Assembly: GCA_009859145.1 (NCBI GenBank)
Contig: VRVR01000011.1
Span: 140,292 to 204,291 of the forward strand
Origin: Andalucia godoyi And28
Taxonomy: Eukaryota; Protista; Jakobida
Direction of reading: 5' to 3'
Length of the DNA stretch: 64,000 nt
The notes beneath the pieces were generated by a model, which was not told the DNA's origin, ran no database searches, and saw nothing but the letters and a program-made list of their open reading frames with translations. Positions within the stretch are counted from its first letter, which is position 1; the number at the start of each line of letters is the position of its first letter. Positions 1 to 64,000 of the stretch are shown here, one piece after another. The position numbers and the translations under genes were made by a program.

Positions 1-425
1 GTGCCTTGACATCCATCGCACAGCACGCACAAACAAGTTGCACCTCGTTTTTTTGTGTTTGTTTTTTTCCCCACATACGTTTCAACTTGCTGTCCTTGTA
101 GCCGCCCCCCCCCCCCCTTTCTCATTACCTTACTTTATCTCGCTCAACAAGAGATTTTCAGACGATGATATTCTTCTGTCCGCCGGTTTTTTTCATTCAC
201 GACAGTTCATCGTCATTCCCATGCCCGTCCTGCCCGGCGACCGGCAGATCTGGTTCAAGATTGGAATGGTGCGCACAACATCAACTGGAAGAACGATTCG
301 GCGTGCTGGGGCCTGCCACCCATTTCCGAATTGAATTCACATTCAGTTCGGATGCAAGACTTCATACGGATGACCAACAATGCTTCGCCATGCTTCATGT
401 ACAATGCAGGCGAACGCAGTAAACT

Positions 426-2297
426 TTATTCATCCATTTCATCAACAGAATTGTACATCCTGATGAGTTGCAACTCATCAGCGTCTTCCGGGGACATTGG
501 CGCACGCGCCGCAGCTTCATCCCCTGCCACACGACCATAACCGCGTTTCGACGAGCGCCATAACTTCCAATACGCAAGGCAAGTGAATATCAAGAATGTC
601 AACAGCACGGCCGACGACGTCGCAAACAAAATAAGGAGAGAGTGCAGGAGACCAGCGGAGGAACCGTCAACGTACTGGCAAGACTCGACATCGAATTGGA
701 TCTGTCCGTACCGACTGCCATCCCAGCTCTCTGACGATTGAACTCCTTCTGAATTCAGGCACGGGCGATAAGAATCTGCAGGGACCCATTTGATGACACG
801 GCGGATGCCGTCGGACACGCATGCAGTGCGAAACACCTGTGTGTCCGAAACAACCTTGTTCCAGTCAATCGGTGGGCAAGGGAGGCATACCTCGGCCGAT
901 TCATACATAGAATCATTGATCCTCAAGAATGGCACGCGAACCAAGCGAGGATTGCAAACAGCGACAACCCGCATGCCCGAATCGTGTTCGGCTGCATACC
1001 GACGTGAATGTTGCGTCGACTGCAGTAAACCGTGACTACGATTCGCAAATTCCAAGCTTGTTAGCGACACTCTGTGCACATCCAGCCACGTTGCAAGTGG
1101 TCTTTCCGATGCCATCCAGACCTTCCAGAAGGTGAGATTGCTCGGAAAGGCACACGCAGAGGATCCTTCGTCCGACACCAAACCATCTGGACACGGGCGG
1201 CAGCTACTTGCGTCGTAGCCGAAAGAGTATGTATTCGCCTTACAGGGGACGCAACTGGGACGTTCAGGACTCGAAACAGCGGTGGATGCCGAATTGCTCG
1301 CCGCTACAAAGCCCGGAGGACAGTCCGTCGACAAGGCCGCATTGTCGCGGATGCATTCACTGGCGTATGGCGCAACTCCGGACAACAGGACACGAAAGAG
1401 AAATGCTCGATCCAAACCCATTGTGCGCGATGCATCGCGCACGTAGGACCAGGAAAACAAGTGGCCTCCTGCAGAAACACGAGTCCACGGCGCCTGGAGA
1501 ATCGAAATGTTCTTCCCGGAATACAAAAAAGCGCCGACTTTCTGAAACCCTGTGGCTGTGCTGGCAGTGATATAGTCCGAGGATGCAACCCGTGCGATTG
1601 CAAGTGCCCCGTCTACGGAGAACTCCAGGCCATCGTACACATAGGATCCATAGTGCTCCGCATCGACGGCAAACCAGAAGCTTATGAAACCATTGGAGGT
1701 AAACGACAACGGTATCTCCAAATCCGAGCGCAGAGCGTCCTCGAGAATCTGCGTTCCCGAGTCCCAGAAATGAAGTTCTGCAGAGGACTCGTTGGAGAAG
1801 AAAGGAAAGCTCAAGCGACGATCCGTTGGCGTTGTTGATGCCACCGACGGCCAGGAAACATCATTCTCGAAAAGTGTGTACTGCGCAGTCTTGAACGGTC
1901 CATTCCACGCCACACAGCTTCCGGACCGCACATCAGGTATCTGTGCATGAGCTTCTCCTTGTGCTGGTGCTGTTTCTGGTGTTGACTGATGAAATCGCGA
2001 TGGATTCAGAAGGCCTTTCAGACAATACGAGCGAAGATTTGCAAACGTCCGAAAATCGAGAGCAGATAAAATTCGACTGTGTGGATTGCGAGATCGTGTG
2101 GTTGGTGGGCATTTGACACACTCCATGGCATTTCCTTCTGCAGAAATCTGTGCAGCATAGTTCGGAGGGCACGACAGCACCGGATACAGTGACTGCAGTG
2201 TCGCGCCCCATGAATCACTTGCACAGCCACAAGGAAGAAGAACACCGCACAGGAAAACCAAGGCGAAAATAAGGCGAACACTCCCGAGATGCATCAT
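426..2297 (-). CDS. ELAPOR/EIG121 (KIAA1324)-like Cys-rich type I membrane protein
   Basis: ORF 426..2471; likely start at MMHLGS (2297), followed by a hydrophobic signal peptide. Cys-rich ephrin-receptor-like repeats (CPPGF..CVPCKANTYS..CRPCPDG), one TM helix then YWKLWR near the C-terminus, resembling ELAPOR CYFWKKN. Confidence 0.6.
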   Translation of the reverse strand: MMHLGSVRLIFALVFLCGVLLPCGCASDSWGATLQSLYPVLSCPPNYAAQISAEGNAMECVKCPPTTRSRNPHSRILSALDFRTFANLRSYCLKGLLNPSRFHQSTPETAPAQGEAHAQIPDVRSGSCVAWNGPFKTAQYTLFENDVSWPSVASTTPTDRRLSFPFFSNESSAELHFWDSGTQILEDALRSDLEIPLSFTSNGFISFWFAVDAEHYGSYVYDGLEFSVDGALAIARVASSDYITASTATGFQKVGAFLYSGKNISILQAPWTRVSAGGHLFSWSYVRDASRTMGLDRAFLFRVLLSGVAPYASECIRDNAALSTDCPPGFVAASNSASTAVSSPERPSCVPCKANTYSFGYDASSCRPCPDGLVSDEGSSACAFPSNLTFWKVWMASERPLATWLDVHRVSLTSLEFANRSHGLLQSTQHSRRYAAEHDSGMRVVAVCNPRLVRVPFLRINDSMYESAEVCLPCPPIDWNKVVSDTQVFRTACVSDGIRRVIKWVPADSYRPCLNSEGVQSSESWDGSRYGQIQFDVESCQYVDGSSAGLLHSLLILFATSSAVLLTFLIFTCLAYWKLWRSSKRGYGRVAGDEAAARAPMSPEDADELQLIRMYNSVDEMDE

Positions 2298-2740
2298 CAC
2301 TCTACAAACCCCTATGCAAAACCTGGAAATGCACAGCTCCGGTTTTGGCATGTGCTCACTGCTAAAAGCCGCATACATCACGCGACTCGGAAAAGAATTG
2401 GAAATGGATGCGTTCTTTAAAAAAAAGCCATTCCACATTCGAAACAACACATACATAATATTTGGGTGCATTCGGGAAAATGAAGAGATTTTTCTCCGGT
2501 AAAAAATAAATCGGGGATGCGAACAAGGGTTATTGAAAACCCTACTTCCTGCAGGAATTCTCTTATGCTGCAGGACTTCGTTTTGCGTTCGGTTTCTGGC
2601 TTTTTTTCTTATTCATGAAAGTGAGAATTGCTGTGGCTGCTTTTTTTTTTTGTTTGATTGTTTGATTGTTTGATTTTAGTTTGTAATAGAAGAAATTGCA
2701 GTTGCAGTTGCAGTTGCAGTTGCAGTGGAGGACGTTACTG

Positions 2741-3118
2741 ATGATGCCGATGATGCCGATTATGATGCGAGCTGCACGAGTTCGGATCCCTTTGCGCAGC
2801 TTTGCGACCTCTGAGATTTGCATGCCTGCTCTTTCTCCGACGATGACCAAGGGAAACCTTGCCCGTTGGCGCAAGAAGGAAGGCGACAAGTTCAAGCCTG
2901 GTGATATCCTGTGTGAGATTGAGACCGACAAGGCAACTCTAGAGTTTGAAATGACAGAGTCCGGATACCTTGCAAAGATTCTTGCCGTCGAAGGCACCCA
3001 GGAAGTCTCTGTCGGCTCTGCAATTGCAGTTGCTGTCGACTCGGAAGCCGAAATCGCAGGTGCAAAGAACTATTCTTCAAATACAGCGTCGTCTGCTTCT
3101 GCCTCTGCCTCTGCCTCC

Positions 3119-3157
<39 letters not shown>

Positions 3158-4177
3158 TCGTCTGCCGCTGCCACAGCTGCTTCAACTCCTGCTTCTTCAA
3201 TTCCTTCCACTGTTGCTGCATCCTCGAATGCGAGTGCCGGAGATCGCGTGTTTGCCTCTCCGTACGCAAAGAAGATTGCCGGTGAGAACAACGTGAACAT
3301 TGCAGAGGTGAAGAAGCTGAATTCTGGACCTCGAATTGTCTCTGCTGATGTGAATGCACATCTTGCGAGTCGCTCGTCTGCTGCACAAGAAACGGCTGGC
3401 GCAGCCTCAACAACTGCGTCATCGATCTCTGCGGCTGCTGGTGCAGGAAATGTGTTCACAGACGTTTCGTTGAATGCGATCCGTAAGCGCATTGCACAGC
3501 GCCTGTTTGAGTCCAAGTCGACGATCCCGCACTACTATCTTACGGTAGAGATTGAGATGGATGCGCTCCTTGCGGTGCGATCTGCACTGAACGAGTCGCT
3601 TTCTAACAATTCCCTGTTGAAAGACAAGAAGGCAAAGCTGTCCGTGAACGACTTTGTGATCAAGGCTGCATCGCTCGCAAACAAGCTTGTTCCTGAAGCA
3701 AACTCCTCTTGGCAGGGCTCCTTTATCCGCACGTTCCACAACGTCGACACAAACATTGCCATTGCAACTCCGAACGGCCTCGTTGCACCGCTTATCAAGG
3801 GCACGGATACGAAGGGACTCGTCGATATCTCGTCTGCGGTCCGTGAGCTTGCGGACAAGGCAAAGGACGGAAAGCTGTCTCCGGAAGAACTCCAGCCGGG
3901 TACATTTACCATCTCCAACCTTGGAATGTTTGGTGTTTCTCAATTTGCAGCCATCATCAATCCGCCGCAGTCCTGCATCCTTGCAGTCGGTTCTGCAAAG
4001 AAGGCTGTTTTGGTGAACGAAGACGCGGCAAAGAACTCGGCCGAGCGATTCCGAGAGGCCACCGTCTTGAATGCAACCCTTTCATGCGACCACAGAGTCG
4101 TCGACGGGGCTGTTGGTGCACAGTGGTTGCAGCACTTTAAGCGTCTCCTTGAGAACCCTTCCCAGATGCTTCTCTAA
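2741..4177 (+). CDS. DLAT: Pyruvate dehydrogenase E2, dihydrolipoamide acetyltransferase (mitochondrial)
   Basis: Lipoyl domain MPALSPTM..EIETDKAT, Ala/Pro linker, E3-binding ASPYAKK, catalytic DHRVVDGA; Arg-rich presequence. Start at 2741 is an estimate. Confidence 0.97.
3099..3155 (+). repeat. Coding hexamer repeats (TCTGCC/CCTGCT)n encoding the Ser-Ala and Ala-Pro linker of DLAT
   Basis: Directly visible tandem hexamers. Confidence 0.85.
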
Positions 4178-4400
4178 CCAAACCCAAAATGCCCTTCTTC
4201 TTCTTCTTGTTGTTGTTGTTCCAGTTTTTGTTATGTTGTGTATGTCCGTTCGGGAGAGAAGCTTCAACCTTTGAGAGGATGGTTTTGAAAGAAACTATTG
4301 TTCCGGCTCCATAAAAGTTTTTCCTTTTTATACATGTACATGTACCATTCGTTGTCTTGTTTTCAATTTGCCTTCGGGGGGGGGGGGGGTTGTGCAACCG

Positions 4401-4853
4401 ATAATCGCAACCTGTCTTTCCAAGATGCCGAGAACCAAGAAACCCGTTGGTTCTCCCTCGTCGGAGACGGAAAGCAAGGACAAGAAGAAGATCGTCAGAC
4501 GGCAACTTGTTGCGCAAGCTGGTAATGATCAAAAATCACGAAGATGTGGTTGATTTGCGTTCGGAATGCGCTTTCTTTCAAGCCAGAGGACAAGAAGGGG
4601 CAATGGCAAAAGCGTCGTCAGGCCCGATGTGCAACGCCGCCGCCGACATTCTGTTTCTTCCAACGTTCATTTTTTTGAATGCTGAACCAATTGGGAAATG
4701 TGTTGGTTGCGATAGCTCTTTGATGCAGAGCAATCTGCATTGAAGAGTTGGTGCTCGCTCTAAATATTTAAATAAATAAATAAATAAATAAATGTGGGTT
4801 GGATCTGTCGCTTTGCCCGATGACCAATAATGATTCATGTTTTGGGCGAGCGG
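4401..4853 (+). mobile_element. Family X element, copy X1: internally deleted, probably TnpB/Fanzor-derived
   Basis: Homologous to 49562-49931(-) and 61975-62167(+): shares GAGAACCAAGAAA, TGATGCAGAGCAATCTGCATTGAAGAGTTGGTGCTCGC and the end CATGTTTTGGGCGAGCGG. Degenerate ORF MPRTKK..KKKIVRRQ and frameshifted RPDV/NAAADIL. Left boundary approximate. Confidence 0.65.
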
Positions 4854-5453
4854 AAAAGTGATCAAAAATGTCAATAACCTCCGCTCCAATCTCCCCGATT
4901 ACAGGATATCCAACGATGTGTTCAATAATTGAAAAACATCATAAAGAATTTAAAATGCTAGTCCTAAACACTGCTAGAAAAAACGCCAAGGCTTCTTTCT
5001 TGTATGCAGATATACATATGAATATATTAGTATACAATATTAGTATTATTATCCTTCCGTTCTTTCTGTTTCTGTGTTTACGCGACTTCTTTAATTTTAA
5101 GAAAGATACTCTTCTGTGTCGATCTTCTTTAACAGCAACCAACGACGGTACTTCTTCTTTTCTGGTGTTTCTTCGTGCATTCCCCCCTTTCTCTCTCTCT
5201 TCCCCCAACCTCTTCTGAACGTCGTACTTGCTGCGTATGCCGATTCAACGTAGACGGAGAAAAAGGAACCATACATAGGGAGCAGCAGGCTGTCTAGGGT
5301 TTTATCTTGCAGCTTGCATAGTTACCGACTTTGTGCGAGTTTCCCATAGACAAGCCGTGTCATTTAACAGATTTTTTTTATTTTCAGCGTTTTCCCTCTT
5401 CTCGTTCTGCTTGTCTTTCACTTCCTGTCGGTTGTGCTTGTTGCTGGTGATCG

Positions 5454-7307
5454 ATGTTCAAGGCACCTCAGAATCCCGCTACTGACCCGGGTCTGCAGTG
5501 GGCCCTTGTAGTGCATCTTGGAGCTGGAAGCCACGCCGAAGAGCGTCGAGCGCTGTATCGAGAGTGTGTTGCTTCTGCACTGTCTGCTGCATCATCGATC
5601 TTGTCTGGGCTTAGTGGATCAGATGAAGGTGCGAACGCGTCGTCTGAAGAGAACGGACAGAGTATCGGAGATCGGACTTTTCAATATTCGGAAAGTCGGC
5701 TGTGGGATCTTGCCGTGTCGGCGGTGTGCGCTGCTGTTGAGCAGCTTGAGAACAACCCGAGTACGAACGCTGGTTGCGGATCGAACTTGTCGCTGAAAGG
5801 TACTGTCGAACTGGATGCTTCCTTGATGACGAGCGATGGGCTTTGGGCCGGTGTAGGCTGCGTGCCCAAGGTGTCGAACCCCGTCCGGATTGTGCAGGAC
5901 ATGCTGCAGGTTCAGCATCAGCAGAGAACGTTGTCGTGCGGGAGAGTTCCTCCAATGATGTTGTGTGGAGAGGGAGCACTGCTCTATGCCATTGAACGCG
6001 AAAATTTAAAAAGGTATGTGTTGCCGTCGGATGCAAGCCTGAAATCGAGCTCTTCGATCGCGAATTTTGAGAGGTACCAGAAGATGCTCGAGGAGTCTGA
6101 GCTCTCTCAGCGCATAAAAAACGCTGCGCCATTGCAGTCCACAGGCATTCTATCTCCTCCGTGTTCTGCGGCGAGCTCGTTCCCGTCAGTGTCGTCGGCG
6201 TCGTCGAATTCATTGTCATCCCTGACCACAGTGTCCTCCACAAGGTCGCTGTCGGTTGCGTCTGCGCTGTCCTCAGCATCGTCTACATCTTCCCTGATTG
6301 CGCCGGATGGACAGCATTCCCGTGATGTGCAAAAGTCAGCGGCGGACAGCGGAGAACATTTGCATCTCAGCCCGACAATAGAGACTGCGGCCTCAGAAGG
6401 GCCGAATTGTCCTCCAGATGTGATGATGGACACTGTTGGAGCGGTTCTTATGCTTTGGTCCCCCCTTCTCAGTATCCCTATTGCTGTTTCGGCGGTTTCT
6501 TCTGGAGGCATTGCGATGAAGATGCCAGGCCGAGTTGGTGAGGCCGCAGTATATGGCGCAGGATGCTTTGCCGCTTCGTTTCCAGAAGAACGGACGCAGC
6601 ATCACAAGAGCCGTGTCGAAGAAAAGACAGCAAGATCAAGGAAGCGCCCTCGGTTGTCGCCGAGTTCCACTCCCGTCGACCCATCGAAGGATCATGACCG
6701 ACATGCAATTCCGGGCTTCAATGAGATCCGCGTGGATGGCGGCGCTGAAGTGGAATTTGATTTTCAGGAGCCGGTGAACAGCAGTTCGTCCTCGTCCTCG
6801 TCCTCGTCCTCCGTCTCCGGTTCCTCTTCTTCTTCTTCTTCTTCTTCTTCTTCTGGCTCCTGTTCCTCCTCGTCAGGATCTGCAATCGGATTTGTCTCTG
6901 GGATCAAATCCGCAAACGATCCATCGGAAGATGACGACAAGGATACGGAAGATGCGGTCCTCACTGCAGTCTCTTGCTCGGGCTGCGGGGAAGATATCAT
7001 GCGATATCAACTTGCATTCCGCGTTGCCCGCCCTCATTCGGATCTTGGGCGCATTCTGCAGGCTATGCCACATGTAACAATGGAGCGTGCTGCTGGATGT
7101 GTTCGCCTTGAGTATCGATATGGCCCAAGTGAAAACATCCATCGAATGCTGATCTCGTGTGCCCACACGACAAGAAGCATGGTGTATGGCTGGTGTACGT
7201 CCTCTTCGCCAAAACACGTCCACTTTCGCTTTTCAAAACGTGGAGAGGCTCTTCTGCCTATCAGCGACTCCGCGTGCATCGTATCCGTTGACCGTGTGAA
7301 GTTCTGA
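5454..7307 (+). CDS. TASP1: Threonine aspartase 1 (Taspase-1; Ntn hydrolase)
   Basis: VVHLGAG, TNAGCGSNL..GTVELDASLM, autocleavage site D/TVGAV, SSGGIAMKMPGRVGEAAVYGAG, AVSCSGCGE. Confidence 0.92.
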   Translation: MFKAPQNPATDPGLQWALVVHLGAGSHAEERRALYRECVASALSAASSILSGLSGSDEGANASSEENGQSIGDRTFQYSESRLWDLAVSAVCAAVEQLENNPSTNAGCGSNLSLKGTVELDASLMTSDGLWAGVGCVPKVSNPVRIVQDMLQVQHQQRTLSCGRVPPMMLCGEGALLYAIERENLKRYVLPSDASLKSSSSIANFERYQKMLEESELSQRIKNAAPLQSTGILSPPCSAASSFPSVSSASSNSLSSLTTVSSTRSLSVASALSSASSTSSLIAPDGQHSRDVQKSAADSGEHLHLSPTIETAASEGPNCPPDVMMDTVGAVLMLWSPLLSIPIAVSAVSSGGIAMKMPGRVGEAAVYGAGCFAASFPEERTQHHKSRVEEKTARSRKRPRLSPSSTPVDPSKDHDRHAIPGFNEIRVDGGAEVEFDFQEPVNSSSSSSSSSSSVSGSSSSSSSSSSSGSCSSSSGSAIGFVSGIKSANDPSEDDDKDTEDAVLTAVSCSGCGEDIMRYQLAFRVARPHSDLGRILQAMPHVTMERAAGCVRLEYRYGPSENIHRMLISCAHTTRSMVYGWCTSSSPKHVHFRFSKRGEALLPISDSACIVSVDRVKF

Positions 7308-7826
7308 GAAGACATGGTACGGTATCCTATTATTGTGCAGTCCGGGCTTTGTTAGTTTCATAGCAGCCGTTCGTCTAGTTATTCATTTTTATCTTGTCTC
7401 ATATTCATCATCATCATCTTCTTCTTCATCTTCTTCTTCTTCTTCATCTTCTTTTTCTTTTTGCTCCTCCTCCTCTTGGAATCGGCGCAGCAAATGCGCA
7501 CGAATGCATGCTACAGACGTGAGCCCTCCTTTTCTTTTTTTCGGATATTGTAAACGTACATCATAATATACAAGCACACTGACCGTCAGTCCTCATCTGT
7601 CCACGGATTCTCTTTCTCTTCTCAAACCGCCCCGGTTAGTATTCATTCATCTTGTACCTTCCCTTTGTTTTCCACATTCTTGGCATTGTTGGTGGTGAAC
7701 ACACGACAAAAAAAAAAAGAAAGAAAGAAAAAAGAAAAGAAGAGACAGAAGAGAAAGAAGAAAAAAACACACGTCCAGGTTCACAGTCTGACGTGGACAA
7801 ACAGCTATCACCCCAACATGCACACG

Positions 7827-8678
7827 CTATGAAGGAAGAGATTGTCGCCCGTGGAATGAGCTTCCTCGTCGCATATTCCAAGACTTGCGCGCCTCGCCGG
7901 AAGACCTGTTGAAATCATTCGAATAGCGATCATCCGTCATGGGCACGTAGCCGCCCTCTGGAGTGCAAAATTGCGGGAACTGCGCCACGAAATTCGCATA
8001 TCCGCTCTTGAGCAGGACGACGTTAGGCCAGCACAGTCCTGGATACGCATTTCGGTTGATGGTTCGATCCAGGGATCTCAAATGGCCGAGCATTCGCGGA
8101 CCTCTCTTCACCGAATGCTCACAGTGGAAAACGACCAAAGTATCCGGAGTGATGAGCGGTATCTGCTGGCCAATGTGTCCGAAAAAGAAGGACTCGACTG
8201 CGCTAGGATCAGGCAGGTTGACCGCGTTCGCAATATGCCCACCTTCAAACTCGTACCCGTATCGACAATCGATGATCAATACTCGTTGTTGCTGCTGCTG
8301 CACCGTGTGCGTCTGCGAGAGCAGACTTGCCAAAGCGTATGCGGATATTGTATTACATTGATCCTGCATCCCCTCAATCGAAATAGGACACGGAAACGCC
8401 TCGGGAAGCACAGAAAAACGAGAAAAATGTGAATGTGTCTCGACCAGCGCACTTGGAATCACAGAGCTCGTGGATCGCCGAGAAAGCCCTGAAACAGGAG
8501 GACGTCTGCACTCGCGATCCGGTGAAGCACGGCGATAAGGCGAAGTACTGGAAAGCAGCGGTGGAAGATTCTCCGACATTTCTCCATTTGGACTCGAAGG
8601 AAAATCACTAAACAGCGGCTTCCGAGGAGACGGCGAAGCTCTGTTTACAGATCGGATGGAAAGAGGAGAGTCAAACAT
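7827..8678 (-). CDS. CDC25: CDC25-type M-phase inducer phosphatase (rhodanese fold)
   Basis: IIDCRYGYEFEGGHI, active site HCEHSVKRGP (CX5R), LLKSGYANF; N-terminal SP-rich region. Confidence 0.92.
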   Translation of the reverse strand: MFDSPLSIRSVNRASPSPRKPLFSDFPSSPNGEMSENLPPLLSSTSPYRRASPDRECRRPPVSGLSRRSTSSVIPSALVETHSHFSRFSVLPEAFPCPISIEGMQDQCNTISAYALASLLSQTHTVQQQQQRVLIIDCRYGYEFEGGHIANAVNLPDPSAVESFFFGHIGQQIPLITPDTLVVFHCEHSVKRGPRMLGHLRSLDRTINRNAYPGLCWPNVVLLKSGYANFVAQFPQFCTPEGGYVPMTDDRYSNDFNRSSGEARKSWNMRRGSSFHGRQSLPS

Positions 8679-9238
8679 CTTGCACGGCCAAAACAAACAA
8701 AGCTGATGATGACGATGATGACGATGATGATGATGATGAATACAAAAGTACTTTTTTTAATCAAATAGTAAAAAATAATAATAAAAAAGAACAAAGCAAT
8801 AATGATCGAATGATCGAATGAAACACAGAGAAATGTTTGGTTTTCAAAATGGTGAAAAACCGGTAAACATTATAAAGCTGCGTTGAGAGCGGGTAAGGTT
8901 TCCCGACTTTTCTGAACTCCGAAACACTTGCTGCTTAGTCTGCTCGTGCTACCGTGCAATTTTCGAGTTTCCATCTGCCTGAAACCACAAAACCCTGAAT
9001 ATCATCGGATAGTACGGATGAGTTGACAGCCGTCGACATTGCCGTCCCCCTGCAGATTGCTGAAACTCATTGGACGGGACGTCTGCTTGAGGCGCAGCAT
9101 GCGAGCTAAATGTTTGGGAGAGATTTGGGTTGGAGAGTAGTGGTGCTGTTACGTTCTCAGCTTCGACTTTATTATTATTATTTATTTATTATTATTATTA
9201 TTTATTTTTTTTGATTTGCTTTGCGGCTGTAGGACAGT

Positions 9239-10384
9239 ATGGAATTGGAAGAAGACGAGACGGGGCTTCTTGTCCGGCCATCGGACGCTGGAAGCGAATC
9301 GCAGAGCAGCGATGTTGTTGCTGTGAGCGTGGATGGCGCGATTGCTGCGCCGAATGCCCATTCTGAGAATGAGGAGACCGGCGCTGCTTCTGATTCGACG
9401 TCTTCCTTGACTCCGGCGCAGAGACGAAGGCGTTTGTTATCGAAGCCTGAGCAGTGGTCAAAGTCGGTTCTGTCCGTTGCGAGACCGGTTCTGATCACCA
9501 TGATTCTCACGCTGGTGATGATCAGGCTCCTGGCTTCAGACTCTTCGACGGGTAGCTCGTACGGAAATGCAGAAGACGGCGATGATGCGGGCTCTGGAAG
9601 CGATGATCAGAGCGACTCTGAGAAGATTGGAGTTGCACTGTTGTCTGCACTGTTTGTGATTGCAATCATGTTTGTTGCGCTGGTGGTAATGGCTTTCTTG
9701 TACAAGAGAGGATACATCAAGGCGATCATTGGATACATGATGGTGTCTACGTTTATCCTGTACGCAATGCTCGGCTCTATGTGGTTTTACGGTATTTGCT
9801 TTGCTCTTCGAATTCGTCTGGACTGGTTTACATTCGCCTTTTGCATATCCAATTTTGCCGTTGGTGGAAGCGTGTGCTTGTTCTACTACGCTCGTCATGA
9901 GCTCTCCCAGTGCTATCTGATCGTATCCTCGGCAATGGTCGCTTGGTGGCTCTCGTTTCTGCCTGTGTGGACCACCTGGGCCTTGCTCATTCTTCTAGTC
10001 TTGTTTGACATTGCCGTGGTTCTCGCGCCCAAGGGACCGCTGAAAACCATTGTCGAAACTGCCCAGGAGCGCAACGAACCAATTCCGGCTCCCGTGTACG
10101 AAGGAGATGGGCTGAAACTTGGACTCGGCGATTTCATCTTTTACACTCTGCTGGTTGCCCGCGCCGCACTGGCTCCCTCTGGCGGGTTTTTGCTCTCTGC
10201 GTTTGTTTGTGCCGTTTCCATATTCGCCGGCCTCGGCTTGACTCTCGTTGTCCTCGGCCTGTATGGGAAAGCTCTGCCAGCGCTCCCAATTTCTATTGTG
10301 CTCGGCCTCATCTGGTACGCTGCTGCCGTCTACCTTGTTTCTCCGTTTGCAGTTGAACTTGCCCTCTATCGAATTGCAGCGTAG
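9239..10384 (+). CDS. PSEN: Presenilin (gamma-secretase catalytic subunit)
   Basis: Multi-TM protein with LFD (TM6 Asp), LGLGDFIFY (GxGD) and KALPALP motifs. Confidence 0.95.
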   Translation: MELEEDETGLLVRPSDAGSESQSSDVVAVSVDGAIAAPNAHSENEETGAASDSTSSLTPAQRRRRLLSKPEQWSKSVLSVARPVLITMILTLVMIRLLASDSSTGSSYGNAEDGDDAGSGSDDQSDSEKIGVALLSALFVIAIMFVALVVMAFLYKRGYIKAIIGYMMVSTFILYAMLGSMWFYGICFALRIRLDWFTFAFCISNFAVGGSVCLFYYARHELSQCYLIVSSAMVAWWLSFLPVWTTWALLILLVLFDIAVVLAPKGPLKTIVETAQERNEPIPAPVYEGDGLKLGLGDFIFYTLLVARAALAPSGGFLLSAFVCAVSIFAGLGLTLVVLGLYGKALPALPISIVLGLIWYAAAVYLVSPFAVELALYRIAA

Positions 10385-10659
10385 CCTTGGACTGCTCCCT
10401 GGGCGTTGCACTCTCTCGCGCCCGTTATTTATTGTTCTTATCCAATTTATTATCATGTCGACGGCTTGGCCGTTGCGTGTTTTGTTTTGCGAGCTGGGTG
10501 GTTCAGATATGAATGAAAATTCATAAACTGCACAAGAAGATCTGCAGTAACAGTACATATTTACCACTATACATCGTTCGTTCGTCCATCGAAACAGAAA
10601 ACAAAAGAAAGAAAGGAAAGCACGCCCGGTTGCTGTCCCAGCTCTCTTTCCTGCTGGGC

Positions 10660-11839
10660 TCAGGAAGCAAATCTCTTCACAAACTTGTGCAAAAGCGTCC
10701 CTTCCTGATTCATTTCATGCGAGGGATCCTCTTGCAGCAGACTGGATGGTGGAAGAACAGGCTCTTGCAGCTCCTCTGATTCTCTCGACAGTGCAAAGTT
10801 GTGGTACGTAGCCCCTCGTTCTTCAAGCATCTCACGCTCAGGAGACGCGATCTGCTCCTTGCGTACATTTTCATAAGCTTTCAGGTTCGTCTCTACAGTC
10901 TGGAACAGCTGGGTCCACTCCGAGGCCGTCTGTTCGCAATCTGCCGCCACTTTGCGAACCCGTCTGCCAACATCGTCCCAATCACACGTTCGCTGCAGTT
11001 CCAAAAACTCTTTTTCAGAAATCGGAATGTCCACTTTTTCTTGAGATGCCTTGCTGAGCAACGCCACTCGAGCGCTCTTCTGCTGCTCAAACAACACGGA
11101 AAGTCTCTCAGATTCCTCGGTCCGCAATCGCGCAACATTCCTCTTCAGCTCTGAAACCTTCATTCGCAATTCTGCCAATTCTTGACCTGTTCAACAATGG
11201 AAAGCGGGCGGACCAAAAAAGAGTTTTTTAATTTTAAAAAAAACTCATCGATTCCAGAAGAGATAGAGAAAACAAGTCAGTTCTGACGGTCTCTTGTGAA
11301 GAAACTATAAGAAAAAGGGAAGACAAACAGAGGAACACGTATGCACCCCAAGAAGAAGAAGAAATAGAACATACGAGAAATGGAAAGATCTTGAGCATTT
11401 CCTCCAAGAACAGCTTCATCTTCTTCCACAAGAGTATTGAGCTGCAAAATAGACGAAATTGTGGATTGCAGACGCGGAATATAGTTCATCATTGCTTTTC
11501 GTTGCGAAGAGTCCAGGCGACGTTGTGTCTGAGCCGATTCAAGATGCGCTCTCGCAGCAACTCGGAACACGTCTTCCAACGTATTCAGATGCGCTCGTTT
11601 CTGAAGTCTGACTTTCATAGCATCCACCCCCTCCCCCGGTCTGATGGCCACAGCACTGTATCTATGTGCAACAAGCAAGCAAAAACTTGATGATTTAAAT
11701 TTCTTTTGTTTTTGTTGTTTCTGTTTGGGTTTTTTTAAATTTATTAATAAAAGAAATGCGTGTGAATATACGAAAAATCAACCAAGAAGAAGGAAGCGTG
11801 AGCGCAGGGAATCGGCAGAAAAGAAGAACGTTACTGCAT
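10660..11839 (-). CDS. NSL1: Spliced NSL1/Mis14-like kinetochore protein (exons 11839-11835, 11661-11375, 11186-10660)
   Basis: ORFs 11277..11678 and 10660..11178 join in frame via a GTATGT..CAG intron (S-R-Q-E-L junction). A possible first micro-exon ATGCA precedes a GTAACG..TAG intron. The pattern KVRLQ..L..L....R.AAR.HL and LRMKVSELKRNVARLR resembles Mis14 (recognised from memory). Confidence 0.55.
11187..11374 (-). other. Spliceosomal intron (188 nt) in the NSL1-like gene
   Basis: GTATGT donor, CTGAC and a pyrimidine-rich interior, CAG acceptor; removal restores one reading frame (phase 1). Confidence 0.8.
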
Positions 11840-12283
11840 CTGTTTTGTTTAGAGTTCATCCGTAGATCCAAGTGAAAGGAATGCCCTTTGTATCAATTGA
11901 GGATAGACCAGGCAAAGGCGAGTTTTTTTTTCCTTTCTGTGTTCCCCCGCCAATGCAAAGCCTTTTGCAGCTGCTCATGATTGTGACTGACAGCTAACGA
12001 AAGTGACAATTAAAACTTTAAAACAGGAATGACAAAAAGTCAATAAACCCTGTGCAGATAAATATTAACAAAACGATCTGTCTCGTTCTTTGAAGTTTCT
12101 TCTTTGCTTCGCTTTTTTCTTCACTTTTTGGATATTTTTTATTTATTTATCATAGCGGGTGTTGAATCCGTCGTGATTTGACGTGTCTGTGCTGTACCTG
12201 CAAGTTTTGTTGTGGTGTTGGTGTTTGTTTTTGTTTTTTTTAAATCATCAAATCTTTTGATTTGTTCTTTTTGTTTGGGTTAT

Positions 12284-12312
12284 TGTGTGTGTGGGTGTGT
12301 GTGTGTGTGTGT
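12284..12312 (+). repeat. (GT)n microsatellite upstream of the MFS gene
   Basis: Directly visible. Confidence 0.8.
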
Positions 12313-12441
12313 GGGCTAGAATATAGAATTAGTGGGGGGGAAAGCTTCTTTGCTTTCTTTTTGAGTTTTTGTTTGGAAACTGAAAAGAGTCACAGCAAGA
12401 AAAAAGAAGAGTGCGTGCAAAGCAAGTGAAGAATCACGAAA

Positions 12442-13938
12442 ATGTCGATCAAAGCCACAATGGTTCGGTTTGCAGACCGGGTGTTCCGTCCGCTTGTATT
12501 GCTCATTTTCTTGACGTTCATCAACTTGCTCAACTACTTTGACCGAGGTGCCATGGGCGCGGTGCTGTCAGATGTAAAGGAGGTCTATAGTATTAGTGAG
12601 ACACAGGCAGGAGCAATTGCGTCTGCGTTCATGCTTGGGTACATGGTCTTCGCCCCGATCTTTGCACAACTGTCGTTCAAGATTCTCCCGACTCGAATCA
12701 TGTTTTTTGGGCTGATGGTGTGGTGTGGCGCTGCGTTTCTGACCGCCTCCGCTCCGGATTTCTATCTCTTCATCATTGGACGATCCATCGTGGGTGTTGG
12801 AGAAGCTGGTTTTTGCGGGCTTGCACCGACAATCATCGATAATGTGGCACCTGTCAAGCAGCGGACTACATGGCTGTCCATTTTTTTCGCGGCCATTCCT
12901 TGCGGATATGCACTCGGATACGTCGGCGGCGGAGTGTTCTCGTCGTATTCGAACTGGAGACTTGTCTTTGTGATGGAGTCGTTCTTGATGCTTCCGTTTG
13001 CAATTATGTGTGTATTTATTCCAAAGAATAGGTCGGAGCGGAAGAAAAAGACCGCATCCGTTGAGCATACGACCTCAGAAAGCGCACCATTGGTTGCGGA
13101 TAGCAATCGAGCTGGTGCAGTCGCAAAGCCGCAGTCGGCTGACGAGGAAGAGAACCACAGTGTCAAGGAAAAGAGGTTTGAGGATTACACATTATGGACC
13201 GCACTCAAGACGCTGTTCACGAACCCCGTATTTATGTATAATTCTTTTGGGTATGCTGCTTTGACTGGCTGTTTGGGGGCATATGCGTTCTGGCTCCCGT
13301 ACTTTATCCACACGTATTATGGTCTCGACGTAGCGCAGGCTTCTATCTATCTGGGCTCTGTCGCATTGGTAACAGGTCTGGGTGGAACAGGTCTCGGGGG
13401 ATACATCCTTGACAGGATGGGCGGTTCGTTCGGAATGATTGGAACTTCCCGATCCCTGCGTCTGTGTTGGATTTTCTGCACTCTTGGTTTCCCTTTTGCT
13501 GTTCTAGCGTTCTTGATAGACAACCTTGTCATCTTCATCATCTTCCTGCTGATTGCAGAGTTCTTCCTGTTCGGCACAACCTCCCCCATCAATGCATCTG
13601 CGCTCAGTTGTGTACCGGAAGCGCTGCGCTCACATGCAATTGCTGTTCAGATCTTCTTTATCCATCTGCTTGGGGATTTTCCCTCTCCTGTCGTTACGGG
13701 TGTGATTGCGGACAAGACAGACTTGTTCTTTGCTTTACTCGTCCTGTCTTTGCTGCTTGTAGTAAGCACAATTCTGTTTTTGATTGCTTGGGTGTACGCA
13801 AAGAAGGCTCTTTCGCAGATGAAGGCTGCAGGCATTGTCGAATCACCAGGACAAGAAATTACGATTTCCCACAAGCCGATTGGACAATCCGCGACAGAGT
13901 CTTATCATTCAAGCGATCCCGTGAACGACCAACTCTAA
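12442..13938 (+). CDS. SPNS: Spinster-like MFS transporter
   Basis: INLLNYFDRG, GRSIVGVGEAG, APTIIDNV, IHLLGDFPSPVVTGVIAD; about 12 TM helices. Confidence 0.9.
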   Translation: MSIKATMVRFADRVFRPLVLLIFLTFINLLNYFDRGAMGAVLSDVKEVYSISETQAGAIASAFMLGYMVFAPIFAQLSFKILPTRIMFFGLMVWCGAAFLTASAPDFYLFIIGRSIVGVGEAGFCGLAPTIIDNVAPVKQRTTWLSIFFAAIPCGYALGYVGGGVFSSYSNWRLVFVMESFLMLPFAIMCVFIPKNRSERKKKTASVEHTTSESAPLVADSNRAGAVAKPQSADEEENHSVKEKRFEDYTLWTALKTLFTNPVFMYNSFGYAALTGCLGAYAFWLPYFIHTYYGLDVAQASIYLGSVALVTGLGGTGLGGYILDRMGGSFGMIGTSRSLRLCWIFCTLGFPFAVLAFLIDNLVIFIIFLLIAEFFLFGTTSPINASALSCVPEALRSHAIAVQIFFIHLLGDFPSPVVTGVIADKTDLFFALLVLSLLLVVSTILFLIAWVYAKKALSQMKAAGIVESPGQEITISHKPIGQSATESYHSSDPVNDQL

Positions 13939-14740
13939 TTATTTTCTTCTTTTTGTGGGGGGTTCTTTTTCGTTTTATCGTCTTCTGTGGCTTGTCTTTC
14001 CTATTCGTATTCTTTGTTGAACTTCGTGTATTGTATGCTTCAGTTTTGGGAGGATTCCTGACAGATTAAAATGTTTGATTAGATTCCATGCAATGGCAAA
14101 TAGTGTGACGACACTGCAAAATGTCGCTTCTTTCTTGTCATCCCATGCATGCAAGCGCTGCATTCTCTGGGCCGATGCATTCATCCAAATCGCAACACCC
14201 ACAAACTACTGCTTTGACCAGCACACAACAACAACAACAACAACAAGGTCTTTGAGGGTGTGTACAAGAACTTGGATTAAAAGTTGGGCTTTGATGAAAC
14301 CTTAAAAAGAACTTAATTTTAAAATATAGGGACGGAAATGATAAAGAACGTGCAATTAATTTCAAGATTTCTGAATTGGCATGCACATTAATTACGAGTC
14401 CTCGGCGACAACCAACCGACATCTGGGTTATCTCGCTCCAAAAATCACAAGAGACGATCCTCCAGCGTGGTGCGAACCGGATGCTGCTGTCCGAAAGAGA
14501 AAGCAATCGGTAACAAATACTATTCTAAAGATTTTAAGAACACAATTGTTGATCCTGAAAAACATTCAAAACAAAACCAATTACAGAAGACATCCACGGA
14601 CGCAACACAAACAAACCAGCTCAGGGAGGAAACTGGCATTGTACAGAAACATCCAACAAATGGCGAAGCAACATGTGCTCGCCACGAGAAAGATGGGCAT
14701 ATGTATAAAAGCTCCACAGCGAAAGAGTACTGCGTGGTAC

Positions 14741-16096
14741 TTAGGACTTGTTGTGCAGTCCATCACGGAAAAATGCAACAACAGCCTCTCGCTGCGCTCT
14801 TGCAACAGCGTCCTTAACGTTCATTCTTTGCTTCACATACTCGAATGCTTGCAGACCGACATCCGGATGGCAGCAGACCAGCAGCCAGTCCTTTTCCTTG
14901 ATCAGGTCCATCATCTCGGCATTCAAAACTCGCTTCTCGCGGTCCGAGCTTTGCCCGTTGAACCCATCTGCCTTTTCACCGTCGTCATCTTGGGAATCCA
15001 GGCTTTCCATGGATTCAAAGGCAGCTGCCTCCGATGCCGAAACATTTGCCTCAAACTCAGGAGAAAATGGCTCTTCATAGCAATCCGGCAAATTGTTCTT
15101 GTCTGCCATATCACGTCGGATGGCTTGCACCAACAGCGAATGGTTCATTCTCTTCCAGAATCCCGGAAGGCGGCCGTCGCGGACCGCAAAGTGAAAAACA
15201 AGAACAAGGACGAGTCTGCAAAAGCGGGCCAAGGACATCCTTCGAGTCGATGATTGCAGCACAAGACTCTGAAACTCGGGTCTCGAGCGAATTACGCTCA
15301 TTTGATCGCTTGTCATCTTTGCATTCTCGAGAAGAGATCGTCTGCAGTCTCGGAATCTGCAGTTCATATTCAGCTGCTGTGCCAGTTCTAACAGGGTAAA
15401 CTCGTTACGAGAAGCAGACTGGGTACTGCTGTTGTTGCCATTTGAGGATGATGGAGATGTCTCATCGTCAGCAACCACTGATTCCGTGGCAGTGGGGGTT
15501 GTGGAAAAAGACGCAGAAGTGCGCCTGGGGGTTTTGGGAGTGGATGCTGTCGGCGAAAGAAGATCCTCCGATGAGCCCCGCTTCCTCGAGGTGAGCGTCA
15601 TCTTTCGGCCCTCCTTCAGTGAAGGAGAAGACGCAGCAGAGGATGACACCGAAGACATGGCAGACGTGGTGGAGAGAGATTCAAATTTCGGAGAGATCAA
15701 AGTCGGACTTGTGGTCAATGTTCGAAACGGAATCTTCTGGGAATCCACAGCGACAAACTCAGCAGGATACTCCGCAGATGTCAGGTAGTCCGACACGTGC
15801 TTTTCATCCTCCTCATTATCGCTGTGTGGGAACGGAGACTGGGAGGAGTTGTCGAAGGCCCAGCGAGCAAACTGCGCATTCTCAAGATCGTCGTCGGTTT
15901 GGTCGACAAACAGAGCAGAGCACAGATCTCCCAAGATCGTGGAAGAGTCAAATGCAACAGGTTCGGACGACTCCTCAAACGAGTCGAACGAGTCGCAGAC
16001 GCTTTGAAGAACAGACGAGCTCATTCTGTCTTCGTGAACTGGAGAAGCGCACGGCGAGTTGAGAAGCGCAAACACAGGAATGTCAATGTGATCCAT
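14741..16096 (-). CDS. Hypothetical protein with Ser/Thr-rich N-terminal half and globular C-terminal half
   Basis: Long ORF 14741..16513; the first 139 codons are T/C-rich non-coding-like DNA, so the start is placed at MDHIDIP (16096). No family recognised. Confidence 0.7.
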   Translation of the reverse strand: MDHIDIPVFALLNSPCASPVHEDRMSSSVLQSVCDSFDSFEESSEPVAFDSSTILGDLCSALFVDQTDDDLENAQFARWAFDNSSQSPFPHSDNEEDEKHVSDYLTSAEYPAEFVAVDSQKIPFRTLTTSPTLISPKFESLSTTSAMSSVSSSAASSPSLKEGRKMTLTSRKRGSSEDLLSPTASTPKTPRRTSASFSTTPTATESVVADDETSPSSSNGNNSSTQSASRNEFTLLELAQQLNMNCRFRDCRRSLLENAKMTSDQMSVIRSRPEFQSLVLQSSTRRMSLARFCRLVLVLVFHFAVRDGRLPGFWKRMNHSLLVQAIRRDMADKNNLPDCYEEPFSPEFEANVSASEAAAFESMESLDSQDDDGEKADGFNGQSSDREKRVLNAEMMDLIKEKDWLLVCCHPDVGLQAFEYVKQRMNVKDAVARAQREAVVAFFRDGLHNKS

Positions 16097-16343
16097 GGTT
16101 ATTTCTTTTTTGGTTTGCGGTGATGTAAACAAAAGGGTACAAGAGCTGACTAAACAAAAAAGCAAATCAAGAAGGAAGAAAGGAAAAGAAAAGAAAGAGA
16201 GAAAGAACAGAGAAGTAAGAAGAAAATAACAGGAGAAACCGAAGAGAAAAGCTTGGATCCGCAACGACGAAGAGGGTATTAGGGGGAGTTTGAACAAACC
16301 TGAACATTTTCGTGTGTTTTTTTCTCTCGCGTTGTCAGTGAAA

Positions 16344-16376
16344 CGCGACTGACCCGCGACTGACTCGCGACTGACC
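16344..16376 (+). repeat. 3 x 11-bp tandem repeat CGCGACTGAC(C/T) in a divergent promoter
   Basis: Directly visible between the hypothetical gene (-) and DNAAF2 (+). Confidence 0.8.
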
Positions 16377-16819
16377 CACTGAGCGTGTGAGGCGGACAGA
16401 TGAGAAAAAGCAGACAAAAGTCCCCGGTTACGACCTGATTGCTGCACACTATGGGTGGTTAGGGCGAAAGAGAAAAAAATAAAAGACATCCTCTTCCGTG
16501 TCACTTTCCTCATTCAACCTGTCAGAGTGACATGTCACATGTTGTGTTGCTTGACCTGTCGAATTATTGTCACTCCGATCATCGCCGGACCTTTATGATA
16601 ATGCTAATTGATCGAGTTGAAACAGCAGTTTCACAAACCGTGTTTCTTTTTTTTCCTCTGCGAGTTCATTAGAGTAGATTTTTTTTGCTGCCTTCTCATT
16701 TTTTATATTGTTATTATTTGCAATTATCATTTCCTTCCTTCCTCGATATCGGTAGTAAGTTGGTATTTTATTTTGTTGAAGGAGATTCCTCGGGTCGGGG
16801 TGGTTTTGAAAGAGAAGGG

Positions 16820-18424
16820 ATGGCGTCAAAAGACTCTGGGAAGGTGGAAATGACGCCGGACGAGATGGATCGCTTTGAAAAGGCAATGAAAGATCCTGAA
16901 TTTCTCAAGCTGTTTGCAGAGTTTGCAAAAGAGTTGGAGAATCCCGAAACAGCTCGGGAGTATAAACAGTATCTCGATCAAGTGGAAGCGGAAAGTGGTG
17001 AGCGACCGAAAGCACCGAATGGCGGCGAGGTGATCTTTCCGGAACCTGGATTTTGCTTCAAGGTAAGCTCGACGGAACTTGGAGGAACAAAGGTGTTTGT
17101 GAATGTGTGTTCCTGCGACAAGATCGATCCTCCGCAAGAAGGTTCGAAGGGCGAGTGGAGAGTGCCACTCTCTTTGGGAGCTGTTCGCAATCTGAAAGAT
17201 GAAGAGAAGAAAGACACGTATCAAGTGACGGACATTGTGTTCAGTCCGGTTGCGCTCACGAAAGGGAATGCAGATGCGCACTTCAAGAGGTTTTTAATTG
17301 ATTTATGTATGGACTACGTCGAACAGAAGCATGGTATCAAGCTGAAGAGAGAAAGCTTCAAGATCATGAAGCGGAAGAGCAAAGGCGATCCGCAGTGGCA
17401 AACGATTCGATCCAAGAATGCTCCGGAACTGTCCACCACGTCTTCTCCTCCTACTCAGAAGAAGAGACAACAACCAGCCCACGAGCCCACCGCTTCTGTG
17501 AGCAAACCTGCTCAGAATAAGAAGATTGTGGAAATTGCATCAAAGAGATTGAGCAAGATTCCGCATTACGAAATTGTGCATGTTGGGAATTTTGAGATCC
17601 AGGACTTCTTGATCAGCGGCCCGTCTTCTGTGGCGCCGAAACGTTACCCGAAGCAGCTTTCTGTCCGCGTCCAACTTCCAGATTGTGAATCTGCTGCGTC
17701 TGTGGACTTGGAGATCGAATCTCAGAAAATGGTGCTTGCGTTTGCCAACGAAGAGTACGACAATTTCGAGATTGCACTGCCGTTTGAAGTGGATTCAGAT
17801 TCTGGATCTGCAAAATTCGACAAGGCAAAGAAAATCCTCAGCATCGAGCTGCCCGTTATCCCTCCAAAGGCTGAGCACAGACCACCGGTCACTGCACCGG
17901 CAGAAGAGACAGCCGCAGCAGTTGCCACTTCAAAGCACGAGGCCGCGCCTGCCGCTCAGGACCGTGTGAATTCTGCTGGCCACGACCAATCCACGACGCA
18001 TTCTGCAGTCGCCGAAGTTCCACAAGCGCCTTCTGTCCACCCGGAAGGAGTGAAGCCGAGCGAGGAGCATAGATCTGTTCCGGCTCTGAAAGAGCAGCCA
18101 AAAGCTGCAGTAGAACGGAATCAGGCCCCTGATCCAGTTCCTGAACCTGCGAAACCGCTCCCCGCGGTCGAATCCAAGAAGAAGGAGGAGATCAAGACGA
18201 CTGGTAAAGACGCCATGGTGCACACCAAGGAGTCTGCCCAGGAGTCTGCTGCTGCCCAGCACACACCGATGCAAGAACGAGGACCCCAGCGTGTCGTTGC
18301 GGCGCAGCCGACAAGCAAAGACGGGAACTTGGCTTCGCAGCGAGCTTCTGTTGGGGATGTGACACTGTCGGAATTCATCTCATCTTTCAAGTTGCGAAAC
18401 ACCTTGGTTTATGATTTAGATTAG
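16820..18424 (+). CDS. DNAAF2: Kintoun/PF13 axonemal dynein assembly factor (PIH1 + CS domain)
   Basis: N-terminal FEKAMKDPEFLKLFAEFAKELENPE, PEPGFCFK, KVFVNVC, WRVPLSLG, CS domain SAKFDKAKKILSIELPV. Confidence 0.9.
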   Translation: MASKDSGKVEMTPDEMDRFEKAMKDPEFLKLFAEFAKELENPETAREYKQYLDQVEAESGERPKAPNGGEVIFPEPGFCFKVSSTELGGTKVFVNVCSCDKIDPPQEGSKGEWRVPLSLGAVRNLKDEEKKDTYQVTDIVFSPVALTKGNADAHFKRFLIDLCMDYVEQKHGIKLKRESFKIMKRKSKGDPQWQTIRSKNAPELSTTSSPPTQKKRQQPAHEPTASVSKPAQNKKIVEIASKRLSKIPHYEIVHVGNFEIQDFLISGPSSVAPKRYPKQLSVRVQLPDCESAASVDLEIESQKMVLAFANEEYDNFEIALPFEVDSDSGSAKFDKAKKILSIELPVIPPKAEHRPPVTAPAEETAAAVATSKHEAAPAAQDRVNSAGHDQSTTHSAVAEVPQAPSVHPEGVKPSEEHRSVPALKEQPKAAVERNQAPDPVPEPAKPLPAVESKKKEEIKTTGKDAMVHTKESAQESAAAQHTPMQERGPQRVVAAQPTSKDGNLASQRASVGDVTLSEFISSFKLRNTLVYDLD

Positions 18425-18528
18425 AAGCTCTCTCTCTCTCTCTCTCACTCTCTCACTCTCTGTGTAAAAAACAAAAATCAGCACCGACTGCCAAAAAGCA
18501 TCTTGGCAAGTTTGAATGAAAATGTTGC

Positions 18529-20958
18529 TCAAGCAGCACGGTGCTTGCGAACCAGCTCCTCCTTGACAGAAGCAGCGGATTGCGGCACGACATCTTCATC
18601 CCAAGTCCGCTTCACGTTCTTCAATTCATAGCAAATGACTTCGTCATCGCGCTGCGGTTCAATTCCAGATCCGTCGAGTTCCAACAACAAGCCACATTCG
18701 TTTCCTTTTGCGACCTTATCGACATCGTCCTGAAACCGCTTCAATTGCGTAACGCGCAAACCCTCGGCAAGAAGAGACCCCTTTCTATATATCCTGTACA
18801 AAGCATCGGCTTTTCCTTTTCCCCACAACATGCCATCTACAACCTTGCATCCGACTACAAGGACGCGGCCCTGCACATTTGCATTTGCAGCAGCCGCATT
18901 TGTTCGCTTCTTTGAAATGTTGAAGATTTCGAGTACTGCAGCCTTTCCGAGAATGCTCTCTTCCGTGCGCGGATCCAAGAAATCAGCAAGATGCTGCTTC
19001 ATATCGTCAACAAGATGATAAATGACTCGATAGGGACGAACAACAACACCCGGAGACCGAGCGAGCACACGCACATTAAACGCGATGACAACCGCCGGGA
19101 GGTCCGCCATACACGCCTCTGACAGCGCAATATCCGATGCAGACACAGGTCCAACGCCTGCATGAACAACTTTCAAGGTGATTTCAGGATGATTCAACTT
19201 TGCCAACGCACCAACAACAGCTTCAACAGAGCCAGAAACGTCCGCCTTCACAATGCACGGAATCTCTTTCTTCTGCATGGATTCAGAAGCTCCGTCAGCA
19301 ACGCTCGAAAGCTTGGACAAATCAAATTGGTACTGTTTCCGTTGCTCGATTGCACCTTTGGAACGTTCCGCAATTTCGCGAGCCTCTTGCTCCGACTCTA
19401 CAACCATGACAATGTCTCCGGCATTCGGCAACTCCTTGAAACCGGAAATGACGCAGGGAACAGAGGGAGAGCATTCCGCCAGATCCTGGTGCTGGGCACC
19501 GTGTGCATGCGAGACCAGCAGCTCAGAAGCTGAAGGATCCCGCATCGCACGGACTTTACCGAACGCAGACCCTGCAACGACAACATCCCCGACCTTGAGA
19601 GTTCCCATGCGAACCAAAACGGTTGCAATCGGGCCCATCGACTTGTGCAAACGAGCTTCCAACACAACACCTCTGGCGCGTCCTTGAACTGGCGCTTTGA
19701 GATTCAAAATCTCTGCCTGGAAATCGATTGCTTCGAGCAGCTTATCCAAATTCAAGCGCTTCAACGCAGAGACAAGAACGGTCGTTGTATCTCCGCCATA
19801 GGGCTCGGGAACCAGTCCATGCTCCATCAGCTCCTGGTAAACCCTCGACAAGTTCTTTTCTGCACCTGACTTATCAATCTTGTTGACGGCAACGATGATT
19901 GGAACCTTTGCGGCCTTTGCATGACTGATTGCTTCCACAGTCTGTGGCATTACTCCGTCGTCCGCCGCGACAACAAGAATGACAATATCAGTGCATTGAG
20001 CTCCCTTGGCACGCATCGCAGAAAACGCTGCGTGACCAGGGGTATCAATGAATGTGATGTATTTGGTACCGCCAGCCGAGTCCGGAAACGAACAACGAAA
20101 CGCACCAATGTGCTGTGTGATTCCCCCCGCTTCATGCGAAACGATGTTTGTGTTTCTCAAGGCATCGAGGAGTGAAGTCTTTCCATGGTCCACGTGTCCC
20201 ATCACAGTCACAACTGGCGCCCTGAGTGGAAACTGCGATACTTGTTCCGACGTGAACACCGGATTGTACTTTTGGAGCAGCTCCCCGTAGGAAAGAGCAG
20301 AGGAACCGTGCGATGATTGATTGTGTGTGGCTGCAGGAGCACCGCTTGTGCCGTTAGCGACATTGTGTGCATTTGAAAAAGGTGACTCTTTTGTTGTGAA
20401 CGACGATGACACGCCTTGCAGCGTTTCCGCTGCGGTTGCTGCGAATGCCCGAATCGGCATGACATCCATATCCATTGCAATTTCTTCTGCTTCGTAAGGG
20501 TTCATGATGTCCTCCTCCTTCACTTTCTGATTATAATACTGTGACTTGGCATTCGAAGTCAAATTCTTGAGAAGAATCTTTGGACGGATTCCCAACGCGA
20601 CGGCAAACTCGCGGATGCTCATAGAATCGACGATTCGCACCGTCTTTTCTGGAGCCACTTCTTCTCGCTTTGACGAATGCCCATGTCGAGGAGCCGATCG
20701 ACTGGACTTGGAAGTTGCTGCTGATTTCATCTTCTGCACTCGATTGGACTTCGACCCAAACGAATAGTGCGGCCCATCATACCCGTCATCATCATTGTTG
20801 TTGTTTTTGGAAGCAGCAGGCCCGCCTCTGCGACTCGCGAATCCACCGGTCGACGCAAAGAATCGCGCCGCTCCACCGACTCGGAGCAATGGCTTAGAAA
20901 TTCCAACAACATCTCCAATGAACCGACTGCATACCAAAGCTGAAGAAAGTCGAAACAT
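18529..20958 (-). CDS. MTIF2: Mitochondrial translation initiation factor IF-2
   Basis: PVVTVMGHVDHGKTSLLD, EAGGITQHIGAF, DTPGHAAFSAMR, NKID; Arg/Ser-rich presequence. Confidence 0.96.
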   Translation of the reverse strand: MFRLSSALVCSRFIGDVVGISKPLLRVGGAARFFASTGGFASRRGGPAASKNNNNDDDGYDGPHYSFGSKSNRVQKMKSAATSKSSRSAPRHGHSSKREEVAPEKTVRIVDSMSIREFAVALGIRPKILLKNLTSNAKSQYYNQKVKEEDIMNPYEAEEIAMDMDVMPIRAFAATAAETLQGVSSSFTTKESPFSNAHNVANGTSGAPAATHNQSSHGSSALSYGELLQKYNPVFTSEQVSQFPLRAPVVTVMGHVDHGKTSLLDALRNTNIVSHEAGGITQHIGAFRCSFPDSAGGTKYITFIDTPGHAAFSAMRAKGAQCTDIVILVVAADDGVMPQTVEAISHAKAAKVPIIVAVNKIDKSGAEKNLSRVYQELMEHGLVPEPYGGDTTTVLVSALKRLNLDKLLEAIDFQAEILNLKAPVQGRARGVVLEARLHKSMGPIATVLVRMGTLKVGDVVVAGSAFGKVRAMRDPSASELLVSHAHGAQHQDLAECSPSVPCVISGFKELPNAGDIVMVVESEQEAREIAERSKGAIEQRKQYQFDLSKLSSVADGASESMQKKEIPCIVKADVSGSVEAVVGALAKLNHPEITLKVVHAGVGPVSASDIALSEACMADLPAVVIAFNVRVLARSPGVVVRPYRVIYHLVDDMKQHLADFLDPRTEESILGKAAVLEIFNISKKRTNAAAANANVQGRVLVVGCKVVDGMLWGKGKADALYRIYRKGSLLAEGLRVTQLKRFQDDVDKVAKGNECGLLLELDGSGIEPQRDDEVICYELKNVKRTWDEDVVPQSAASVKEELVRKHRAA

Positions 20959-21596
20959 CTTTTCCCCCCCAACCAAACCAAACCAAAAAATTAATTTAAA
21001 TTAAAATTAAATTAAAAAAATGCGAGAGAAGACGATCCCAACTCAACCTCCCTGCCCCACGTCTTTTTGCTCTGCTGTTTTCAAAATAGCTGGAAACAAA
21101 GCAAGCAAATAGAATCCCAAGTTATTCTTGCGCTTTCTTGACGAATTGGTTTATGCTTCCTGAAGAAAACAGCAAAAAATAAATCCAAAAATTTAGTCGG
21201 AGAGACAGCTGGGACAAAGACGAGCTCTCGCAGCGATTTGCGAAACTGTGAAGCAAATTGGGCGATTGATTTGTCTGGGTTTTGGTCGGCATTCTTCGAC
21301 GACATGAGCAAGCATCAACCACTACGATGTTTGACGCAAACGAGGTCCAAAAGGGTGCTGCAGGGGAACAACAATTACCTCGTACAGCACCGCAGCCAAA
21401 CACGTAATTCGCTCTTGTATTATATTTAATTTAAACAACAACAAAAAATTCGCAAAAAAAAATTTGAGAAATACGCACAAGAATTTTCTTCTCTCGTAAA
21501 CTTATTCTTGTCAAGTCTTTTCCTCAATTGTTTTTTTATTTTTAAAATTAAAAAAACAAAAAGAAACAGAAAGAAACCACAAATCCCCTGTCAAAG

Positions 21597-22235
21597 ATGA
21601 AGAAGACGACAGCTAGTTCCGCGCCAGATGTGATTCCTATTGAGAATGCAGCCATGCAGCCGTCTTCTGTTATCTACATTGGAAGACTGCCATCTGCATT
21701 CAGTGAAGAACCGCTGAAGAAGTTTCTTTCGCAGTTTGGAGATATTTCGCGCTTGCGAGTGTCGCGGAATAGGCACACGGGTAAAAGCAAGCACTATGCA
21801 TTTGTGGAATTTGCAGATGCAGAGGTTGCGTCGATTGTTGCGGAGACGATGAATAACTATTTGCTAGAGAATCACATTCTGCAATGCTCCGTTCTGTTGC
21901 GGAAGGACGTTCACACTGAGCTCTTCAAAGGATCAGGAAAGCCATTTGCTGCTTTGCCGACGACAGAGCTGCATGCAAATCGAGTGAATCGAAAGAGATC
22001 GCGAGAGGAAGAAAATGATCACGTCGAAAAGCTGCTCAAGAGCGAGTCCGCGAAACGGTCTCGCATTCAAAAGGCTGGAATCGAGTATGACTTTCCTGGG
22101 TATGCAAATGCCAAGAAATCTGAAAAGCCGTCCGCGTCAAGGACCGCCGATAAGAGCGTGACGAAGCATGCCAAGAAGACGGAAAGCAAGCCGAAAGCCT
22201 CGGCCATGCCTGATAGATTGTCAAGAAAAAAATAA
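21597..22235 (+). CDS. NIFK: Nucleolar RRM protein NIFK/Nop15
   Basis: VIYIGRLP, RLRVSRNRHTGKSKHYAFVEF, VAETMNNYLL, AGIEYDFPGY. Confidence 0.92.
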   Translation: MKKTTASSAPDVIPIENAAMQPSSVIYIGRLPSAFSEEPLKKFLSQFGDISRLRVSRNRHTGKSKHYAFVEFADAEVASIVAETMNNYLLENHILQCSVLLRKDVHTELFKGSGKPFAALPTTELHANRVNRKRSREEENDHVEKLLKSESAKRSRIQKAGIEYDFPGYANAKKSEKPSASRTADKSVTKHAKKTESKPKASAMPDRLSRKK

Positions 22236-22455
22236 AGGCATGTCGAAAGCTCATGGTCACCTGTCAATGCGCGCTTGGGAATTAGCGTTCCGTTGAGGTA
22301 AATAACACACACGCGTGCACACAGAAAGTTACAGTGCGCGTTTTCAGGAAGGAGGGATCAGCGGATTTTGTGGCTTGCGACGTATAGAGAACTGCTGTCA
22401 AACACCAGTGCACAGTGCATTGTGCACATAGGCTGTTTTTTTAATTGTTTTTTAT

Positions 22456-23274
22456 TTATTGCTTCTGGAAGTCGACAAAACCTCGTTCGCTGAAGATGAG
22501 TTGCATCTTTTCCAGAAATGGCTGCGGATCAATGCACGTATTCGTCTCTGCGGTGACTGGCATTTCTCGGAGTTGGACCTCCCGGTAGACAAAATGATCC
22601 TCCAGTCGTCCAAAGAACCTTGTGTCGTGACATCTCAGCAAGAGGCCATCGACGCGCAAAAAGTAACGCAGAAGAATTAGAAAGCACGACGGCATGACGC
22701 GCATCCGAGCTTTCAGATATGCAATACCGCAGTCTTCAAGGTCCGACTCAAACAGCACAACTTCATGATAGAACAAGATTGGATCCGGTCGTGTAAGCAG
22801 CGAAACATCAAACCCTTCTGGAGGTGCAGGTCGGAACCCAAGTTTCGCATACTGTTCATCTCCTGGTGCCACAATCGATGGATCGTCCTCGACTCCATTG
22901 CATATGAACTCTCCAGAGTATCGGACAGGAGTAAACGTCCAGTCAATTGGACTGAACTTTTTGAGTGTCGTCAGCTCATCCTTGTGTGCATTCTTCCAAA
23001 CTCTCGCCGAGGGCACCTCCAACGTCGACTCCTTTGCACAGGTGCACAGCGACCCGGCAGCGGTAAGTGCAATGCCAAGCCCCGAAGCGCGGTGAACGAG
23101 GCGAACGTGGTTTTCCGAGAAGAGCATCTCTGGCAAGCATGGCGACTTCACCAAATGCTCGATTGCTTCGCGTTGTGGAATCGACGCAATTGGGGAATGC
23201 CGGCGTGTCAGAACCGACCAATTCCCAATGTCAATACGATCATCATCTTTGTATTCTGGAGCATACGTCTTCAT
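22456..23274 (-). CDS. TIPRL: TIP41-like PP2A regulator
   Basis: LPEMLF, IDWTFT, DPILFYHEVVLFESDLEDCG, RVMPSCFLILLRYFLRVDG. Confidence 0.93.
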   Translation of the reverse strand: MKTYAPEYKDDDRIDIGNWSVLTRRHSPIASIPQREAIEHLVKSPCLPEMLFSENHVRLVHRASGLGIALTAAGSLCTCAKESTLEVPSARVWKNAHKDELTTLKKFSPIDWTFTPVRYSGEFICNGVEDDPSIVAPGDEQYAKLGFRPAPPEGFDVSLLTRPDPILFYHEVVLFESDLEDCGIAYLKARMRVMPSCFLILLRYFLRVDGLLLRCHDTRFFGRLEDHFVYREVQLREMPVTAETNTCIDPQPFLEKMQLIFSERGFVDFQKQ

Positions 23275-23665
23275 CGTCCCTCCTTTCCTCCTGTTTTTCG
23301 TTGATTCTCTTCTTCTGCTTTTTTTTTTTTTTTGTCTTTTTCTTTTTGCTTTCTCGATCTTTTTCTTCTTCTTTCAATCGACACAAGCCGTTCACTATCC
23401 CGAAAAAGCAATGTACTGCTAGTGCTCAGTGCTCAGAGCCAAGTGAATCTTTGGCCCACAAGGAGCTCAGGAAGTAGGGGAACTCCTCCGGATCATTGCA
23501 AGTGAACAGCATTCTCTTTTTATTTTTACAACCGCGAAGTTCACACATAGTCTTACAGAAAGACACATGCCTTTTTGGTTTGTTTTTTGAATAGAAAACT
23601 CACTCTTCATGTTCTTCTTCTTTTTTTAACAGATGACATTGAGCAATGGTGGTGATTTTCTTTGT

Positions 23666-23833
23666 TCAAATGTTTTTGGATGATTTAGCATCAAGGTTGT
23701 CTCTTGAGACGCGAACGGGGACGCCAGACTGTTCTACAGACAATTTGTAAATGTAGAATGCGAGTGCAAAGAGATGCAGTGCCACCAAGACAGCAACGAG
23801 CAGCGCCGCATTGCTTGAAATCGAAATATCCAT
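23666..23833 (-). CDS. Small (55 aa) single-pass membrane protein
   Basis: MDISISSNAALLVAVLVALHLFALAFYIYKLSVEQ...; one clean TM helix with His and a YxYKL motif, flanked by T-rich UTR-like DNA. Confidence 0.55.
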   Translation of the reverse strand: MDISISSNAALLVAVLVALHLFALAFYIYKLSVEQSGVPVRVSRDNLDAKSSKNI

Positions 23834-24091
23834 TGAGGAAGGCTGCACTATGTCTACGCTTCTTGCCTCTGAACTCCGAGATATGCAAGGCAGCAAACTG
23901 GCAAAGCAGAGAAGAGAGACCCAGTGACAGGCAGACAGACGCACCCAGATGCTCAAGTTCTGGAGGGCCGGCCTCAAGCCCCTGCCGGAAAAAACATTGA
24001 AAAGAGCCCAAGTAGCCAGAGAAGGTGGAAGGCGCGTGTGCGGGTGCAGGAGACTGGACAAGGAGTTGAAAAGCATCGGTGAGGGGGGAAA

Positions 24092-24355
24092 ATGTCGTTA
24101 TCAGAACGAGTGCAGCAGAAGCTGACGACTGTATTACAAGCATCGATTGTCCAAGTGGAGGAAATGCCAGGCAGTTCGTGTGGAGACAAGCTGCGCGTGC
24201 TTGTCGTGTCAAGTGCGTTTGATGGAAAGGGACTGTTGGACAGACAGAGATTGGTGAACGACACACTGAAAGAAGAGTTTAATGAAATACACGCACTCAC
24301 GTTCAAGAAGACGTGGACACCTGCTGAATATGAGGCCAAGAAACACACCTTGTAG
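24092..24355 (+). CDS. BOLA2: BolA-like protein (BolA2 type)
   Basis: SCGDKLRVLVVSSAFDGKGLLDRQRLVN, EIHALTFKKTWTP. Confidence 0.92.
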   Translation: MSLSERVQQKLTTVLQASIVQVEEMPGSSCGDKLRVLVVSSAFDGKGLLDRQRLVNDTLKEEFNEIHALTFKKTWTPAEYEAKKHTL

Positions 24356-24536
24356 TTTTAAAAAACCCTAATAAAACCGACGACAGGACTGGATGGCAGG
24401 CATCCCCCCTTTCGCTCCTCGTCCTCGTCCTCTTCTTCTTCTTCTTCTTCTTCTTCCTTTTATGTTGTTGCCTTTCCCCCCTCGGAGCGTAAAAGGTAAC
24501 TGTAATAATAATAAATGAAAGAAAGAAAAACAGAAT

Positions 24537-25874
24537 TCAGGACTGGTACACCCGCAGTGAGTTATCAGAAAGTCCGCAAAGAACATTGCCGGTTGCAGGA
24601 CACACACCGGATGAGACGAACGCAGGGGCGACATCCTGGAAATCCTGAGATGACAATGCAGAGCCAATCACGCTGACAATCGCATATTCATCGAGCGAGA
24701 ACGCGGAGAGTCCATACTCAGTCGAAGCAGTGCCCAGGATAACCATGTTTCGAAACGGATCGTAGCTTATTTGCGGAGCACGGACATGTGCATTATTAAA
24801 TTTCAAGGAAATGTCGGCTGCTGAACAAGACCGTTCTCTCATCAGAAGCACGGATTGGACACGCCCATTCGAACAAAAAACAGTCCGTGTCAATCCTCCG
24901 TTCGCATGGGAAAAGATCAGATCGGAGCCATCATTCGAAACGCGAACCACTGACTCCACAGGCTGTTCTTGAAGATACTGGTTCTGAACTGTACGCACAA
25001 CCTTGGATTGAAAACGCAGATCCCACACAGTATGGAGACCGTTCGTTCGGAGAGTCAGCAGTTGGTATTCTGAAATCGGTATCACATCCAAAATGGCAGA
25101 CGATGAAGAGGAAGAAGGCACATCTCCGAAAGCCTTTCTTTCGGAGGGCCCATGTCTTCCCGCGCCCAAAAATACGCTCTTTTGAAACCGAAGGTCAAAA
25201 AGACGCACTTTTCCATCCCGGCCGCCTGCAGCCAACGCGTTCATGACCGGAAGAAACGACACGGAAAAGTGCCCACCGCCTGTTGTCGACGTGTACGTAT
25301 GCACAGTCTTGCCACCGGAGCCCGCATCAATCAGCAGCACATCACGAGATGTCCCAAATCCAACTGCGAGGTACTTTGAAGAGCTGTCGGACCATGCAAC
25401 CGACTCAATCCGGTCATGCGCGGAAAAGTTTGCGATCCACAGTGGCGATTCCAAGGCCGTTTTCAAAAGTGTTAGTTTTCCATCCGTCGACGCAACAGCA
25501 GCAATTCGACAGTGTGATTGCGAAGGATGGAAGGCAATCCGAGAAATGTAAGGTTGAGTTCGAGCAGCTGCAATGGAAACGGGAGTAGGAGCACCACCAC
25601 GAGTATGCTGGCCAGGATAATCTGCTGTTAGCCGGACTTTGCGAATCAGTTTTGCGTTCCGAAACGAAAATATGTTCCGACGGCCACCAGACGGATCTCG
25701 GACAGCGCAACTCGAGCGAAATGCACGGAAACGCTCGACAATGTTGATCCCAAAGCGACGGGTTGCAGAATCCGCACTGAGATCACTCGATGAAAAAAAG
25801 AACCTTTCTGCCTCTGCCGGAGCACTTGGTGTCCGTTCCACGTCGACTGGTTTAAAAAACTGAAGTATAGACAT
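24537..25874 (-). CDS. WD40-repeat protein, possible DCAF
   Basis: WD-like repeats, GGRDGKVRLFDLR and HTVWDLR; start placed at MSILQFFKP because the upstream part is T-rich. Confidence 0.7.
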   Translation of the reverse strand: MSILQFFKPVDVERTPSAPAEAERFFFSSSDLSADSATRRFGINIVERFRAFRSSCAVRDPSGGRRNIFSFRNAKLIRKVRLTADYPGQHTRGGAPTPVSIAAARTQPYISRIAFHPSQSHCRIAAVASTDGKLTLLKTALESPLWIANFSAHDRIESVAWSDSSSKYLAVGFGTSRDVLLIDAGSGGKTVHTYTSTTGGGHFSVSFLPVMNALAAGGRDGKVRLFDLRFQKSVFLGAGRHGPSERKAFGDVPSSSSSSAILDVIPISEYQLLTLRTNGLHTVWDLRFQSKVVRTVQNQYLQEQPVESVVRVSNDGSDLIFSHANGGLTRTVFCSNGRVQSVLLMRERSCSAADISLKFNNAHVRAPQISYDPFRNMVILGTASTEYGLSAFSLDEYAIVSVIGSALSSQDFQDVAPAFVSSGVCPATGNVLCGLSDNSLRVYQS

Positions 25875-26244
25875 CCATCTGCCAATGCTTCCGAAACCGT
25901 CAAAAAACAGAAACACGCACACACAAAAAAAAAACCACATCAGCGGGAAAGCTGGAGAAAGAATTCCATTGAAGACACGATAAACAGCTGGCGGGAAAAA
26001 GGAAATGGAAAAGGAAAAGGAAAAAAAGAAAGGACTTGTAAACCTACAACAGTTTTGCTTGGAAGCTGAAAACCCGTTTCCAAGCAGCATCAGGGATCGG
26101 GGAAACTGGAGAGAGCACATTCAACTCACTTTTCAAACTTATTACAAACCTGTTACAAACCTACTGACTTACTGGTTTACTTAGCTGGGGGCTGGATCAA
26201 CATAGTCTCCTTCTTGTTTTTGTAAATACGCTCGGCAGAAAAGC

Positions 26245-28425
26245 ATGGATATGAATTTTGAAGGGCTTCTTCCGTCGGAGCCGTCCGCTGACTATGATCC
26301 AGCTGACTCGGTACAGGCACCAAGCCAGCTGCAACCGGCAAATGAGCGCTCTGTGCATCCGTTTTCTTTTGATTTCCACCAGAATAAGACCATGGATGCG
26401 CGGTCAAATGACGAGTATGTGAAACTCCGCCAGGCATTCGAACGGGAACAGAAAATCAACCAGGACCAGTTTGAGCAGATGTGCAAAATGACGCAGCAGC
26501 TCAACGCAATGCACCAACAGATGTCGCAGGATCAAACCAAATCGATACGCCAAAAGAACGAAATGACAGAAATGCAAAGGAAAAGCAGGATACTGTCTAA
26601 AATTGTGGCGTCCGAAGAGATGCTCGCCGAAAAGATACACCTCAAGCAAGAGGAAAGCAATTCGAAGATCAGAGAACTGTACGCTCGGAATTCTGAGCTC
26701 AGAGGGCAAATCGTTGTTCTGTCAAGACAAATGAAGGAAGTCGATACCGAAAAGGAAAGGAAGGCGAAGCACATGGAAGTTATGTCCAAAGACCTGCAGG
26801 CCGTGCAATCGGAAAAAGAAGAACTGCAGCTTCGGCTGCACGAATGGTCTAGAAAATGGACAGCAAGAGAAGAAAACATGAAAAAAGTGGCGGTGCTTGT
26901 CCAGACATTACAATCCAAACTGGATATGATGACACAAAATCAGCTCGTTCTCGCAAAGCAAGTCAACGAGCTCAGAGAGTGGATTTCGCAAGCCAAGAAT
27001 CCGTACGAGCTTGACAAGGAACTCATCGATGAAACGGAAAAGCGAAAGTGGAATGAAACAACTGTGAAGCAGCTGCAACAAGACGTGGATAGACTGCGAG
27101 CTGCGCTGGAGATTGCACACACCACAATCGGAGACAACAAGAAGGTGATCTATGATCTGCAGCACGAGACAGAACGAAAATCGGAAGTCATCGCGTCTCT
27201 GGAGGCTCTGCCAAGTCGTAGTGTCGCTGGTGGAGAAATCAGGTCTCCTTCGAAACTGGCCAGGACCTCCTCCGGGAGAGACGGAAAGTATCTCAATCCT
27301 GATCAAAAGAAGAGTGAATCGATTGGAAGAGAATCGGGGGACAGGAGTGAAAATGACGTTTTTGACAAGGTTAAAGACCACGAGGACGGGGACGAGGACG
27401 GGGACGAGGACGGGGACGAGGACGAGGATGAGGATGAGCGAGAGGTAGTGGTGCTCACTTTGGGCAAGGAGCTATTTGATGCACAGAAGAGACTGGAAAC
27501 ACTGGAGAGGCAGCACAGAGACAAAGTCGACGATGCTAAAATCTTGTCCAGGAAGCTGGACGCCGCAGACTCTTTGAAGGAGAAGTACGAATTCGAAAGA
27601 AATCAAGCCGTGGAGGAGGTGAAGAGTCTCAAAGCACTCTACGAGAAAACAGCGCGTTCTGAAGAGGCCTATTTTCGCAAAATTCAAGAGCTGGAGGAGA
27701 AGCTAAGGAAGGTCAAGCAGCTGCCAAAGGAGAACAAAGAACTTGAAGGACAAAGAGAAAAGGTTATGAAGGAGAATCGATCTCTGATCAACGTGAATGA
27801 AAAGCTGTCTAACGCTGCAAGGCGGGAACAAGCGAGAGCACAGGATCTTGCCAGTCATCTGGAGAATGCAAAAAGGCACATCGAGGATCTCGAAGGAGAG
27901 TGTGCCGTTCTCCGGAAAGCATCTTTGGATGCCGGTTCGCGAAATGAGCAACTTTCAGCTGATTTCAGGGCGCACGTTCGATCTGCGGACAAGAAAGAGG
28001 AGGAGTTGGTCCAGAGGTCTTCCTCTCTGCAGAAAGAACTGGAAGTGGTTCGGGATGTGAACAGAAAGCTATCCTCTCAAGCTGACCTTTTAGTTGCCGA
28101 AAAAATCAACTTGCAAGATGCTCTTGATGCCGAACGAGCCGCACGGTTGGAAGCAGAGCTGAAGGGATATGTGAATCCTGAAGTGGAGGACGACAGTCCA
28201 GGAAATGCACAGCAGGTCAAGGATTTGCGAGACAGAATGCGGCGTCTCGAAGAACTGCTGGAAACAGAAAGACGGAAATCCGAGGACCAGTCTGCTGAAA
28301 TCGCGCAACTCCGTCGGCAGGCCGGTTTGTTTCAGACGCGACTGTCCGCTTTACAAGAGGAAAAGAGAGCATCGGAAGAAGAGTTATTCAACATTAAGGC
28401 GGCTGCATCTGGCAAAGAATCATAA
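26245..28425 (+). CDS. Long coiled-coil protein, unassigned
   Basis: 726-aa ORF rich in E/K/Q/L heptads, with an acidic DEDG repeat. Confidence 0.85.
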   Translation: MDMNFEGLLPSEPSADYDPADSVQAPSQLQPANERSVHPFSFDFHQNKTMDARSNDEYVKLRQAFEREQKINQDQFEQMCKMTQQLNAMHQQMSQDQTKSIRQKNEMTEMQRKSRILSKIVASEEMLAEKIHLKQEESNSKIRELYARNSELRGQIVVLSRQMKEVDTEKERKAKHMEVMSKDLQAVQSEKEELQLRLHEWSRKWTAREENMKKVAVLVQTLQSKLDMMTQNQLVLAKQVNELREWISQAKNPYELDKELIDETEKRKWNETTVKQLQQDVDRLRAALEIAHTTIGDNKKVIYDLQHETERKSEVIASLEALPSRSVAGGEIRSPSKLARTSSGRDGKYLNPDQKKSESIGRESGDRSENDVFDKVKDHEDGDEDGDEDGDEDEDEDEREVVVLTLGKELFDAQKRLETLERQHRDKVDDAKILSRKLDAADSLKEKYEFERNQAVEEVKSLKALYEKTARSEEAYFRKIQELEEKLRKVKQLPKENKELEGQREKVMKENRSLINVNEKLSNAARREQARAQDLASHLENAKRHIEDLEGECAVLRKASLDAGSRNEQLSADFRAHVRSADKKEEELVQRSSSLQKELEVVRDVNRKLSSQADLLVAEKINLQDALDAERAARLEAELKGYVNPEVEDDSPGNAQQVKDLRDRMRRLEELLETERRKSEDQSAEIAQLRRQAGLFQTRLSALQEEKRASEEELFNIKAAASGKES

Positions 28426-28971
28426 CTGCATTCTTCTGAGTGCCGGGTTTTTTATTTTAAATACTAAATAAACAAATAACTTGCAAACTTCTTTTCTTCA
28501 CCACCTGTCGCCCGCCCCGTCCCCGCCCCCGCCACTACCCCAATGCAATCATGATGCTTTATCCGTCCGTTCGACCTCCCGCCTGGAAAGTGAAAGAACA
28601 AGGAACAAAAACACGCGTGGTGGAGACACGCCTCGAATAGTATGCTTCTACGGCGACTCAAGCATCCCACTTGAACACGTGGCCGTCAGATCAGAACTCG
28701 GGGCAGAAGTGATGCTTGATTCTAGAACAGACTTTCCTTTGCAGTGTTGTGCGCACCATATTCGATCCTACCAATCTCACACTCGCCAATTTTTCCATTT
28801 TTTCTTTTCTTTCGACTTTTCCTGTTGTTACTTGAACTTGCTTGCTCAACAAAAATAATAATATTATTATTAATAACAACAAAGAACAAAGAACAAAAAA
28901 CGAAAAACACACATCTTACCTTCCCAAGTTTCTCTCGCATCCTTCAACTTTGTGCACTATTCTAGGAAAAT

Positions 28972-31900
28972 ATGGTGCGCATCAAAACACGCTTGAATGT
29001 TTCGAACCCTGCTACTGAATTGCAGAAAGCCATTTCGCGGCTTGCGACTTGCAAGTCGAAGCAGGACTGGATCGCTGCGTGGAGCGATACCTCTGTGCTC
29101 CTTCACGTGAAGTATAGCACGAGATCTCGACATGACTTGCTGTATTGGGTGCCTGTATTAAACGCACTTGATGCGTCTCTTGCGGACGCAGATCCGGAAG
29201 ATGAGGAGTTCGTTGCTGTGCTTTTGCGCATTTTCCGCTACTTGCTTGTGAATGCTTCTCATTCCCACTATTTCTCGTCGTATGATACGTTGAGAAAGCT
29301 GTTGTTTTCGCCGAGCCTTCCTGTGCTGAACATGGCGCTGGATCTGCTACTTGTTCTTATTCGTCCGCCTTTTCGTGTTAAGGACCAAGAGTTTGCTCGC
29401 TTCAGTCCTCTTATCGCGGTTCTATCATATTCCCTTCCCAAGGATCCCATCGAGAAATATAGAGTCGGATCTATTGCGTTTTCGTCTTCCGAGGTTGTGC
29501 AAGTTCAGTCGTATGCGCAATTGGAGTCGTGGTTTTCTACAATTGGGGCCAAGGAGGCTGGGGAAGACCGGGAAGAATTCAAATTTGCTGTCTGGATTCG
29601 CATTCTTCAGATTAGATGCGAGACAATCTCTTCTGATCGGTTGCATGACTATTGGAGCCAAATTCGTTTTCGCGCTTGTTCCATCCTGTCCTTTGATCGC
29701 AGCAACCTCACTTCGGTAATTACCGTGTTCCATTTTCATCCGAATTTGTTAGATGAAATTTGCGATATCCTACTGTCCCCGTCGGCTCTTTTTACTGTCA
29801 AGACTGCTGCCGTCGAGTGCCTCTCCGGTTTGTTCATCGATATGGATCGGTCGGAAGTGGAAAGCGCATTGCAGCAGACACAACTCGGCGAGTTTTCTGG
29901 AGTGTTCCCGACATTTCTGCGAAACAAGGCGTATTTGGTTGTGGACAATCTTCCTTTTTTGGAATCTCTCCTGGAATGTTTCATCCTCCTTTCTCAGTCT
30001 AGCACAGGCCTGAAAGCTCTGCAATCTTCAAAGCTGATCGATTTCTATGCCAATTATTTCTTGTCCTTGTCGGGAGACGACATCATATCTTTTGCAAAGA
30101 TTTGTTCCCCAGTACTCGATCTCCTGGAAACGTTTCTGAGTCCGGGGCTTAATATTCCTTTCCCCTTCATTGATCTTGAACTGAAGTTTCTTCACACATG
30201 CGTTGAGTGGCTGAAGTTACGCCACTTTGATCAGCAGTCTCAGTTCAGCGATGTATCCTTTGCGTGTATGCAGTCGTGTTTAATACCGGCTCTAACAGCT
30301 GTTTGTGTCGCGCTGCAGAGTTCGCAAGGAAATTCTTTTCGCGCAGCGGTCATTGCATCGCATTTCGTTGCTGATTTGGATTTTCTGCTTTCAAATTTCA
30401 CGGCCTTCGATGGAATTGTCGTTTCGTTTGTTGTGAGTGCACTTTCAGCCTTTCTGCAACAATCTCCTACATCCATCCCAAATCTCCTTCCGACTGGAAT
30501 TTTACAAAGGGTCTTTGATATCTTTTCTCTTCCGGCCGACCAGCTGCTGATGGAAACCGTAGTGGTGTCCATGCGTTTTGTGAGCTCTGTGTGTCTGATG
30601 GAGGAAGGCCGGGCTCTTTTCCGGCAAAACGGGCAGCTGTCTGCTTTGTCCAAGTTCTTTACGGATCCATCATATTCTCTCATCGCAAGTGGGAAGTGCG
30701 CTGTGACTCTTGGAATACATATCGAAGAGTTTATTCGCCACAATCCGGAATTTGTGATGGATGCAGCAGGTCAGTTGCATGGGATTTTGATGTCGTTGGT
30801 TTCCCTTATCACGGACGTCTGCGGTCCCAAGACAGCGGCAGCAGATCTGGAGACGGTGAAACTGATGGCGTACAATGTTGTTCGCGTTCTTGACCCGGTA
30901 TTCTCCTCTCGAACTTCAATTACTCTGACTCTCGTTGAAAAGGGCTCGCTGTCCGCGATTGCAAATTTGCTGACGAACGAAACGGTGCTGACCGTTTTCG
31001 GAGACACCTTGAGCCAACTTGTCAAGCTTTTTGCTGGCCCTGTGGGGACTCGCACAGCCTCGTCGGTCTCCATCTTGAACGAGCTCTGTAAATCCGTTTT
31101 GTCCTCTCCGCATCCCACAAATGTCAAGCTACTCATTGTCGAAAAGTGTCTTTCCATTCTGCTGATCGCTGTACAGGATGCGCGCTCGCATGATCCGCAA
31201 CTGCTGGAGTCCATTTACCGCGTCCTTCCTTTGCTAAAAGTTCCTGTTTCTGTGTTTACACCGAATGCGAAGCCCGTTGTCGATCGCGAAGTGTTCAGGT
31301 TTTTCCGAACAGTGCGCTCGTTTGTTTTGCATGTTGTGGGCAGAACGTCTCGCCTCGCGGACAGTGAGTCTCTTCGGTTTGTGCAGCCAACTTGCTTGCT
31401 TTTTGCAGATCTAGATCCATCTTGCATTAAGCTCGCATCATCGTTATTCGATGAGAGCGGCAGGTTCCCGAAGCTTGAGGTGTTGTTTGACGCGTTTTTC
31501 TCTGCGTTGAACGCGCGTCTTTCAGTGCAGACCGAGGCGACACATCGGAAGGAAATTGCGGCAGCAATACTCCCGTTTGTGGAGAAGGCATTTCGTTATC
31601 GTGCTGTTGCGTCATCCGCAGTGTTGGTTTCAAACAAGGAATTTTTAGGGAAGTGGCGAAATTACTGTGCACGGTTGGTGTTGATATTCAGAGATCATCA
31701 GCTGTGGGACGCATCGCTATGTGCAGTTTTGTCAGAAATTGCATTTACATTCGGAAAGCAGTGGGATTCGCTGGTGTCACCGTCGACGGACGCCGAACCG
31801 ACGTCCATTTCAGCGCCAGATGCGCCAGCGATTCCTCGACGGTCACAAACCGAGCGTCGCGCAGCCAGGAGTGCGCAACGCGAAGGACAGGTACAGTCGT

Positions 31901-34900
31901 TTGTGCAGCAATTGACTGGGATGGGTTTCACGGAAGTGCAAGCGCGCAATGGTCTCCGCAATGTCGAATACGGAGATGTTGTGGAAGCCATGGAGTGGAT
32001 TCTTTCACATCCGTATCAATCTTTGGAGGAATCTTCCGAATCAACCCGTCCAGAAAGTGCGCTGGAAGCCAGCGCGATTTCAGAAACATCCGCAAATTTG
32101 TCTGCGGACGTTGTGGTCCCAGAGGGCGCTTCTGCGCTGCCATTGGTTGTGGATACACAAGGGACAGCGACAGGTTCTTCTGCCCCCTTTGTTGACGAAC
32201 TTGTGCAAACGTTGAATGCTACGATAATGTCCGTGTTGACGCGAGAAGACTCCGTTCACGAGTCGCGGACCGCATGTCTCTTGCACCTTGCAAACTTCGT
32301 TTCGGGAGCAATGAATAAGGAGAGCTTGCGATCCTCAATTGACGTGGCCTCGTTTTACAGGAACATTCAGTTTTGTTCCGTGCTTGCTAACAAGTCTGCT
32401 GTATTCAGAGCGACGCTTGGTGAAGAGTTTTTCAGTGCCATGCATCACAGTTTCGTGAATATGCTGACTCAAGCAAAGTATTCTGATGACCTTGCCCACG
32501 ATGTTGCTTCAATTCTTCTGCTCCTCCGCTGGGATCCGTCGGGAGCTCATCAATTAGCCGTTTTTGCGAAGACTGCGTTTTCGGTGTTTTGTTCGTCGAT
32601 GATCGTTGTCTATGCATTCCTCCAAAGTGCTGTGCATGTCTGCCGACAGAGCTTTTCTGACGCAAATCTTATTGGAGAGGCGATCAGCCTGGATGCTATC
32701 TTTTCAGTCCCCCAGATCGCAAAATTTGACCGGTTCCCAGTTCTATTAAGCGCATTGCTTCGATTGACATCCGAAGATGAGGTAACTCTGCAGCAATCCA
32801 TGGAATTTGAAATTCGACGAATTGTCACCGCCTCCAAAGCAAAGGTGTTTGCGGACCTGGCCACGTTTTCTTCGCTTGCATCCCGTTCTTCCGTGATTTT
32901 TGAGAAGGCTCTTCTGCGGACGTGCATTGCGGTCGAAGGAGGAATCCGACTGAAGACTCGAGATGAAGTAGAAGGTCCATATTCAAATCTTTCATGTAGT
33001 AGACGGTTGAGAGTTGTCGTCGAAAGGTTGATTTCCTTCCTCGTGGATTCAGTGGCTGCTCAAAACAGCACTGTGGTCTTGCAGCCGGAGGAGGTATGTG
33101 TGTTGTTGTCGGATTTCGTTGCAGCTTATCCTGTTGCAGGCCCTTTGGTTGTGTCTGACGAACGAATATTTTCGACATTATTTTCTCTCAATTTGACGGA
33201 TCGTCACGTTGGCAATCTGTTGGTTCTGCTTTGCGGTCGCACTCCCAGCGTTACACTTTCCCATCTGTTGCTTTTCCTGAAGAGTGCGACAGACGTTGAT
33301 TCGATTTCCAAAGTCTTATCATTTCTTGTAACATTGATCAATCCGAAGCGGTCTTCCAGTTTCCGGTCCAAGGATTTGCTGTATTTGATGATTTTCCTCG
33401 GTTTTCCATCGGTGCTGATTTCGCTGCCGCAAAAATGCAATTTTTCGGTGCCAATTGTGAACACGTTGACTCGATGCTTATCTGTGCTGACCAAACCAGA
33501 GAATGTTCAAGTATCTCTTGTTAAGAACCGTGAAAAGTACGAGGCGTTGCTTGTTCAGGGAAGGAGGAGGGAGAAGGTGCATTTCTCGAATGAGGAGGGC
33601 GAATTTTCTTTTGTGCACGAGCCCGGCGAGGATTCCGATTTTTCGGCCATCAATGACAGAAGACTGGACAGCCCGGTGGAAGCAGGGTCTGCAGAAGAAG
33701 ACTCCGGCAACGACGAGGAGGGCGAGGATACAGACGGGAACGGTGGAGTAGAAGAAATTACAATTCTTGACCAGGACGGAAACCCTATAGACATCTTGGA
33801 CGAATCCAGTGATGATGATTCGAACACTGATTCGAACGATTCTGTTTCCGATGGAGAGAATTCCGACGAGGATCTTGATGGAGATGGAGAAGGAATGGAC
33901 ACGAGTCAGGATATCATTCTGCAAGAAGTCGACCGCGGAGCCCATTTCCCGGGAGACGACATTGGAATTCAGTCAGATGATGATCTCAATGGAGATGACG
34001 ACGACGACGATGATGATGATGACGACGACGATGACGAAGAAGAAGATGGAGATCGAAACAGAAATGAGCATGGCTCTGCGGATGTCGATAACATGGACCG
34101 TGCCATGGAGGACGTTCTTGCAGATCTGGGTGAGAATGGGGATCCTACGCAAAGTGGCGATGCTGCGTATGTTTCGGAGGGTGCATATGATGACGTGCAT
34201 ATGGAGTTCGTCCTTGAAGACGACGATTTGTTTGACTTCGCGATTGAAAGTCCTGCGGACATTTTAGATTTGTGGGATAGCGAAATCGGTTTCCAGCGCC
34301 GTCGATCGCAGCCCGATCAAGAGTTTGCGCCTGCCATCAACGTTGCAGAACAGGAGATTGGGTTTCCACGGTCTTATGATCCTGCGTTAGCGTCTATTTT
34401 GCTTGATGAGGATGTTGATCCAACGCCAGTGAGAGTCGATGTGATTGGAAACAGCGACATCCGAAGATCGCAATCAATGGATGTTGATGACATTTTGGAG
34501 CCACCCACTCCTGCTGTTGCGGCTGGTGCTTCCGCGTCCACGATAGAGGCTGATGGAAATTCTGCGCTGCCCTATGAGCGATCTGCCGTTGTGCATCCTT
34601 TCCTTACTCGATTGTCGGCAGTAGAGAATGAACGCGCACGCCGCGCTTCGCAACCTCAAAGTGGCCGTGCTGCTCCGGCAATATTTTTCGAAGACGTCCT
34701 CTTGGATCTACACAGCCGTCGTCCGATTGCGGGTCGAAGCAATCGACCTCACACGCACGTGGATGCGTCTTCTGTTCGCTGGTCGTATGGTTTGGAGGAC
34801 GATGCAGAAACCTCTTCCTCTCCAGACGTTATGCCCTTGCTGGAGCGAGTCTTTTCGCAGATGTCTCATGAGCATCCACACCCACCTTCTCAGCCCCAAC

Positions 34901-37900
34901 CGTCTACCGAACTTCCTCCTGCCGTCATTTCCTCGGCCTCCACAGGTTCTGTTGCTGCCGCCAGTGCTGTGCCGGATGCTTTCACAGGCGTCGCCGCGGC
35001 TGCGGAAGTGATTGCGCCGGATGTGAGCAATTCGCAGCCTGTCAATCCAGCTACATCAAGTGTTGCAGACGAGCAAAGTGAATTGCAGAGCTTGAGGACA
35101 CAAGCAGTGTCTCTGGGGATTGACCAGGATTTTGTAGATGCGCTTCCGCTCGAGCTTTTGCGAGATGTTGTTATGGAGAGGAATCGCGATCGCGATCGCG
35201 CTGCAGCTGCAGCAGCCACGGCAGCTCCAGTGGCGTCTTCAGTCGCTGAATCCTCTGCCGCTGCGTTGAATGTGTCGGATGTTTCTGCAAGAGCGGCGGA
35301 CGACGGTTCCCATGTTCATAACGAGATTCAGTCGCAACGAGAGGCAGTAATTTCTGGAGACATTGATGCAGAATTTCTTGCAGCTCTTCCACCCGAACTG
35401 CAGGCGGAGGTTTTAGAACAACAGCGTTTGTTGCAACAACGTGCAGCCGAGCCCAGTTCTCCTCCAGCACGAGGGCCTGAAGATATGGACACCGCGTCGT
35501 TTATTGTTTCTCTGCCTCCAGAATTGCGAGAAGATATTTTGCTCACCACGGATCCTGCAGTTATCCTCCAGTTACCGCCACATATCCAAGCTGAAGCTCG
35601 CGCACTGCGAGAGCGTGGTGCTCGAAGTCTTCACTCGGGGCATGGTCTTCCTCGTGTTGTCGCCTCTCATGCGGGCTCTTTCAGCATTGTTAGGGACGGC
35701 AACAACGACGACGACGATGACGACGACGACGACGATGATGATGACGATGATAACGACGACAACGATGAGGTCGAAGACGATGATCGACATCTCGCACCCT
35801 TCCAAATTGATGATATTGGAATGGAAGAGGATGAAGATGATACGCTGGTCAGTCCTGCAGGGGGTTCACGTCGACATGGCAGGACGCTTGCGGATAAGAA
35901 ATCTGCGGCATCAAACTCGTCCGCTGCTGCTTCTCCCGAGTTCGCGTCTCTGCTCACAAAACTGTTGGCAGACGCGGATGTGATCGCCTGCTTGCAGTTG
36001 GAGCGGATTCCGAGTGATTCCGACTCCACGAAGTTTTGCCTCGGAGATGTGGCGGATTCCTTCTTGTCAAAGCCTGATATTTACTCTCTTGTCCGCATCT
36101 TGTTCATTGCAGATCCTTTGCAATCCCAAGACCTTGAAGTTATTTTCGTGAACCTCATGACAATTCCCGAGACATCGGCGCTCATCGTTTCTGCCTTGAT
36201 CTCTGTGATATCTCCGTCGTTTTCGGAAGGACCGCTGCTAATCCAGAGCAATGATCGCCATCTATTGGATCTTAAGCCATTTGTGGCTGCATTCGACAAA
36301 GGAGATGTGTCTGTAGCTGTTCGTCGCGCAACCGCAGTTTTGTTCAGTGCTCTGCAGTCCAAGTCGCTGAACGTTCCGTCATTTTTGCTACGATCGGCCC
36401 ATCCCATTTCGGATGGTGATTTTCGCGAATTTCTGAGATTGATTGCAGACGGCTGTTTCTCTGGCCCCCAGTTGGTGGATGATCCCCGTGCGCACAATCT
36501 GTCATTCAACGGATTCGTTCTCCCTCTTACGTACTTGTTTGACGTGATTCGCGATATTCCGCACGAGTCTTTGATCAATTGTGTCAAGCTGGTTTCTTCT
36601 TGCATCCGATTTATCGAAAAGAAGTCGTCGGCGTTATTGAAAACCTTTCTGCGGGGCTTGGAGTTGCACAAAGGAGTTGCGGATGAAGTCGTGAAGGACA
36701 GGCTGGCTACCACGCTTCGACACGCGTTGTTGTTTTCAGTGTCGCAGAGCATCCGCAAGGAATCCGTACGTGCTTTGGTGGATCTTCTTTGTACACATCG
36801 GAATTCGGAAGCGCTGATGGGCGTCTCAAGACCTATCTTGCGGTGCATTGGAAGTTCTCCGGTATTGTGCCGGTTATTGTGTGAATGCGTTTGCGGGTTT
36901 GTGGACCGATATGCGTCACAGATCGTGGCCGACACGTCCAACATTTCTGCAATTCGAGCCTTGCTGCGCGTCCTCAAGCTGTCGTCCTTGCTTCCGACGT
37001 CTTTGATGCCTTTGCTGGAGGGGTCGGTGATTCTCAACGATCTCTGGAAGCGTATGGAGGACATTCCAGATCCTGCTTCGCGAGATGCATTAGTGGAAGC
37101 ATATCTGACGCTTTGCACGATGGACGTGAAGCTACCCATGGCACCTCCCGAGTTCATTACGTCTGCAACACATCCGGTTGCAGGGGCGTCCCCCGAGTGG
37201 CATCGCCAAATGCACGCTTTCCTCGAAAAACATCGCCAAGCCGTGAATGATATTGTTTCTCGCAATCCCTCATTGTTGTCAAAGAAACCATTTGGAGTTT
37301 TGCTGAGCTTTCCCCGACAGCTTGATTTTGAGAACAAAGCCAATTGGTTCCGTGCGCAACTACGAAGGGCACTCAGACATTCCCCAGTGGATTCAGTTCG
37401 CATTACTGTGCGTCGTCAGCACATTTTCGAAGATTCATTCTTTTCTTTACGTATCAAGACTCCTGAGGAGCTGCGCGGGCCTCTGACAGTGCGCTTTGAC
37501 GGTGAGCAGGGCATCGACGCCGGTGGTGTGAGTCGTGAATGGTTCCTCGTTTTATCGCGAGAGATGTTCAATCCTAATTATGCTTTGTTCTGCGAATCGC
37601 ACGAATCTGCGACATTCCAGCCGAATCCGGCGTCGTACGTCAATCCGGATCACCTTGAGTATCTGCGGTTTGTCGGTAGGGTCGTTGGCCTTGCCATATT
37701 GAATGGCCATTTGTTGGACGCTTACTTTACACGGTCGTTCTTCAAGCACATGCTGGGAATACCGGTAACATATCACGATATTGCTTCGATTGATCCCGAT
37801 TTTTATAATTCGTTGAAGTGGACACTGGAAAACGATATTACGGGCGTCTTGGACTTGACGTTCACAAACGAAGTTGAAGAGTTTGGTGCGAAGAAGGTGA

Positions 37901-38466
37901 CGGAGCTTATCCCGGGAGGTTCTCAAGTCGCCGTCACAGAGGAGAATAAGAAGGAGTACGTGCAGTTATTAACTGCGTCTCGCATGACATCATCCATTGA
38001 AAAGCAAATCGAGGCTTTTGTTCGAGGATTCCGAGAAGTAGTTCCAATGGATTTGATTTCAATTTTCAACGAAGCCGAACTAGAACTCCTTCTCAACGGA
38101 ATGCCGGATATTGACATTGCTGATTTGCGAACCAATACGTTGTATTCTGGATATAGTGCTTCCGATACTGCGATCACATGGTTCTGGCGCATCGTTGAAT
38201 CGTTCGAGAAGGAAGACAAGGCCCGTCTCGTGCAGTTTGTGACGGGTACGTCGAAAGTCCCGTTGGGCGGTTTCAAGGAGTCGATGGGAATGAGCGGCCC
38301 GCAAAAGTTTTCCATTCACAGAATTCGAGGTCGTGAGGATGCGCTGCCGACTGCGCACACTTGCTTCAATCAGTTGGACCTGCCCGAATACTCTTCTGAA
38401 GAACTACTGAGAGAACGTCTGTTGGTTGCGATTCGAGAAGGGGCGGAGGGTTTTGCGTTCGCCTAG
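28972..38466 (+). CDS. HUWE1: HECT E3 ubiquitin ligase HUWE1/Tom1/UPL1 (3164 aa, intronless)
   Basis: N-terminal ARM-like DLLYWVPVLNALD, UBA (LTGMGF), three UBM-like IDxxFLxALPPEL repeats, HECT domain with LPTAHTCFNQLDLP. Confidence 0.96.
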   Translation: MVRIKTRLNVSNPATELQKAISRLATCKSKQDWIAAWSDTSVLLHVKYSTRSRHDLLYWVPVLNALDASLADADPEDEEFVAVLLRIFRYLLVNASHSHYFSSYDTLRKLLFSPSLPVLNMALDLLLVLIRPPFRVKDQEFARFSPLIAVLSYSLPKDPIEKYRVGSIAFSSSEVVQVQSYAQLESWFSTIGAKEAGEDREEFKFAVWIRILQIRCETISSDRLHDYWSQIRFRACSILSFDRSNLTSVITVFHFHPNLLDEICDILLSPSALFTVKTAAVECLSGLFIDMDRSEVESALQQTQLGEFSGVFPTFLRNKAYLVVDNLPFLESLLECFILLSQSSTGLKALQSSKLIDFYANYFLSLSGDDIISFAKICSPVLDLLETFLSPGLNIPFPFIDLELKFLHTCVEWLKLRHFDQQSQFSDVSFACMQSCLIPALTAVCVALQSSQGNSFRAAVIASHFVADLDFLLSNFTAFDGIVVSFVVSALSAFLQQSPTSIPNLLPTGILQRVFDIFSLPADQLLMETVVVSMRFVSSVCLMEEGRALFRQNGQLSALSKFFTDPSYSLIASGKCAVTLGIHIEEFIRHNPEFVMDAAGQLHGILMSLVSLITDVCGPKTAAADLETVKLMAYNVVRVLDPVFSSRTSITLTLVEKGSLSAIANLLTNETVLTVFGDTLSQLVKLFAGPVGTRTASSVSILNELCKSVLSSPHPTNVKLLIVEKCLSILLIAVQDARSHDPQLLESIYRVLPLLKVPVSVFTPNAKPVVDREVFRFFRTVRSFVLHVVGRTSRLADSESLRFVQPTCLLFADLDPSCIKLASSLFDESGRFPKLEVLFDAFFSALNARLSVQTEATHRKEIAAAILPFVEKAFRYRAVASSAVLVSNKEFLGKWRNYCARLVLIFRDHQLWDASLCAVLSEIAFTFGKQWDSLVSPSTDAEPTSISAPDAPAIPRRSQTERRAARSAQREGQVQSFVQQLTGMGFTEVQARNGLRNVEYGDVVEAMEWILSHPYQSLEESSESTRPESALEASAISETSANLSADVVVPEGASALPLVVDTQGTATGSSAPFVDELVQTLNATIMSVLTREDSVHESRTACLLHLANFVSGAMNKESLRSSIDVASFYRNIQFCSVLANKSAVFRATLGEEFFSAMHHSFVNMLTQAKYSDDLAHDVASILLLLRWDPSGAHQLAVFAKTAFSVFCSSMIVVYAFLQSAVHVCRQSFSDANLIGEAISLDAIFSVPQIAKFDRFPVLLSALLRLTSEDEVTLQQSMEFEIRRIVTASKAKVFADLATFSSLASRSSVIFEKALLRTCIAVEGGIRLKTRDEVEGPYSNLSCSRRLRVVVERLISFLVDSVAAQNSTVVLQPEEVCVLLSDFVAAYPVAGPLVVSDERIFSTLFSLNLTDRHVGNLLVLLCGRTPSVTLSHLLLFLKSATDVDSISKVLSFLVTLINPKRSSSFRSKDLLYLMIFLGFPSVLISLPQKCNFSVPIVNTLTRCLSVLTKPENVQVSLVKNREKYEALLVQGRRREKVHFSNEEGEFSFVHEPGEDSDFSAINDRRLDSPVEAGSAEEDSGNDEEGEDTDGNGGVEEITILDQDGNPIDILDESSDDDSNTDSNDSVSDGENSDEDLDGDGEGMDTSQDIILQEVDRGAHFPGDDIGIQSDDDLNGDDDDDDDDDDDDDDEEEDGDRNRNEHGSADVDNMDRAMEDVLADLGENGDPTQSGDAAYVSEGAYDDVHMEFVLEDDDLFDFAIESPADILDLWDSEIGFQRRRSQPDQEFAPAINVAEQEIGFPRSYDPALASILLDEDVDPTPVRVDVIGNSDIRRSQSMDVDDILEPPTPAVAAGASASTIEADGNSALPYERSAVVHPFLTRLSAVENERARRASQPQSGRAAPAIFFEDVLLDLHSRRPIAGRSNRPHTHVDASSVRWSYGLEDDAETSSSPDVMPLLERVFSQMSHEHPHPPSQPQPSTELPPAVISSASTGSVAAASAVPDAFTGVAAAAEVIAPDVSNSQPVNPATSSVADEQSELQSLRTQAVSLGIDQDFVDALPLELLRDVVMERNRDRDRAAAAAATAAPVASSVAESSAAALNVSDVSARAADDGSHVHNEIQSQREAVISGDIDAEFLAALPPELQAEVLEQQRLLQQRAAEPSSPPARGPEDMDTASFIVSLPPELREDILLTTDPAVILQLPPHIQAEARALRERGARSLHSGHGLPRVVASHAGSFSIVRDGNNDDDDDDDDDDDDDDDNDDNDEVEDDDRHLAPFQIDDIGMEEDEDDTLVSPAGGSRRHGRTLADKKSAASNSSAAASPEFASLLTKLLADADVIACLQLERIPSDSDSTKFCLGDVADSFLSKPDIYSLVRILFIADPLQSQDLEVIFVNLMTIPETSALIVSALISVISPSFSEGPLLIQSNDRHLLDLKPFVAAFDKGDVSVAVRRATAVLFSALQSKSLNVPSFLLRSAHPISDGDFREFLRLIADGCFSGPQLVDDPRAHNLSFNGFVLPLTYLFDVIRDIPHESLINCVKLVSSCIRFIEKKSSALLKTFLRGLELHKGVADEVVKDRLATTLRHALLFSVSQSIRKESVRALVDLLCTHRNSEALMGVSRPILRCIGSSPVLCRLLCECVCGFVDRYASQIVADTSNISAIRALLRVLKLSSLLPTSLMPLLEGSVILNDLWKRMEDIPDPASRDALVEAYLTLCTMDVKLPMAPPEFITSATHPVAGASPEWHRQMHAFLEKHRQAVNDIVSRNPSLLSKKPFGVLLSFPRQLDFENKANWFRAQLRRALRHSPVDSVRITVRRQHIFEDSFFSLRIKTPEELRGPLTVRFDGEQGIDAGGVSREWFLVLSREMFNPNYALFCESHESATFQPNPASYVNPDHLEYLRFVGRVVGLAILNGHLLDAYFTRSFFKHMLGIPVTYHDIASIDPDFYNSLKWTLENDITGVLDLTFTNEVEEFGAKKVTELIPGGSQVAVTEENKKEYVQLLTASRMTSSIEKQIEAFVRGFREVVPMDLISIFNEAELELLLNGMPDIDIADLRTNTLYSGYSASDTAITWFWRIVESFEKEDKARLVQFVTGTSKVPLGGFKESMGMSGPQKFSIHRIRGREDALPTAHTCFNQLDLPEYSSEELLRERLLVAIREGAEGFAFA

Positions 38467-38676
38467 TGTTTACACTGTCTGCCCGTTTGTCTGGTTTTTT
38501 CCCCCATGCATTCTTTCGCGCAGATCTGGTACGTCTTCTCCGTATTGCTCCATCTTTACTCGTGTACAAGTAATTTACATGTTTGCAGTAAAACGAATGT
38601 ATGTTTCGTGTATCCCATTTTAATTTTGATCATTATTGCCATCGCTACCATTGCCATCACCACCACCACCAGCTCA

Positions 38677-39021
38677 TCAGCCTTTGCCATCGCGAGCCCC
38701 AATGCTTTCGGCCTCCTTCTTGAGCTTTCCCATTTGCGACCGTTGTTCCACATCCATCGTTTCCAATTCCTCAGTCGATAAATGACGTCCAATGTCGTCT
38801 AAATTGCTAGTTCTTCTCAGTTGATCCAGGTATTGTTGCCATTGACTCACAAATGGAACCGCATGTTGCTTCCCTGCTGTCTTGTGCAATTTGAATTCTT
38901 CGCGGACATACTTGTCTCCAAGAATCCGCAGTGTCCGAGGCAGTGTTGTTCTGTGAGTTCGAAGGATGTCCCGATACAAATGAAGAACAGACTCCCTCCA
39001 CGCACCTGTCCCAAACGACAT
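38677..39021 (-). CDS. SDHAF3: Succinate dehydrogenase assembly factor 3 (LYR family, ACN9)
   Basis: LYRDILRTHR..LP..LR.LGDKYVREEFKLHK, FVSQWQQYLDQL. Confidence 0.9.
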   Translation of the reverse strand: MSFGTGAWRESVLHLYRDILRTHRTTLPRTLRILGDKYVREEFKLHKTAGKQHAVPFVSQWQQYLDQLRRTSNLDDIGRHLSTEELETMDVEQRSQMGKLKKEAESIGARDGKG

Positions 39022-39033
39022 TCTCCCCAGCAC

Positions 39034-39172
39034 CTAAAAGATATATGTGTATATATACTCCTCTCAATCGACCCGGTTTGTTGTTGTTTTGACTCGGCGA
39101 GTGTTTGAGCGTTGCACGCTTCATTCCTGCAGTCCTCATCAAACAAAAGCAGCATGAAGTGCAGTTGCTTAC
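39034..39172 (-). other. Probable 5' intron of SDHAF3 (139 nt)
   Basis: GTAAGC donor and TTTTAG acceptor directly before GTGCTGGGGAGAATG. Confidence 0.55.
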
Positions 39173-39304
39173 CGTAGTAGTCCGCGCAGCAATCTTTTCC
39201 GTCCATTCCGGATATCCGGATTCCAGTTGACAGTTGGCGACTTGCCGTAGTCGTGCGTGCACGGAAGACAATGAGTTTTCCTCGCCTGCAGCCGCACGGA
39301 GTCG

Positions 39305-39445
39305 GCGTACATTTGGTCCACTAACCACGGATAAGTATCACTGATTACCCATAATCAATGCTGCAACCCAACAACATGCATAACATGACTGGGAAGGGGT
39401 AGGCCCCAACACGCCCCTCGGCATGAGAGACGTTCTTACGAGAGA
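39305..39445 (-). ncRNA. Putative Fanzor omegaRNA scaffold (copy A)
   Basis: Conserved 3' region with GCCTAC (39399-39404) and a 9-bp hairpin (39339-39360), ending at the element boundary; overlaps the ORF 3' end as in TnpB/Fanzor loci. Confidence 0.65.
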
Positions 39446-39990
39446 TGCAGATGTTGCGCGTGCCGTTCCAATCGCGGTCGATCGTGCAATTGCATGATGG
39501 GCAACAAAACACCTTGGCGATCGTCGAAGACAGTTTGTCGGCAGCTGCTCTGCGGAGCGCATCGTCATGCACGTCGCGGGCAACGAAGCAGGTGGTGATG
39601 GCTCGTTCGACGTCGGCGAGGCAGTGTAGTGGTTTGATATTTATCCGCTGTAGTGGGTACATATCGCCAAATGTCGACACATAACGTTTGCAGCTTGGTT
39701 GCGCCCATGCAACCGTTGAGGTGAATCTGTGCCTTTCCTGTCTTTTGTGTTTCAATAAATTGGAGACCTTTTTCTTTATTGGTTATTGCCGTTACAGCAG
39801 TACATGCGATGGGAGCCGGCGTGGATGCTGCGGATCGTTCCTGGCGGCGGTGGAGATGTCATGGGTCTTGCGCGGCGTTGCGGGCGTGACGTACATGGTG
39901 CGCTGCACGGACAGTAAAATAAAGATATGAAATGAGCGTCGCTGTGCGAGAATGCAACGCGGCTGTGTGTTTAGAGGGATTTCATGAATC
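39305..39990 (-). mobile_element. Family A Fanzor2/TnpB-derived non-autonomous element, copy A (686 bp)
   Basis: Encodes KVFCCPSCNCTIDRDWNGTRNI (zinc-finger half plus RuvC-III). Left ~80 bp and right ~140 bp are shared with 53334-53568; ends at AATGTACGC. Confidence 0.88.
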
Positions 39991-40314
39991 CGCATCAGCA
40001 CCCATCAAATGTGCTATTTGAGTTGCACATTTGCGAGAGGAACTTGAGAATGCGTCCCCTACTTGAGTACCGAACTGCCGGGCTTGGACAAAGACGCCTC
40101 AAGTGGACATGGAAAACGAAAAAACTGGAAAAAAAGATCCGGCAGAGCGATTTACTTGGAGCAACATGGAAACTTTTTTAGGTTGCGGGGTAGTATCGCG
40201 AGAAGTGACAGCGGTGTTTTGTTTAATATTTTTTGTGTGTTTTAATTAATTTTGGTTTGACAAGGAGGCGTTACGAGAAGGAAGAAAACTGCACTCATCT
40301 GATTTACTGTATGC

Positions 40315-41055
40315 ATGTTCCGATTGCCAAGACCGTTAACGATCCCAACTGTTTTTCTTGTGCGCCGTGTTGTTTCGAGGAGTACCTGTGTTGCAAGATC
40401 CATGACTGATGATAGTGCTGCGCCGACTGCTGCGCAGGATGTGAAGAAATCAAAGATCTACACTCGGACGGGTGATCGTGGCACGTCGGGTCTGTTCAAT
40501 GGCACCCGAGCATCCAAGGACAATATGTTCTTTGAAGCACTTGGCACAACCGACGAGGTGAATGCGGTCCTTGGCGTTGCTCGCGAATACCTCCAATCAC
40601 CAATATCCAGTCTGCCGACCTCTGCTGTGCTTGCGACTCTCGACGAGCAACTTTCAGTGATTCAGTCGCGGCTTTTGGATCTCGGATCAGCCATCGCGAC
40701 ACCCATTCCAACCTCGGATAGCGATCTTTTGAAAAGAGTGCAGTTTCCCCATGCCCACGTCGCGGATATTGAGAGCTGGATCGATGTGTGGGACTCGCAG
40801 TTACCACCTCTCACCAACTTTATTCTTCCATCCGGCGGTCTTGCATCCGCTCATTTGCACCATGGTCGCACTGTTTGCCGACGAGCAGAGCGAAGTGTCG
40901 TCCAGCTTGTCCGCGAAGACCAGATTCCTGCAGTCGTTCAAATCTACCTAAACAGACTCTCCGATTACCTCTTTGTCGTGGCCCGCATCGCCGCAAAGGA
41001 ACACGGTCGACCAGAACACGTATACAAGAAGCAAATCGCCGATACTTCACAATAA
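40315..41055 (+). CDS. MMAB: Cob(I)alamin adenosyltransferase, PduO type (mitochondrial)
   Basis: KIYTRTGDRGTS, GTTDEVN, FILPSGG..LHHGRTVCRRAER, YLNRLSDYLFVVAR. Confidence 0.96.
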   Translation: MFRLPRPLTIPTVFLVRRVVSRSTCVARSMTDDSAAPTAAQDVKKSKIYTRTGDRGTSGLFNGTRASKDNMFFEALGTTDEVNAVLGVAREYLQSPISSLPTSAVLATLDEQLSVIQSRLLDLGSAIATPIPTSDSDLLKRVQFPHAHVADIESWIDVWDSQLPPLTNFILPSGGLASAHLHHGRTVCRRAERSVVQLVREDQIPAVVQIYLNRLSDYLFVVARIAAKEHGRPEHVYKKQIADTSQ

Positions 41056-41119
41056 ATGCACTTCTCGCACGATCCACCGTTGAGCACACATGATGTTGTT
41101 CCCAAGCTGAACTGTCGTA

Positions 41120-41608
41120 TCAGACTTCACCAGCAGCAGACGACGCAGACACAAAAGTTTGCCGCGCTGCCCTTCGTCTTGCACATTCTGCCTTTTCCAA
41201 AGCATCATCGATGGATCGCAAATCGCAGTCCAAGATGTGCTTCCAAAGCAAAGCCGAATGTCGTAAAAGAGACACGGATGCGTTGAATAGCGCTTGCGGA
41301 TCCGCGAAGCAGACGCTAGATGACCGGACAGTCGAGAGTGTGGTGGAGAGCACGAGAACCAAGGTTGAATCAAGAGACCCGATACGCTCGAGCGTTGCAT
41401 CGAGATCGCGGTCGCATGGACCCAGAGCCATCGCACGCGACTCCGCCTGCCGTAGCTCGGATAGCTCCGAGACAGACTCCATCGACGATGCAGCAACTGC
41501 AGACGATACCGCAGGAACAAGATGCGAAAGACTCGCCAAGTGATTATGAATGTCCATACATTGCGTCCGGTACTGCACAATCCATTTTCGCAAACTCGAC
41601 TCGGTCAT
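41120..41608 (-). CDS. Helical protein, possibly C1orf109/CK2-substrate-like
   Basis: ORF 41120..41797; coding-like from MTESSLRKW. Family resemblance is weak and from memory. Confidence 0.55.
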   Translation of the reverse strand: MTESSLRKWIVQYRTQCMDIHNHLASLSHLVPAVSSAVAASSMESVSELSELRQAESRAMALGPCDRDLDATLERIGSLDSTLVLVLSTTLSTVRSSSVCFADPQALFNASVSLLRHSALLWKHILDCDLRSIDDALEKAECARRRAARQTFVSASSAAGEV

Positions 41609-42067
41609 CTGTACGCAAAGGCCTATGTCATTGATCGAGCACGTGACTCCTGTGTTTCCTTGGTTTCCTTGGTTTTTTGTTTTTTTTTTGTTTTTGTTTT
41701 GTAGTAGTAGTAGTAGTAGTAGTTGTTGTTGTTGTTCATCAATTTGCATCCTTTCCCCGGAGCAAAAGATTGCGATTTCGAAAAAAAATGAACTCAAGTG
41801 GACTCACTTATTGTAGTGCCACGGTTTCTTAAGGGTTTTGCAGCGTTGGACGTCTTTGGTGAGCTCACATTGAGGTCGATTGTTCCCGATTCCCCAATAG
41901 CATTTCCGTTCTTATTTTATTTATTTTATTTGTTTTGTTTCGCAGGTTTTCTGCAAAGATTGACGATCTTTTTCTCGGTTTTTTTGGGGGGGTTTTTTTC
42001 TCCTGCGTCTTCCTTCTTTCCCATCCACATTGTTGCTTGTGCGACCGAGAGAGTTGGTGTTCCTACT

Positions 42068-44590
42068 ATGGCGGCTCGAGCTCTGCGAAAACAGCGTGAA
42101 ATTGCAGAAGGCGCAACTACATATACATCAAACAAGAAGCGATCAAAAGACGCAGATGTTCCAAATGTGCCTGTTGCAGAGGAAGAAACATTGTCCATTT
42201 CACCGGAAGAAGATGATATGGTTACTGCACGCGGAAGCACGTCGTTGTTTTCGCTGTTGAGAAATCAGGAGGATGAACTAGTGGACGTCAGCGAAGACGA
42301 AAGCGAGAATGACGCAGAAGGAAGCAGGACGGAGTCATTAACTGCAAAGTCAAAGAAGAGCGATGGTCACAGGAAGAATAAGAAGGGTAGCGAAAAGGGA
42401 AAGGACAGGGGCAGGGGCAGGGGCACAGGGGTGAAGCAGGAGCCAGGAAAGAGAAAACAAGGATCTGCACGTCCTTCTGTCGAGGAAGCCTCTCAATGGA
42501 GCGCTGGGAATCGAAGTACTGCAAAGGATGCCGATGACACGGATGACGCCCTGCAATTGGGGGAAGACGGTTCCGACGATGAGGAATTCGACAGGGTGCT
42601 GAGCTCGATGAACATGCATGCTGTTGGCGGGGCACCAGGTCTGGGGCAAGCTGGTGGGGAGATCGGTGTTGTCAAGTTGGCGACATCGGTGTCGATCGAT
42701 TCGAGATATCTGTATCCCGAGAAGGAATTGAAATCCAAGTTTGGTGATGCAAGTATCGGTTTTCGAGAAACATCGGAAGCTGCGAATGAACACCTCCCTT
42801 CGGCGATTTTGTATGGATCGACACTGGAGGAAACCATCGCAATGCGTAGGATCCTCAATGATGCGCATGCGCCCCAGAAGCGACGGGGCGTCATGGTGCG
42901 GAACCCAAAGTTTGTGAGGCCCAACATGTCTTGGCCGGCGCTGCTTGAGCACGGATTCCGATTTGTGAATTTGAGTAGGTTGTCTGGCTCGCGGAAGGAC
43001 GCTTCTGCATCCTTTGACATCTCGGACACAGAAATGACAGAAATGAAGGCTCGGTGGGATCGTGACGAGCTTCTGCGGTCTTTGATTGAGAAGGACAAAT
43101 CGTGTGGGTCCATGGACCAGCTGCAAGTGTGGACCATGATTCCATCTGCAGAGACGAAGCGGCTGCAGCCGGCGTTGGATGAGTGCATTGCGAGTGGAGA
43201 TCCCAATGCTCTTGTTACGTTTGTCTCCATGCACCAGCCGTACAATGTGGATGCGAATCTACGCATTGCTTCGTTCTTGTCCACCGTTGCGGCGCAAGCA
43301 TCGGATGCCATTCCATTCATGGACAGGGCCCTTTTGGCACTGGAGTCAGCTGCGTCCGCGTCAAGATTTGATGTCTGCTCTCGACCGCTACGATCTGTGC
43401 TTCCCTATGACTGCTTCCCCAATAGCAGATCGTTTCACATTGCGCTCTGTCGCCACGCGCAATCTCTTGCGAAGCGAGCTTGTGTGAAAACCGCGCTCGA
43501 GGTTTCAAAGTATCTTTATATGCTGGATCCGTCGGACCCCACGTACGCACTGCTTTCGATGGATTGGTATGCAATGCGTGCTTCGGCGTTTGATTTTATT
43601 GTCGATTTTGAGCGAGATGTGTTGCGTGCCAGATATGCCCCTCTGTCGTATCTTCCCAACTGGGTATATGCAGTTCCATATGCGACTTTCAAGCTGCTTT
43701 ATGCGCAAAGGAAACCGCAAGGGGCTGCAGTGGACAGCGACAGCAGCAGCTCCAACGCCAACGACCTGACGTTTGCGGGTGCCAGATCTGCACTTCGTCG
43801 GGCATTGATATTGTATCCCTACGTATTTCACGTGTTTCTGCAATCCTGCGTGCCATCGCTGTTCACACGTGAGGCAGATCGCGAGGCGTTCAAAAAGCTT
43901 CTTTCTTCCGTTCTCTTTGATCGTGTTGTGTCTCGCGAATGGATGCTGTTCCAGCGTATTGTATCTTCATTTTCTTCTCGAATTCTCGATGCTTGGAAGC
44001 GGGATGAAGAGTGGCTTTCTTTCCTCGTGCAAGAGGCGCTGTCCGTGTCTGTCGAATTCGACAGCTATCAGCACACTCGCCGCCAGGGCTCTCGTCATTC
44101 CGGGACCTCAGTACTCGATCAGTATCTGGAGGAGCGCACTGTACTCGAGAAAGACATCGAGGCCTGCTCCGTCCTCTTCCTCCGTTATGCGACGGTCACG
44201 TCCGACTCGGTGCAGGCTCATTTCGAGCCAGTTCCAGAAGATCGATCCGTCCTCTCTCTCTTAGAACGCGGCCGCAACTCCGCGTCTCTCTTCTCCCCGT
44301 CATCCTCTGGGAATCCGACCGATACGGGGTCGTCTTCTGCAGCGCACGACGTCAGGATGGCCGGCTCCACTTCCACGGAAACCGACAGAATTGCGTCCGA
44401 ATGGATCCACTCGGAGCTGCACGGAACAGGGACCGGCGGAGTGCGAGAGTCCGTTCGACGGGGCATCTCGTTGATTCGCGCGTTTGCTTCGTCCATGATG
44501 CCATGGAACACCATGGACGAGCGAGCGGTGCACGCCTTGGCTCTGTTTCACGAGTTCCAACGGCAGTTCCATACTCGACTGTATGAGTAA
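42068..44590 (+). CDS. TCF25: TCF25/Rqc1 ribosome quality-control factor (DUF654)
   Basis: N-terminal MAARALRKQ, QPYNVDANL, DRALLALE, KRACVKTALEVSKYLYMLDPSDP, YLPNWVYA, ALRRALILYP. Confidence 0.9.
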   Translation: MAARALRKQREIAEGATTYTSNKKRSKDADVPNVPVAEEETLSISPEEDDMVTARGSTSLFSLLRNQEDELVDVSEDESENDAEGSRTESLTAKSKKSDGHRKNKKGSEKGKDRGRGRGTGVKQEPGKRKQGSARPSVEEASQWSAGNRSTAKDADDTDDALQLGEDGSDDEEFDRVLSSMNMHAVGGAPGLGQAGGEIGVVKLATSVSIDSRYLYPEKELKSKFGDASIGFRETSEAANEHLPSAILYGSTLEETIAMRRILNDAHAPQKRRGVMVRNPKFVRPNMSWPALLEHGFRFVNLSRLSGSRKDASASFDISDTEMTEMKARWDRDELLRSLIEKDKSCGSMDQLQVWTMIPSAETKRLQPALDECIASGDPNALVTFVSMHQPYNVDANLRIASFLSTVAAQASDAIPFMDRALLALESAASASRFDVCSRPLRSVLPYDCFPNSRSFHIALCRHAQSLAKRACVKTALEVSKYLYMLDPSDPTYALLSMDWYAMRASAFDFIVDFERDVLRARYAPLSYLPNWVYAVPYATFKLLYAQRKPQGAAVDSDSSSSNANDLTFAGARSALRRALILYPYVFHVFLQSCVPSLFTREADREAFKKLLSSVLFDRVVSREWMLFQRIVSSFSSRILDAWKRDEEWLSFLVQEALSVSVEFDSYQHTRRQGSRHSGTSVLDQYLEERTVLEKDIEACSVLFLRYATVTSDSVQAHFEPVPEDRSVLSLLERGRNSASLFSPSSSGNPTDTGSSSAAHDVRMAGSTSTETDRIASEWIHSELHGTGTGGVRESVRRGISLIRAFASSMMPWNTMDERAVHALALFHEFQRQFHTRLYE

Positions 44591-45936
44591 ACGAAAAGAA
44601 AACAAGACCATTCAGCATGTTCAGTGTGTATGAGCAATCTGAGCGAGCAGATGGGAACCCGAAGAAAAAAAGGGGGAGGGAAGAAGCAAAGTCCGAGGGG
44701 GCCGCGTGCTTCTTTTTTTGGTATGTTGAACCTCGGCACTCGCACGAATTGGCAATCGAAGACAGCAAAAGAAGAAAAGACAGTCGAAGAGAACCAGAAG
44801 AGCCAGAATCAAAAAAAAGTGCGTGGCTGGGAAAAGATGTCGCTTTCCTCTCCTCTCCATGATTCATCGAATCTTCCCATAATTTTTTTGTTTGCTTGGG
44901 GGAGGGGGGCCAAGTGGGCAGCGAGGGGAACATCGCCCAAAACCGGAACGGAGTGTGTTTTGCTCCGACAGCAGTTCAACATGGAAGCCGACATGTCGAC
45001 CGAAAAAAGTGTTGTTCCGACACCAGCTGATTTTGACAGATTTCCCGCAAATCAACGAAAACAAAAAAAGAAGGAGAAGAGAGAAGTTGATGCCCATCGC
45101 TCGAGACTCGAGACTCGAGACTGGACCTCTTTTGAGTCGGACATAAGTATTTGGACACTATTTTTTCGTTTTGGCCAGCTTCTGTTCACATCTTCGTTTA
45201 TGGTTTTCTCCTTATTTTCTATTTCTTTCTGCATTGCTTCCTTTCATACTTCAGTTTCAGTCTCTGTTGCTAGATGCCTTTGGTCCTTTCCCTCTGCTCT
45301 TGTTTCTTCATCATCTCATAAGCACTTTTTGTTTTAAGTATAGTTTTTTTTCATTCAAAAAGAAAAGAAGAAGAAAAATACTTTGATTACCAGTCGTGTA
45401 GAGAATCCATCAAGACGGGAACCGAATCTTCTTTCCTCTTCTTCTTGTCAAAAAGAGAAAAAAGAACAACAGCAACAAAATACACTTCACCAAAAACAAA
45501 CAGGTTTGGGTGAGGGGAAAACTCGCGGATCTGTGTGTTTTCCTCGGTTTTTTCCCCAATATTTTTGTTCGATTTGGCTTTTGCTAGTTTTTGTCAGGTT
45601 TTTCATCTTCATTTTTGTATTGCGTGCTTTATTTTCTTTTTTGTTTGGTTTTCTTTGGTGTCAAAATATCAACAACCGGTGTTCGAAGTTTTTGTCCTTT
45701 GTGTGCGTGCGTGTGTTTGTTTTTGTTTGTCTGCAGGTTGGTTGGTAGAGTATACATAGTTTTTTGGGCGTATTTTTTGTGATTTTGATTTGAATTTTGG
45801 TGTTTAGCATCGTTTGCTCTGTACCTAATATTGTCTGTGGGTTTCGTTTGATTGTTGTAGTATTTTTTAATTGTTTGTGTGTGTGGGTGAGACAGAAGAG
45901 AAGAGAGAGAGAGAGAGAGAGAGAGATATTTGAATC

Positions 45937-48867
45937 ATGAGTGATCGACCACAGAACGATTCTTTATTCTCAGTAGCATTTCCATCGTCATCATCGTCGT
46001 CGGCGTCGGCGTCGTCGCTGCAAATGCATCTGCCTGGAGTCTCGAGGTCATCGGACGGCGGTCTTTCTGCGAACGCCGCCGCTCCTTTTGATGCTTTCGG
46101 ACACCCTGTTCCGATGCCTGGCGTGTACTCGCCATTCGGATCACGCAATCCGTCGCCAACTGTTGCGTCTCCATCGTCTGTGTCTTCAAGCTCCAACTCT
46201 TATCGGAACAACATTAACAACCGCCACTCTGCGCCGGCTTCGTCTGTGGCTCCAATTTCAGACGAGATTGCAGTGTCGTTGGAATATCTTAATTTGCGAA
46301 ACCCGCGCTATTCGCTCCAGCAGCAACATGAGGCATCGACGGCTTCTGCGCTTTCACAAATGTTTCAAGGCAGTGGTGCTGGTCAACAAACTTTCAGAAG
46401 CAGCAACAGTCGCCGCTCGGGTGTGTTCAATTCGCTGGCCGAGCACGAATTGGACAGTGGAAAGTTTCATCCTCAGTCCCTGCAGTTCCATATTCCTCAG
46501 CAACAGTCGCTTCCACAACAACAACAACAACAACAACAGTATTCACACATTTCGAACAATGGTGGATCGTTCCACTTGCCACAAATGCATGCGCAGTCTC
46601 ACGGTCCAGGAAATGGAAATGGATATAATGGCACGGGCTTGTCCTTGTCGTCCTCATCCTCTCCTACAATGACTGTGGCAACGTCCTCGGGTTCTTCCAC
46701 GACCAACCTATCATCGCTGATGACCACGGCCTCGGCTATTCTGGCGTCAGCCACGGCTGCTTCTTCATCCCAAGTGTTCGCAACTTCTATGGCGACAAGC
46801 GGTAACGGAAGTAATAATAGTAACAGTGTCAATACCCACCACAATAGTAGCAGTAGTATCAGTAGTCACAATAGTGGTAACAGTAATAGCGGCGGCGGCG
46901 GCGGCGGAAATACTTCAAATGCTTCGGCGGTCTTCCCGTCGCGCACACTGTTTATCAGATTGCCGGATCCGCCAAGTCGGATTCCTAGTGACTCAGAGTA
47001 TGCTTCATTGTTCGCATCTTTTGGTTCCTTGCGGGGGTTGTACACGGAATGGAGGCAGCACGGATTTTTGCTAGTGTCATATTTCGACATTCGATCGTCC
47101 GAGCGCGCCTTGTCTGCGGTAATGGAGCGACTGGATCTTGCTGCTGAAGTTAGGTTCTCGCTTCCTGTAACGTTGTTCGACGAGGAGAGGCAGCAGGGGA
47201 CGCTCGTTGTGTTCAACTTGGACCCTCAGATTCCAGCTGATGATCTGATGCGATTATTTACGCAATTTGGACCGGTTCGCGAGGTGCGGAGCACTCCAAA
47301 CAAGTCGCACCAGCGATTTGTAGAATATTTTGACACACGGAATGCGGATCGAGCCATGCAAGAGCTCAACAAGAGAGAGGTATGTGGAAGGAAATTGAAA
47401 ATTGAGCCTTCGCACCCCGGTGGATCCAGAAAGGAACACATGGAACAGTTTAACAGGATGCTCCTGGGACTACGGCAAAGCCGTTCGGCGCCGTCGTCGC
47501 CTCGGAACAGTATTGTTTCATCTGACGTAGCCCCTGGTACATCTGGGCTGTGCAATAGTACTGGCAATGGAGGTGGTAATCTACAACAGCAACAGCAACA
47601 GCATCAACAGATTCAGGCTCTCGCAGCTCATTTTTCGAGTTTGCTTGCTGTGTCGTCGGCAGCTCAAACATCCAGCCAGTACTCTTCTCTTCCAGCTTCT
47701 CAATCTCAGTTCCAACAGTATCCCCAGTTCCACCATCATCATCATCATCAACAACAACAACAACAACAACAACAACAGCAGCAGCAGCAGCAGCAACTTC
47801 ATACCCAACACGTTCATCCCAGTTTGGTTTATCCAAATCGACATTCGAACCCGAATACTCGAACAGCATTTCCATATGGAGTTTCGTGGGGTCTTTCAGT
47901 GGACGTCGCTCCTACTCTTCTTTCTCCATCTTCTTCCAACGGCTCGTTGCCGCTGGGAAACTTTGGAAGTGGAAGCTCTTTGTCTGCAGCTGGCGGATTG
48001 CTTTCGAACTCCGGTCCTAGCGACATTTCAAAGTTGCTTGCGACAGGTATAATGATCCCCAGTGCTTCGAGTACTCGGTCTGCTTCGCCCTCTGGCGATG
48101 ATCAGCAAATGTATGCTCCAAATACGACGATCAATCCGGTTTTTGGTGCCAATCTGCCTTCTGCTGTTGGACAGCAGGTGCAGCAGCTTCAAAATTCTTC
48201 TAGCCACATGTTGAATTCCTCAAATCCGTTGTATTTACAATCTCCTTCTCACTATCAACAGCACCATGTGTCGATGCAGGGTGGCCAGCAGCATCATCAC
48301 CATCACCACAGCCACCATCAACCACAGGTGCATCATCATTTCCAGCAGCAGCAACAGCACGGAAGTCTTGCGCTATCGTCTGGCGGAATGATGCACTCCA
48401 GCCAGCCACGAACTCCATCGCCGCAGTTCCAAATACAGATGGACCAAGTGTTGTGCGGGAACGACATTCGCACGACGGTTATGCTTCGTAACATCCCGAA
48501 CAAGTACACGCGAGACATGTTGTTGGAAGACTTGGATATGCAATTCCGATGCACGTTCGATTTTCTTTATCTTCCCATGGATTTCCAGAATGATTGTAAC
48601 ATGGGTTATGCGTTTCTCAACTTCATTGCACCGACAACCATTGTGCCATTCTTCCAAGCGTTCCACGGCCGTCGCTGGAATCGATTCAATTCTGAAAAGA
48701 TTGCAGAAGTGACGTACGCGAAAATTCAGGGAAAGCAAGCGCTTATCGAGCACTTCAAAAAGTCCAATGTTATGCTCCAGAACACCACCTACCGCCCATT
48801 ACTATTCCATTCCACTGGTCCTCAACAAGGTTTTCCTGAGCAGTTCCCCGGGAATCTTCTGAAATAG
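45937..48867 (+). CDS. MEI2: Mei2-like RNA-binding protein (two RRMs plus C-terminal Mei2-type RRM)
   Basis: PSRTLFI, SYFDIR, QGTLVVFNLD, FVEYFDTR, RTTVMLRNIPNKYTR, FDFLYLPMDFQNDCNMGYAFLNF; poly-Q/H/S tracts. Confidence 0.93.
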   Translation: MSDRPQNDSLFSVAFPSSSSSSASASSLQMHLPGVSRSSDGGLSANAAAPFDAFGHPVPMPGVYSPFGSRNPSPTVASPSSVSSSSNSYRNNINNRHSAPASSVAPISDEIAVSLEYLNLRNPRYSLQQQHEASTASALSQMFQGSGAGQQTFRSSNSRRSGVFNSLAEHELDSGKFHPQSLQFHIPQQQSLPQQQQQQQQYSHISNNGGSFHLPQMHAQSHGPGNGNGYNGTGLSLSSSSSPTMTVATSSGSSTTNLSSLMTTASAILASATAASSSQVFATSMATSGNGSNNSNSVNTHHNSSSSISSHNSGNSNSGGGGGGNTSNASAVFPSRTLFIRLPDPPSRIPSDSEYASLFASFGSLRGLYTEWRQHGFLLVSYFDIRSSERALSAVMERLDLAAEVRFSLPVTLFDEERQQGTLVVFNLDPQIPADDLMRLFTQFGPVREVRSTPNKSHQRFVEYFDTRNADRAMQELNKREVCGRKLKIEPSHPGGSRKEHMEQFNRMLLGLRQSRSAPSSPRNSIVSSDVAPGTSGLCNSTGNGGGNLQQQQQQHQQIQALAAHFSSLLAVSSAAQTSSQYSSLPASQSQFQQYPQFHHHHHHQQQQQQQQQQQQQQQQLHTQHVHPSLVYPNRHSNPNTRTAFPYGVSWGLSVDVAPTLLSPSSSNGSLPLGNFGSGSSLSAAGGLLSNSGPSDISKLLATGIMIPSASSTRSASPSGDDQQMYAPNTTINPVFGANLPSAVGQQVQQLQNSSSHMLNSSNPLYLQSPSHYQQHHVSMQGGQQHHHHHHSHHQPQVHHHFQQQQQHGSLALSSGGMMHSSQPRTPSPQFQIQMDQVLCGNDIRTTVMLRNIPNKYTRDMLLEDLDMQFRCTFDFLYLPMDFQNDCNMGYAFLNFIAPTTIVPFFQAFHGRRWNRFNSEKIAEVTYAKIQGKQALIEHFKKSNVMLQNTTYRPLLFHSTGPQQGFPEQFPGNLLK
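47734..47796 (+). repeat. (CAT)n(CAA)n(CAG)n coding poly-His/poly-Gln tract in the Mei2-like gene
   Basis: Directly visible. Confidence 0.85.
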
Positions 48868-49071
48868 GTTTTTGTTTTTGTTTTTTGCTTTCGTTTTCAT
48901 TTTTGCGAGTTTTGTTTGTTTATTGGAGACAGGTCAATTGCACGTCATTTATCATTATTGCCAACATGTAGTTCTATCCATTTCTATCACTTATTTCATC
49001 ATGTGTTTTTTGTTTGTTGTTTTTGCTTTTTGTGGCTTTGTGCGTATGCTCCCGACACTTCTCCTTGTTTC

Positions 49072-49370
49072 GCCTACATTGTCCGTTAAACATGAGCTAC
49101 TCATTGCTGACAACCCATACATGCACTCTTGCAATCCGAACAGAATGTGAATTCAATTCAGTAGGCGGCGGGCCCCGGTACGCCGAGGCGCTCCTCAAAT
49201 GGATTTTTTTAATTAAATTTATTGTTTGTACGCACCACCATTCCAGTCTCGGTCCAGGCGGGCTGATGTGAATGGGAAAAAAGACGAACGGAAGAATAGC
49301 ATTGTCTGAAATTTGTGGGTGAGTGGGGGTAAGAGTGGGTTGTGAAAGCGTAAGAAGTTTGGGGGACATA
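49072..49370 (-). mobile_element. Family A element, copy D (degenerate)
   Basis: Minus strand encodes LDRDWNGGA (49237-49254), then GCCTAC (49161-49166), TGCATGTATGGGTTGTCAGCAATG (similar to A and B) and terminal CAATGTAGGC. Left boundary uncertain. Confidence 0.75.
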
Positions 49371-49561
49371 TCTTGAAAAAGAGATGGAGTGTGGTTTGCT
49401 TACATCAAGGCAAGAGAATGTCATTGCCTGAATGATGACCCATTCTTTCATTCTGCTGTTAAAAAAACACTAATTGTGTCTTTTACATGTTTAATATAAT
49501 GCTGCTTTGCGAGCGACGGCTATCGAGCCTGTGACTGTTGCATTACGAAGCCGCTTTCTTG

Positions 49562-49931
49562 CCGCTCGCCAAAAACATGGATCATTACTGATCATCGGCT
49601 AAGCTGTCACGGCAGACAGATCCAAGTCACATGTTTTGTGTTTATTGGAGGGGCGAGCACCAACTCTTCAATGCAGATTGCTCTGCATCAAGGGGTCATC
49701 GCTTCTTCTTCTTGCTCTCGGCCTCCGACGAGAGGGGATCAACGGTTTTCTTGGTTCTCAGTGTTTGTTGGAGAGATCCCTCTTTGGAGCCATGATATGC
49801 TTTGTCTTTGATGAAAGATGCTGTTTGAGGGCTCGATTATAATAATGAGAGACAAACAGAAGATGGTAGAGAGAAGGGAAAATGTGAAAGAATGAAAGAA
49901 ATTTATAGACTAGACTACGATAGGAAAATCG
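49562..49931 (-). mobile_element. Family X element, copy X2 (370 bp)
   Basis: Both ends match 61975-62167; internal ORF remnant (MAPKR..RTKKTV..ESKKKKR) matches X1; TATAAAT near the left end. Confidence 0.75.
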
Positions 49932-50028
49932 CGTCTCCATAGGGTTAGATGAACCAGCTCCTGGTATGAGGTTGCTTGTTCAATGTTTCATACAACAAAA
50001 AAAAACCGTCAACCATCAATCTTTCGAC

Positions 50029-50440
50029 GCCTACATTATGCACTGAACATGCATATCTTTTCGTAGATATGCATACTCAGTCTTGCATCCCGTTGCCGGG
50101 AAGGGGGTAGGCCCCAACACGCCTCACGGCATTCTTCAGATAGATGTTCCGCGCTCCGTTCCCAATCTCGATCAATCGGTGAGCCACTTTCTCAGCGTGG
50201 CACGTTGCTCCTGAGAAGGGTGCATTTTGATGCTGACGGCCCTAGCAGCAGGCGCTTTCGTGTCCTCAGTTGCAGCGATTGATGTACCTGGAGATACGAG
50301 AGGAAGAGGCGGCAGGCGTAGTGACACGTGGTCTCTTAGGAGGTCTGCGGGACCTAGGAGGCCCTGTATCGGGCGGCGTAGGCGTAGGCGAATGCGTCAT
50401 CCCAGCGCGCTCACGCCCATATTTGAATTAATAAAGTGGA
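50029..50440 (-). mobile_element. Family A Fanzor2-derived element, copy C (N-terminal HTH fused to C-terminal RuvC-III)
   Basis: MTHSPTPTPP..PPKRPR (NLS-like), frameshift, RAVSIKMHPSQEQRATLRKWL (HTH_OrfB-like), deletion, IDRDW/NGARNIYLKN; then GCCTAC, a 16-bp hairpin (50043-50080) and AATGTAGGC. Left boundary uncertain. Confidence 0.88.
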
Positions 50441-50686
50441 ACCAACGAATGATAGAATAGATGGCTACGGATGTTGCGTTAAAGAGTGTCAGGGCCTGTG
50501 TCACCGGCTGAATTTTGGCCGAGCGTGTGTAAGCACGAATTCCCCTGTGAAGCAAACGTGCTGGTGTCGGCCAGTATTGACCGTGTCTGTTTATGTACAC
50601 TTTCCTTCTGTATGCATGACAATAACGTGTTTTTATTTGACGGTCCTTTCTCATACCCAAGTACATACAGACCTCCACAGCTGCAA

Positions 50687-53182
50687 ATGGGAGTTGAATC
50701 TGCGGCGTTGTTTGATGATGCAGTGCTGGACTCGGATTTGAAGCAGTCTCTGTCTCAATTCACAGAACAGACTCGGAAAGCTGTACTGCTCGAAAGAACC
50801 CTTGAAGAATGGGTTGCGCAGAACGAGACGCACGCATGGCCGTGCATTGCTGTTCGGATTGCGAGCGCGCTGAAAGGGAGATTCCTCGTCACGTTGAAAT
50901 CGGCATCTGCGAATCAGTCGAATTCACCATTGTTCAGCTCACGACGAAATGGTGCGTCGCGGTTTGGCGTTGGTGAGATGGTGAAGCTGACGCTGTCTCT
51001 AGGTTCAGTGTCGAGCTCTGTAGGAAGTGCGAACGATAACGAACAGGAGTGGAAAGGTGTTGTTTCGGCGTGTCATGAAAAGTTTATCCAGGTGCTGCTG
51101 GACGACGTCTCGGACGCTCTCTTTGCGATCACGAATATTGATGCGTTTTCTTCTTCGTCGTCCGGTGGTGCAACCAACAGCATGTTGTCTATGGGTTCTT
51201 CCGGAGCAGGAACTTCCTCTTCCTTAACTTCCTCTTCGTCTGGAGACAATGGTGGTCATGGAGACTTTTCTTCTGCTGGAAAACAAGGCGAAGCGGTCTT
51301 GAAGCTTTCAAAGATTCCTAATGACACGACGTACAAGCGAATTTCGCGGACCGTTGACAAGCTCGGCGAACCGGGCATGTTTGGATCAGATCATCCTGTC
51401 GTGGACTGCTTGTATGGCGATCGGGTTCCTTCCGAGTACTCGCCGCTGGACGGTTCGCAGTCAGAGCACATGACAACTGTCAGTGAATGGTTCAACACGA
51501 ATCTGAACTACTCGCAGAAGCAGGCTGTTGAATACGCGTTACGCCAAAAGGACATTGGGGTTATCCTAGGACCTCCAGGAACAGGGAAAACAACAACACT
51601 TGTCGAAGTCATTCGCCAGTTGCTGTCGAGAGGCAAGCGCGTGTTGGTCTGTGCTGCATCGAATGTTGCTGTTGACAATATTGTGGAACGTCTTGCAGCA
51701 TCAAGGTCTCTCATCCGAATGGTCCGACTTGGACATCCTGCTCGACTGCTGCCCAGCGTCGTTCCATACGCACTGGATGCTGTGTTGGACCGTTCCTCCG
51801 GCGGAGATGTTGTGGCGGATGTGCGAAAAGACATGGAGGAGAACATTTCAAAAATGAAGAAAGCAAAATCGTACTCAGACCGAAGGCAGTTGCGGCAAGA
51901 GTACAGACAACTTCAGAAGGAACTCAGAGTGAGAGAGAGAAAGGCGCTGGTGGATGTGGTAATGGCTGCCCAGGTCGTTTTGGCGACCAATACTGGATCT
52001 GACGAAAAGCTTGTTCGAATGCTGGAACAGGTCGTTGCCAAAGAGCGAAACACTTCCGGACTTCTGACGCACCCATTTGACTATTGCATTTTGGATGAAG
52101 CTGCACAATCGTTTGAGATTTCCTCCTGGATTCCCATTCTAAAGGCACGGTCCGTGATTCTTGCTGGGGATCACCACCAGCTCCCACCCACCGTGTTGTG
52201 CGCGAATCACACGCTTCCGAATGCCGAAAGCTTCAAGTTACTCATGCGTAAGAATTTTGAAGGACGGTTGTTGGCAAGTGCCGAGGTCGTGGAGTACGGT
52301 CGGAGATTGTCCCAGACATTATTCGCAAAGCTGTACAAGAAATTCGGCGGCCACATGCTTGAAGTGCAGTACCGAATGCACGAGGATATCATGAGATTCT
52401 CAAGCCGAGAATTCTACGGCAACAAGCTTGTAGCAGATCCCTCTGTTGCCGGTCACCGTATCAGCGAGGACTTGCCTTCTATCGTGTTTGTTGACACGTC
52501 AGATGCGGGGTATCAGGAAGGGGCCGATCAGTACGACTCGAAGTACAATCTTGGGGAAGTGCAGATCGTCGCGAAGTACTGCGCCGAACTCATCGAACTG
52601 CACGGCATACCGGAACAAGACATTGGGATCATTTCTCCGTACAATGCCCAGATTGATTTGATTCGTGACGCGGTTCGGAATTACTATGCAGGCGGTATCA
52701 AAAAGCCAGCCTCCGCGATCGCTTCATCGTCCGCGAAACCATCGTCCGCGAAGGGGTCCGGTCCCCCCAGTTCCAAAACGGGTGGAAAGGCCAAAGCCAG
52801 CAAAGGTTCCAAAGGGCGGGGCTCCAGCAAATCCTCTGAAGCTGCTGGAGGGCTGGTCAAAAAATCAGTCGATGCTGACTTGGAAATCGACGATGAGGAT
52901 CTCGGTTCTGGGTTTTTGGATGTGGAGATTTCTACTGTGGATGGGGTGCAGGGGCGCGAAAAGGATGTGATTCTGATGTCACTTGTTCGATGCAATAGTG
53001 TTGGAGATGTCGGGTTCTTGGCTGACAAGCGTCGCTTGAACGTTGCCATAACTCGCGCCCGCAGGCATCTTTTCGTCGTTGGTGATGCTAATACCTGCGT
53101 CCAAAATGAATTCCTGAAACGATTGATACAGTACTGGGAGGAAGTCTCGGAATACAGAACTGCCGGAGAGTTTGATTTGTAA
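50687..53182 (+). CDS. IGHMBP2: SMUBP-2/IGHMBP2/Hcs1-like SF1 helicase
   Basis: LNYSQKQAV, GPPGTGKTTT, ASNVAVDN, DEAAQ, GDHHQLPP, QYRMH, STVDGVQGREKD, RRLNVAITRAR. Start placed at MGVESA. Confidence 0.92.
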   Translation: MGVESAALFDDAVLDSDLKQSLSQFTEQTRKAVLLERTLEEWVAQNETHAWPCIAVRIASALKGRFLVTLKSASANQSNSPLFSSRRNGASRFGVGEMVKLTLSLGSVSSSVGSANDNEQEWKGVVSACHEKFIQVLLDDVSDALFAITNIDAFSSSSSGGATNSMLSMGSSGAGTSSSLTSSSSGDNGGHGDFSSAGKQGEAVLKLSKIPNDTTYKRISRTVDKLGEPGMFGSDHPVVDCLYGDRVPSEYSPLDGSQSEHMTTVSEWFNTNLNYSQKQAVEYALRQKDIGVILGPPGTGKTTTLVEVIRQLLSRGKRVLVCAASNVAVDNIVERLAASRSLIRMVRLGHPARLLPSVVPYALDAVLDRSSGGDVVADVRKDMEENISKMKKAKSYSDRRQLRQEYRQLQKELRVRERKALVDVVMAAQVVLATNTGSDEKLVRMLEQVVAKERNTSGLLTHPFDYCILDEAAQSFEISSWIPILKARSVILAGDHHQLPPTVLCANHTLPNAESFKLLMRKNFEGRLLASAEVVEYGRRLSQTLFAKLYKKFGGHMLEVQYRMHEDIMRFSSREFYGNKLVADPSVAGHRISEDLPSIVFVDTSDAGYQEGADQYDSKYNLGEVQIVAKYCAELIELHGIPEQDIGIISPYNAQIDLIRDAVRNYYAGGIKKPASAIASSSAKPSSAKGSGPPSSKTGGKAKASKGSKGRGSSKSSEAAGGLVKKSVDADLEIDDEDLGSGFLDVEISTVDGVQGREKDVILMSLVRCNSVGDVGFLADKRRLNVAITRARRHLFVVGDANTCVQNEFLKRLIQYWEEVSEYRTAGEFDL

Positions 53183-53333
53183 ACGCCGCCGTCGCCACTT
53201 ATTGCGATATGATGAAGCAATCTAAAGCGCACGTTTAAACAAAAACACTGCCACGCGCCATGCGAATGCGCATGCGTTTGCTATGTTAACAACTCCGTTC
53301 ACACGATGTCCCGATTTCGTTTCGCTCCATTTT

Positions 53334-53568
53334 GATCATGAAATCCCTATAAACACGCCGCCGCGTTGCATTCTCGCACAGCGACGCTCATTTCATATCT
53401 TTATTTTTACTGTCCATGCAACGCGACATCTATCTTAAGAACGTCTCTCATGCCGAGGGGCGTGTTGGGGCCTACCCCCTTCCCAATCATGCTATGCATG
53501 TTGTTGGGTTGCAACATTGGTTATGGGTGATCAGTGATGCTTATCCGTGGTTATTGTACAATGTAGGC
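53334..53568 (+). mobile_element. Family A element, copy B: 235-bp ORF-less (omegaRNA-only) derivative
   Basis: Left ~80 bp match 39990-39910 and include TATAAA; right ~140 bp match 39445-39305; only IYLKN remains of the nuclease C-terminus. Confidence 0.88.
53430..53568 (+). ncRNA. Putative Fanzor omegaRNA scaffold (copy B)
   Basis: GAGGGG/CCCCTT stem with GCCTAC (53470-53475) complementary to terminal GTAGGC (53563-53568); 9-bp hairpin at 53515-53536. Confidence 0.7.
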
Positions 53569-53646
53569 ACCGTCGCCACCCACTCCGACACCTATTTCAT
53601 TTTCATCTTCCGTTTTTCTCCCTCCAACTGACGAAAACTCTTGCGC

Positions 53647-56496
53647 TCATTCTCCACTGCGATAAAACATATTAAAGTTGATTCGCATCAGAAACGGTGA
53701 CAAAAACGTTGCGTTTCCCGTGGCAACCATTTTGGTGATAATGGTAATCAGCACATCCACAGCAGCAGAGAATCGATCACGAATGACAGGGACCGTTTGC
53801 AAACCAAATGAGAATTCTCGAATCAACTGCAATATTTTTGATACCTGATTCCACACAACACGCATCTGAGGAGTCACCAGGCAGCGATTGGCAGCGCCGC
53901 GAACATAGGTGCGGTGAATTTCTACGAGTTGCTGCAAGTCTCTTGCCTTGTCAATCTTATCGGATAAATCTGCCCACGTTATTCCAATTGCCTCGCTCAT
54001 CAAATAATAAAGAAGCGCGTCCAGGAATTGGATCATGGAGAATCGCAGCATGAGTGCTCCAAATGATCCAGAAACACTCTCCATGCTTTTCTCTCTGCAC
54101 AGGTGTCGCGCATGATGGATTTGAAGAAGAAATCGGAAGACGGATTGATAGTGCGAAACACAGTCGCGATCTAACAGGGAGGATATCGGATACGGAACAT
54201 CGTACGAAAAGGACAGACAATCAATCGCATCAAGAGTGGAGAAGCCATTCTTGTGTCTGCGCGTGTCCGAAATGCCAAGACTTGTTGCTGTCGTGGAGGC
54301 GGTGATCGAAGACTGGTCGTTCTCCATCGAAATGTTCACCCGAAAACGATCAAGATACTCTCTGTGAAGATAACCGCAAGTGTCTACCGATTCGACAAAG
54401 AAGCCAGTAATGGTGGAAGAAAGGAGCATTCCGGATGTGGAAAACAGCCGAGAATAGAATTCGTAGCAAAGGTCCCCCTGCTCCATAAAATACACGGCGC
54501 GAAGTGTCGCCAAATGAATCAAGACATGGCAGCGATCCTTGATGAGCGTTGAGAAGGAGCTGGATAAGAAAGATACTTGGAGGTTCACACGATCGGCCAA
54601 GTCCTCATGGAGGTGGTCTACCAATCTGGATGTGCGAGCCGCCACACCGTAAGAAGGCGATTTCGGAGACGCCGCTGAGACCGGAGAATAGACTATTCGA
54701 GGTTGTGAATTTTGTCGCTTCGCAGTGGAACGCAATGACGTTAGTGAGGACTCTGCAAAGTTCTTCTTCCACAGTGGACGGGGAGGCGTTTGCATCGAAG
54801 ACACGGCATGCTTGCTTGGCGGGGCGCCAGAAGATGTTTCCGTGTCAGTAGCGTCCGCGTCTGCGTCTCCATCCTCCTCTCCGCTTTCTTTCCACGATGT
54901 GCGAATGTGCTGCAGCAGTAGAACATTCAAACCCGCCTCGTAGATTGAACCCGCCATCTTCGACGGAATGAATATTGGAACCTTGTCAGGCGCCAGAACG
55001 AACCCGCTGGACTCGTCATTCCGAACAAAAAACTCTTCAAAAGGATCGTGCAGGAATCCCTCGAACACCCAAGTCTCAACAAGCTGCACAAATGGCGCAA
55101 ACGCCAGATTCAACATTCCATACATGTCCCCACGATACAAAAGATCGGCTGCGCCTTGACGCTCGAGATCTTGTACGTGATCAAAGATGGAAGACAGGAT
55201 GTCGGCCGATCTTGATCCAGCTGTGACATGGCGCTGGCAGATTGAATGGTAAACGGACCATTCCAGAGAAATCTCTTCCGCAAACGTCCTGAGACGCAAA
55301 ATAGAAGGCAACTTCACCATGAAGTCTTTCTCAAAATCCGACAGAGCTGCGAACAATTCATGTCTTCGGCTTTCGACATGATATGCGAATCCTGCTGCGG
55401 ACCACCCCGCCAACTGAGAAACAGTCTGCAAAGACGATCGCAGGAAGGATGCCGCCCTTAAAACCTCGGCAATAAACGATCCTGTTATACCCGGAGTTGC
55501 ATTGGCCACCACAATGCGGTGAGGAACATATCTGTAAATTCCCAGATCCGCGTGCCATTCCGCAAACTCAACGTCTGCACCACGCAGCACTCCGCAACAT
55601 TCCCGAATGAGCTCCTTGGGCTGCACGACTCGCACATGCTCATATACACGGGAATCCGATGCGTTTGTGAACAGTTGTTCGGTGGGTACCGACGATGTTG
55701 ATACAACTTCACGAAGCATCAGGTCATCCAAGGGCTGTGAAAAGAACGATGGTCTCTCTTGACCGAAAGTTCCAAGAAACGACGCAAACAACGTGTCTTG
55801 ATTCGATTCCTGAATTGCACTTTTCTCGGCTGGAAAGTTGCGAATAGGCTCTGTGGTCGAGACGCTCTCGCCGTCTGAAGCCGTGTCCGTGGAACCCATC
55901 TCGTTCGATTCAAAGTCACCCTCTTCACCTTCCTGGGAATCATGGTCAAAATCCAGGGCCCATTCACCAAGATCGCCATCCTTAGCTGACAGTTCATCCC
56001 GAATGAAAGCCGGAAGCTCGTGAATTGGAACGACTGCAGCATTCTCGAAGCGATCCAAGGACGCAACTGAATCCAGATACCGCTGCTTCAGCATATCATC
56101 AAAAGACTCGAAAAACTCTGACATTTCCTCTGCTGATTTTTCCAAAGGCTTATAAGACACCTCCAGGAGAACAAGCAGTATAGACGCATTCACTCCATCC
56201 ATTGGATTTCCAATGTCTGTTCGCAATACGTGATTCATGGCACGTTGGAGTCGGCTTGCGATTTCCAATTTCGAGTCCAATTCAAATCGATCTATCATCC
56301 CCACATATCTCTTTTCAACACTCGCTCGAGATGGGGTGAGAAAAGTATGCTCCGTAATAGATTTGTACGCATAATCAAACAACGTGGCAATTTGCCCATC
56401 GTCTTGGACTCCCATTCCAAGTATAAGTGATTCCAGCAATGCCCGCAATTTCAAGTCTCGCTGCGAAGCGTATCGCGACAACATAGGTCTAGCCAT
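53647..56496 (-). CDS. TUBGCP5: Gamma-tubulin complex component 5 (Spc97/Spc98 family)
   Basis: GCP5-like N-terminus (FDYAYKSITEHTFL..EKRYVGMIDRF), WVFEGFLHDPFEEFFV, LRAVYFMEQGDL, YQSVFRFLLQI. Confidence 0.85.
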   Translation of the reverse strand: MARPMLSRYASQRDLKLRALLESLILGMGVQDDGQIATLFDYAYKSITEHTFLTPSRASVEKRYVGMIDRFELDSKLEIASRLQRAMNHVLRTDIGNPMDGVNASILLVLLEVSYKPLEKSAEEMSEFFESFDDMLKQRYLDSVASLDRFENAAVVPIHELPAFIRDELSAKDGDLGEWALDFDHDSQEGEEGDFESNEMGSTDTASDGESVSTTEPIRNFPAEKSAIQESNQDTLFASFLGTFGQERPSFFSQPLDDLMLREVVSTSSVPTEQLFTNASDSRVYEHVRVVQPKELIRECCGVLRGADVEFAEWHADLGIYRYVPHRIVVANATPGITGSFIAEVLRAASFLRSSLQTVSQLAGWSAAGFAYHVESRRHELFAALSDFEKDFMVKLPSILRLRTFAEEISLEWSVYHSICQRHVTAGSRSADILSSIFDHVQDLERQGAADLLYRGDMYGMLNLAFAPFVQLVETWVFEGFLHDPFEEFFVRNDESSGFVLAPDKVPIFIPSKMAGSIYEAGLNVLLLQHIRTSWKESGEEDGDADADATDTETSSGAPPSKHAVSSMQTPPRPLWKKNFAESSLTSLRSTAKRQNSQPRIVYSPVSAASPKSPSYGVAARTSRLVDHLHEDLADRVNLQVSFLSSSFSTLIKDRCHVLIHLATLRAVYFMEQGDLCYEFYSRLFSTSGMLLSSTITGFFVESVDTCGYLHREYLDRFRVNISMENDQSSITASTTATSLGISDTRRHKNGFSTLDAIDCLSFSYDVPYPISSLLDRDCVSHYQSVFRFLLQIHHARHLCREKSMESVSGSFGALMLRFSMIQFLDALLYYLMSEAIGITWADLSDKIDKARDLQQLVEIHRTYVRGAANRCLVTPQMRVVWNQVSKILQLIREFSFGLQTVPVIRDRFSAAVDVLITIITKMVATGNATFLSPFLMRINFNMFYRSGE

Positions 56497-56968
56497 GACA
56501 TTCAGCGATGCTTATTTTCTCTCCGCTACCCAAGTGCTGTTTTTGAAGCCTTTTCGCCTCTTTATCCGTTTCAATAAACAATTCCTTATTGATTGATTCT
56601 TTGTTTATAATTTCATTTTGGAGTTTTGTCTTTGGATGAAGAAAACGGAAGAAATGGAAATGGCGGGAGACTTTTCCAATTTCGTGAGGTGCGTCTACGG
56701 TACTGACGTTTCTTGTCTCGCGCGACTTGTCTTCCGAGAGTTTACTGTATTTTTTTCTCCACTTGATTCATCATTATTGGCTTTACTCAACCAAGGATCG
56801 TTGTGAGATGGTGATGCGGTGAGATGCGGTCCGCGGGAAATCGAACAGCATGCGGTGCCAGAAGAAGATGTCGGGCAGCACGAACGGAGGAAGAAGAGGA
56901 GGGGGGCGGGAATATATACCAAAACGACACCTTTCAAAAAAACCCTCCCCCCGACAAGACCGCTCGGC

Positions 56969-58106
<1,138 letters not shown>

Positions 58107-58420
58107 TTTTCTTCTTTCAGTGCCCTGACTTTTCCCCCCAGCCCCGCAGACAAGAATGAAGAAACACTCGTGGGAACTTGGAAAACGTGTCGTGCACCAG
58201 CGCTGCAAGTGGGTTTTCACACATACACACTCTCTCACACAGTCAAGCACTGTATCAGCTTGATGCTTACCAGTCCCGAAATGGGTCACGTTTTGGAGAA
58301 AACACTATGCACGTGGAAATTCGTTTCCCTTTTCTTTTCTTTTCTTTTCTTTCTATTCTATTCAGAGAGACAGAGAGAAAGAAAGAAAGAAAGAAAGAAG
58401 GAGAAAAGGTGGTATTGGAA

Positions 58421-59062
58421 ATGTCTCTTAAATCCGAACTGCATGCATCCTTGGAAAAGCTAGAGGCGAATGCATTGACGCTGTTCGCTGCGATTTCTCA
58501 ATACGAAGGAGCCTCTGCGAAAGTTCCCGAGAAGTTGGTGCGTGTGTTTGAAGAGAATGATCGACTGCAGGAATTGCTGAGCAAATTAAAGCAGCACCAA
58601 GAGCGGCAGTCGCATTTGGAAAAGCTGCAGAAGGAATCACAACAACTGGAAAAGCAGACTCGAAAGACGATTCACACGCTGCTGGAGGCACAGACCGAGC
58701 TACTCAACGCTCAAGATCTTTGCTCTGCAGTACTCCGAAGACAGCCTCAAAAGATCCCGGTGGATACTCTTGTCGAGTATGCTCGACAGATTAGGTTCAC
58801 ATCCATGGCTCCATCGTGGTGGCAGCCCGGTCTTGAACTCGGACTGTACAAGCCACCCGCACCCCGAAAGAACGTGGAAGTGCAGCAGAGTTGTTTGTGG
58901 CCACACTTGCAAGACGCTGGCCAGACCTTGTCGGGCACTGCTTTGGGTCATCCAGAAAAGGTAGAACACGAAGAGATCCACGTTTCGGATGAAATGTTCG
59001 CTGCAAGTCGGAGATCACGAAAGCGTGATCGACAAGAAGAGTTTGAAGACGAGTTCATTTAG
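58421..59062 (+). CDS. MED4: Mediator subunit 4
   Basis: N-terminal coiled coil then VDTLVEYARQIRFTSMAPSWWQPG..YKPPAP. Confidence 0.85.
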   Translation: MSLKSELHASLEKLEANALTLFAAISQYEGASAKVPEKLVRVFEENDRLQELLSKLKQHQERQSHLEKLQKESQQLEKQTRKTIHTLLEAQTELLNAQDLCSAVLRRQPQKIPVDTLVEYARQIRFTSMAPSWWQPGLELGLYKPPAPRKNVEVQQSCLWPHLQDAGQTLSGTALGHPEKVEHEEIHVSDEMFAASRRSRKRDRQEEFEDEFI

Positions 59063-59302
59063 AGATCCTGCACTTGTCAACTGCGACGCGCACACGCGTG
59101 TATACTATGCCGAAGAGCACAATATCAAAGGAGCTGAAGAAACTTTTCAGTTTTATATACATTGATTTCGAGGATATGCTGCTGTGTTTTCTGTTGCTCT
59201 TGTTCTGGTTGTTGACAATTTTCTTTCTTGCTTCCATTCCGCGGTGCTCGCTTTTGCGGTCTTTTGGGCCTGTGAAAAAGAAAAATGCTGCCGTAATCAT
59301 GT

Positions 59303-60241
59303 CTATGGGATTACATTCGCAATCACGCATGGGATTGCATCTTCCAACGGCACTTCCAGAGTGAATGAGATCCCGATGTACTTGATAGTGACGGATCCGA
59401 GGAAGGACATTCCGGTCACCCTCTCATTGACGCACTGTGTGTACACCGCAGAATATTCCGGGCCCGTCTTTGTATCCTTCTGCTTGACGACGTACTTTGT
59501 TGTTTTCTTCGCTGGCAATGATTCAGATCCTTTCTCAATTTCAAAGAGGACGAGCCCCGAGGGTGAATGAGTGGCCTTCAGAAGCAGCTTTTGAATCTCC
59601 ACTTTGAAGTAGTTGTCATTTTGAATATTCAAAAACATATCCAAATCGTATTGAATGACGAAGTTGTTTCCCTCTTGTCGCAGCGTGAATACAGACTCCG
59701 ACACGTTCTTCTCCTTGATTTTGGGAATACGGGGAAAGATAAAGAACAAAATTAAGGCCACGGTTGCAATCGACAGAATGAATCCTAAAAAGCACGAGAG
59801 AAACAGTTTTGTCTTTTTGTGTCGGATGTACGACCCTTCCTTGGGCTTTCCGTCCGAAAGACGTGGGTCGGCGGGTCCGGGCATGGCAACCGCAACAGTA
59901 TCAGGGTTTTTGTTGTCCACTGGCTTTCCACTGGCGTATGCATCACCGTCCCTGTAGCTATTGTATGCTGCCGTGGAAGACGAGGCATCCTCTACTGGAT
60001 AGTAGAGAACGCTCGGAGGCACGGTGGGAGGCACGTAACTGGATGCGCTGGATGTCGGGGCCATGTTTGTTGCAGAGGCGGTCGTTGAGGGAGTGGTCAG
60101 GGGAGGGGCAGAAGGAGCGGTTTGGGAGGCGACGGGCGGGACGACTCCAGATCGAGAAGATGCGGAAGACGGCAAGGACGACAGTGACCGATTGCTGTTC
60201 GAAACCGTCGATGTTTTGGATTCAAATGGATACTTGTGCAT
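59303..60241 (-). CDS. TMEM106/LEA_2-like type II membrane protein
   Basis: Disordered S/P-rich N-terminus, KKTKLF + TM + FFIFPR, beta-rich lumenal domain with NIQNDNYF. Confidence 0.7.
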   Translation of the reverse strand: MHKYPFESKTSTVSNSNRSLSSLPSSASSRSGVVPPVASQTAPSAPPLTTPSTTASATNMAPTSSASSYVPPTVPPSVLYYPVEDASSSTAAYNSYRDGDAYASGKPVDNKNPDTVAVAMPGPADPRLSDGKPKEGSYIRHKKTKLFLSCFLGFILSIATVALILFFIFPRIPKIKEKNVSESVFTLRQEGNNFVIQYDLDMFLNIQNDNYFKVEIQKLLLKATHSPSGLVLFEIEKGSESLPAKKTTKYVVKQKDTKTGPEYSAVYTQCVNERVTGMSFLGSVTIKYIGISFTLEVPLEDAIPCVIANVIP

Positions 60242-60684
60242 GACTCTGAACGCGAAACTTGTTGCCGATACTGCATATATTCAGCACTATTATTACCTTC
60301 GCAAGAATCATTTTCTTCTTCTTTTCGTCATGCGCTTCATTCGACTCGGCGGCAACACGAACTCGGCTGTCCGTTAAATGCAGTTCAAGTTCTTGTGCTC
60401 TCGAAGTATCGAATGAGCTGGTGCGGAAGCTCTCACTCTCTGTCTTTTTGCCCCGCAACCCCCCTTTTCCCCCCGAGGTCCACTGGAGGTCGGTGACATT
60501 GGAAAGTGTCGCTGCATGCAAGAAACGATGGGAGAGGGTGGAGAGCAATAAGTAAAATAATAATTCAAAAAAAAAAAAAAACAAGAAGCATCAGCTGAAT
60601 GTTCCATGTTCCTGTATTGAAAGAGCCCCAGGAGAGGGGTGGAAAGAAAAGGAAATGCTTTGAAATACACGATGCGATCCCTAT

Positions 60685-61839
60685 TTACGTCTTTTCCCAT
60701 TCTTCCAGGACTGGATACCAGGGCGGGATGTCCTTGTCTCTGTACATGTAGTCGACAAGAATTTCCTCATCTTTGGCAATGTCCTTGATCGCCTGCACAC
60801 ATCGAATGTGACCAAATCGCGGATGCCAGACGCGGCCGTATTTTGCATTCATCATGCTCTTCTTTGGAGCGTGGTTCGCTTTGTGGCCCAAGGATGCTCG
60901 ATAGTAGGACGTGGAATCGAACGGAACGGGAACGTCAAGATCCTCGTCGTCGTCGTGCAGAGAAATCACATTCTTTGCTCGATCATAATCCCAAGACTCA
61001 ATTTCCCTGTCTGGGACCAGACGTCCATTATAGTACGAGCAGACATCGCCCGTCTTCAGAGCAACTTTGGCAAACAGACCCTCTCCGCTTCCTTCAATGG
61101 GAGACATCTTGACATAAACTCTGATCTGCTCAAGCGGATCTTCTGTTAGTCGGCATGATTCCAAGTCGTTTTCACAAGGCTCGCAAACCGGAACAGTGAG
61201 ATCCAGCGTGGGATATGTGTAGACACACTTGTCTCGGACGAACTCCCCATCCTCGAATTCACCCTTGACAAGACCCCCATCTTCAATTCGAAGAGTGCCA
61301 TGTCCATGCCGCAATCCGCTCTTGTATCCGCCTTCATACACTATTCTCCCATCTTCGTCCTTTTCAACAGCATCATCGCACGTCATTTCCCCATCCACAA
61401 AAGATCCAATCACGACAATTCCCGAAGATTGATGCAGTTCCCCTCGGCCCTGAGCAACATCGTCCACAAACGAAGCCTGGATCAAGACAAATTCAAACTC
61501 CCTCTCTTCTTCCTCTCCATCCTCTTCATCATCGCTGCCTAACTTGTCCGATTCGCTGTCCCCAACTCTCTCTGCAGACTCTCTATCACGTCTCGCCCGG
61601 TGTTCGTTTGGTGCGGTATCGGCATCCTGCGGATCGACATCCACTGCATCGTCCCCCACTGCATCGTCCCCTACAACGGCGGCATCTACCATTTCCTCGC
61701 GTGCAGGGAAAACCGTCATTTTCAGTTGTCCTTGACCTTGTTTTCTGTTCTGACTGTCGACTTTGCCCTCAAACTCGTACAGCATCCCGTCTTCTTCCCA
61801 TTGAAGAGTCACTCGGCGCAGCTTTTGCTGGTTCCTCAT
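60685..61839 (-). CDS. SETD7: SET7/9-like lysine methyltransferase (MORN repeats plus SET domain)
   Basis: MORN repeats (YEGGYKSGLRHGHG), SGEGLFAK, SLGHKANH, HPRFGHIRCV..DEEILVDY, PPWY. Confidence 0.85.
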   Translation of the reverse strand: MRNQQKLRRVTLQWEEDGMLYEFEGKVDSQNRKQGQGQLKMTVFPAREEMVDAAVVGDDAVGDDAVDVDPQDADTAPNEHRARRDRESAERVGDSESDKLGSDDEEDGEEEEREFEFVLIQASFVDDVAQGRGELHQSSGIVVIGSFVDGEMTCDDAVEKDEDGRIVYEGGYKSGLRHGHGTLRIEDGGLVKGEFEDGEFVRDKCVYTYPTLDLTVPVCEPCENDLESCRLTEDPLEQIRVYVKMSPIEGSGEGLFAKVALKTGDVCSYYNGRLVPDREIESWDYDRAKNVISLHDDDEDLDVPVPFDSTSYYRASLGHKANHAPKKSMMNAKYGRVWHPRFGHIRCVQAIKDIAKDEEILVDYMYRDKDIPPWYPVLEEWEKT

Positions 61840-61974
61840 TTTTTCCCAAGCTGTCGTCCAAACACAGGAAGAGAGGAAAAACACTACGGGAGAGGAAGAA
61901 AGAGAAGAAGAAAGAGAAGGGAAGAAGGAAAAAAGAAGGGGGAAAAAGGAGAAACGTTTGAACATCAGACAATA

Positions 61975-62167
61975 CGATTTCCTTACCGTAATCTAGTCTA
62001 TAAATTTCTTTCATTCTTTCACATTTTCCCTTCTCTCTACCATCTTCTGTTTGTCTCTCATATTTATAATCGCGCCCCTCAAATAAACACAAAACATGTG
62101 ACTTGGATCTGTCTGCCGTGACAGCTTAGTCGATGATCAGTAATGAAACCATGTTTTTGGCGAGCGG
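61975..62167 (+). mobile_element. Family X element, copy X3: 193-bp ORF-less derivative
   Basis: Left end (CGATTT..CTATAAAT..) and 3' scaffold (AAAACATG..CTGTC/GACAG..CATGTTTTTGGCGAGCGG) are nearly identical to X2, with the ~180-bp ORF remnant deleted at a TCG..CCCTC microhomology. Confidence 0.75.
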
Positions 62168-62248
62168 AAAGAGGGACAGTTTCGCGGGAACGCATTTCCT
62201 ATCGCGGATGTTTTTTTAATTTTAAATAAAAAAATTAAGACGATTGTT

Positions 62249-63220
62249 TTATTGCGATCGGATATTTCGAGAGGCGAGACGGAGCGCTGCGGTGGGTACG
62301 AGTGTCGCAGCAGGACGAGGCGCAGCCATGTCTTGGACATCGACGAACTTTGCTCGAGAAGGGAATAAAATGCCGGAGGCCGCAACAGACTCGACTGATA
62401 CACGCTTTGATAGACACCGCAAAACAGAGTGAGCAGCAAGTGCACCGGAGAGGATTGCCAGGGTAAGGCCACTGACAAGACCCATAGTGACGGAGAATAT
62501 GCCGAAATCCAGAATTTCACAGACCTTCATCATTATGAACCAGCCTACTGCTGCCCACATTCGAAACTGCTCTGTGTACTTGCTGTCTCGAGACAGCATC
62601 AGGATTGCAGTAGAGACTGCGAAAAACATCTGTGTCACAAAGTACGGCTCCAGCGAATTCATACTTAGAGCGTAGAAAGACGTGGCAAAAGATGCCATAA
62701 GAAGCGGTGCAAGCATTAAAGAGCCGAATCTCGCCGATATCCTTTCGCTGATCAAAACCGAAAGGTAGCAGGACTCGCAACAGCCAAGGATGATCCGTGT
62801 CCAGCAGTACGACGCTGGCGTCGGATGGTATCCATACAGGGCAAACACAACTCCGCTGAGAAATACGCAGCCATACATCAGAATGAAAAGAACGCGCTCT
62901 TGGGAGTGTACAAACGCCCTCGACCACTCCCATTCATAGCCCGGAAACAACAAAAACCGCAAGCCCCAGAATCCAACGATCAGAAAGACAATATTCGACG
63001 TTACGTTTAGAAAATTCGGAATCAGCCACAGCGATCGGTGATCCGCAAAATTTCTTGGAAACGCAGACCATTCCTTGCCTGTGCGGAAGTCTGACGGGAA
63101 GGAAACATATGCTGCCATGACCACAACCAATAAATAGGCATAGAAGGCGCCAGAGTGCATGCGGACGGCCTTGGCGAGACCGCGTGTCACGTTGTCCAAA
63201 GTATCAGCTACCGATTCCAT
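62249..63220 (-). CDS. Ceramidase-like (CREST superfamily) membrane protein, probably catalytically degenerate
   Basis: FADHR..IPNFLNVTSNIVFLIVGFWGL, SERIS, KVCEILD..SG; about 7 TM helices. Confidence 0.75.
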   Translation of the reverse strand: MESVADTLDNVTRGLAKAVRMHSGAFYAYLLVVVMAAYVSFPSDFRTGKEWSAFPRNFADHRSLWLIPNFLNVTSNIVFLIVGFWGLRFLLFPGYEWEWSRAFVHSQERVLFILMYGCVFLSGVVFALYGYHPTPASYCWTRIILGCCESCYLSVLISERISARFGSLMLAPLLMASFATSFYALSMNSLEPYFVTQMFFAVSTAILMLSRDSKYTEQFRMWAAVGWFIMMKVCEILDFGIFSVTMGLVSGLTLAILSGALAAHSVLRCLSKRVSVESVAASGILFPSRAKFVDVQDMAAPRPAATLVPTAALRLASRNIRSQ

Positions 63221-63441
63221 GATAAAAACCGTCCAAGAAAACAAACAAAACAACAACAACAAGAAGAAGAAGAAGAAGAAGACGAAGAAGAAGAAGATGA
63301 TGATGATGATGTTGAAACAGGAACCGACGACTCTTCGGATGCAAAAAAAGGGCCCAAATTCATGAAACACACGCACACGTACACAGACGCAAAAAGGTCT
63401 GCGGCGTAGAATATATACAAGTAGAACTTCAAGGACAGCAA

Positions 63442-63924
63442 TCAAGCGACCTTCTTCTTTTTCGCGCCAATCATCTTGCTCTTGACTTCACCGTCATCGC
63501 TGTCATCTCCGTCGTCAAATTCAGGAGACGCATGCTTCGCAGGTCCTTCGCGAAGGCGTTGGAACTGAGCTGGTCGAGAAGAATTGTACATTGTCGGTCT
63601 CGCAGTCTTTGCAACACCGTTTGGGTCATTCCTCTGATTCAGCCTATCTGCTCGTCGAATGAGCTGTGACTGCACTGAATTCTTGTTCTTTTCTGAAAGG
63701 TCTCTCTTAGCTTTTTCAGCATTGGTGTTTGAAGACGCCGACCCAAAGCCAAGCCCCGCTCGTCCTTCGCCGCGATGCAGAGCGCCTCGCAAATATGCCG
63801 ATTCATCAAACGTGTCCTCGGAGGTGCCAACAGTCTCGGACTTTTCAGAGGATTTCAGCCAGGATAGCGCAACAGATCGAATCGAAGACGCTCGCACTTG
63901 AATTCCCCCAGGCTTCCCACTCAT
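63442..63924 (-). CDS. Small basic nuclear protein (DUF3245-like resemblance)
   Basis: VALSWLK, RAGLGFG, C-terminal KKKK; coding-like composition. Family guess is weak. Confidence 0.6.
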   Translation of the reverse strand: MSGKPGGIQVRASSIRSVALSWLKSSEKSETVGTSEDTFDESAYLRGALHRGEGRAGLGFGSASSNTNAEKAKRDLSEKNKNSVQSQLIRRADRLNQRNDPNGVAKTARPTMYNSSRPAQFQRLREGPAKHASPEFDDGDDSDDGEVKSKMIGAKKKKVA

Positions 63925-64000
63925 CTTACCCGCAGTTCGCTCTCCAGGCTATAGAAACACTGCTTTTCTTCTTCTTTTTCCCCCCTTCAATTTTTTTAAT

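Follow-up and report, generated by a model that had tools for sequence, protein, structure and literature searches.

The window analysed here is a stretch of 64 kb from the nuclear scaffold VRVR01000011.1 of the jakobid Andalucia godoyi. It holds three copies, in two lineages, of a repeat family named X, which are best read as defunct, non-autonomous remnants, shortened by internal deletion, of a DNA element that coded for protein. The copies and their features are the following:

4430..4853, + strand: X1, securely homologous between 4430 and its 3' end (4853), the 5' boundary being uncertain
4425..4550, +: N-terminal part of X1 (MPRTKKPVGSPSSETESKDKKK... in the ATG frame), which is basic and NLS-like
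4507..4743, +: coding-like C-terminal region of X1, 78 codons in frame 0, with 'NAAADI'
4720..4743, +: X1 hairpin 1 (TTGATGCAGAG-CAA-TCTGCATTGA), 10 bp with the stop codon within
4753..4760, +: X1 closing long-range stem, 5' strand (GCTCGCTC)
4844..4853, +: X1 closing stem, 3' strand (GGGCGAGC) and terminal GG, the end of the element
49562..49931, - strand: X2, the most complete copy
49907-49901, -: TATAAAT in the X2 5' module
49793-49791, -: X2 ATG
49759-49702, -: X2 N-terminal piece
49668..49691, -: X2 hairpin 1, including the stop TGA (49670-49668)
49652..49658, -: X2 closing stem, 5' strand (GCTCGCC), 97 nt from the element end
49562..49570, -: X2 terminal GGCGAGCGG, the closing-stem 3' strand, with the stem stopping 2 nt before the boundary
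61975..62167, + strand: X3, 193 nt long, in which the 5' 103 nt are joined to the 3' ~90 nt
61999-62005, +: X3 TATAAAT
near 62071-62079, +: X3 deletion junction

X2 runs from the 5' module through the ATG, the N-terminal piece, a deletion junction and the last ~10 codons into the 3' module. It is 93% identical to X3 over 103 nt and 97% identical over 74 nt (by BLASTN, 92.7% over 109 nt and 95% over 100 nt). The two copies have both ends in common (5' CGATTT(T)CC...TCTATAAATTTC and 3' ...CATGTTTTTGGCGAGCGG) between unrelated flanks. X3 is X2 minus a further ~177 nt, deleted between two similar short motifs; the ORF pieces and hairpin 1 are gone, and little of the closing-stem 5' strand is left. 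A search of the whole window with nhmmer --max returned no fourth copy, and no further copy was present in 7.3 kb of extra scaffold leftward of the window.

The preliminary description read the three copies as a series of growing deletions with a TATA left end, which holds for X2 and X3 and fails for X1. The homology of X1 to the other copies is confined to 4430-4487 (58 nt of the N-terminal piece, 83% identical to X2 49759-49702) and to the 3' ~145 nt (4709-4856; 72% to X2, 73% to X3). The start of X1 had been placed at 4401, but 4401-4429 has only the 7-mer ATAATCG in common with the family, so that membership of this segment is not demonstrable. An HMM of the 5' module matched X2 and X3 only, with no match at X1. 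Since its homology falls in two pieces and lacks the 5' module, X1 is, on sequence grounds, a diverged relative that was 5'-truncated or rearranged and not simply the least-deleted copy.

The sharp common 3' end reported earlier was confirmed. GGCGAGCGG occurs exactly three times in the 64 kb, each time at an X 3' end (chance expectation 0.41; three occurrences reached in 1 of 100 shuffles), and the flanks diverge within 4 nt past the end (AAAAGTG in X1, CAAGAAAG in X2, AAAGAGG in X3). As had been described, reading X1, X2 and X3 by eye showed neither terminal inverted repeats nor target-site duplications, and the element is taken to insert without them; the copies carry no poly(A) or simple-repeat tail. 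Folded as single-stranded DNA, the left end is unstructured. The two left flanks known for X (GACG and AATA; n=2) have no common motif as a TAM candidate, and the two left flanks of family A likewise show no clear agreement, a sample size that gives the comparison no power.

Conservation of the 3' module is uneven. X1 and X2 are identical at 39 of 39 positions in the block formed by hairpin 1, the linker and the first (5') strand of the long-range stem (permutation p = 4e-4) and at 9 of 9 positions of the terminus, versus ~70% identity with 22 gap columns in the enclosed interior. Hairpin 1 and the two strands of the terminal stem are thereby set apart from the rest of the module. The pairing ATGCAG/CTGCAT, noticed previously, belongs to hairpin 1, whose 10 bp extend across the stop codon in X1 and X2; X3 has lost it by deletion. 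The terminal stem is 6-8 bp long; in X1 and X2, GCTCGC(C) at -101/-97 pairs with (G)GCGAGC and stops 2 nt short of the boundary, with U-G in X1 where X2 has C-G, while X3 retains CGCC only. Of the other stems proposed earlier, AAAACATG/CATGTTTT pairs fully in X2 and X3 and with two mismatches in X1, where CTGTC/GACAG has lost its 3' half by a 9-nt deletion. The inner helices are lost or weakened in X1. Checking for covariance, as had been suggested, gave two compensatory pairs (GACT/AGTC to GGGT/GCCC in X1), both within one 4-bp helix, and no further covariation; for these three copies in two lineages the shuffle control, at 107/500, was uninformative. Fold stability against shuffles was z = -4.7 for X1, -2.7 for X2 and -0.1 for X3. 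Tested singly, the terminal stems were only marginally beyond chance (p = 0.03-0.18).

Coding remnants are best seen in X1. Its C-terminal 78 codons terminate within hairpin 1 at the TGA shared in the family (4741-4743) and have a coding score of +0.13, a value reached by 0.7% of intergenic chunks (host genes, 0.24+-0.09). For the first 34 codons the coding signal falls in frames 1/2 and not in frame 0, as expected from an out-of-frame internal deletion. The full 112-codon open frame is not significant (p ~0.05 in forward frames, 0.23 in six frames), and the protein ends in CVGC-x9-H, loosely resembling a zinc knuckle. The motif 'NAAADI' had been taken as a degenerate link to TnpB, a proposal that was not borne out. 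Searches of the X frames against Pfam, NCBIfam, PHROGs and PDB sequences gave no TnpB, Cas12, Fanzor or RuvC match at E<=10. Even the most favourable reading of X1, across a 1-nt frameshift ('RPDV-NAAADIL'), gave no TnpB/Cas12/Fanzor match at that threshold, whereas a comparably decayed family-A relic, used as a control, was picked up by 4/4 of these searches. X1 has no CxxC pair upstream of 'NAA'. Its 78-aa piece had no relative among 1.84 billion representative proteins or in a word-indexed search, and an X homologue was absent from all proteomes searched, the EukProt A. godoyi set included.

The window also holds at least five genuine TnpB-like relics, and no other kind of mobile element is recognisable there or in the adjoining 7.3 kb. 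A1 matches Pfam Cas12f1-like_TNB (9e-5), NCBIfam IS607_TnpB (0.005), a PHROG transposase (7e-4) and, weakly, Cas12m/Cas12f chains in the PDB. A3 retains the motifs 'MHPSQEQRATLRKWL' and 'GNGARNIYLKNAVRRVGAYPLP', A4 'DRDWNG' and A5 'CPSC...QDWNGAHNI'. Like X, these relics (A1/A2; A3 and a copy at L021:28-458; A4/A5) occupy intergenic niches, and X2 sits between A3 and A4. In both groups a leader at the 5' side precedes a basic N-terminal stretch, the interior is deleted, and a short C-terminal remnant is followed by a structured 3' module with a sharp end; neither group has terminal inverted repeats or target-site duplications. In at least four of the relics the terminal stem is laid out as in X, a pairing of 6-7 bp with a partner ~90-100 nt upstream and a stem ending 0-3 nt from the boundary: GCCTAC at -87 to -102 pairs in A2, A3, A4 and A5 with GTAGGC 0-3 nt before the end, and A5 carries a compensatory pair (GCCTGC/GCAGGC). 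Their 3' modules fold with z between -1.2 and -3.3, and X1 and X2 are at least as strong. The A relics, however, have kept CxxC...DRDWNG..NI motifs and match TnpB models, which X does not, and the 5' strand of the A-type stem lies inside the ORF (codons G-A-Y-P), whereas that of X lies 10 nt past the stop codon. No significant DNA similarity was found between X and family A. The earlier view of X as a second, independent mobile-element family unrelated to family A is therefore upheld at the sequence level.

The best single guess, and a tentative one, is that X descends from a third TnpB/Fanzor-type (IS607-like) element of A. godoyi, one that had diverged strongly. This reading draws on the genomic context, the shared build, the terminal geometry and the conservation pattern, and further on fold stability, the coding remnants and the two compensatory changes. 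Fanzor2 and IS607-type TnpB elements (e.g., ApmFz2, PDB 9B0L; PMC11832414) resemble X in lacking terminal inverted repeats and target-site duplications and in an ORF with a basic, NLS-like N-terminal stretch. They also have a structured region of ~150 nt that overlaps the ORF 3' end and extends to a sharp right end, a long-range pairing of the last few nucleotides before the flank, and a variable, dispensable interior (for X, as judged from sequence). In solved Fanzor2/TnpB complexes, a guide-adjacent long-range pseudoknot with nucleotides -4 to 0 forms the conserved omegaRNA core, and long inner stem-loops are dispensable (PMC11832414). The terminal stem of X occupies the position of that pseudoknot (PMC11832414), and the conserved core and variable interior seen between X1 and X2 fit this picture. 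The X pairing, though, is a predicted nested stem of 6-8 bp and not a proven pseudoknot/triplex, and X differs from these elements in having no detectable RuvC/TnpB homology, no full-length ORF found and no definable TAM. The link is unproven because no nuclease gene has been tied to the copies. Against it also stand the orphan 78-aa piece, the missing CxxC, the small number of copies, the marginal single stems, the decay of the inner helices in X1 and the loss of hairpin 1 in X3. Non-autonomous IS200/IS605 derivatives (PATE-like) are, like X, short, reduced to both ends and free of inverted repeats and duplications, but IS200/IS605 depends on a subterminal hairpin at each end and on a fixed target/TAM at the left flank, whereas in X the left end is unstructured and the two left flanks differ.

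A possible though less favoured explanation is that X represents relics of an unclassified DNA element (rolling-circle, Crypton-like or other) whose protein was unrelated to TnpB. The hairpin and terminal stem would then be a cis signal for end recognition or termination (in DNA or at an mRNA 3' end) and not a guide-RNA scaffold. Rolling-circle elements commonly mark their ends with a 3' hairpin and a conserved terminus. X has both, along with asymmetric ends and a copy (X1) that appears 5'-truncated, a frequent state of rolling-circle copies; the silence of the X1 C-terminus in searches that detected the control relic points the same way. Helitron ends (5'-TC, 3'-CTRR, A/T insertion) are nevertheless absent, X running from CGATTT to GCGG with A, C or A as the next base. 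Remnants of a Rep/helicase, a tyrosine recombinase or any other transposase were not found, and the likeness of the terminal stem to those of the neighbouring TnpB-like relics would be left unexplained.

It is rather unlikely that the copies arose from a non-LTR retrotransposon by internal deletion and 5' truncation, in the manner of RIME/ingi of trypanosomatids (Discoba), with the structured 3' UTR as the reverse-transcriptase recognition site. Such derivatives have in common with X the sharp 3' end, a 5'-truncated copy and a layout of 5' part plus 3' part, which is known in LINE deletion derivatives. The first 3-4 flank bases of X are A-rich (AAAA, CAAG, AAAG), and the CVGC-x9-H ending could be viewed, loosely, as a zinc knuckle. 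Yet X has neither the tail nor the duplication of these elements, and the window and the 7.3 kb beside it contain no reverse-transcriptase or endonuclease remnant. The exact 5' end of X2 and X3 lies ~25 nt upstream of TATAAAT, and a transcript started from that box would miss the 5' end of the element.

Least probable is an origin without mobility, in which segmental duplication or gene conversion would have dispersed pieces of a small gene from the host or a virus: the TATA-like box, leader, ATG and stop do stand in the expected order, X1 has its open frame, and transposon/viral-like sequences are mentioned for unplaced subtelomeric scaffolds in the A. godoyi genome paper (PMC7050145), but that frame is not significant, no proteome searched holds a homologue, the common ends are base-precise in three unrelated genomic contexts, and the nested deletions are typical of non-autonomous elements.

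As reconstructed from the copies, the parent of X began with a short 5' module bearing a TATA-like box and a pyrimidine-rich leader, followed by an ORF with a basic, NLS-like N-terminus and a 3' module of ~145 nt. A strong hairpin lay over the stop codon, and a long-range stem of 6-8 bp linked the last nucleotides to a segment ~100 nt upstream. If X does descend from a TnpB/Fanzor-type element, the ORF would have encoded a RuvC nuclease, and the 3' module may be the remnant of an omegaRNA scaffold made as RNA. This RNA would have been transcribed with or from the 3' end of the ORF, running to the right end and reading on into the flank, which may have served as the guide. The guide-adjacent long-range stem would have been the core held by the nuclease, and mobility could have been provided in trans by an IS607-like recombinase.

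Family X is genuine but small; its members are decayed, non-autonomous copies of an element. The preliminary description had grouped three copies in the window. The repeat itself is real, with X2 and X3 being 93-95% identical, but X1 is related to them far more remotely. Both ends are exactly common to X2 (49931-49562, minus strand) and X3 (61975-62167, plus strand), which lie between unrelated flanks. X3 corresponds to X2 less ~177 nt, the loss lying between two similar short motifs (CGAGCCCTCAAA and CGCCCCTCCAA). X1 (4430-4853, plus strand) aligns with X2 only at 4430-4487 (83%) and 4709-4856 (72%). It has no counterpart of the TATAAAT 5' module, so the TATA left end that had been assigned to the family is true of only two copies, X2 and X3. 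X1 is either 5'-truncated or rearranged. The sharp common 3' end was borne out: GGCGAGCGG occurs three times in the window, each time as the final nine bases of a copy, and any similarity between the flanks is gone within four bases. A search of the window and of 7.3 kb of additional scaffold to its left yielded no further copy. The layout of X2 is as follows.

5' module of X2, ~140 nt: TATAAAT ~25 nt inside the end, followed by a leader rich in pyrimidines
ORF remnants of X2: ATG, ~30 codons for a basic N-terminus rich in Lys, Arg and Ser, a deletion junction, the final ~10 codons, TGA
Tail of X2, ~105 nt: from TGA to the element end

Relative to X2, X1 carries ~220 nt extra between the N-terminal piece and the structured 3' module. 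A 26-mer from the invariant block of X had no match in viral contigs or in metagenome contigs, and a 30-base gapped pattern of the 3' end had none in metagenome contigs. A 17-base pattern gave 17 viral-contig matches, a number judged compatible with chance for so short a pattern. At 62194-62204, 27 nt downstream of the right end of X3, lies the 11-mer ATTTCCTATCG, which matches the left end of X (CGATTTTCCTATCG); this is a single instance, and chance could account for the number of matches in the window. X3 also has an opposite-strand ORF with SET/MORN domains as its neighbour (interval 61839-61975): the first in-frame ATG of that ORF is 9 nt away, and X3 is ~135 nt upstream of the more plausible start (MRNQQ...). 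X3 therefore lies in the promoter or leader region of the SET/MORN gene.

The coding potential of X1 was scored by codon-usage log-odds trained on the host genes of the window. Host genes score 0.24±0.09 and intergenic chunks -0.27±0.23, with 0.7% of chunks reaching +0.13. The last 78 codons of X1 up to the shared stop (4507-4740, frame 0) are coding-like at +0.13, and the first 34 codons are coding-like in another frame, the ATG frame MPRTKKPVGSPSSETESKDKKK... Coding-like pieces in two frames are the remains expected of a longer ORF that has lost an internal segment out of frame. That X1 has a small intact gene in its open frame of 112 codons was also considered. This was rejected, as the frame is not significant against shuffles and codon scoring resolves it into two frames joined by a deletion.

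A link between X and TnpB had been proposed from a degenerate motif in X1. The coding-like frame does contain a NAAADI stretch; at 31 residues from the C-terminus it stands where a RuvC-III motif should be, and a 1-nt frameshift would read RPDV-NAAADIL. With or without the frameshift-joined reading, no TnpB, Cas12 or Fanzor match was obtained at E<=10 in Pfam, NCBIfam, PHROGs or PDB sequences. The HMM comparison of X1 frames with TnpB/Fanzor models, which the preliminary description had recommended, returned nothing at E<=10 while detecting the control relic A1, a TnpB-like relic. The X1 frames, which hold only remnants of the parent ORF, gave no match to the split RuvC fold and zinc finger (CxxC...CxxC, D-x-NAA-x-NI region). 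The 78-aa piece had no match among 1.84e9 representative proteins and none in a padded word-indexed search. As a positive control, this family-A relic, of length and decay akin to X1 (A1; 39348-39782, minus strand), matched Cas12f1-like_TNB at 9e-5, IS607_TnpB (NCBIfam NF038280) at 0.005, a PHROG transposase at 7e-4 and, weakly, Cas12m/Cas12f chains. X1 lacks a profile match where this control has one, and thus the TnpB link as stated is not supported. An AlphaFold2 model of the 78-aa piece was unusable (mean pLDDT 40). hAT elements are characterized by inverted repeats and an 8-bp duplication. The stretch AADILFLP resembles a hAT dimerisation motif; this candidate was rejected, there being no Pfam match, no hAT inverted repeats and no 8-bp duplication.

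Andalucia godoyi represents a deep branch of the eukaryotes, and its 20-Mb genome is compact and intron-poor. The window spans ~140292-204291 of the 409-kb scaffold VRVR01000011.1 (GCA_009859145.1) and contains many genes with few introns, the long ORFs all being ordinary host genes. No tRNA was found in the window, and no Rfam family at gathering thresholds across its whole length; at E<=1, the surroundings of X1 and X2 gave chance-level matches only. The NCBI record, at 2741-4177 of the window as over the whole scaffold, has gene models for predicted mitochondrial proteins only (IF-2, rhodanese, E2 acyltransferase and cobalamin adenosyltransferase). The IF-2 homologue encoded in the window stands alone in its protein cluster. 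The E2 acyltransferase product is present in the gene-position index and absent from the protein cluster collection. In the draft nuclear genome of this jakobid, repeats were masked before gene prediction (PMC7050145), and transposon ORFs are therefore missing from the A. godoyi proteome. The EukProt proteome of A. godoyi evidently lacks these ORFs. A padded protein search with the A1 relic found no annotated Fanzor in A. godoyi. No report of Fanzor from Andalucia or from jakobids in general was found in the literature searched, and A. godoyi is absent from the supplements of two Fanzor surveys.

The window holds further TnpB-like relics beyond A1/A2, namely A3, A4 and A5. These relics, a copy of A3 and the terminal pairing sites are listed below.

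~50026-50470, minus strand: A3, a TnpB/Fanzor-like deletion relic with N-terminus MHPSQEQRATLRKWL and C-terminus GNGARNIYLKNAVRRVGAYPLP
L021:28-458, in the extra scaffold sequence 7 kb left of the window: copy of A3, 89% identical
49069-49311 (core), minus strand: A4, with DRDWNG within ARLDRDWNGG, ending in AATGTAGGCG
~156-412, plus strand: A5, with CPSC...QDWNGAHNI and CPSC...DLVQDWNGAHNINWKN, ending in AATGCAGGCG
39304-39407, 53467-53569, 50028-50115, 49071-49167 and 308-412: terminal pairing sites of the A-type relics

The N-terminus of A3 includes the NLS-like PPKRPRV and SIKMHPSQEQRATLRKWL. Its C-terminus, GNGARNIYLKNAVRRVGAYPLPGNGMQD, is followed by the stop codon and then a 17-bp hairpin, and its right end is sharp at ...AATGTAGGCGTC. 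A4 and A5 are ~73% alike. The best named match of the family-A relic was an IS607-type TnpB model, which suggests a Fanzor2/IS607-like ancestry. In A2, A3, A4 and A5, GTAGGC at the terminus is paired with a GCCTAC that lies 87-102 nt upstream; in A5 the pair is GCCTGC/GCAGGC, a compensatory change. GCCTAC in the A-type relics also forms codons for G-A-Y-P. This pairing has the look of the long-range contact beside the guide in their omegaRNA, the guide RNA of TnpB/Fanzor (OMEGA) systems. Relics of three elements, A3, X2 and A4, share one intergenic region of 1.6 kb (48868-50485), with X2 in the middle. The sole G/C homopolymer tracts of at least 10 nt in the 64 kb, G14 (4376-4389) and C13 (105-117), each lie just 5' of a relic. 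G14 is 40 nt before the X1 homology and C13 ~40 nt before A5; chance, non-templated addition or an artefact of assembly may account for the tracts.

The 3' module of X is built like the RNA tails of these neighbouring Fanzor-type relics. RNA folding gave z-scores of -4.7 for X1, -2.7 for X2 and -0.1 for X3, in which hairpin 1 is lost. The signal is carried by this 10-bp hairpin over the stop codon and by a 6-8 bp closing stem, in which GCTCGC(C) ~100 nt from the end pairs with (G)GCGAGC stopping 2 nt before the boundary. X1 and X2 are identical over hairpin 1, the linker and the 5' strand of the stem (39/39) and at the terminus (9/9). The interior enclosed by the closing stem is 70% identical between lineages with a 9-nt deletion, and X1 has a 13-nt (AAAT)n microsatellite expansion between the stem strands (4762-4793). 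A perfect run of 39 nt is unexpected at the divergence of X1 and X2 (permutation p = 4e-4). Of the nested pairings described earlier, hairpin 1 and the closing stem are invariant in X1 and X2, but the inner helices are only partly kept. One strand of CTGTC/GACAG is gone in X1, and AAAACATG/CATGTTTT has two mismatches there. The change of GACT/AGTC to GGGT/GCCC in X1 provides the sole two compensatory pairs, in one 4-bp helix, and the closing stem has one wobble change. The covariation check covered three sequences from two lineages and its shuffle control (107/500) was uninformative, so the structural conservation of the module is only suggestive. A hammerhead-like reading of CGATGA...GAAAC was rejected, as it is true of X3 alone.

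The comparison with OMEGA elements concerns architecture. In the solved complexes of Fanzor2 and TnpB, an upstream segment and nt -4 to 0 beside the guide form a long-range pseudoknot that makes up the conserved omegaRNA core, and the long inner stem-loops are dispensable (PMC11832414). The conservation of X, with invariant stem strands and hairpin and a free interior, fits this description. In X1 and X2 the upstream partner is located at -101 and -97, with 2 nt between the stem and the boundary; the individual p values are 0.03-0.04, and the pairing is a nested stem and no proven pseudoknot. The stop codon within hairpin 1, the module length of ~145 nt and the sharp end also fit the layout of a putative omegaRNA that would overlap the 3' end of the ORF, stop at the right end of the element and take the flank as its guide. 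The terminal-stem geometry of X1 and X2 is like that of A2-A5, whereas the sequences are unrelated. The 3' modules of the genuine A-type relics have z-scores of -1.2 to -3.3 and fold no better than X. The X scaffold had been described as unlike family A in sequence, and indeed no significant DNA similarity exists between X and A-type 3' modules. The resemblance is architectural only. A by-eye likeness of the two (CATGTT...GGCG) was considered as common descent and rejected, as the DNA similarity is not significant. A transposon-adjacent motif was sought in the left flanks. These differ between X2 (GACG) and X3 (AATA), X1 has no left end, and with n=2 the search has little power; the two left flanks of family A itself show no clear agreement either.

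On balance, X may tentatively be read as a third, strongly diverged Fanzor/IS607-like lineage. This reading is favoured by the genomic context, the shared build and the terminal geometry. It is disfavoured by the negative profile searches, the lack of a zinc-finger pattern, the lack of a common left-flank motif (n=2, a comparison in which family A itself would fail) and the tiny sample. X could instead be an unclassified element without inverted repeats or duplications whose protein is not of the RuvC type, which we regard as rather unlikely. The ends of X do agree with the first part of this alternative. As had been noted, no terminal inverted repeats or target-site duplications are present at the copies, and the left end CGATTTTCC... 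is not an inverted version of the right end ...GGCGAGCGG. X thus lacks the hallmarks of MITEs and other cut-and-paste elements. Single-stranded DNA folding revealed no pair of IS200/IS605-type subterminal hairpins: the left end is unstructured (-0.8 and 0 kcal/mol over 80 nt, with z-scores of -0.1 and +0.8), and the final 80 nt have z-scores of -0.4 to -1.4. The Helitron combination (5'-TC, 3'-CTRR, a hairpin 10-20 nt before the end and insertion between A and T) is likewise not seen in X. The ends are CG... and ...GCGG, the first bases of the 3' flanks are A, C and A, and a small hairpin (GATCA/TGATC) ~19 nt before the end is present in X2 only.

Derivation from a non-LTR retroelement is improbable. 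When X was compared with non-LTR and SINE-like elements, the 5' truncation of X1 was the sole compatible feature, to which the A-rich first flank bases may be added. Against this origin, X shows no duplication and, apart from 3-4 A-rich bases, no tail of poly(A) or simple repeats, and it has a common 5' end upstream of the TATA-like box. A more far-reaching alternative is that the parent protein of X had no detectable relation to TnpB and yet carried a TnpB-like 3' RNA module, with a stop-codon hairpin and a guide-adjacent long-range stem at the element end. X would then represent a jakobid RNA-guided transposon system that is independent or has diverged beyond recognition, which we consider very improbable. 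That the copies, with their sharp common 3' end, are non-mobile gene fragments is likewise very improbable.

With three copies, the evidence value of X is limited either way. If the Fanzor/IS607-like reading is false, X is an unclassified non-autonomous element that matters mainly for genome annotation. If it is true, Andalucia godoyi would hold at least three TnpB-type lineages, all apparently decayed. The omegaRNA of X would be wholly unlike that of its neighbours in sequence, with the terminal architecture kept. X would thereby help to define the true requirements of omegaRNA scaffolds.

Follow-up and report, generated by a model that had tools for sequence, protein, structure and literature searches.

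The 64-kb stretch of Andalucia godoyi DNA that was analysed (the window) carries five intergenic copies of one repeat, A to E, which arose by deletion or truncation from an IS607-type element (TnpA serine recombinase, Fanzor2 and omegaRNA). They belong to an already known class of element (Fanzor2/IS607), and the window contains Fanzor2-element remnants, not Fanzor2 genes. The copies are probably (probability of roughly 0.8) decayed non-autonomous remnants of a single IS607-type Fanzor2/omegaRNA transposon lineage, with scaffolds that are now fossils.

Copies of the element and their ends

The initial annotation listed four intergenic copies between positions 39305 and 53568. All four were present at essentially the coordinates given; a fifth copy, E, was identified outside this range, and the limits of C and D were revised.

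Copy A: 39305..39987, minus strand; limits refined by blastn; a composite non-autonomous element made up, in order, of left end, tnpA 5' remnant, about 170 nt of other DNA, tnpA 3' remnant, Fanzor zinc-finger/RuvC-III remnant, omegaRNA scaffold and right end
Copy A, left end and tnpA 5' remnant: 39800..39987, minus strand; MYVTPATPRKTHDISTAA, then after a frameshift GTIRSIHAGSHRMY
Copy A, tnpA 3' remnant: 39577..39620, minus strand; LADVERAITTCFVARD; blastn match to the tnpA of an intact relative, L001
Copy B: 53336..53568, plus strand; blastn limits; a 233-bp MITE-like internal-deletion derivative of an A-like element
Copy C: 50029..~50400, minus strand; blastn limits, the left one uncertain
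Copy D: 49072..49311, minus strand; a 5'-truncated remnant whose left end by blastn is 49311, not 49370
Copy E: 156..411, plus strand; a D-like remnant

At least three subfamilies can be distinguished (A/B, C and D/E). The 17-mer GGCGTGTTGGGGCCTAC was present in three exact occurrences and one with two mismatches, compared with 0.07 expected by chance. On re-reading of the copies, the flanks originally quoted and the stop of similarity among A to D at AATGTA(G/C)GC were correct, and GCCTAC was found in all four, the terminal hexamer of A (GTACGC) showing one mismatch.

Copies A and B, the two complete elements, showed no terminal inverted repeats between the left end TCATGAAATCCC and the right end ..ACAATGTAGGC, and in these two no target-site duplication was found (flanks ..GCGGAT / CGACTCC and ..TTTTGA / ACCGTCG). 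The right end finishes in ..AGGC and is followed by G in six of eight elements, two of which have known left ends. Blastn showed 91% identity between the left ends (39987-39892 of A and 53336-53432 of B) and 90% between the right ends. As A and B keep both ends in common at different loci, a TnpA produced elsewhere moved such an element in trans. Copies D and E align by blastn from 49311-49268 to 156-200 and from 49207-49069 to 277-414; upstream of this start no similarity between them was found, and the flanks are unrelated. The same 5' breakpoint, in the zinc-finger region, is thus present at two different loci, and the remnant was copied after truncation. The derivation is MITE/PATE-like, with coding capacity lost and copying after deletion evident from both ends of A/B and the breakpoint of D/E. 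We infer mobilisation for copies C, D and E.

Remnants of tnpA and Fanzor within the copies

By direct reading, the tnpA 5' peptide of copy A resembles the TnpA N-terminus of L001 (MFQAPATIRKRYDVSSST..GKIRCLQTAHQRLY) and the start of two A. godoyi sibling fragments, P0001 and P0002. The tnpA 3' remnant was 79.5% identical to positions 555-598 of L001 tnpA (E 8e-6, blastn), and also matches positions 5-46 of locus L002. Tblastn with the Fanzor proteins of L001 and of a second intact relative, L014, matched copy A at 39515-39390. The peptide of copy A reads CCPSCNCTIDRDWNGTRNI, with a C4 zinc finger ahead of RuvC-III, and matched Pfam PF07282 with an E-value of 1.9e-5 and 25.2 bits, just below the 26.3 cutoff.

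In copy B, the left end is joined straight to IYLKN, followed by the scaffold and right end. In copy C, an N-terminal piece of Fanzor (NLS-like PPKRPR; KMHPSQEQRATLRKWL) is joined to RuvC-III (DRDW/NGARNIYLKN), and the scaffold and right end follow. Tblastn placed residues 150-194 of the L014 Fanzor at 50315-50181 (E 2e-5) and residues 529-562 at 50190-50089 (E 1e-8), and copy C is 88% identical to L014 DNA over 83 nt (blastn). Copy D begins in the Fanzor zinc-finger region and continues through DRDWNG to a degraded scaffold and right end, and copy E reads CPSC..VQDWNGAHNINWKN with a frameshift, VQDWNG standing in place of DRDWNG. The annotation had DRDWNG encoded by three copies with different codons. 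This applies to A and D; in C an extra G (GATCGAGATTGGGAACGG) gives DRDWER unless a frameshift is allowed.

Within the window, the C-terminal zinc finger and RuvC-III motif ('..CxxC-x(4-8)-D', 'DRDxNGARNI') are readable in A; D has DRDWNG, and C and E show the motif with a frameshift or substitution. The RuvC-I DPG and alternative-glutamate regions were deleted or degraded in all five copies. There was no intact nuclease ORF in the window; the Fanzor-derived frame extends to at most about 60 codons per copy and contains stops and frameshifts.

Family assignment and intact relatives

The TnpB/Fanzor derivation first proposed from the sequence was supported by the PF07282 match of copy A and by searches with its relatives. 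Sibling fragment P0001, which carries DPGVRTF and CPSC..DRDWNG, returned 798 TnpB-family hits with HTH_OrfB_IS605, OrfB_IS605 and TNB domains; RuvC-I reads ALDPGVRTF in both P0001 and P0002. The intact relative at L014, from a metagenome, encodes protein P0155 and contains the shared DNA string GGCGTGTTGGGGCCTACCCCCTTCC. P0155 contains ALDPGVRSF and EEYTTKTCGKC, and the DPG and alternative-glutamate motifs (glutamate six residues ahead of the first CxxC; regex after Yoon et al. 2023) are also present in a further intact relative, P0006.

The closest solved structure for both P0155 and the extended L014 ORF was the mimivirus Fanzor2, PDB 9b0l (3.6e-26 and 1.3e-26, respectively), the match of the intact relative taking in the N-terminal domain, compared with an E-value of 1e-7 for ISDra2 TnpB and about 1e-10 for Cas12f. 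The nearest characterised relatives are thus Fanzor2 rather than Fanzor1, IS605 TnpB or Cas12. The IS607-type assignment likewise stood. L001 has an intact TnpA (Resolvase domain, 64 bits) upstream of its Fanzor, tnpA was found upstream of Fanzor in further relatives (L002, L004, L005, L007, L008, L010, L011 and L012), and tnpA remnants are present in copy A. In related loci, an N-terminal extension of Fanzor overlaps tnpA, which may be a more original lead.

No intact Fanzor of the copies' family was found in the A. godoyi proteome, where only fragments P0001 and P0002 were present, although an intact Fanzor or TnpA may lie in the genome beyond the 64-kb window. No protein more than 55% identical to P0155 was found except P0006, and a search of viral contigs identified no matching scaffold or protein.

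Structure of the right end

A covariance model of the right end, R1, was built with B, C and L014 as seeds, and it recovered A, D, E, L001 and locus L006 with E-values as low as 1e-17. Across the approximately 125-nt right end, 90.5% of alignment cells pair, compared with 31-40% in slid controls, in an alignment that, being based on R1, leans towards the structure of the model. Changes on both sides were present in 25 of 35 pairs, and the observed values were reached by none of 500 shuffles. Single-sequence MFE folds gave the same helices independently, and sense strands folded better than antisense strands in every case.

The pairing of GCCTAC with terminal GTAGGC, next to the guide, had been suggested from the copies alone and is now upheld by covariation in the R1 alignment. 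Four Watson-Crick variants of this helix were observed: GCCUAC/GUAGGC, GCCUGC/GCAGGC (E), GCCUGG/CCAGGC (L001) and GCCUAG/CUAGGC (L006). The pseudoknot hexamer lies in a loop closed by GGG/CCC, or by GAG/CUC in L006. In L014, L001 and L006, the R1 match begins within or just past the last Fanzor codons and ends where similarity between copies stops. These results support the prediction that the right end forms a structured scaffold of omegaRNA type. The omegaRNA model obtained here is absent from Rfam. The scaffolds of the window are as follows:

Scaffold A: 39305..39436, minus strand; GCCTAC 39399-39404, terminal GTACGC 39305-39310 (one mismatch); R1 82.4 bits, E 1e-17; 34 of 37 pairs form (9 G.U); folding z-score -1.7
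Scaffold B: 53438..53568, plus strand; GCCTAC 53470-53475, terminal GTAGGC 53563-53568; R1 113 bits (seed sequence); 36 of 38 pairs form (9 G.U); folding z-score -1.4
Scaffold C: 50029..50138, minus strand; GCCTAC 50107-50112, terminal GTAGGC 50029-50034; R1 117 bits (seed sequence); 35 of 36 pairs form; folding z-score -5.1; best preserved in the window, with the closing helix present in the unconstrained MFE fold
Scaffold D: 49072..49197, minus strand; GCCTAC displaced to 49161-49166, about 5 nt downstream of its place in the other copies, terminal GTAGGC 49072-49077; R1 26.5 bits, E 2.5e-4; 32 of 38 pairs form (10 G.U); folding z-score -1.2
Scaffold E: 287..411, plus strand; GCCTGC 311-316, terminal GCAGGC 406-411 (compensatory double change); R1 38.7 bits, E 3e-7; 26 of 38 pairs form; folding z-score -0.7; hairpin 2 degraded

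The common sequences could in principle have arisen by chance, represent a low-complexity repeat or come from a non-TnpB family, as the protein remnants are short and the Pfam score of 25.2 bits falls just under the 26.3 cutoff. The 17-mer is, however, strongly enriched, R1 E-values extend to 1e-17, and homology at both the DNA and protein levels reaches full-length Fanzor loci. This explanation has almost no probability left, being refuted by the TnpB-family hits, the tblastn Fanzor matches and the R1 scores.

Probable decay of the window scaffolds

Constraint on the scaffolds was assessed in two sibling pairs, both with few substitutions. Between A and B, six pairs had changed, three of which were still paired in both, with no double change, and substitution rates were equal in paired and unpaired columns. 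Between D and E, 20 pairs had changed and 7 were kept. By comparison, L014 and L001 kept 17 of 20 changed pairs, and L014 and L006 kept 19 of 21, with 13-14 double changes. Folding z-scores were -0.7 to -1.7 for A, B, D and E, which fold no better than shuffled sequence, compared with about -5 for C, L014, L001 and L006; the stability of scaffold C equalled that of scaffolds beside intact genes. From these substitution patterns, we infer that the window scaffolds drift without constraint and are probably fossils, although those of C and B look structurally competent still.

An intact element carries TnpA, the Fanzor2 nuclease and an omegaRNA of approximately 125 nt, which overlaps the Fanzor ORF at its 3' end and stops exactly at the right end. 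RNA read across the right end into the flank would give each copy a guide fitting its own insertion site, and the nuclease-RNA complex would then cut the unoccupied or excised site, so that recombination copied the element back. For TnpB and Fanzor2, transcription across the right end, a guide taken from the flank, cutting of the empty site and restoration of the element by recombination are established. In the window copies, internal deletions or truncations took away the recombinase and nuclease and left the right end, which is the same DNA as the scaffold.

The initial annotation read the copies as nuclease-less guide cassettes acting in trans. They would then be eukaryotic counterparts of PATEs, with omegaRNAs loaded by a genomic or giant-virus Fanzor that protect or spread the copies or target other DNA. 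In support, C and B retain nearly complete scaffolds in which the 5' half and pseudoknot are identical to the scaffold beside the intact Fanzor P0155; relatives of greater length are found in other samples (P0049/L002 and P0155/L014); and bacterial PATE omegaRNAs, which need TnpB in trans (PMC10055086), are a precedent. The siblings A/B and D/E nevertheless diverge without retention of pairs, and the copies show a pseudoknot mismatch (A), a lost hairpin 2 (E) and a displaced hexamer (D). The proteome lacks an intact family member, the viral contigs contain no matching scaffold or protein, and the guides match nothing else within the window. The four guide-like flanks were not distinctive, since differing flanks are the ordinary outcome of transposon insertion at different sites and any transposon shows as much. 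Scaffold and right end are physically one DNA, so that retention of the right end explains retention of the scaffold and needs no RNA function. Guide cassettes are unlikely, and it is distinctly doubtful that B and C are still transcribed and that a Fanzor2 from elsewhere in the genome or from a giant virus loads their RNAs in trans.

The surroundings of the copies raise the alternative that neighbouring genes have co-opted the remnants as RNA elements acting in cis-regulation or in the 3' UTR. Copies A, B, D and E each face a convergent gene at its 3' end. A gap of 15 nt separates the stop of ORF 426-2471 from the right end of E, and one of 79 nt separates the stop of a gamma-tubulin complex gene from the right end of B; D lies 205 nt from a Mei2-like gene. 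The neighbouring genes are, however, mutually unrelated, the copies diverge neutrally, and in a compact genome 3' intergenic DNA is where insertions are tolerated, which leaves co-option very improbable.

The present evidence thus points to fossils over active guide-only copies. The copies add a well-documented Fanzor2/IS607 lineage in an apparently nuclear genome of a jakobid, with a covariation-supported omegaRNA model and natural compensatory changes in the guide-adjacent pseudoknot. They also illustrate a course of decay in a eukaryote in which nuclease and recombinase go first and the right end with its scaffold lasts. If any guide-only copy were active in trans, the counting of Fanzor copies and targets in eukaryotic genomes would change; loading of B or C would make them a eukaryotic, serine-recombinase-linked PATE equivalent, in which few nuclease genes service many guide-only elements.

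Comparison with known systems

Fanzor2 in IS607-type elements is represented by ApmFz2 of Acanthamoeba polyphaga mimivirus (PDB 9b0l; PMC11832414; Bao and Jurka 2013, PMC3627910). The intact relatives are like ApmFz2 in the DPG RuvC-I motif, the E-x6-CxxC alternative glutamate, the C4 zinc finger and DRDxNGARNI, in having an extended N-terminus alignable with the NTD of ApmFz2, and in a serine-recombinase tnpA upstream. In both, the omegaRNA extends over the 3' end of the ORF and closes a pseudoknot between its final nucleotides and a segment farther upstream. In contrast, the nuclease is missing from the window copies, the scaffold measures about 100 nt from the 5' strand of the pseudoknot to the end rather than 205 nt, protein identity of the intact relatives to ApmFz2 is low (E 1e-26), and the canonical RuvC-II position is also still acidic in this clade (LLPKFE). 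The host is a jakobid protist and not a giant virus or mollusc.

PATEs (Meers et al. 2023, PMC10055086) derive from IS200/IS605 elements and encode an omegaRNA but no protein. Like them, the copies are short and non-autonomous, have kept the transposon ends and guide-RNA gene, and would need both transposase and nuclease in trans. PATEs are bacterial and depend on a Y1 (HUH) transposase, whereas the lineage described here has a serine recombinase and a eukaryotic host; their genomes carry many intact TnpBs and expressed omegaRNAs, whereas the present copies are known from sequence.

The IS607 TnpB reRNA of ISXfa1 (Yoon et al. 2023, PMC10711439) is bacterial, with a known GGG TAM and GG crossover (PMC10711439). 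It resembles the present scaffold in its three stem-loops, in the pseudoknot between guide-adjacent nucleotides and an apical loop, and in the tendency of the first right-flank nucleotide to be fixed, here as G. The ISXfa1 pseudoknot was validated by compensatory mutation (PMC10711439), and natural covariation supports the corresponding pairing here.

Five remnants of an IS607-type Fanzor2 element

Alignment and blastn analysis recovered all four intergenic copies, A to D, of the initial annotation and refined their limits. That annotation had confined the family to positions 39305-53568; a fifth copy, E, lies outside this range and was found through a near match to the 17-mer GGCGTGTTGGGGCCTAC. 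The 17-mer is common to the copies, with three exact occurrences and one with two mismatches, against a chance expectation of 0.07 in the window.

Fanzor2 element remnants in the window (A to D, alignment and blastn; E, near match to the 17-mer)
39305-39987, minus strand, copy A
53336-53568, plus strand, copy B (233 bp)
50029 to about 50400, minus strand, copy C
49072-49311, minus strand, copy D
156-411, plus strand, copy E

The earlier description holds for the flanks, for GCCTAC and the terminal AATGTA(G/C)GC, and for the one mismatch in A. The motif DRDWNG had been reported in three copies; however, copy C contains an extra G and gives DRDWER unless a frameshift is allowed. The synonymous DRDWNG differences fit several once-active subfamilies diverging before each decayed.

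Copy A comprises the left end, followed by the ~40 first codons of tnpA, the serine recombinase gene, with a frameshift. After ~170 nt without recognisable homology (39640-39800, minus strand) come the last tnpA codons (blastn to the tnpA of the related locus L001, E 8e-6) and a Fanzor remnant, consisting of the second zinc-finger half and RuvC-III, and then the scaffold and right end. The ~170-nt stretch has no counterpart in gene model P0002 of A. godoyi, which runs from ..HAGFHRM straight into HCLADVERA; it may have been inserted, or the gene model may treat it as spliced out. No significant self-similarity indicating a nested second left end or tnpA start was found within copy A.

Copy B is an A-like element that has lost all sequence lying between its left end and ..IYLKN. 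In copy C, the Fanzor N-terminus (NLS-like PPKRPR, then KMHPSQEQRATLRKWL) is fused to RuvC-III and the scaffold. Copies D and E have a common start point in the zinc-finger region, and their upstream flanks are unrelated and showed no left-end similarity on searching. On direct reading, A and B had neither terminal inverted repeats nor target-site duplications, which agrees with an IS607 origin. The base immediately after the terminal ..AGGC (window positions 39304, 53569, 50028, 49071 and 412; L014 1758, L001 2029 and L006 799 in related loci) was G in six of eight elements; copy A has C there and copy B has A. This G-biased base may reflect the fixed first flank nucleotide of IS607 crossover sites.

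The neighbours of the copies are ordinary eukaryotic genes with long uninterrupted ORFs, including a HUWE1-like HECT ligase, a Mei2-like RRM protein, an SF1 helicase, a gamma-tubulin complex protein and a cobalamin adenosyltransferase. EukProt contains four of the window ORFs as exact entries. The window also contains a second dispersed intergenic repeat family, unrelated to the Fanzor copies, and long microsatellites, (CT)n and (CAA/CAG)n/(GAT/GAC)n, partly inside long ORFs.

Other repeats in the window
49557-49931, second repeat family, between copies C and D
61975-62172, second repeat family, 93-95% identical with an internal deletion
4430-4856, second repeat family, 72-83% identical
57946-58107, 47731-47797 and 33994-34052, microsatellites

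Family assignment and relatives

The copy A peptide (..KVFCCPSCNCTIDRDWNGTRNI..) matched the Pfam Cas12f1-like/TnpB zinc-ribbon domain (E 1.9e-5). Its only close protein relatives were two A. godoyi hypothetical proteins, P0001 and P0002, which makes this jakobid the probable source of the window. P0001 is a deletion product, with ALDPGVRTF (RuvC-I) fused to CPSCKCTVDRDWNG. A phmmer scan with P0001 returned 798 matches, typically of 400-700 aa, with the domains HTH_OrfB_IS605, OrfB_IS605 and TNB. L001 contains a complete Fanzor-type ORF (P0006); the gene upstream encodes a serine recombinase that combines a Resolvase domain and a MerR-like HTH. In another eight related loci, such a recombinase likewise precedes the nuclease. 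A metagenome scan with P0006 gave only relatives at ≤42% identity, one of which, L006, has a recognisable scaffold.

L014, from a JGI metagenome, encodes an intact Fanzor, P0155. Across 83 nt, its 3' end and copy C share 88% identity, with the string GGCGTGTTGGGGCCTACCCCCTTCC identical in both. P0155 carries the published Fanzor signature, DPG plus E-x6-CxxC (Yoon et al. 2023), and its best solved relative was the mimivirus Fanzor2 (ApmFz2; PDB 9b0l), to which part of the N-terminal domain also aligned. The initial annotation was therefore right to place the repeats in an IS607-derived Fanzor2 lineage.

In the clade of P0155 (L014 406-1719), P0006, P0003 and P0004, two positions are acidic, the canonical one of RuvC-II (LLPKFE/LLPSFE) and the alternative one of Fanzor type (E-x6-CxxC); the canonical residue of ApmFz2 is N.

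Overlapping tnpA and Fanzor frames

Where relatives retain an intact IS607 tnpA, no stop interrupts the +1 frame over the entire tnpA ORF, and this frame leads on into the Fanzor ORF (L001 42-812; L007 238-939; also L010, L011 and L008). The frame is likewise open in L014 (1-540), where the tnpA frame has decayed and the Fanzor frame is intact. Codon shuffles predicted 3.4 stops in the 257 codons of L001 (none observed, p 0.017) and 8.3 in the 234 codons of L007 (none observed, p <0.001). The +1 frame encodes a Fanzor N-terminal extension (PFWN..SW.P.ETD..NSWF), with the tnpA VAHRDRL read as WPTETD, and this extension can be aligned to the N-terminal domain of ApmFz2, starting at residue 75. 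The Fanzor2 N-terminal domain may thus be overprinted on tnpA, an overlap of which a literature search found no mention. The tnpA ATG of L007 is followed 10 nt later by the ATG of the Fanzor frame, a spacing that suggests leaky scanning.

Structure of the omegaRNA-like scaffold

Single-sequence folds gave one layout common to all window copies, L014, L001 and L006. From 5' to 3', this comprises a 5' hairpin ending GGCGU, the hexamer, hairpin 1, a conserved UGCAA linker, a long hairpin 2, and ACAAU with the terminal hexamer. A covariance model, R1, seeded with B, C and L014 only, matched A (82 bits), L001 (61 bits), L006, the 42%-identity relative (41 bits), E (39 bits) and D (26 bits), with no further matches across the window beyond the five copies. 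In the R1 alignment, 90.5% of cells pair, compared to 31-40% with the partners slid, and both-sided changes occur in 25 of 35 pairs; none of 500 shuffles reached the observed values. This alignment is fitted to the model; the slid controls and independent folds are nonetheless concordant.

The pairing of GCCTAC with GTAGGC, proposed in the initial annotation, shows covariation, with four Watson-Crick versions across the copies and relatives: GCCUAC/GUAGGC, GCCUGC/GCAGGC (E), GCCUGG/CCAGGC (L001) and GCCUAG/CUAGGC (L006). It corresponds to the pseudoknot of ISXfa1 TnpB (PMC10711439) and ApmFz2 (PMC11832414), in which guide-adjacent nucleotides pair with an upstream loop. The hexamer loop is closed by GGG/CCC (GAG/CUC in L006), and since this short stem flanks the hexamer, the data accommodate a pseudoknot as well as a closing helix that is simply nested. 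The scaffolds contain many G.U pairs and the sense strand is consistently better folded than the antisense; these features point to an RNA structure carried by the ORF strand. Rfam contains no family corresponding to this scaffold: the whole window gave zero matches at gathering thresholds, and copies C and D gave only chance matches at relaxed E-values. A tRNA scan identified none.

Evidence bearing on guide function in trans

The initial annotation read the copies as nuclease-less guide cassettes that could program a Fanzor encoded elsewhere, and described a retained scaffold and four different guide-like flanks. Any transposon found at different insertion sites would have such differing flanks. 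The scaffold could be retained without any need of RNA function, because it is co-extensive with the right end needed by TnpA.

Pairs changed, still paired in both, and double changes
L014 versus L001: 20, 17, 13
L014 versus L006: 21, 19, 14
A versus B: 6, 3, 0
D versus E: 20, 7, 1

Judged from these sequence comparisons, the substitution patterns set the gene-bearing lineages apart from the window siblings. Paired and unpaired columns diverge at equal rates between A and B. C, L014, L001 and L006 had folding z-scores of about -5, but those of A, B, D and E lay between -0.7 and -1.7. Scaffold defects included a pseudoknot mismatch in A, displacement of the hexamer in D and loss of hairpin 2 in E.

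Searches of 5.8 billion proteins with P0006 and P0155 identified no other relative above 55% identity and, from A. godoyi, only the fragments P0001 and P0002. Viral contigs gave zero matches to an exact scaffold 20-mer and to a P0006 protein scan. A degenerate scaffold pattern found 14 loci in viral contigs, none scoring >17 bits with R1, and these were discounted as chance matches. None of the five guide-like flanks had a second target inside the window with <3 mismatches in 16.

The sibling pairs thus diverge without keeping pairing and no intact A. godoyi family protein was found in these searches, which argues against guide cassettes acting in trans. Given the decay of A, D and E and the protein and viral null results, such a role is conceivable for B and C only, and even there we consider it improbable.

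Comparison with known systems

A literature search found no report of a Fanzor in Andalucia or jakobids. Guide-only, protein-less derivatives of bacterial IS200/IS605 are already known as PATEs (PMC10055086). The window elements descend from Fanzor2/IS607 elements and resemble them in their working, but differ from them in being remnants and not Fanzor2 genes.
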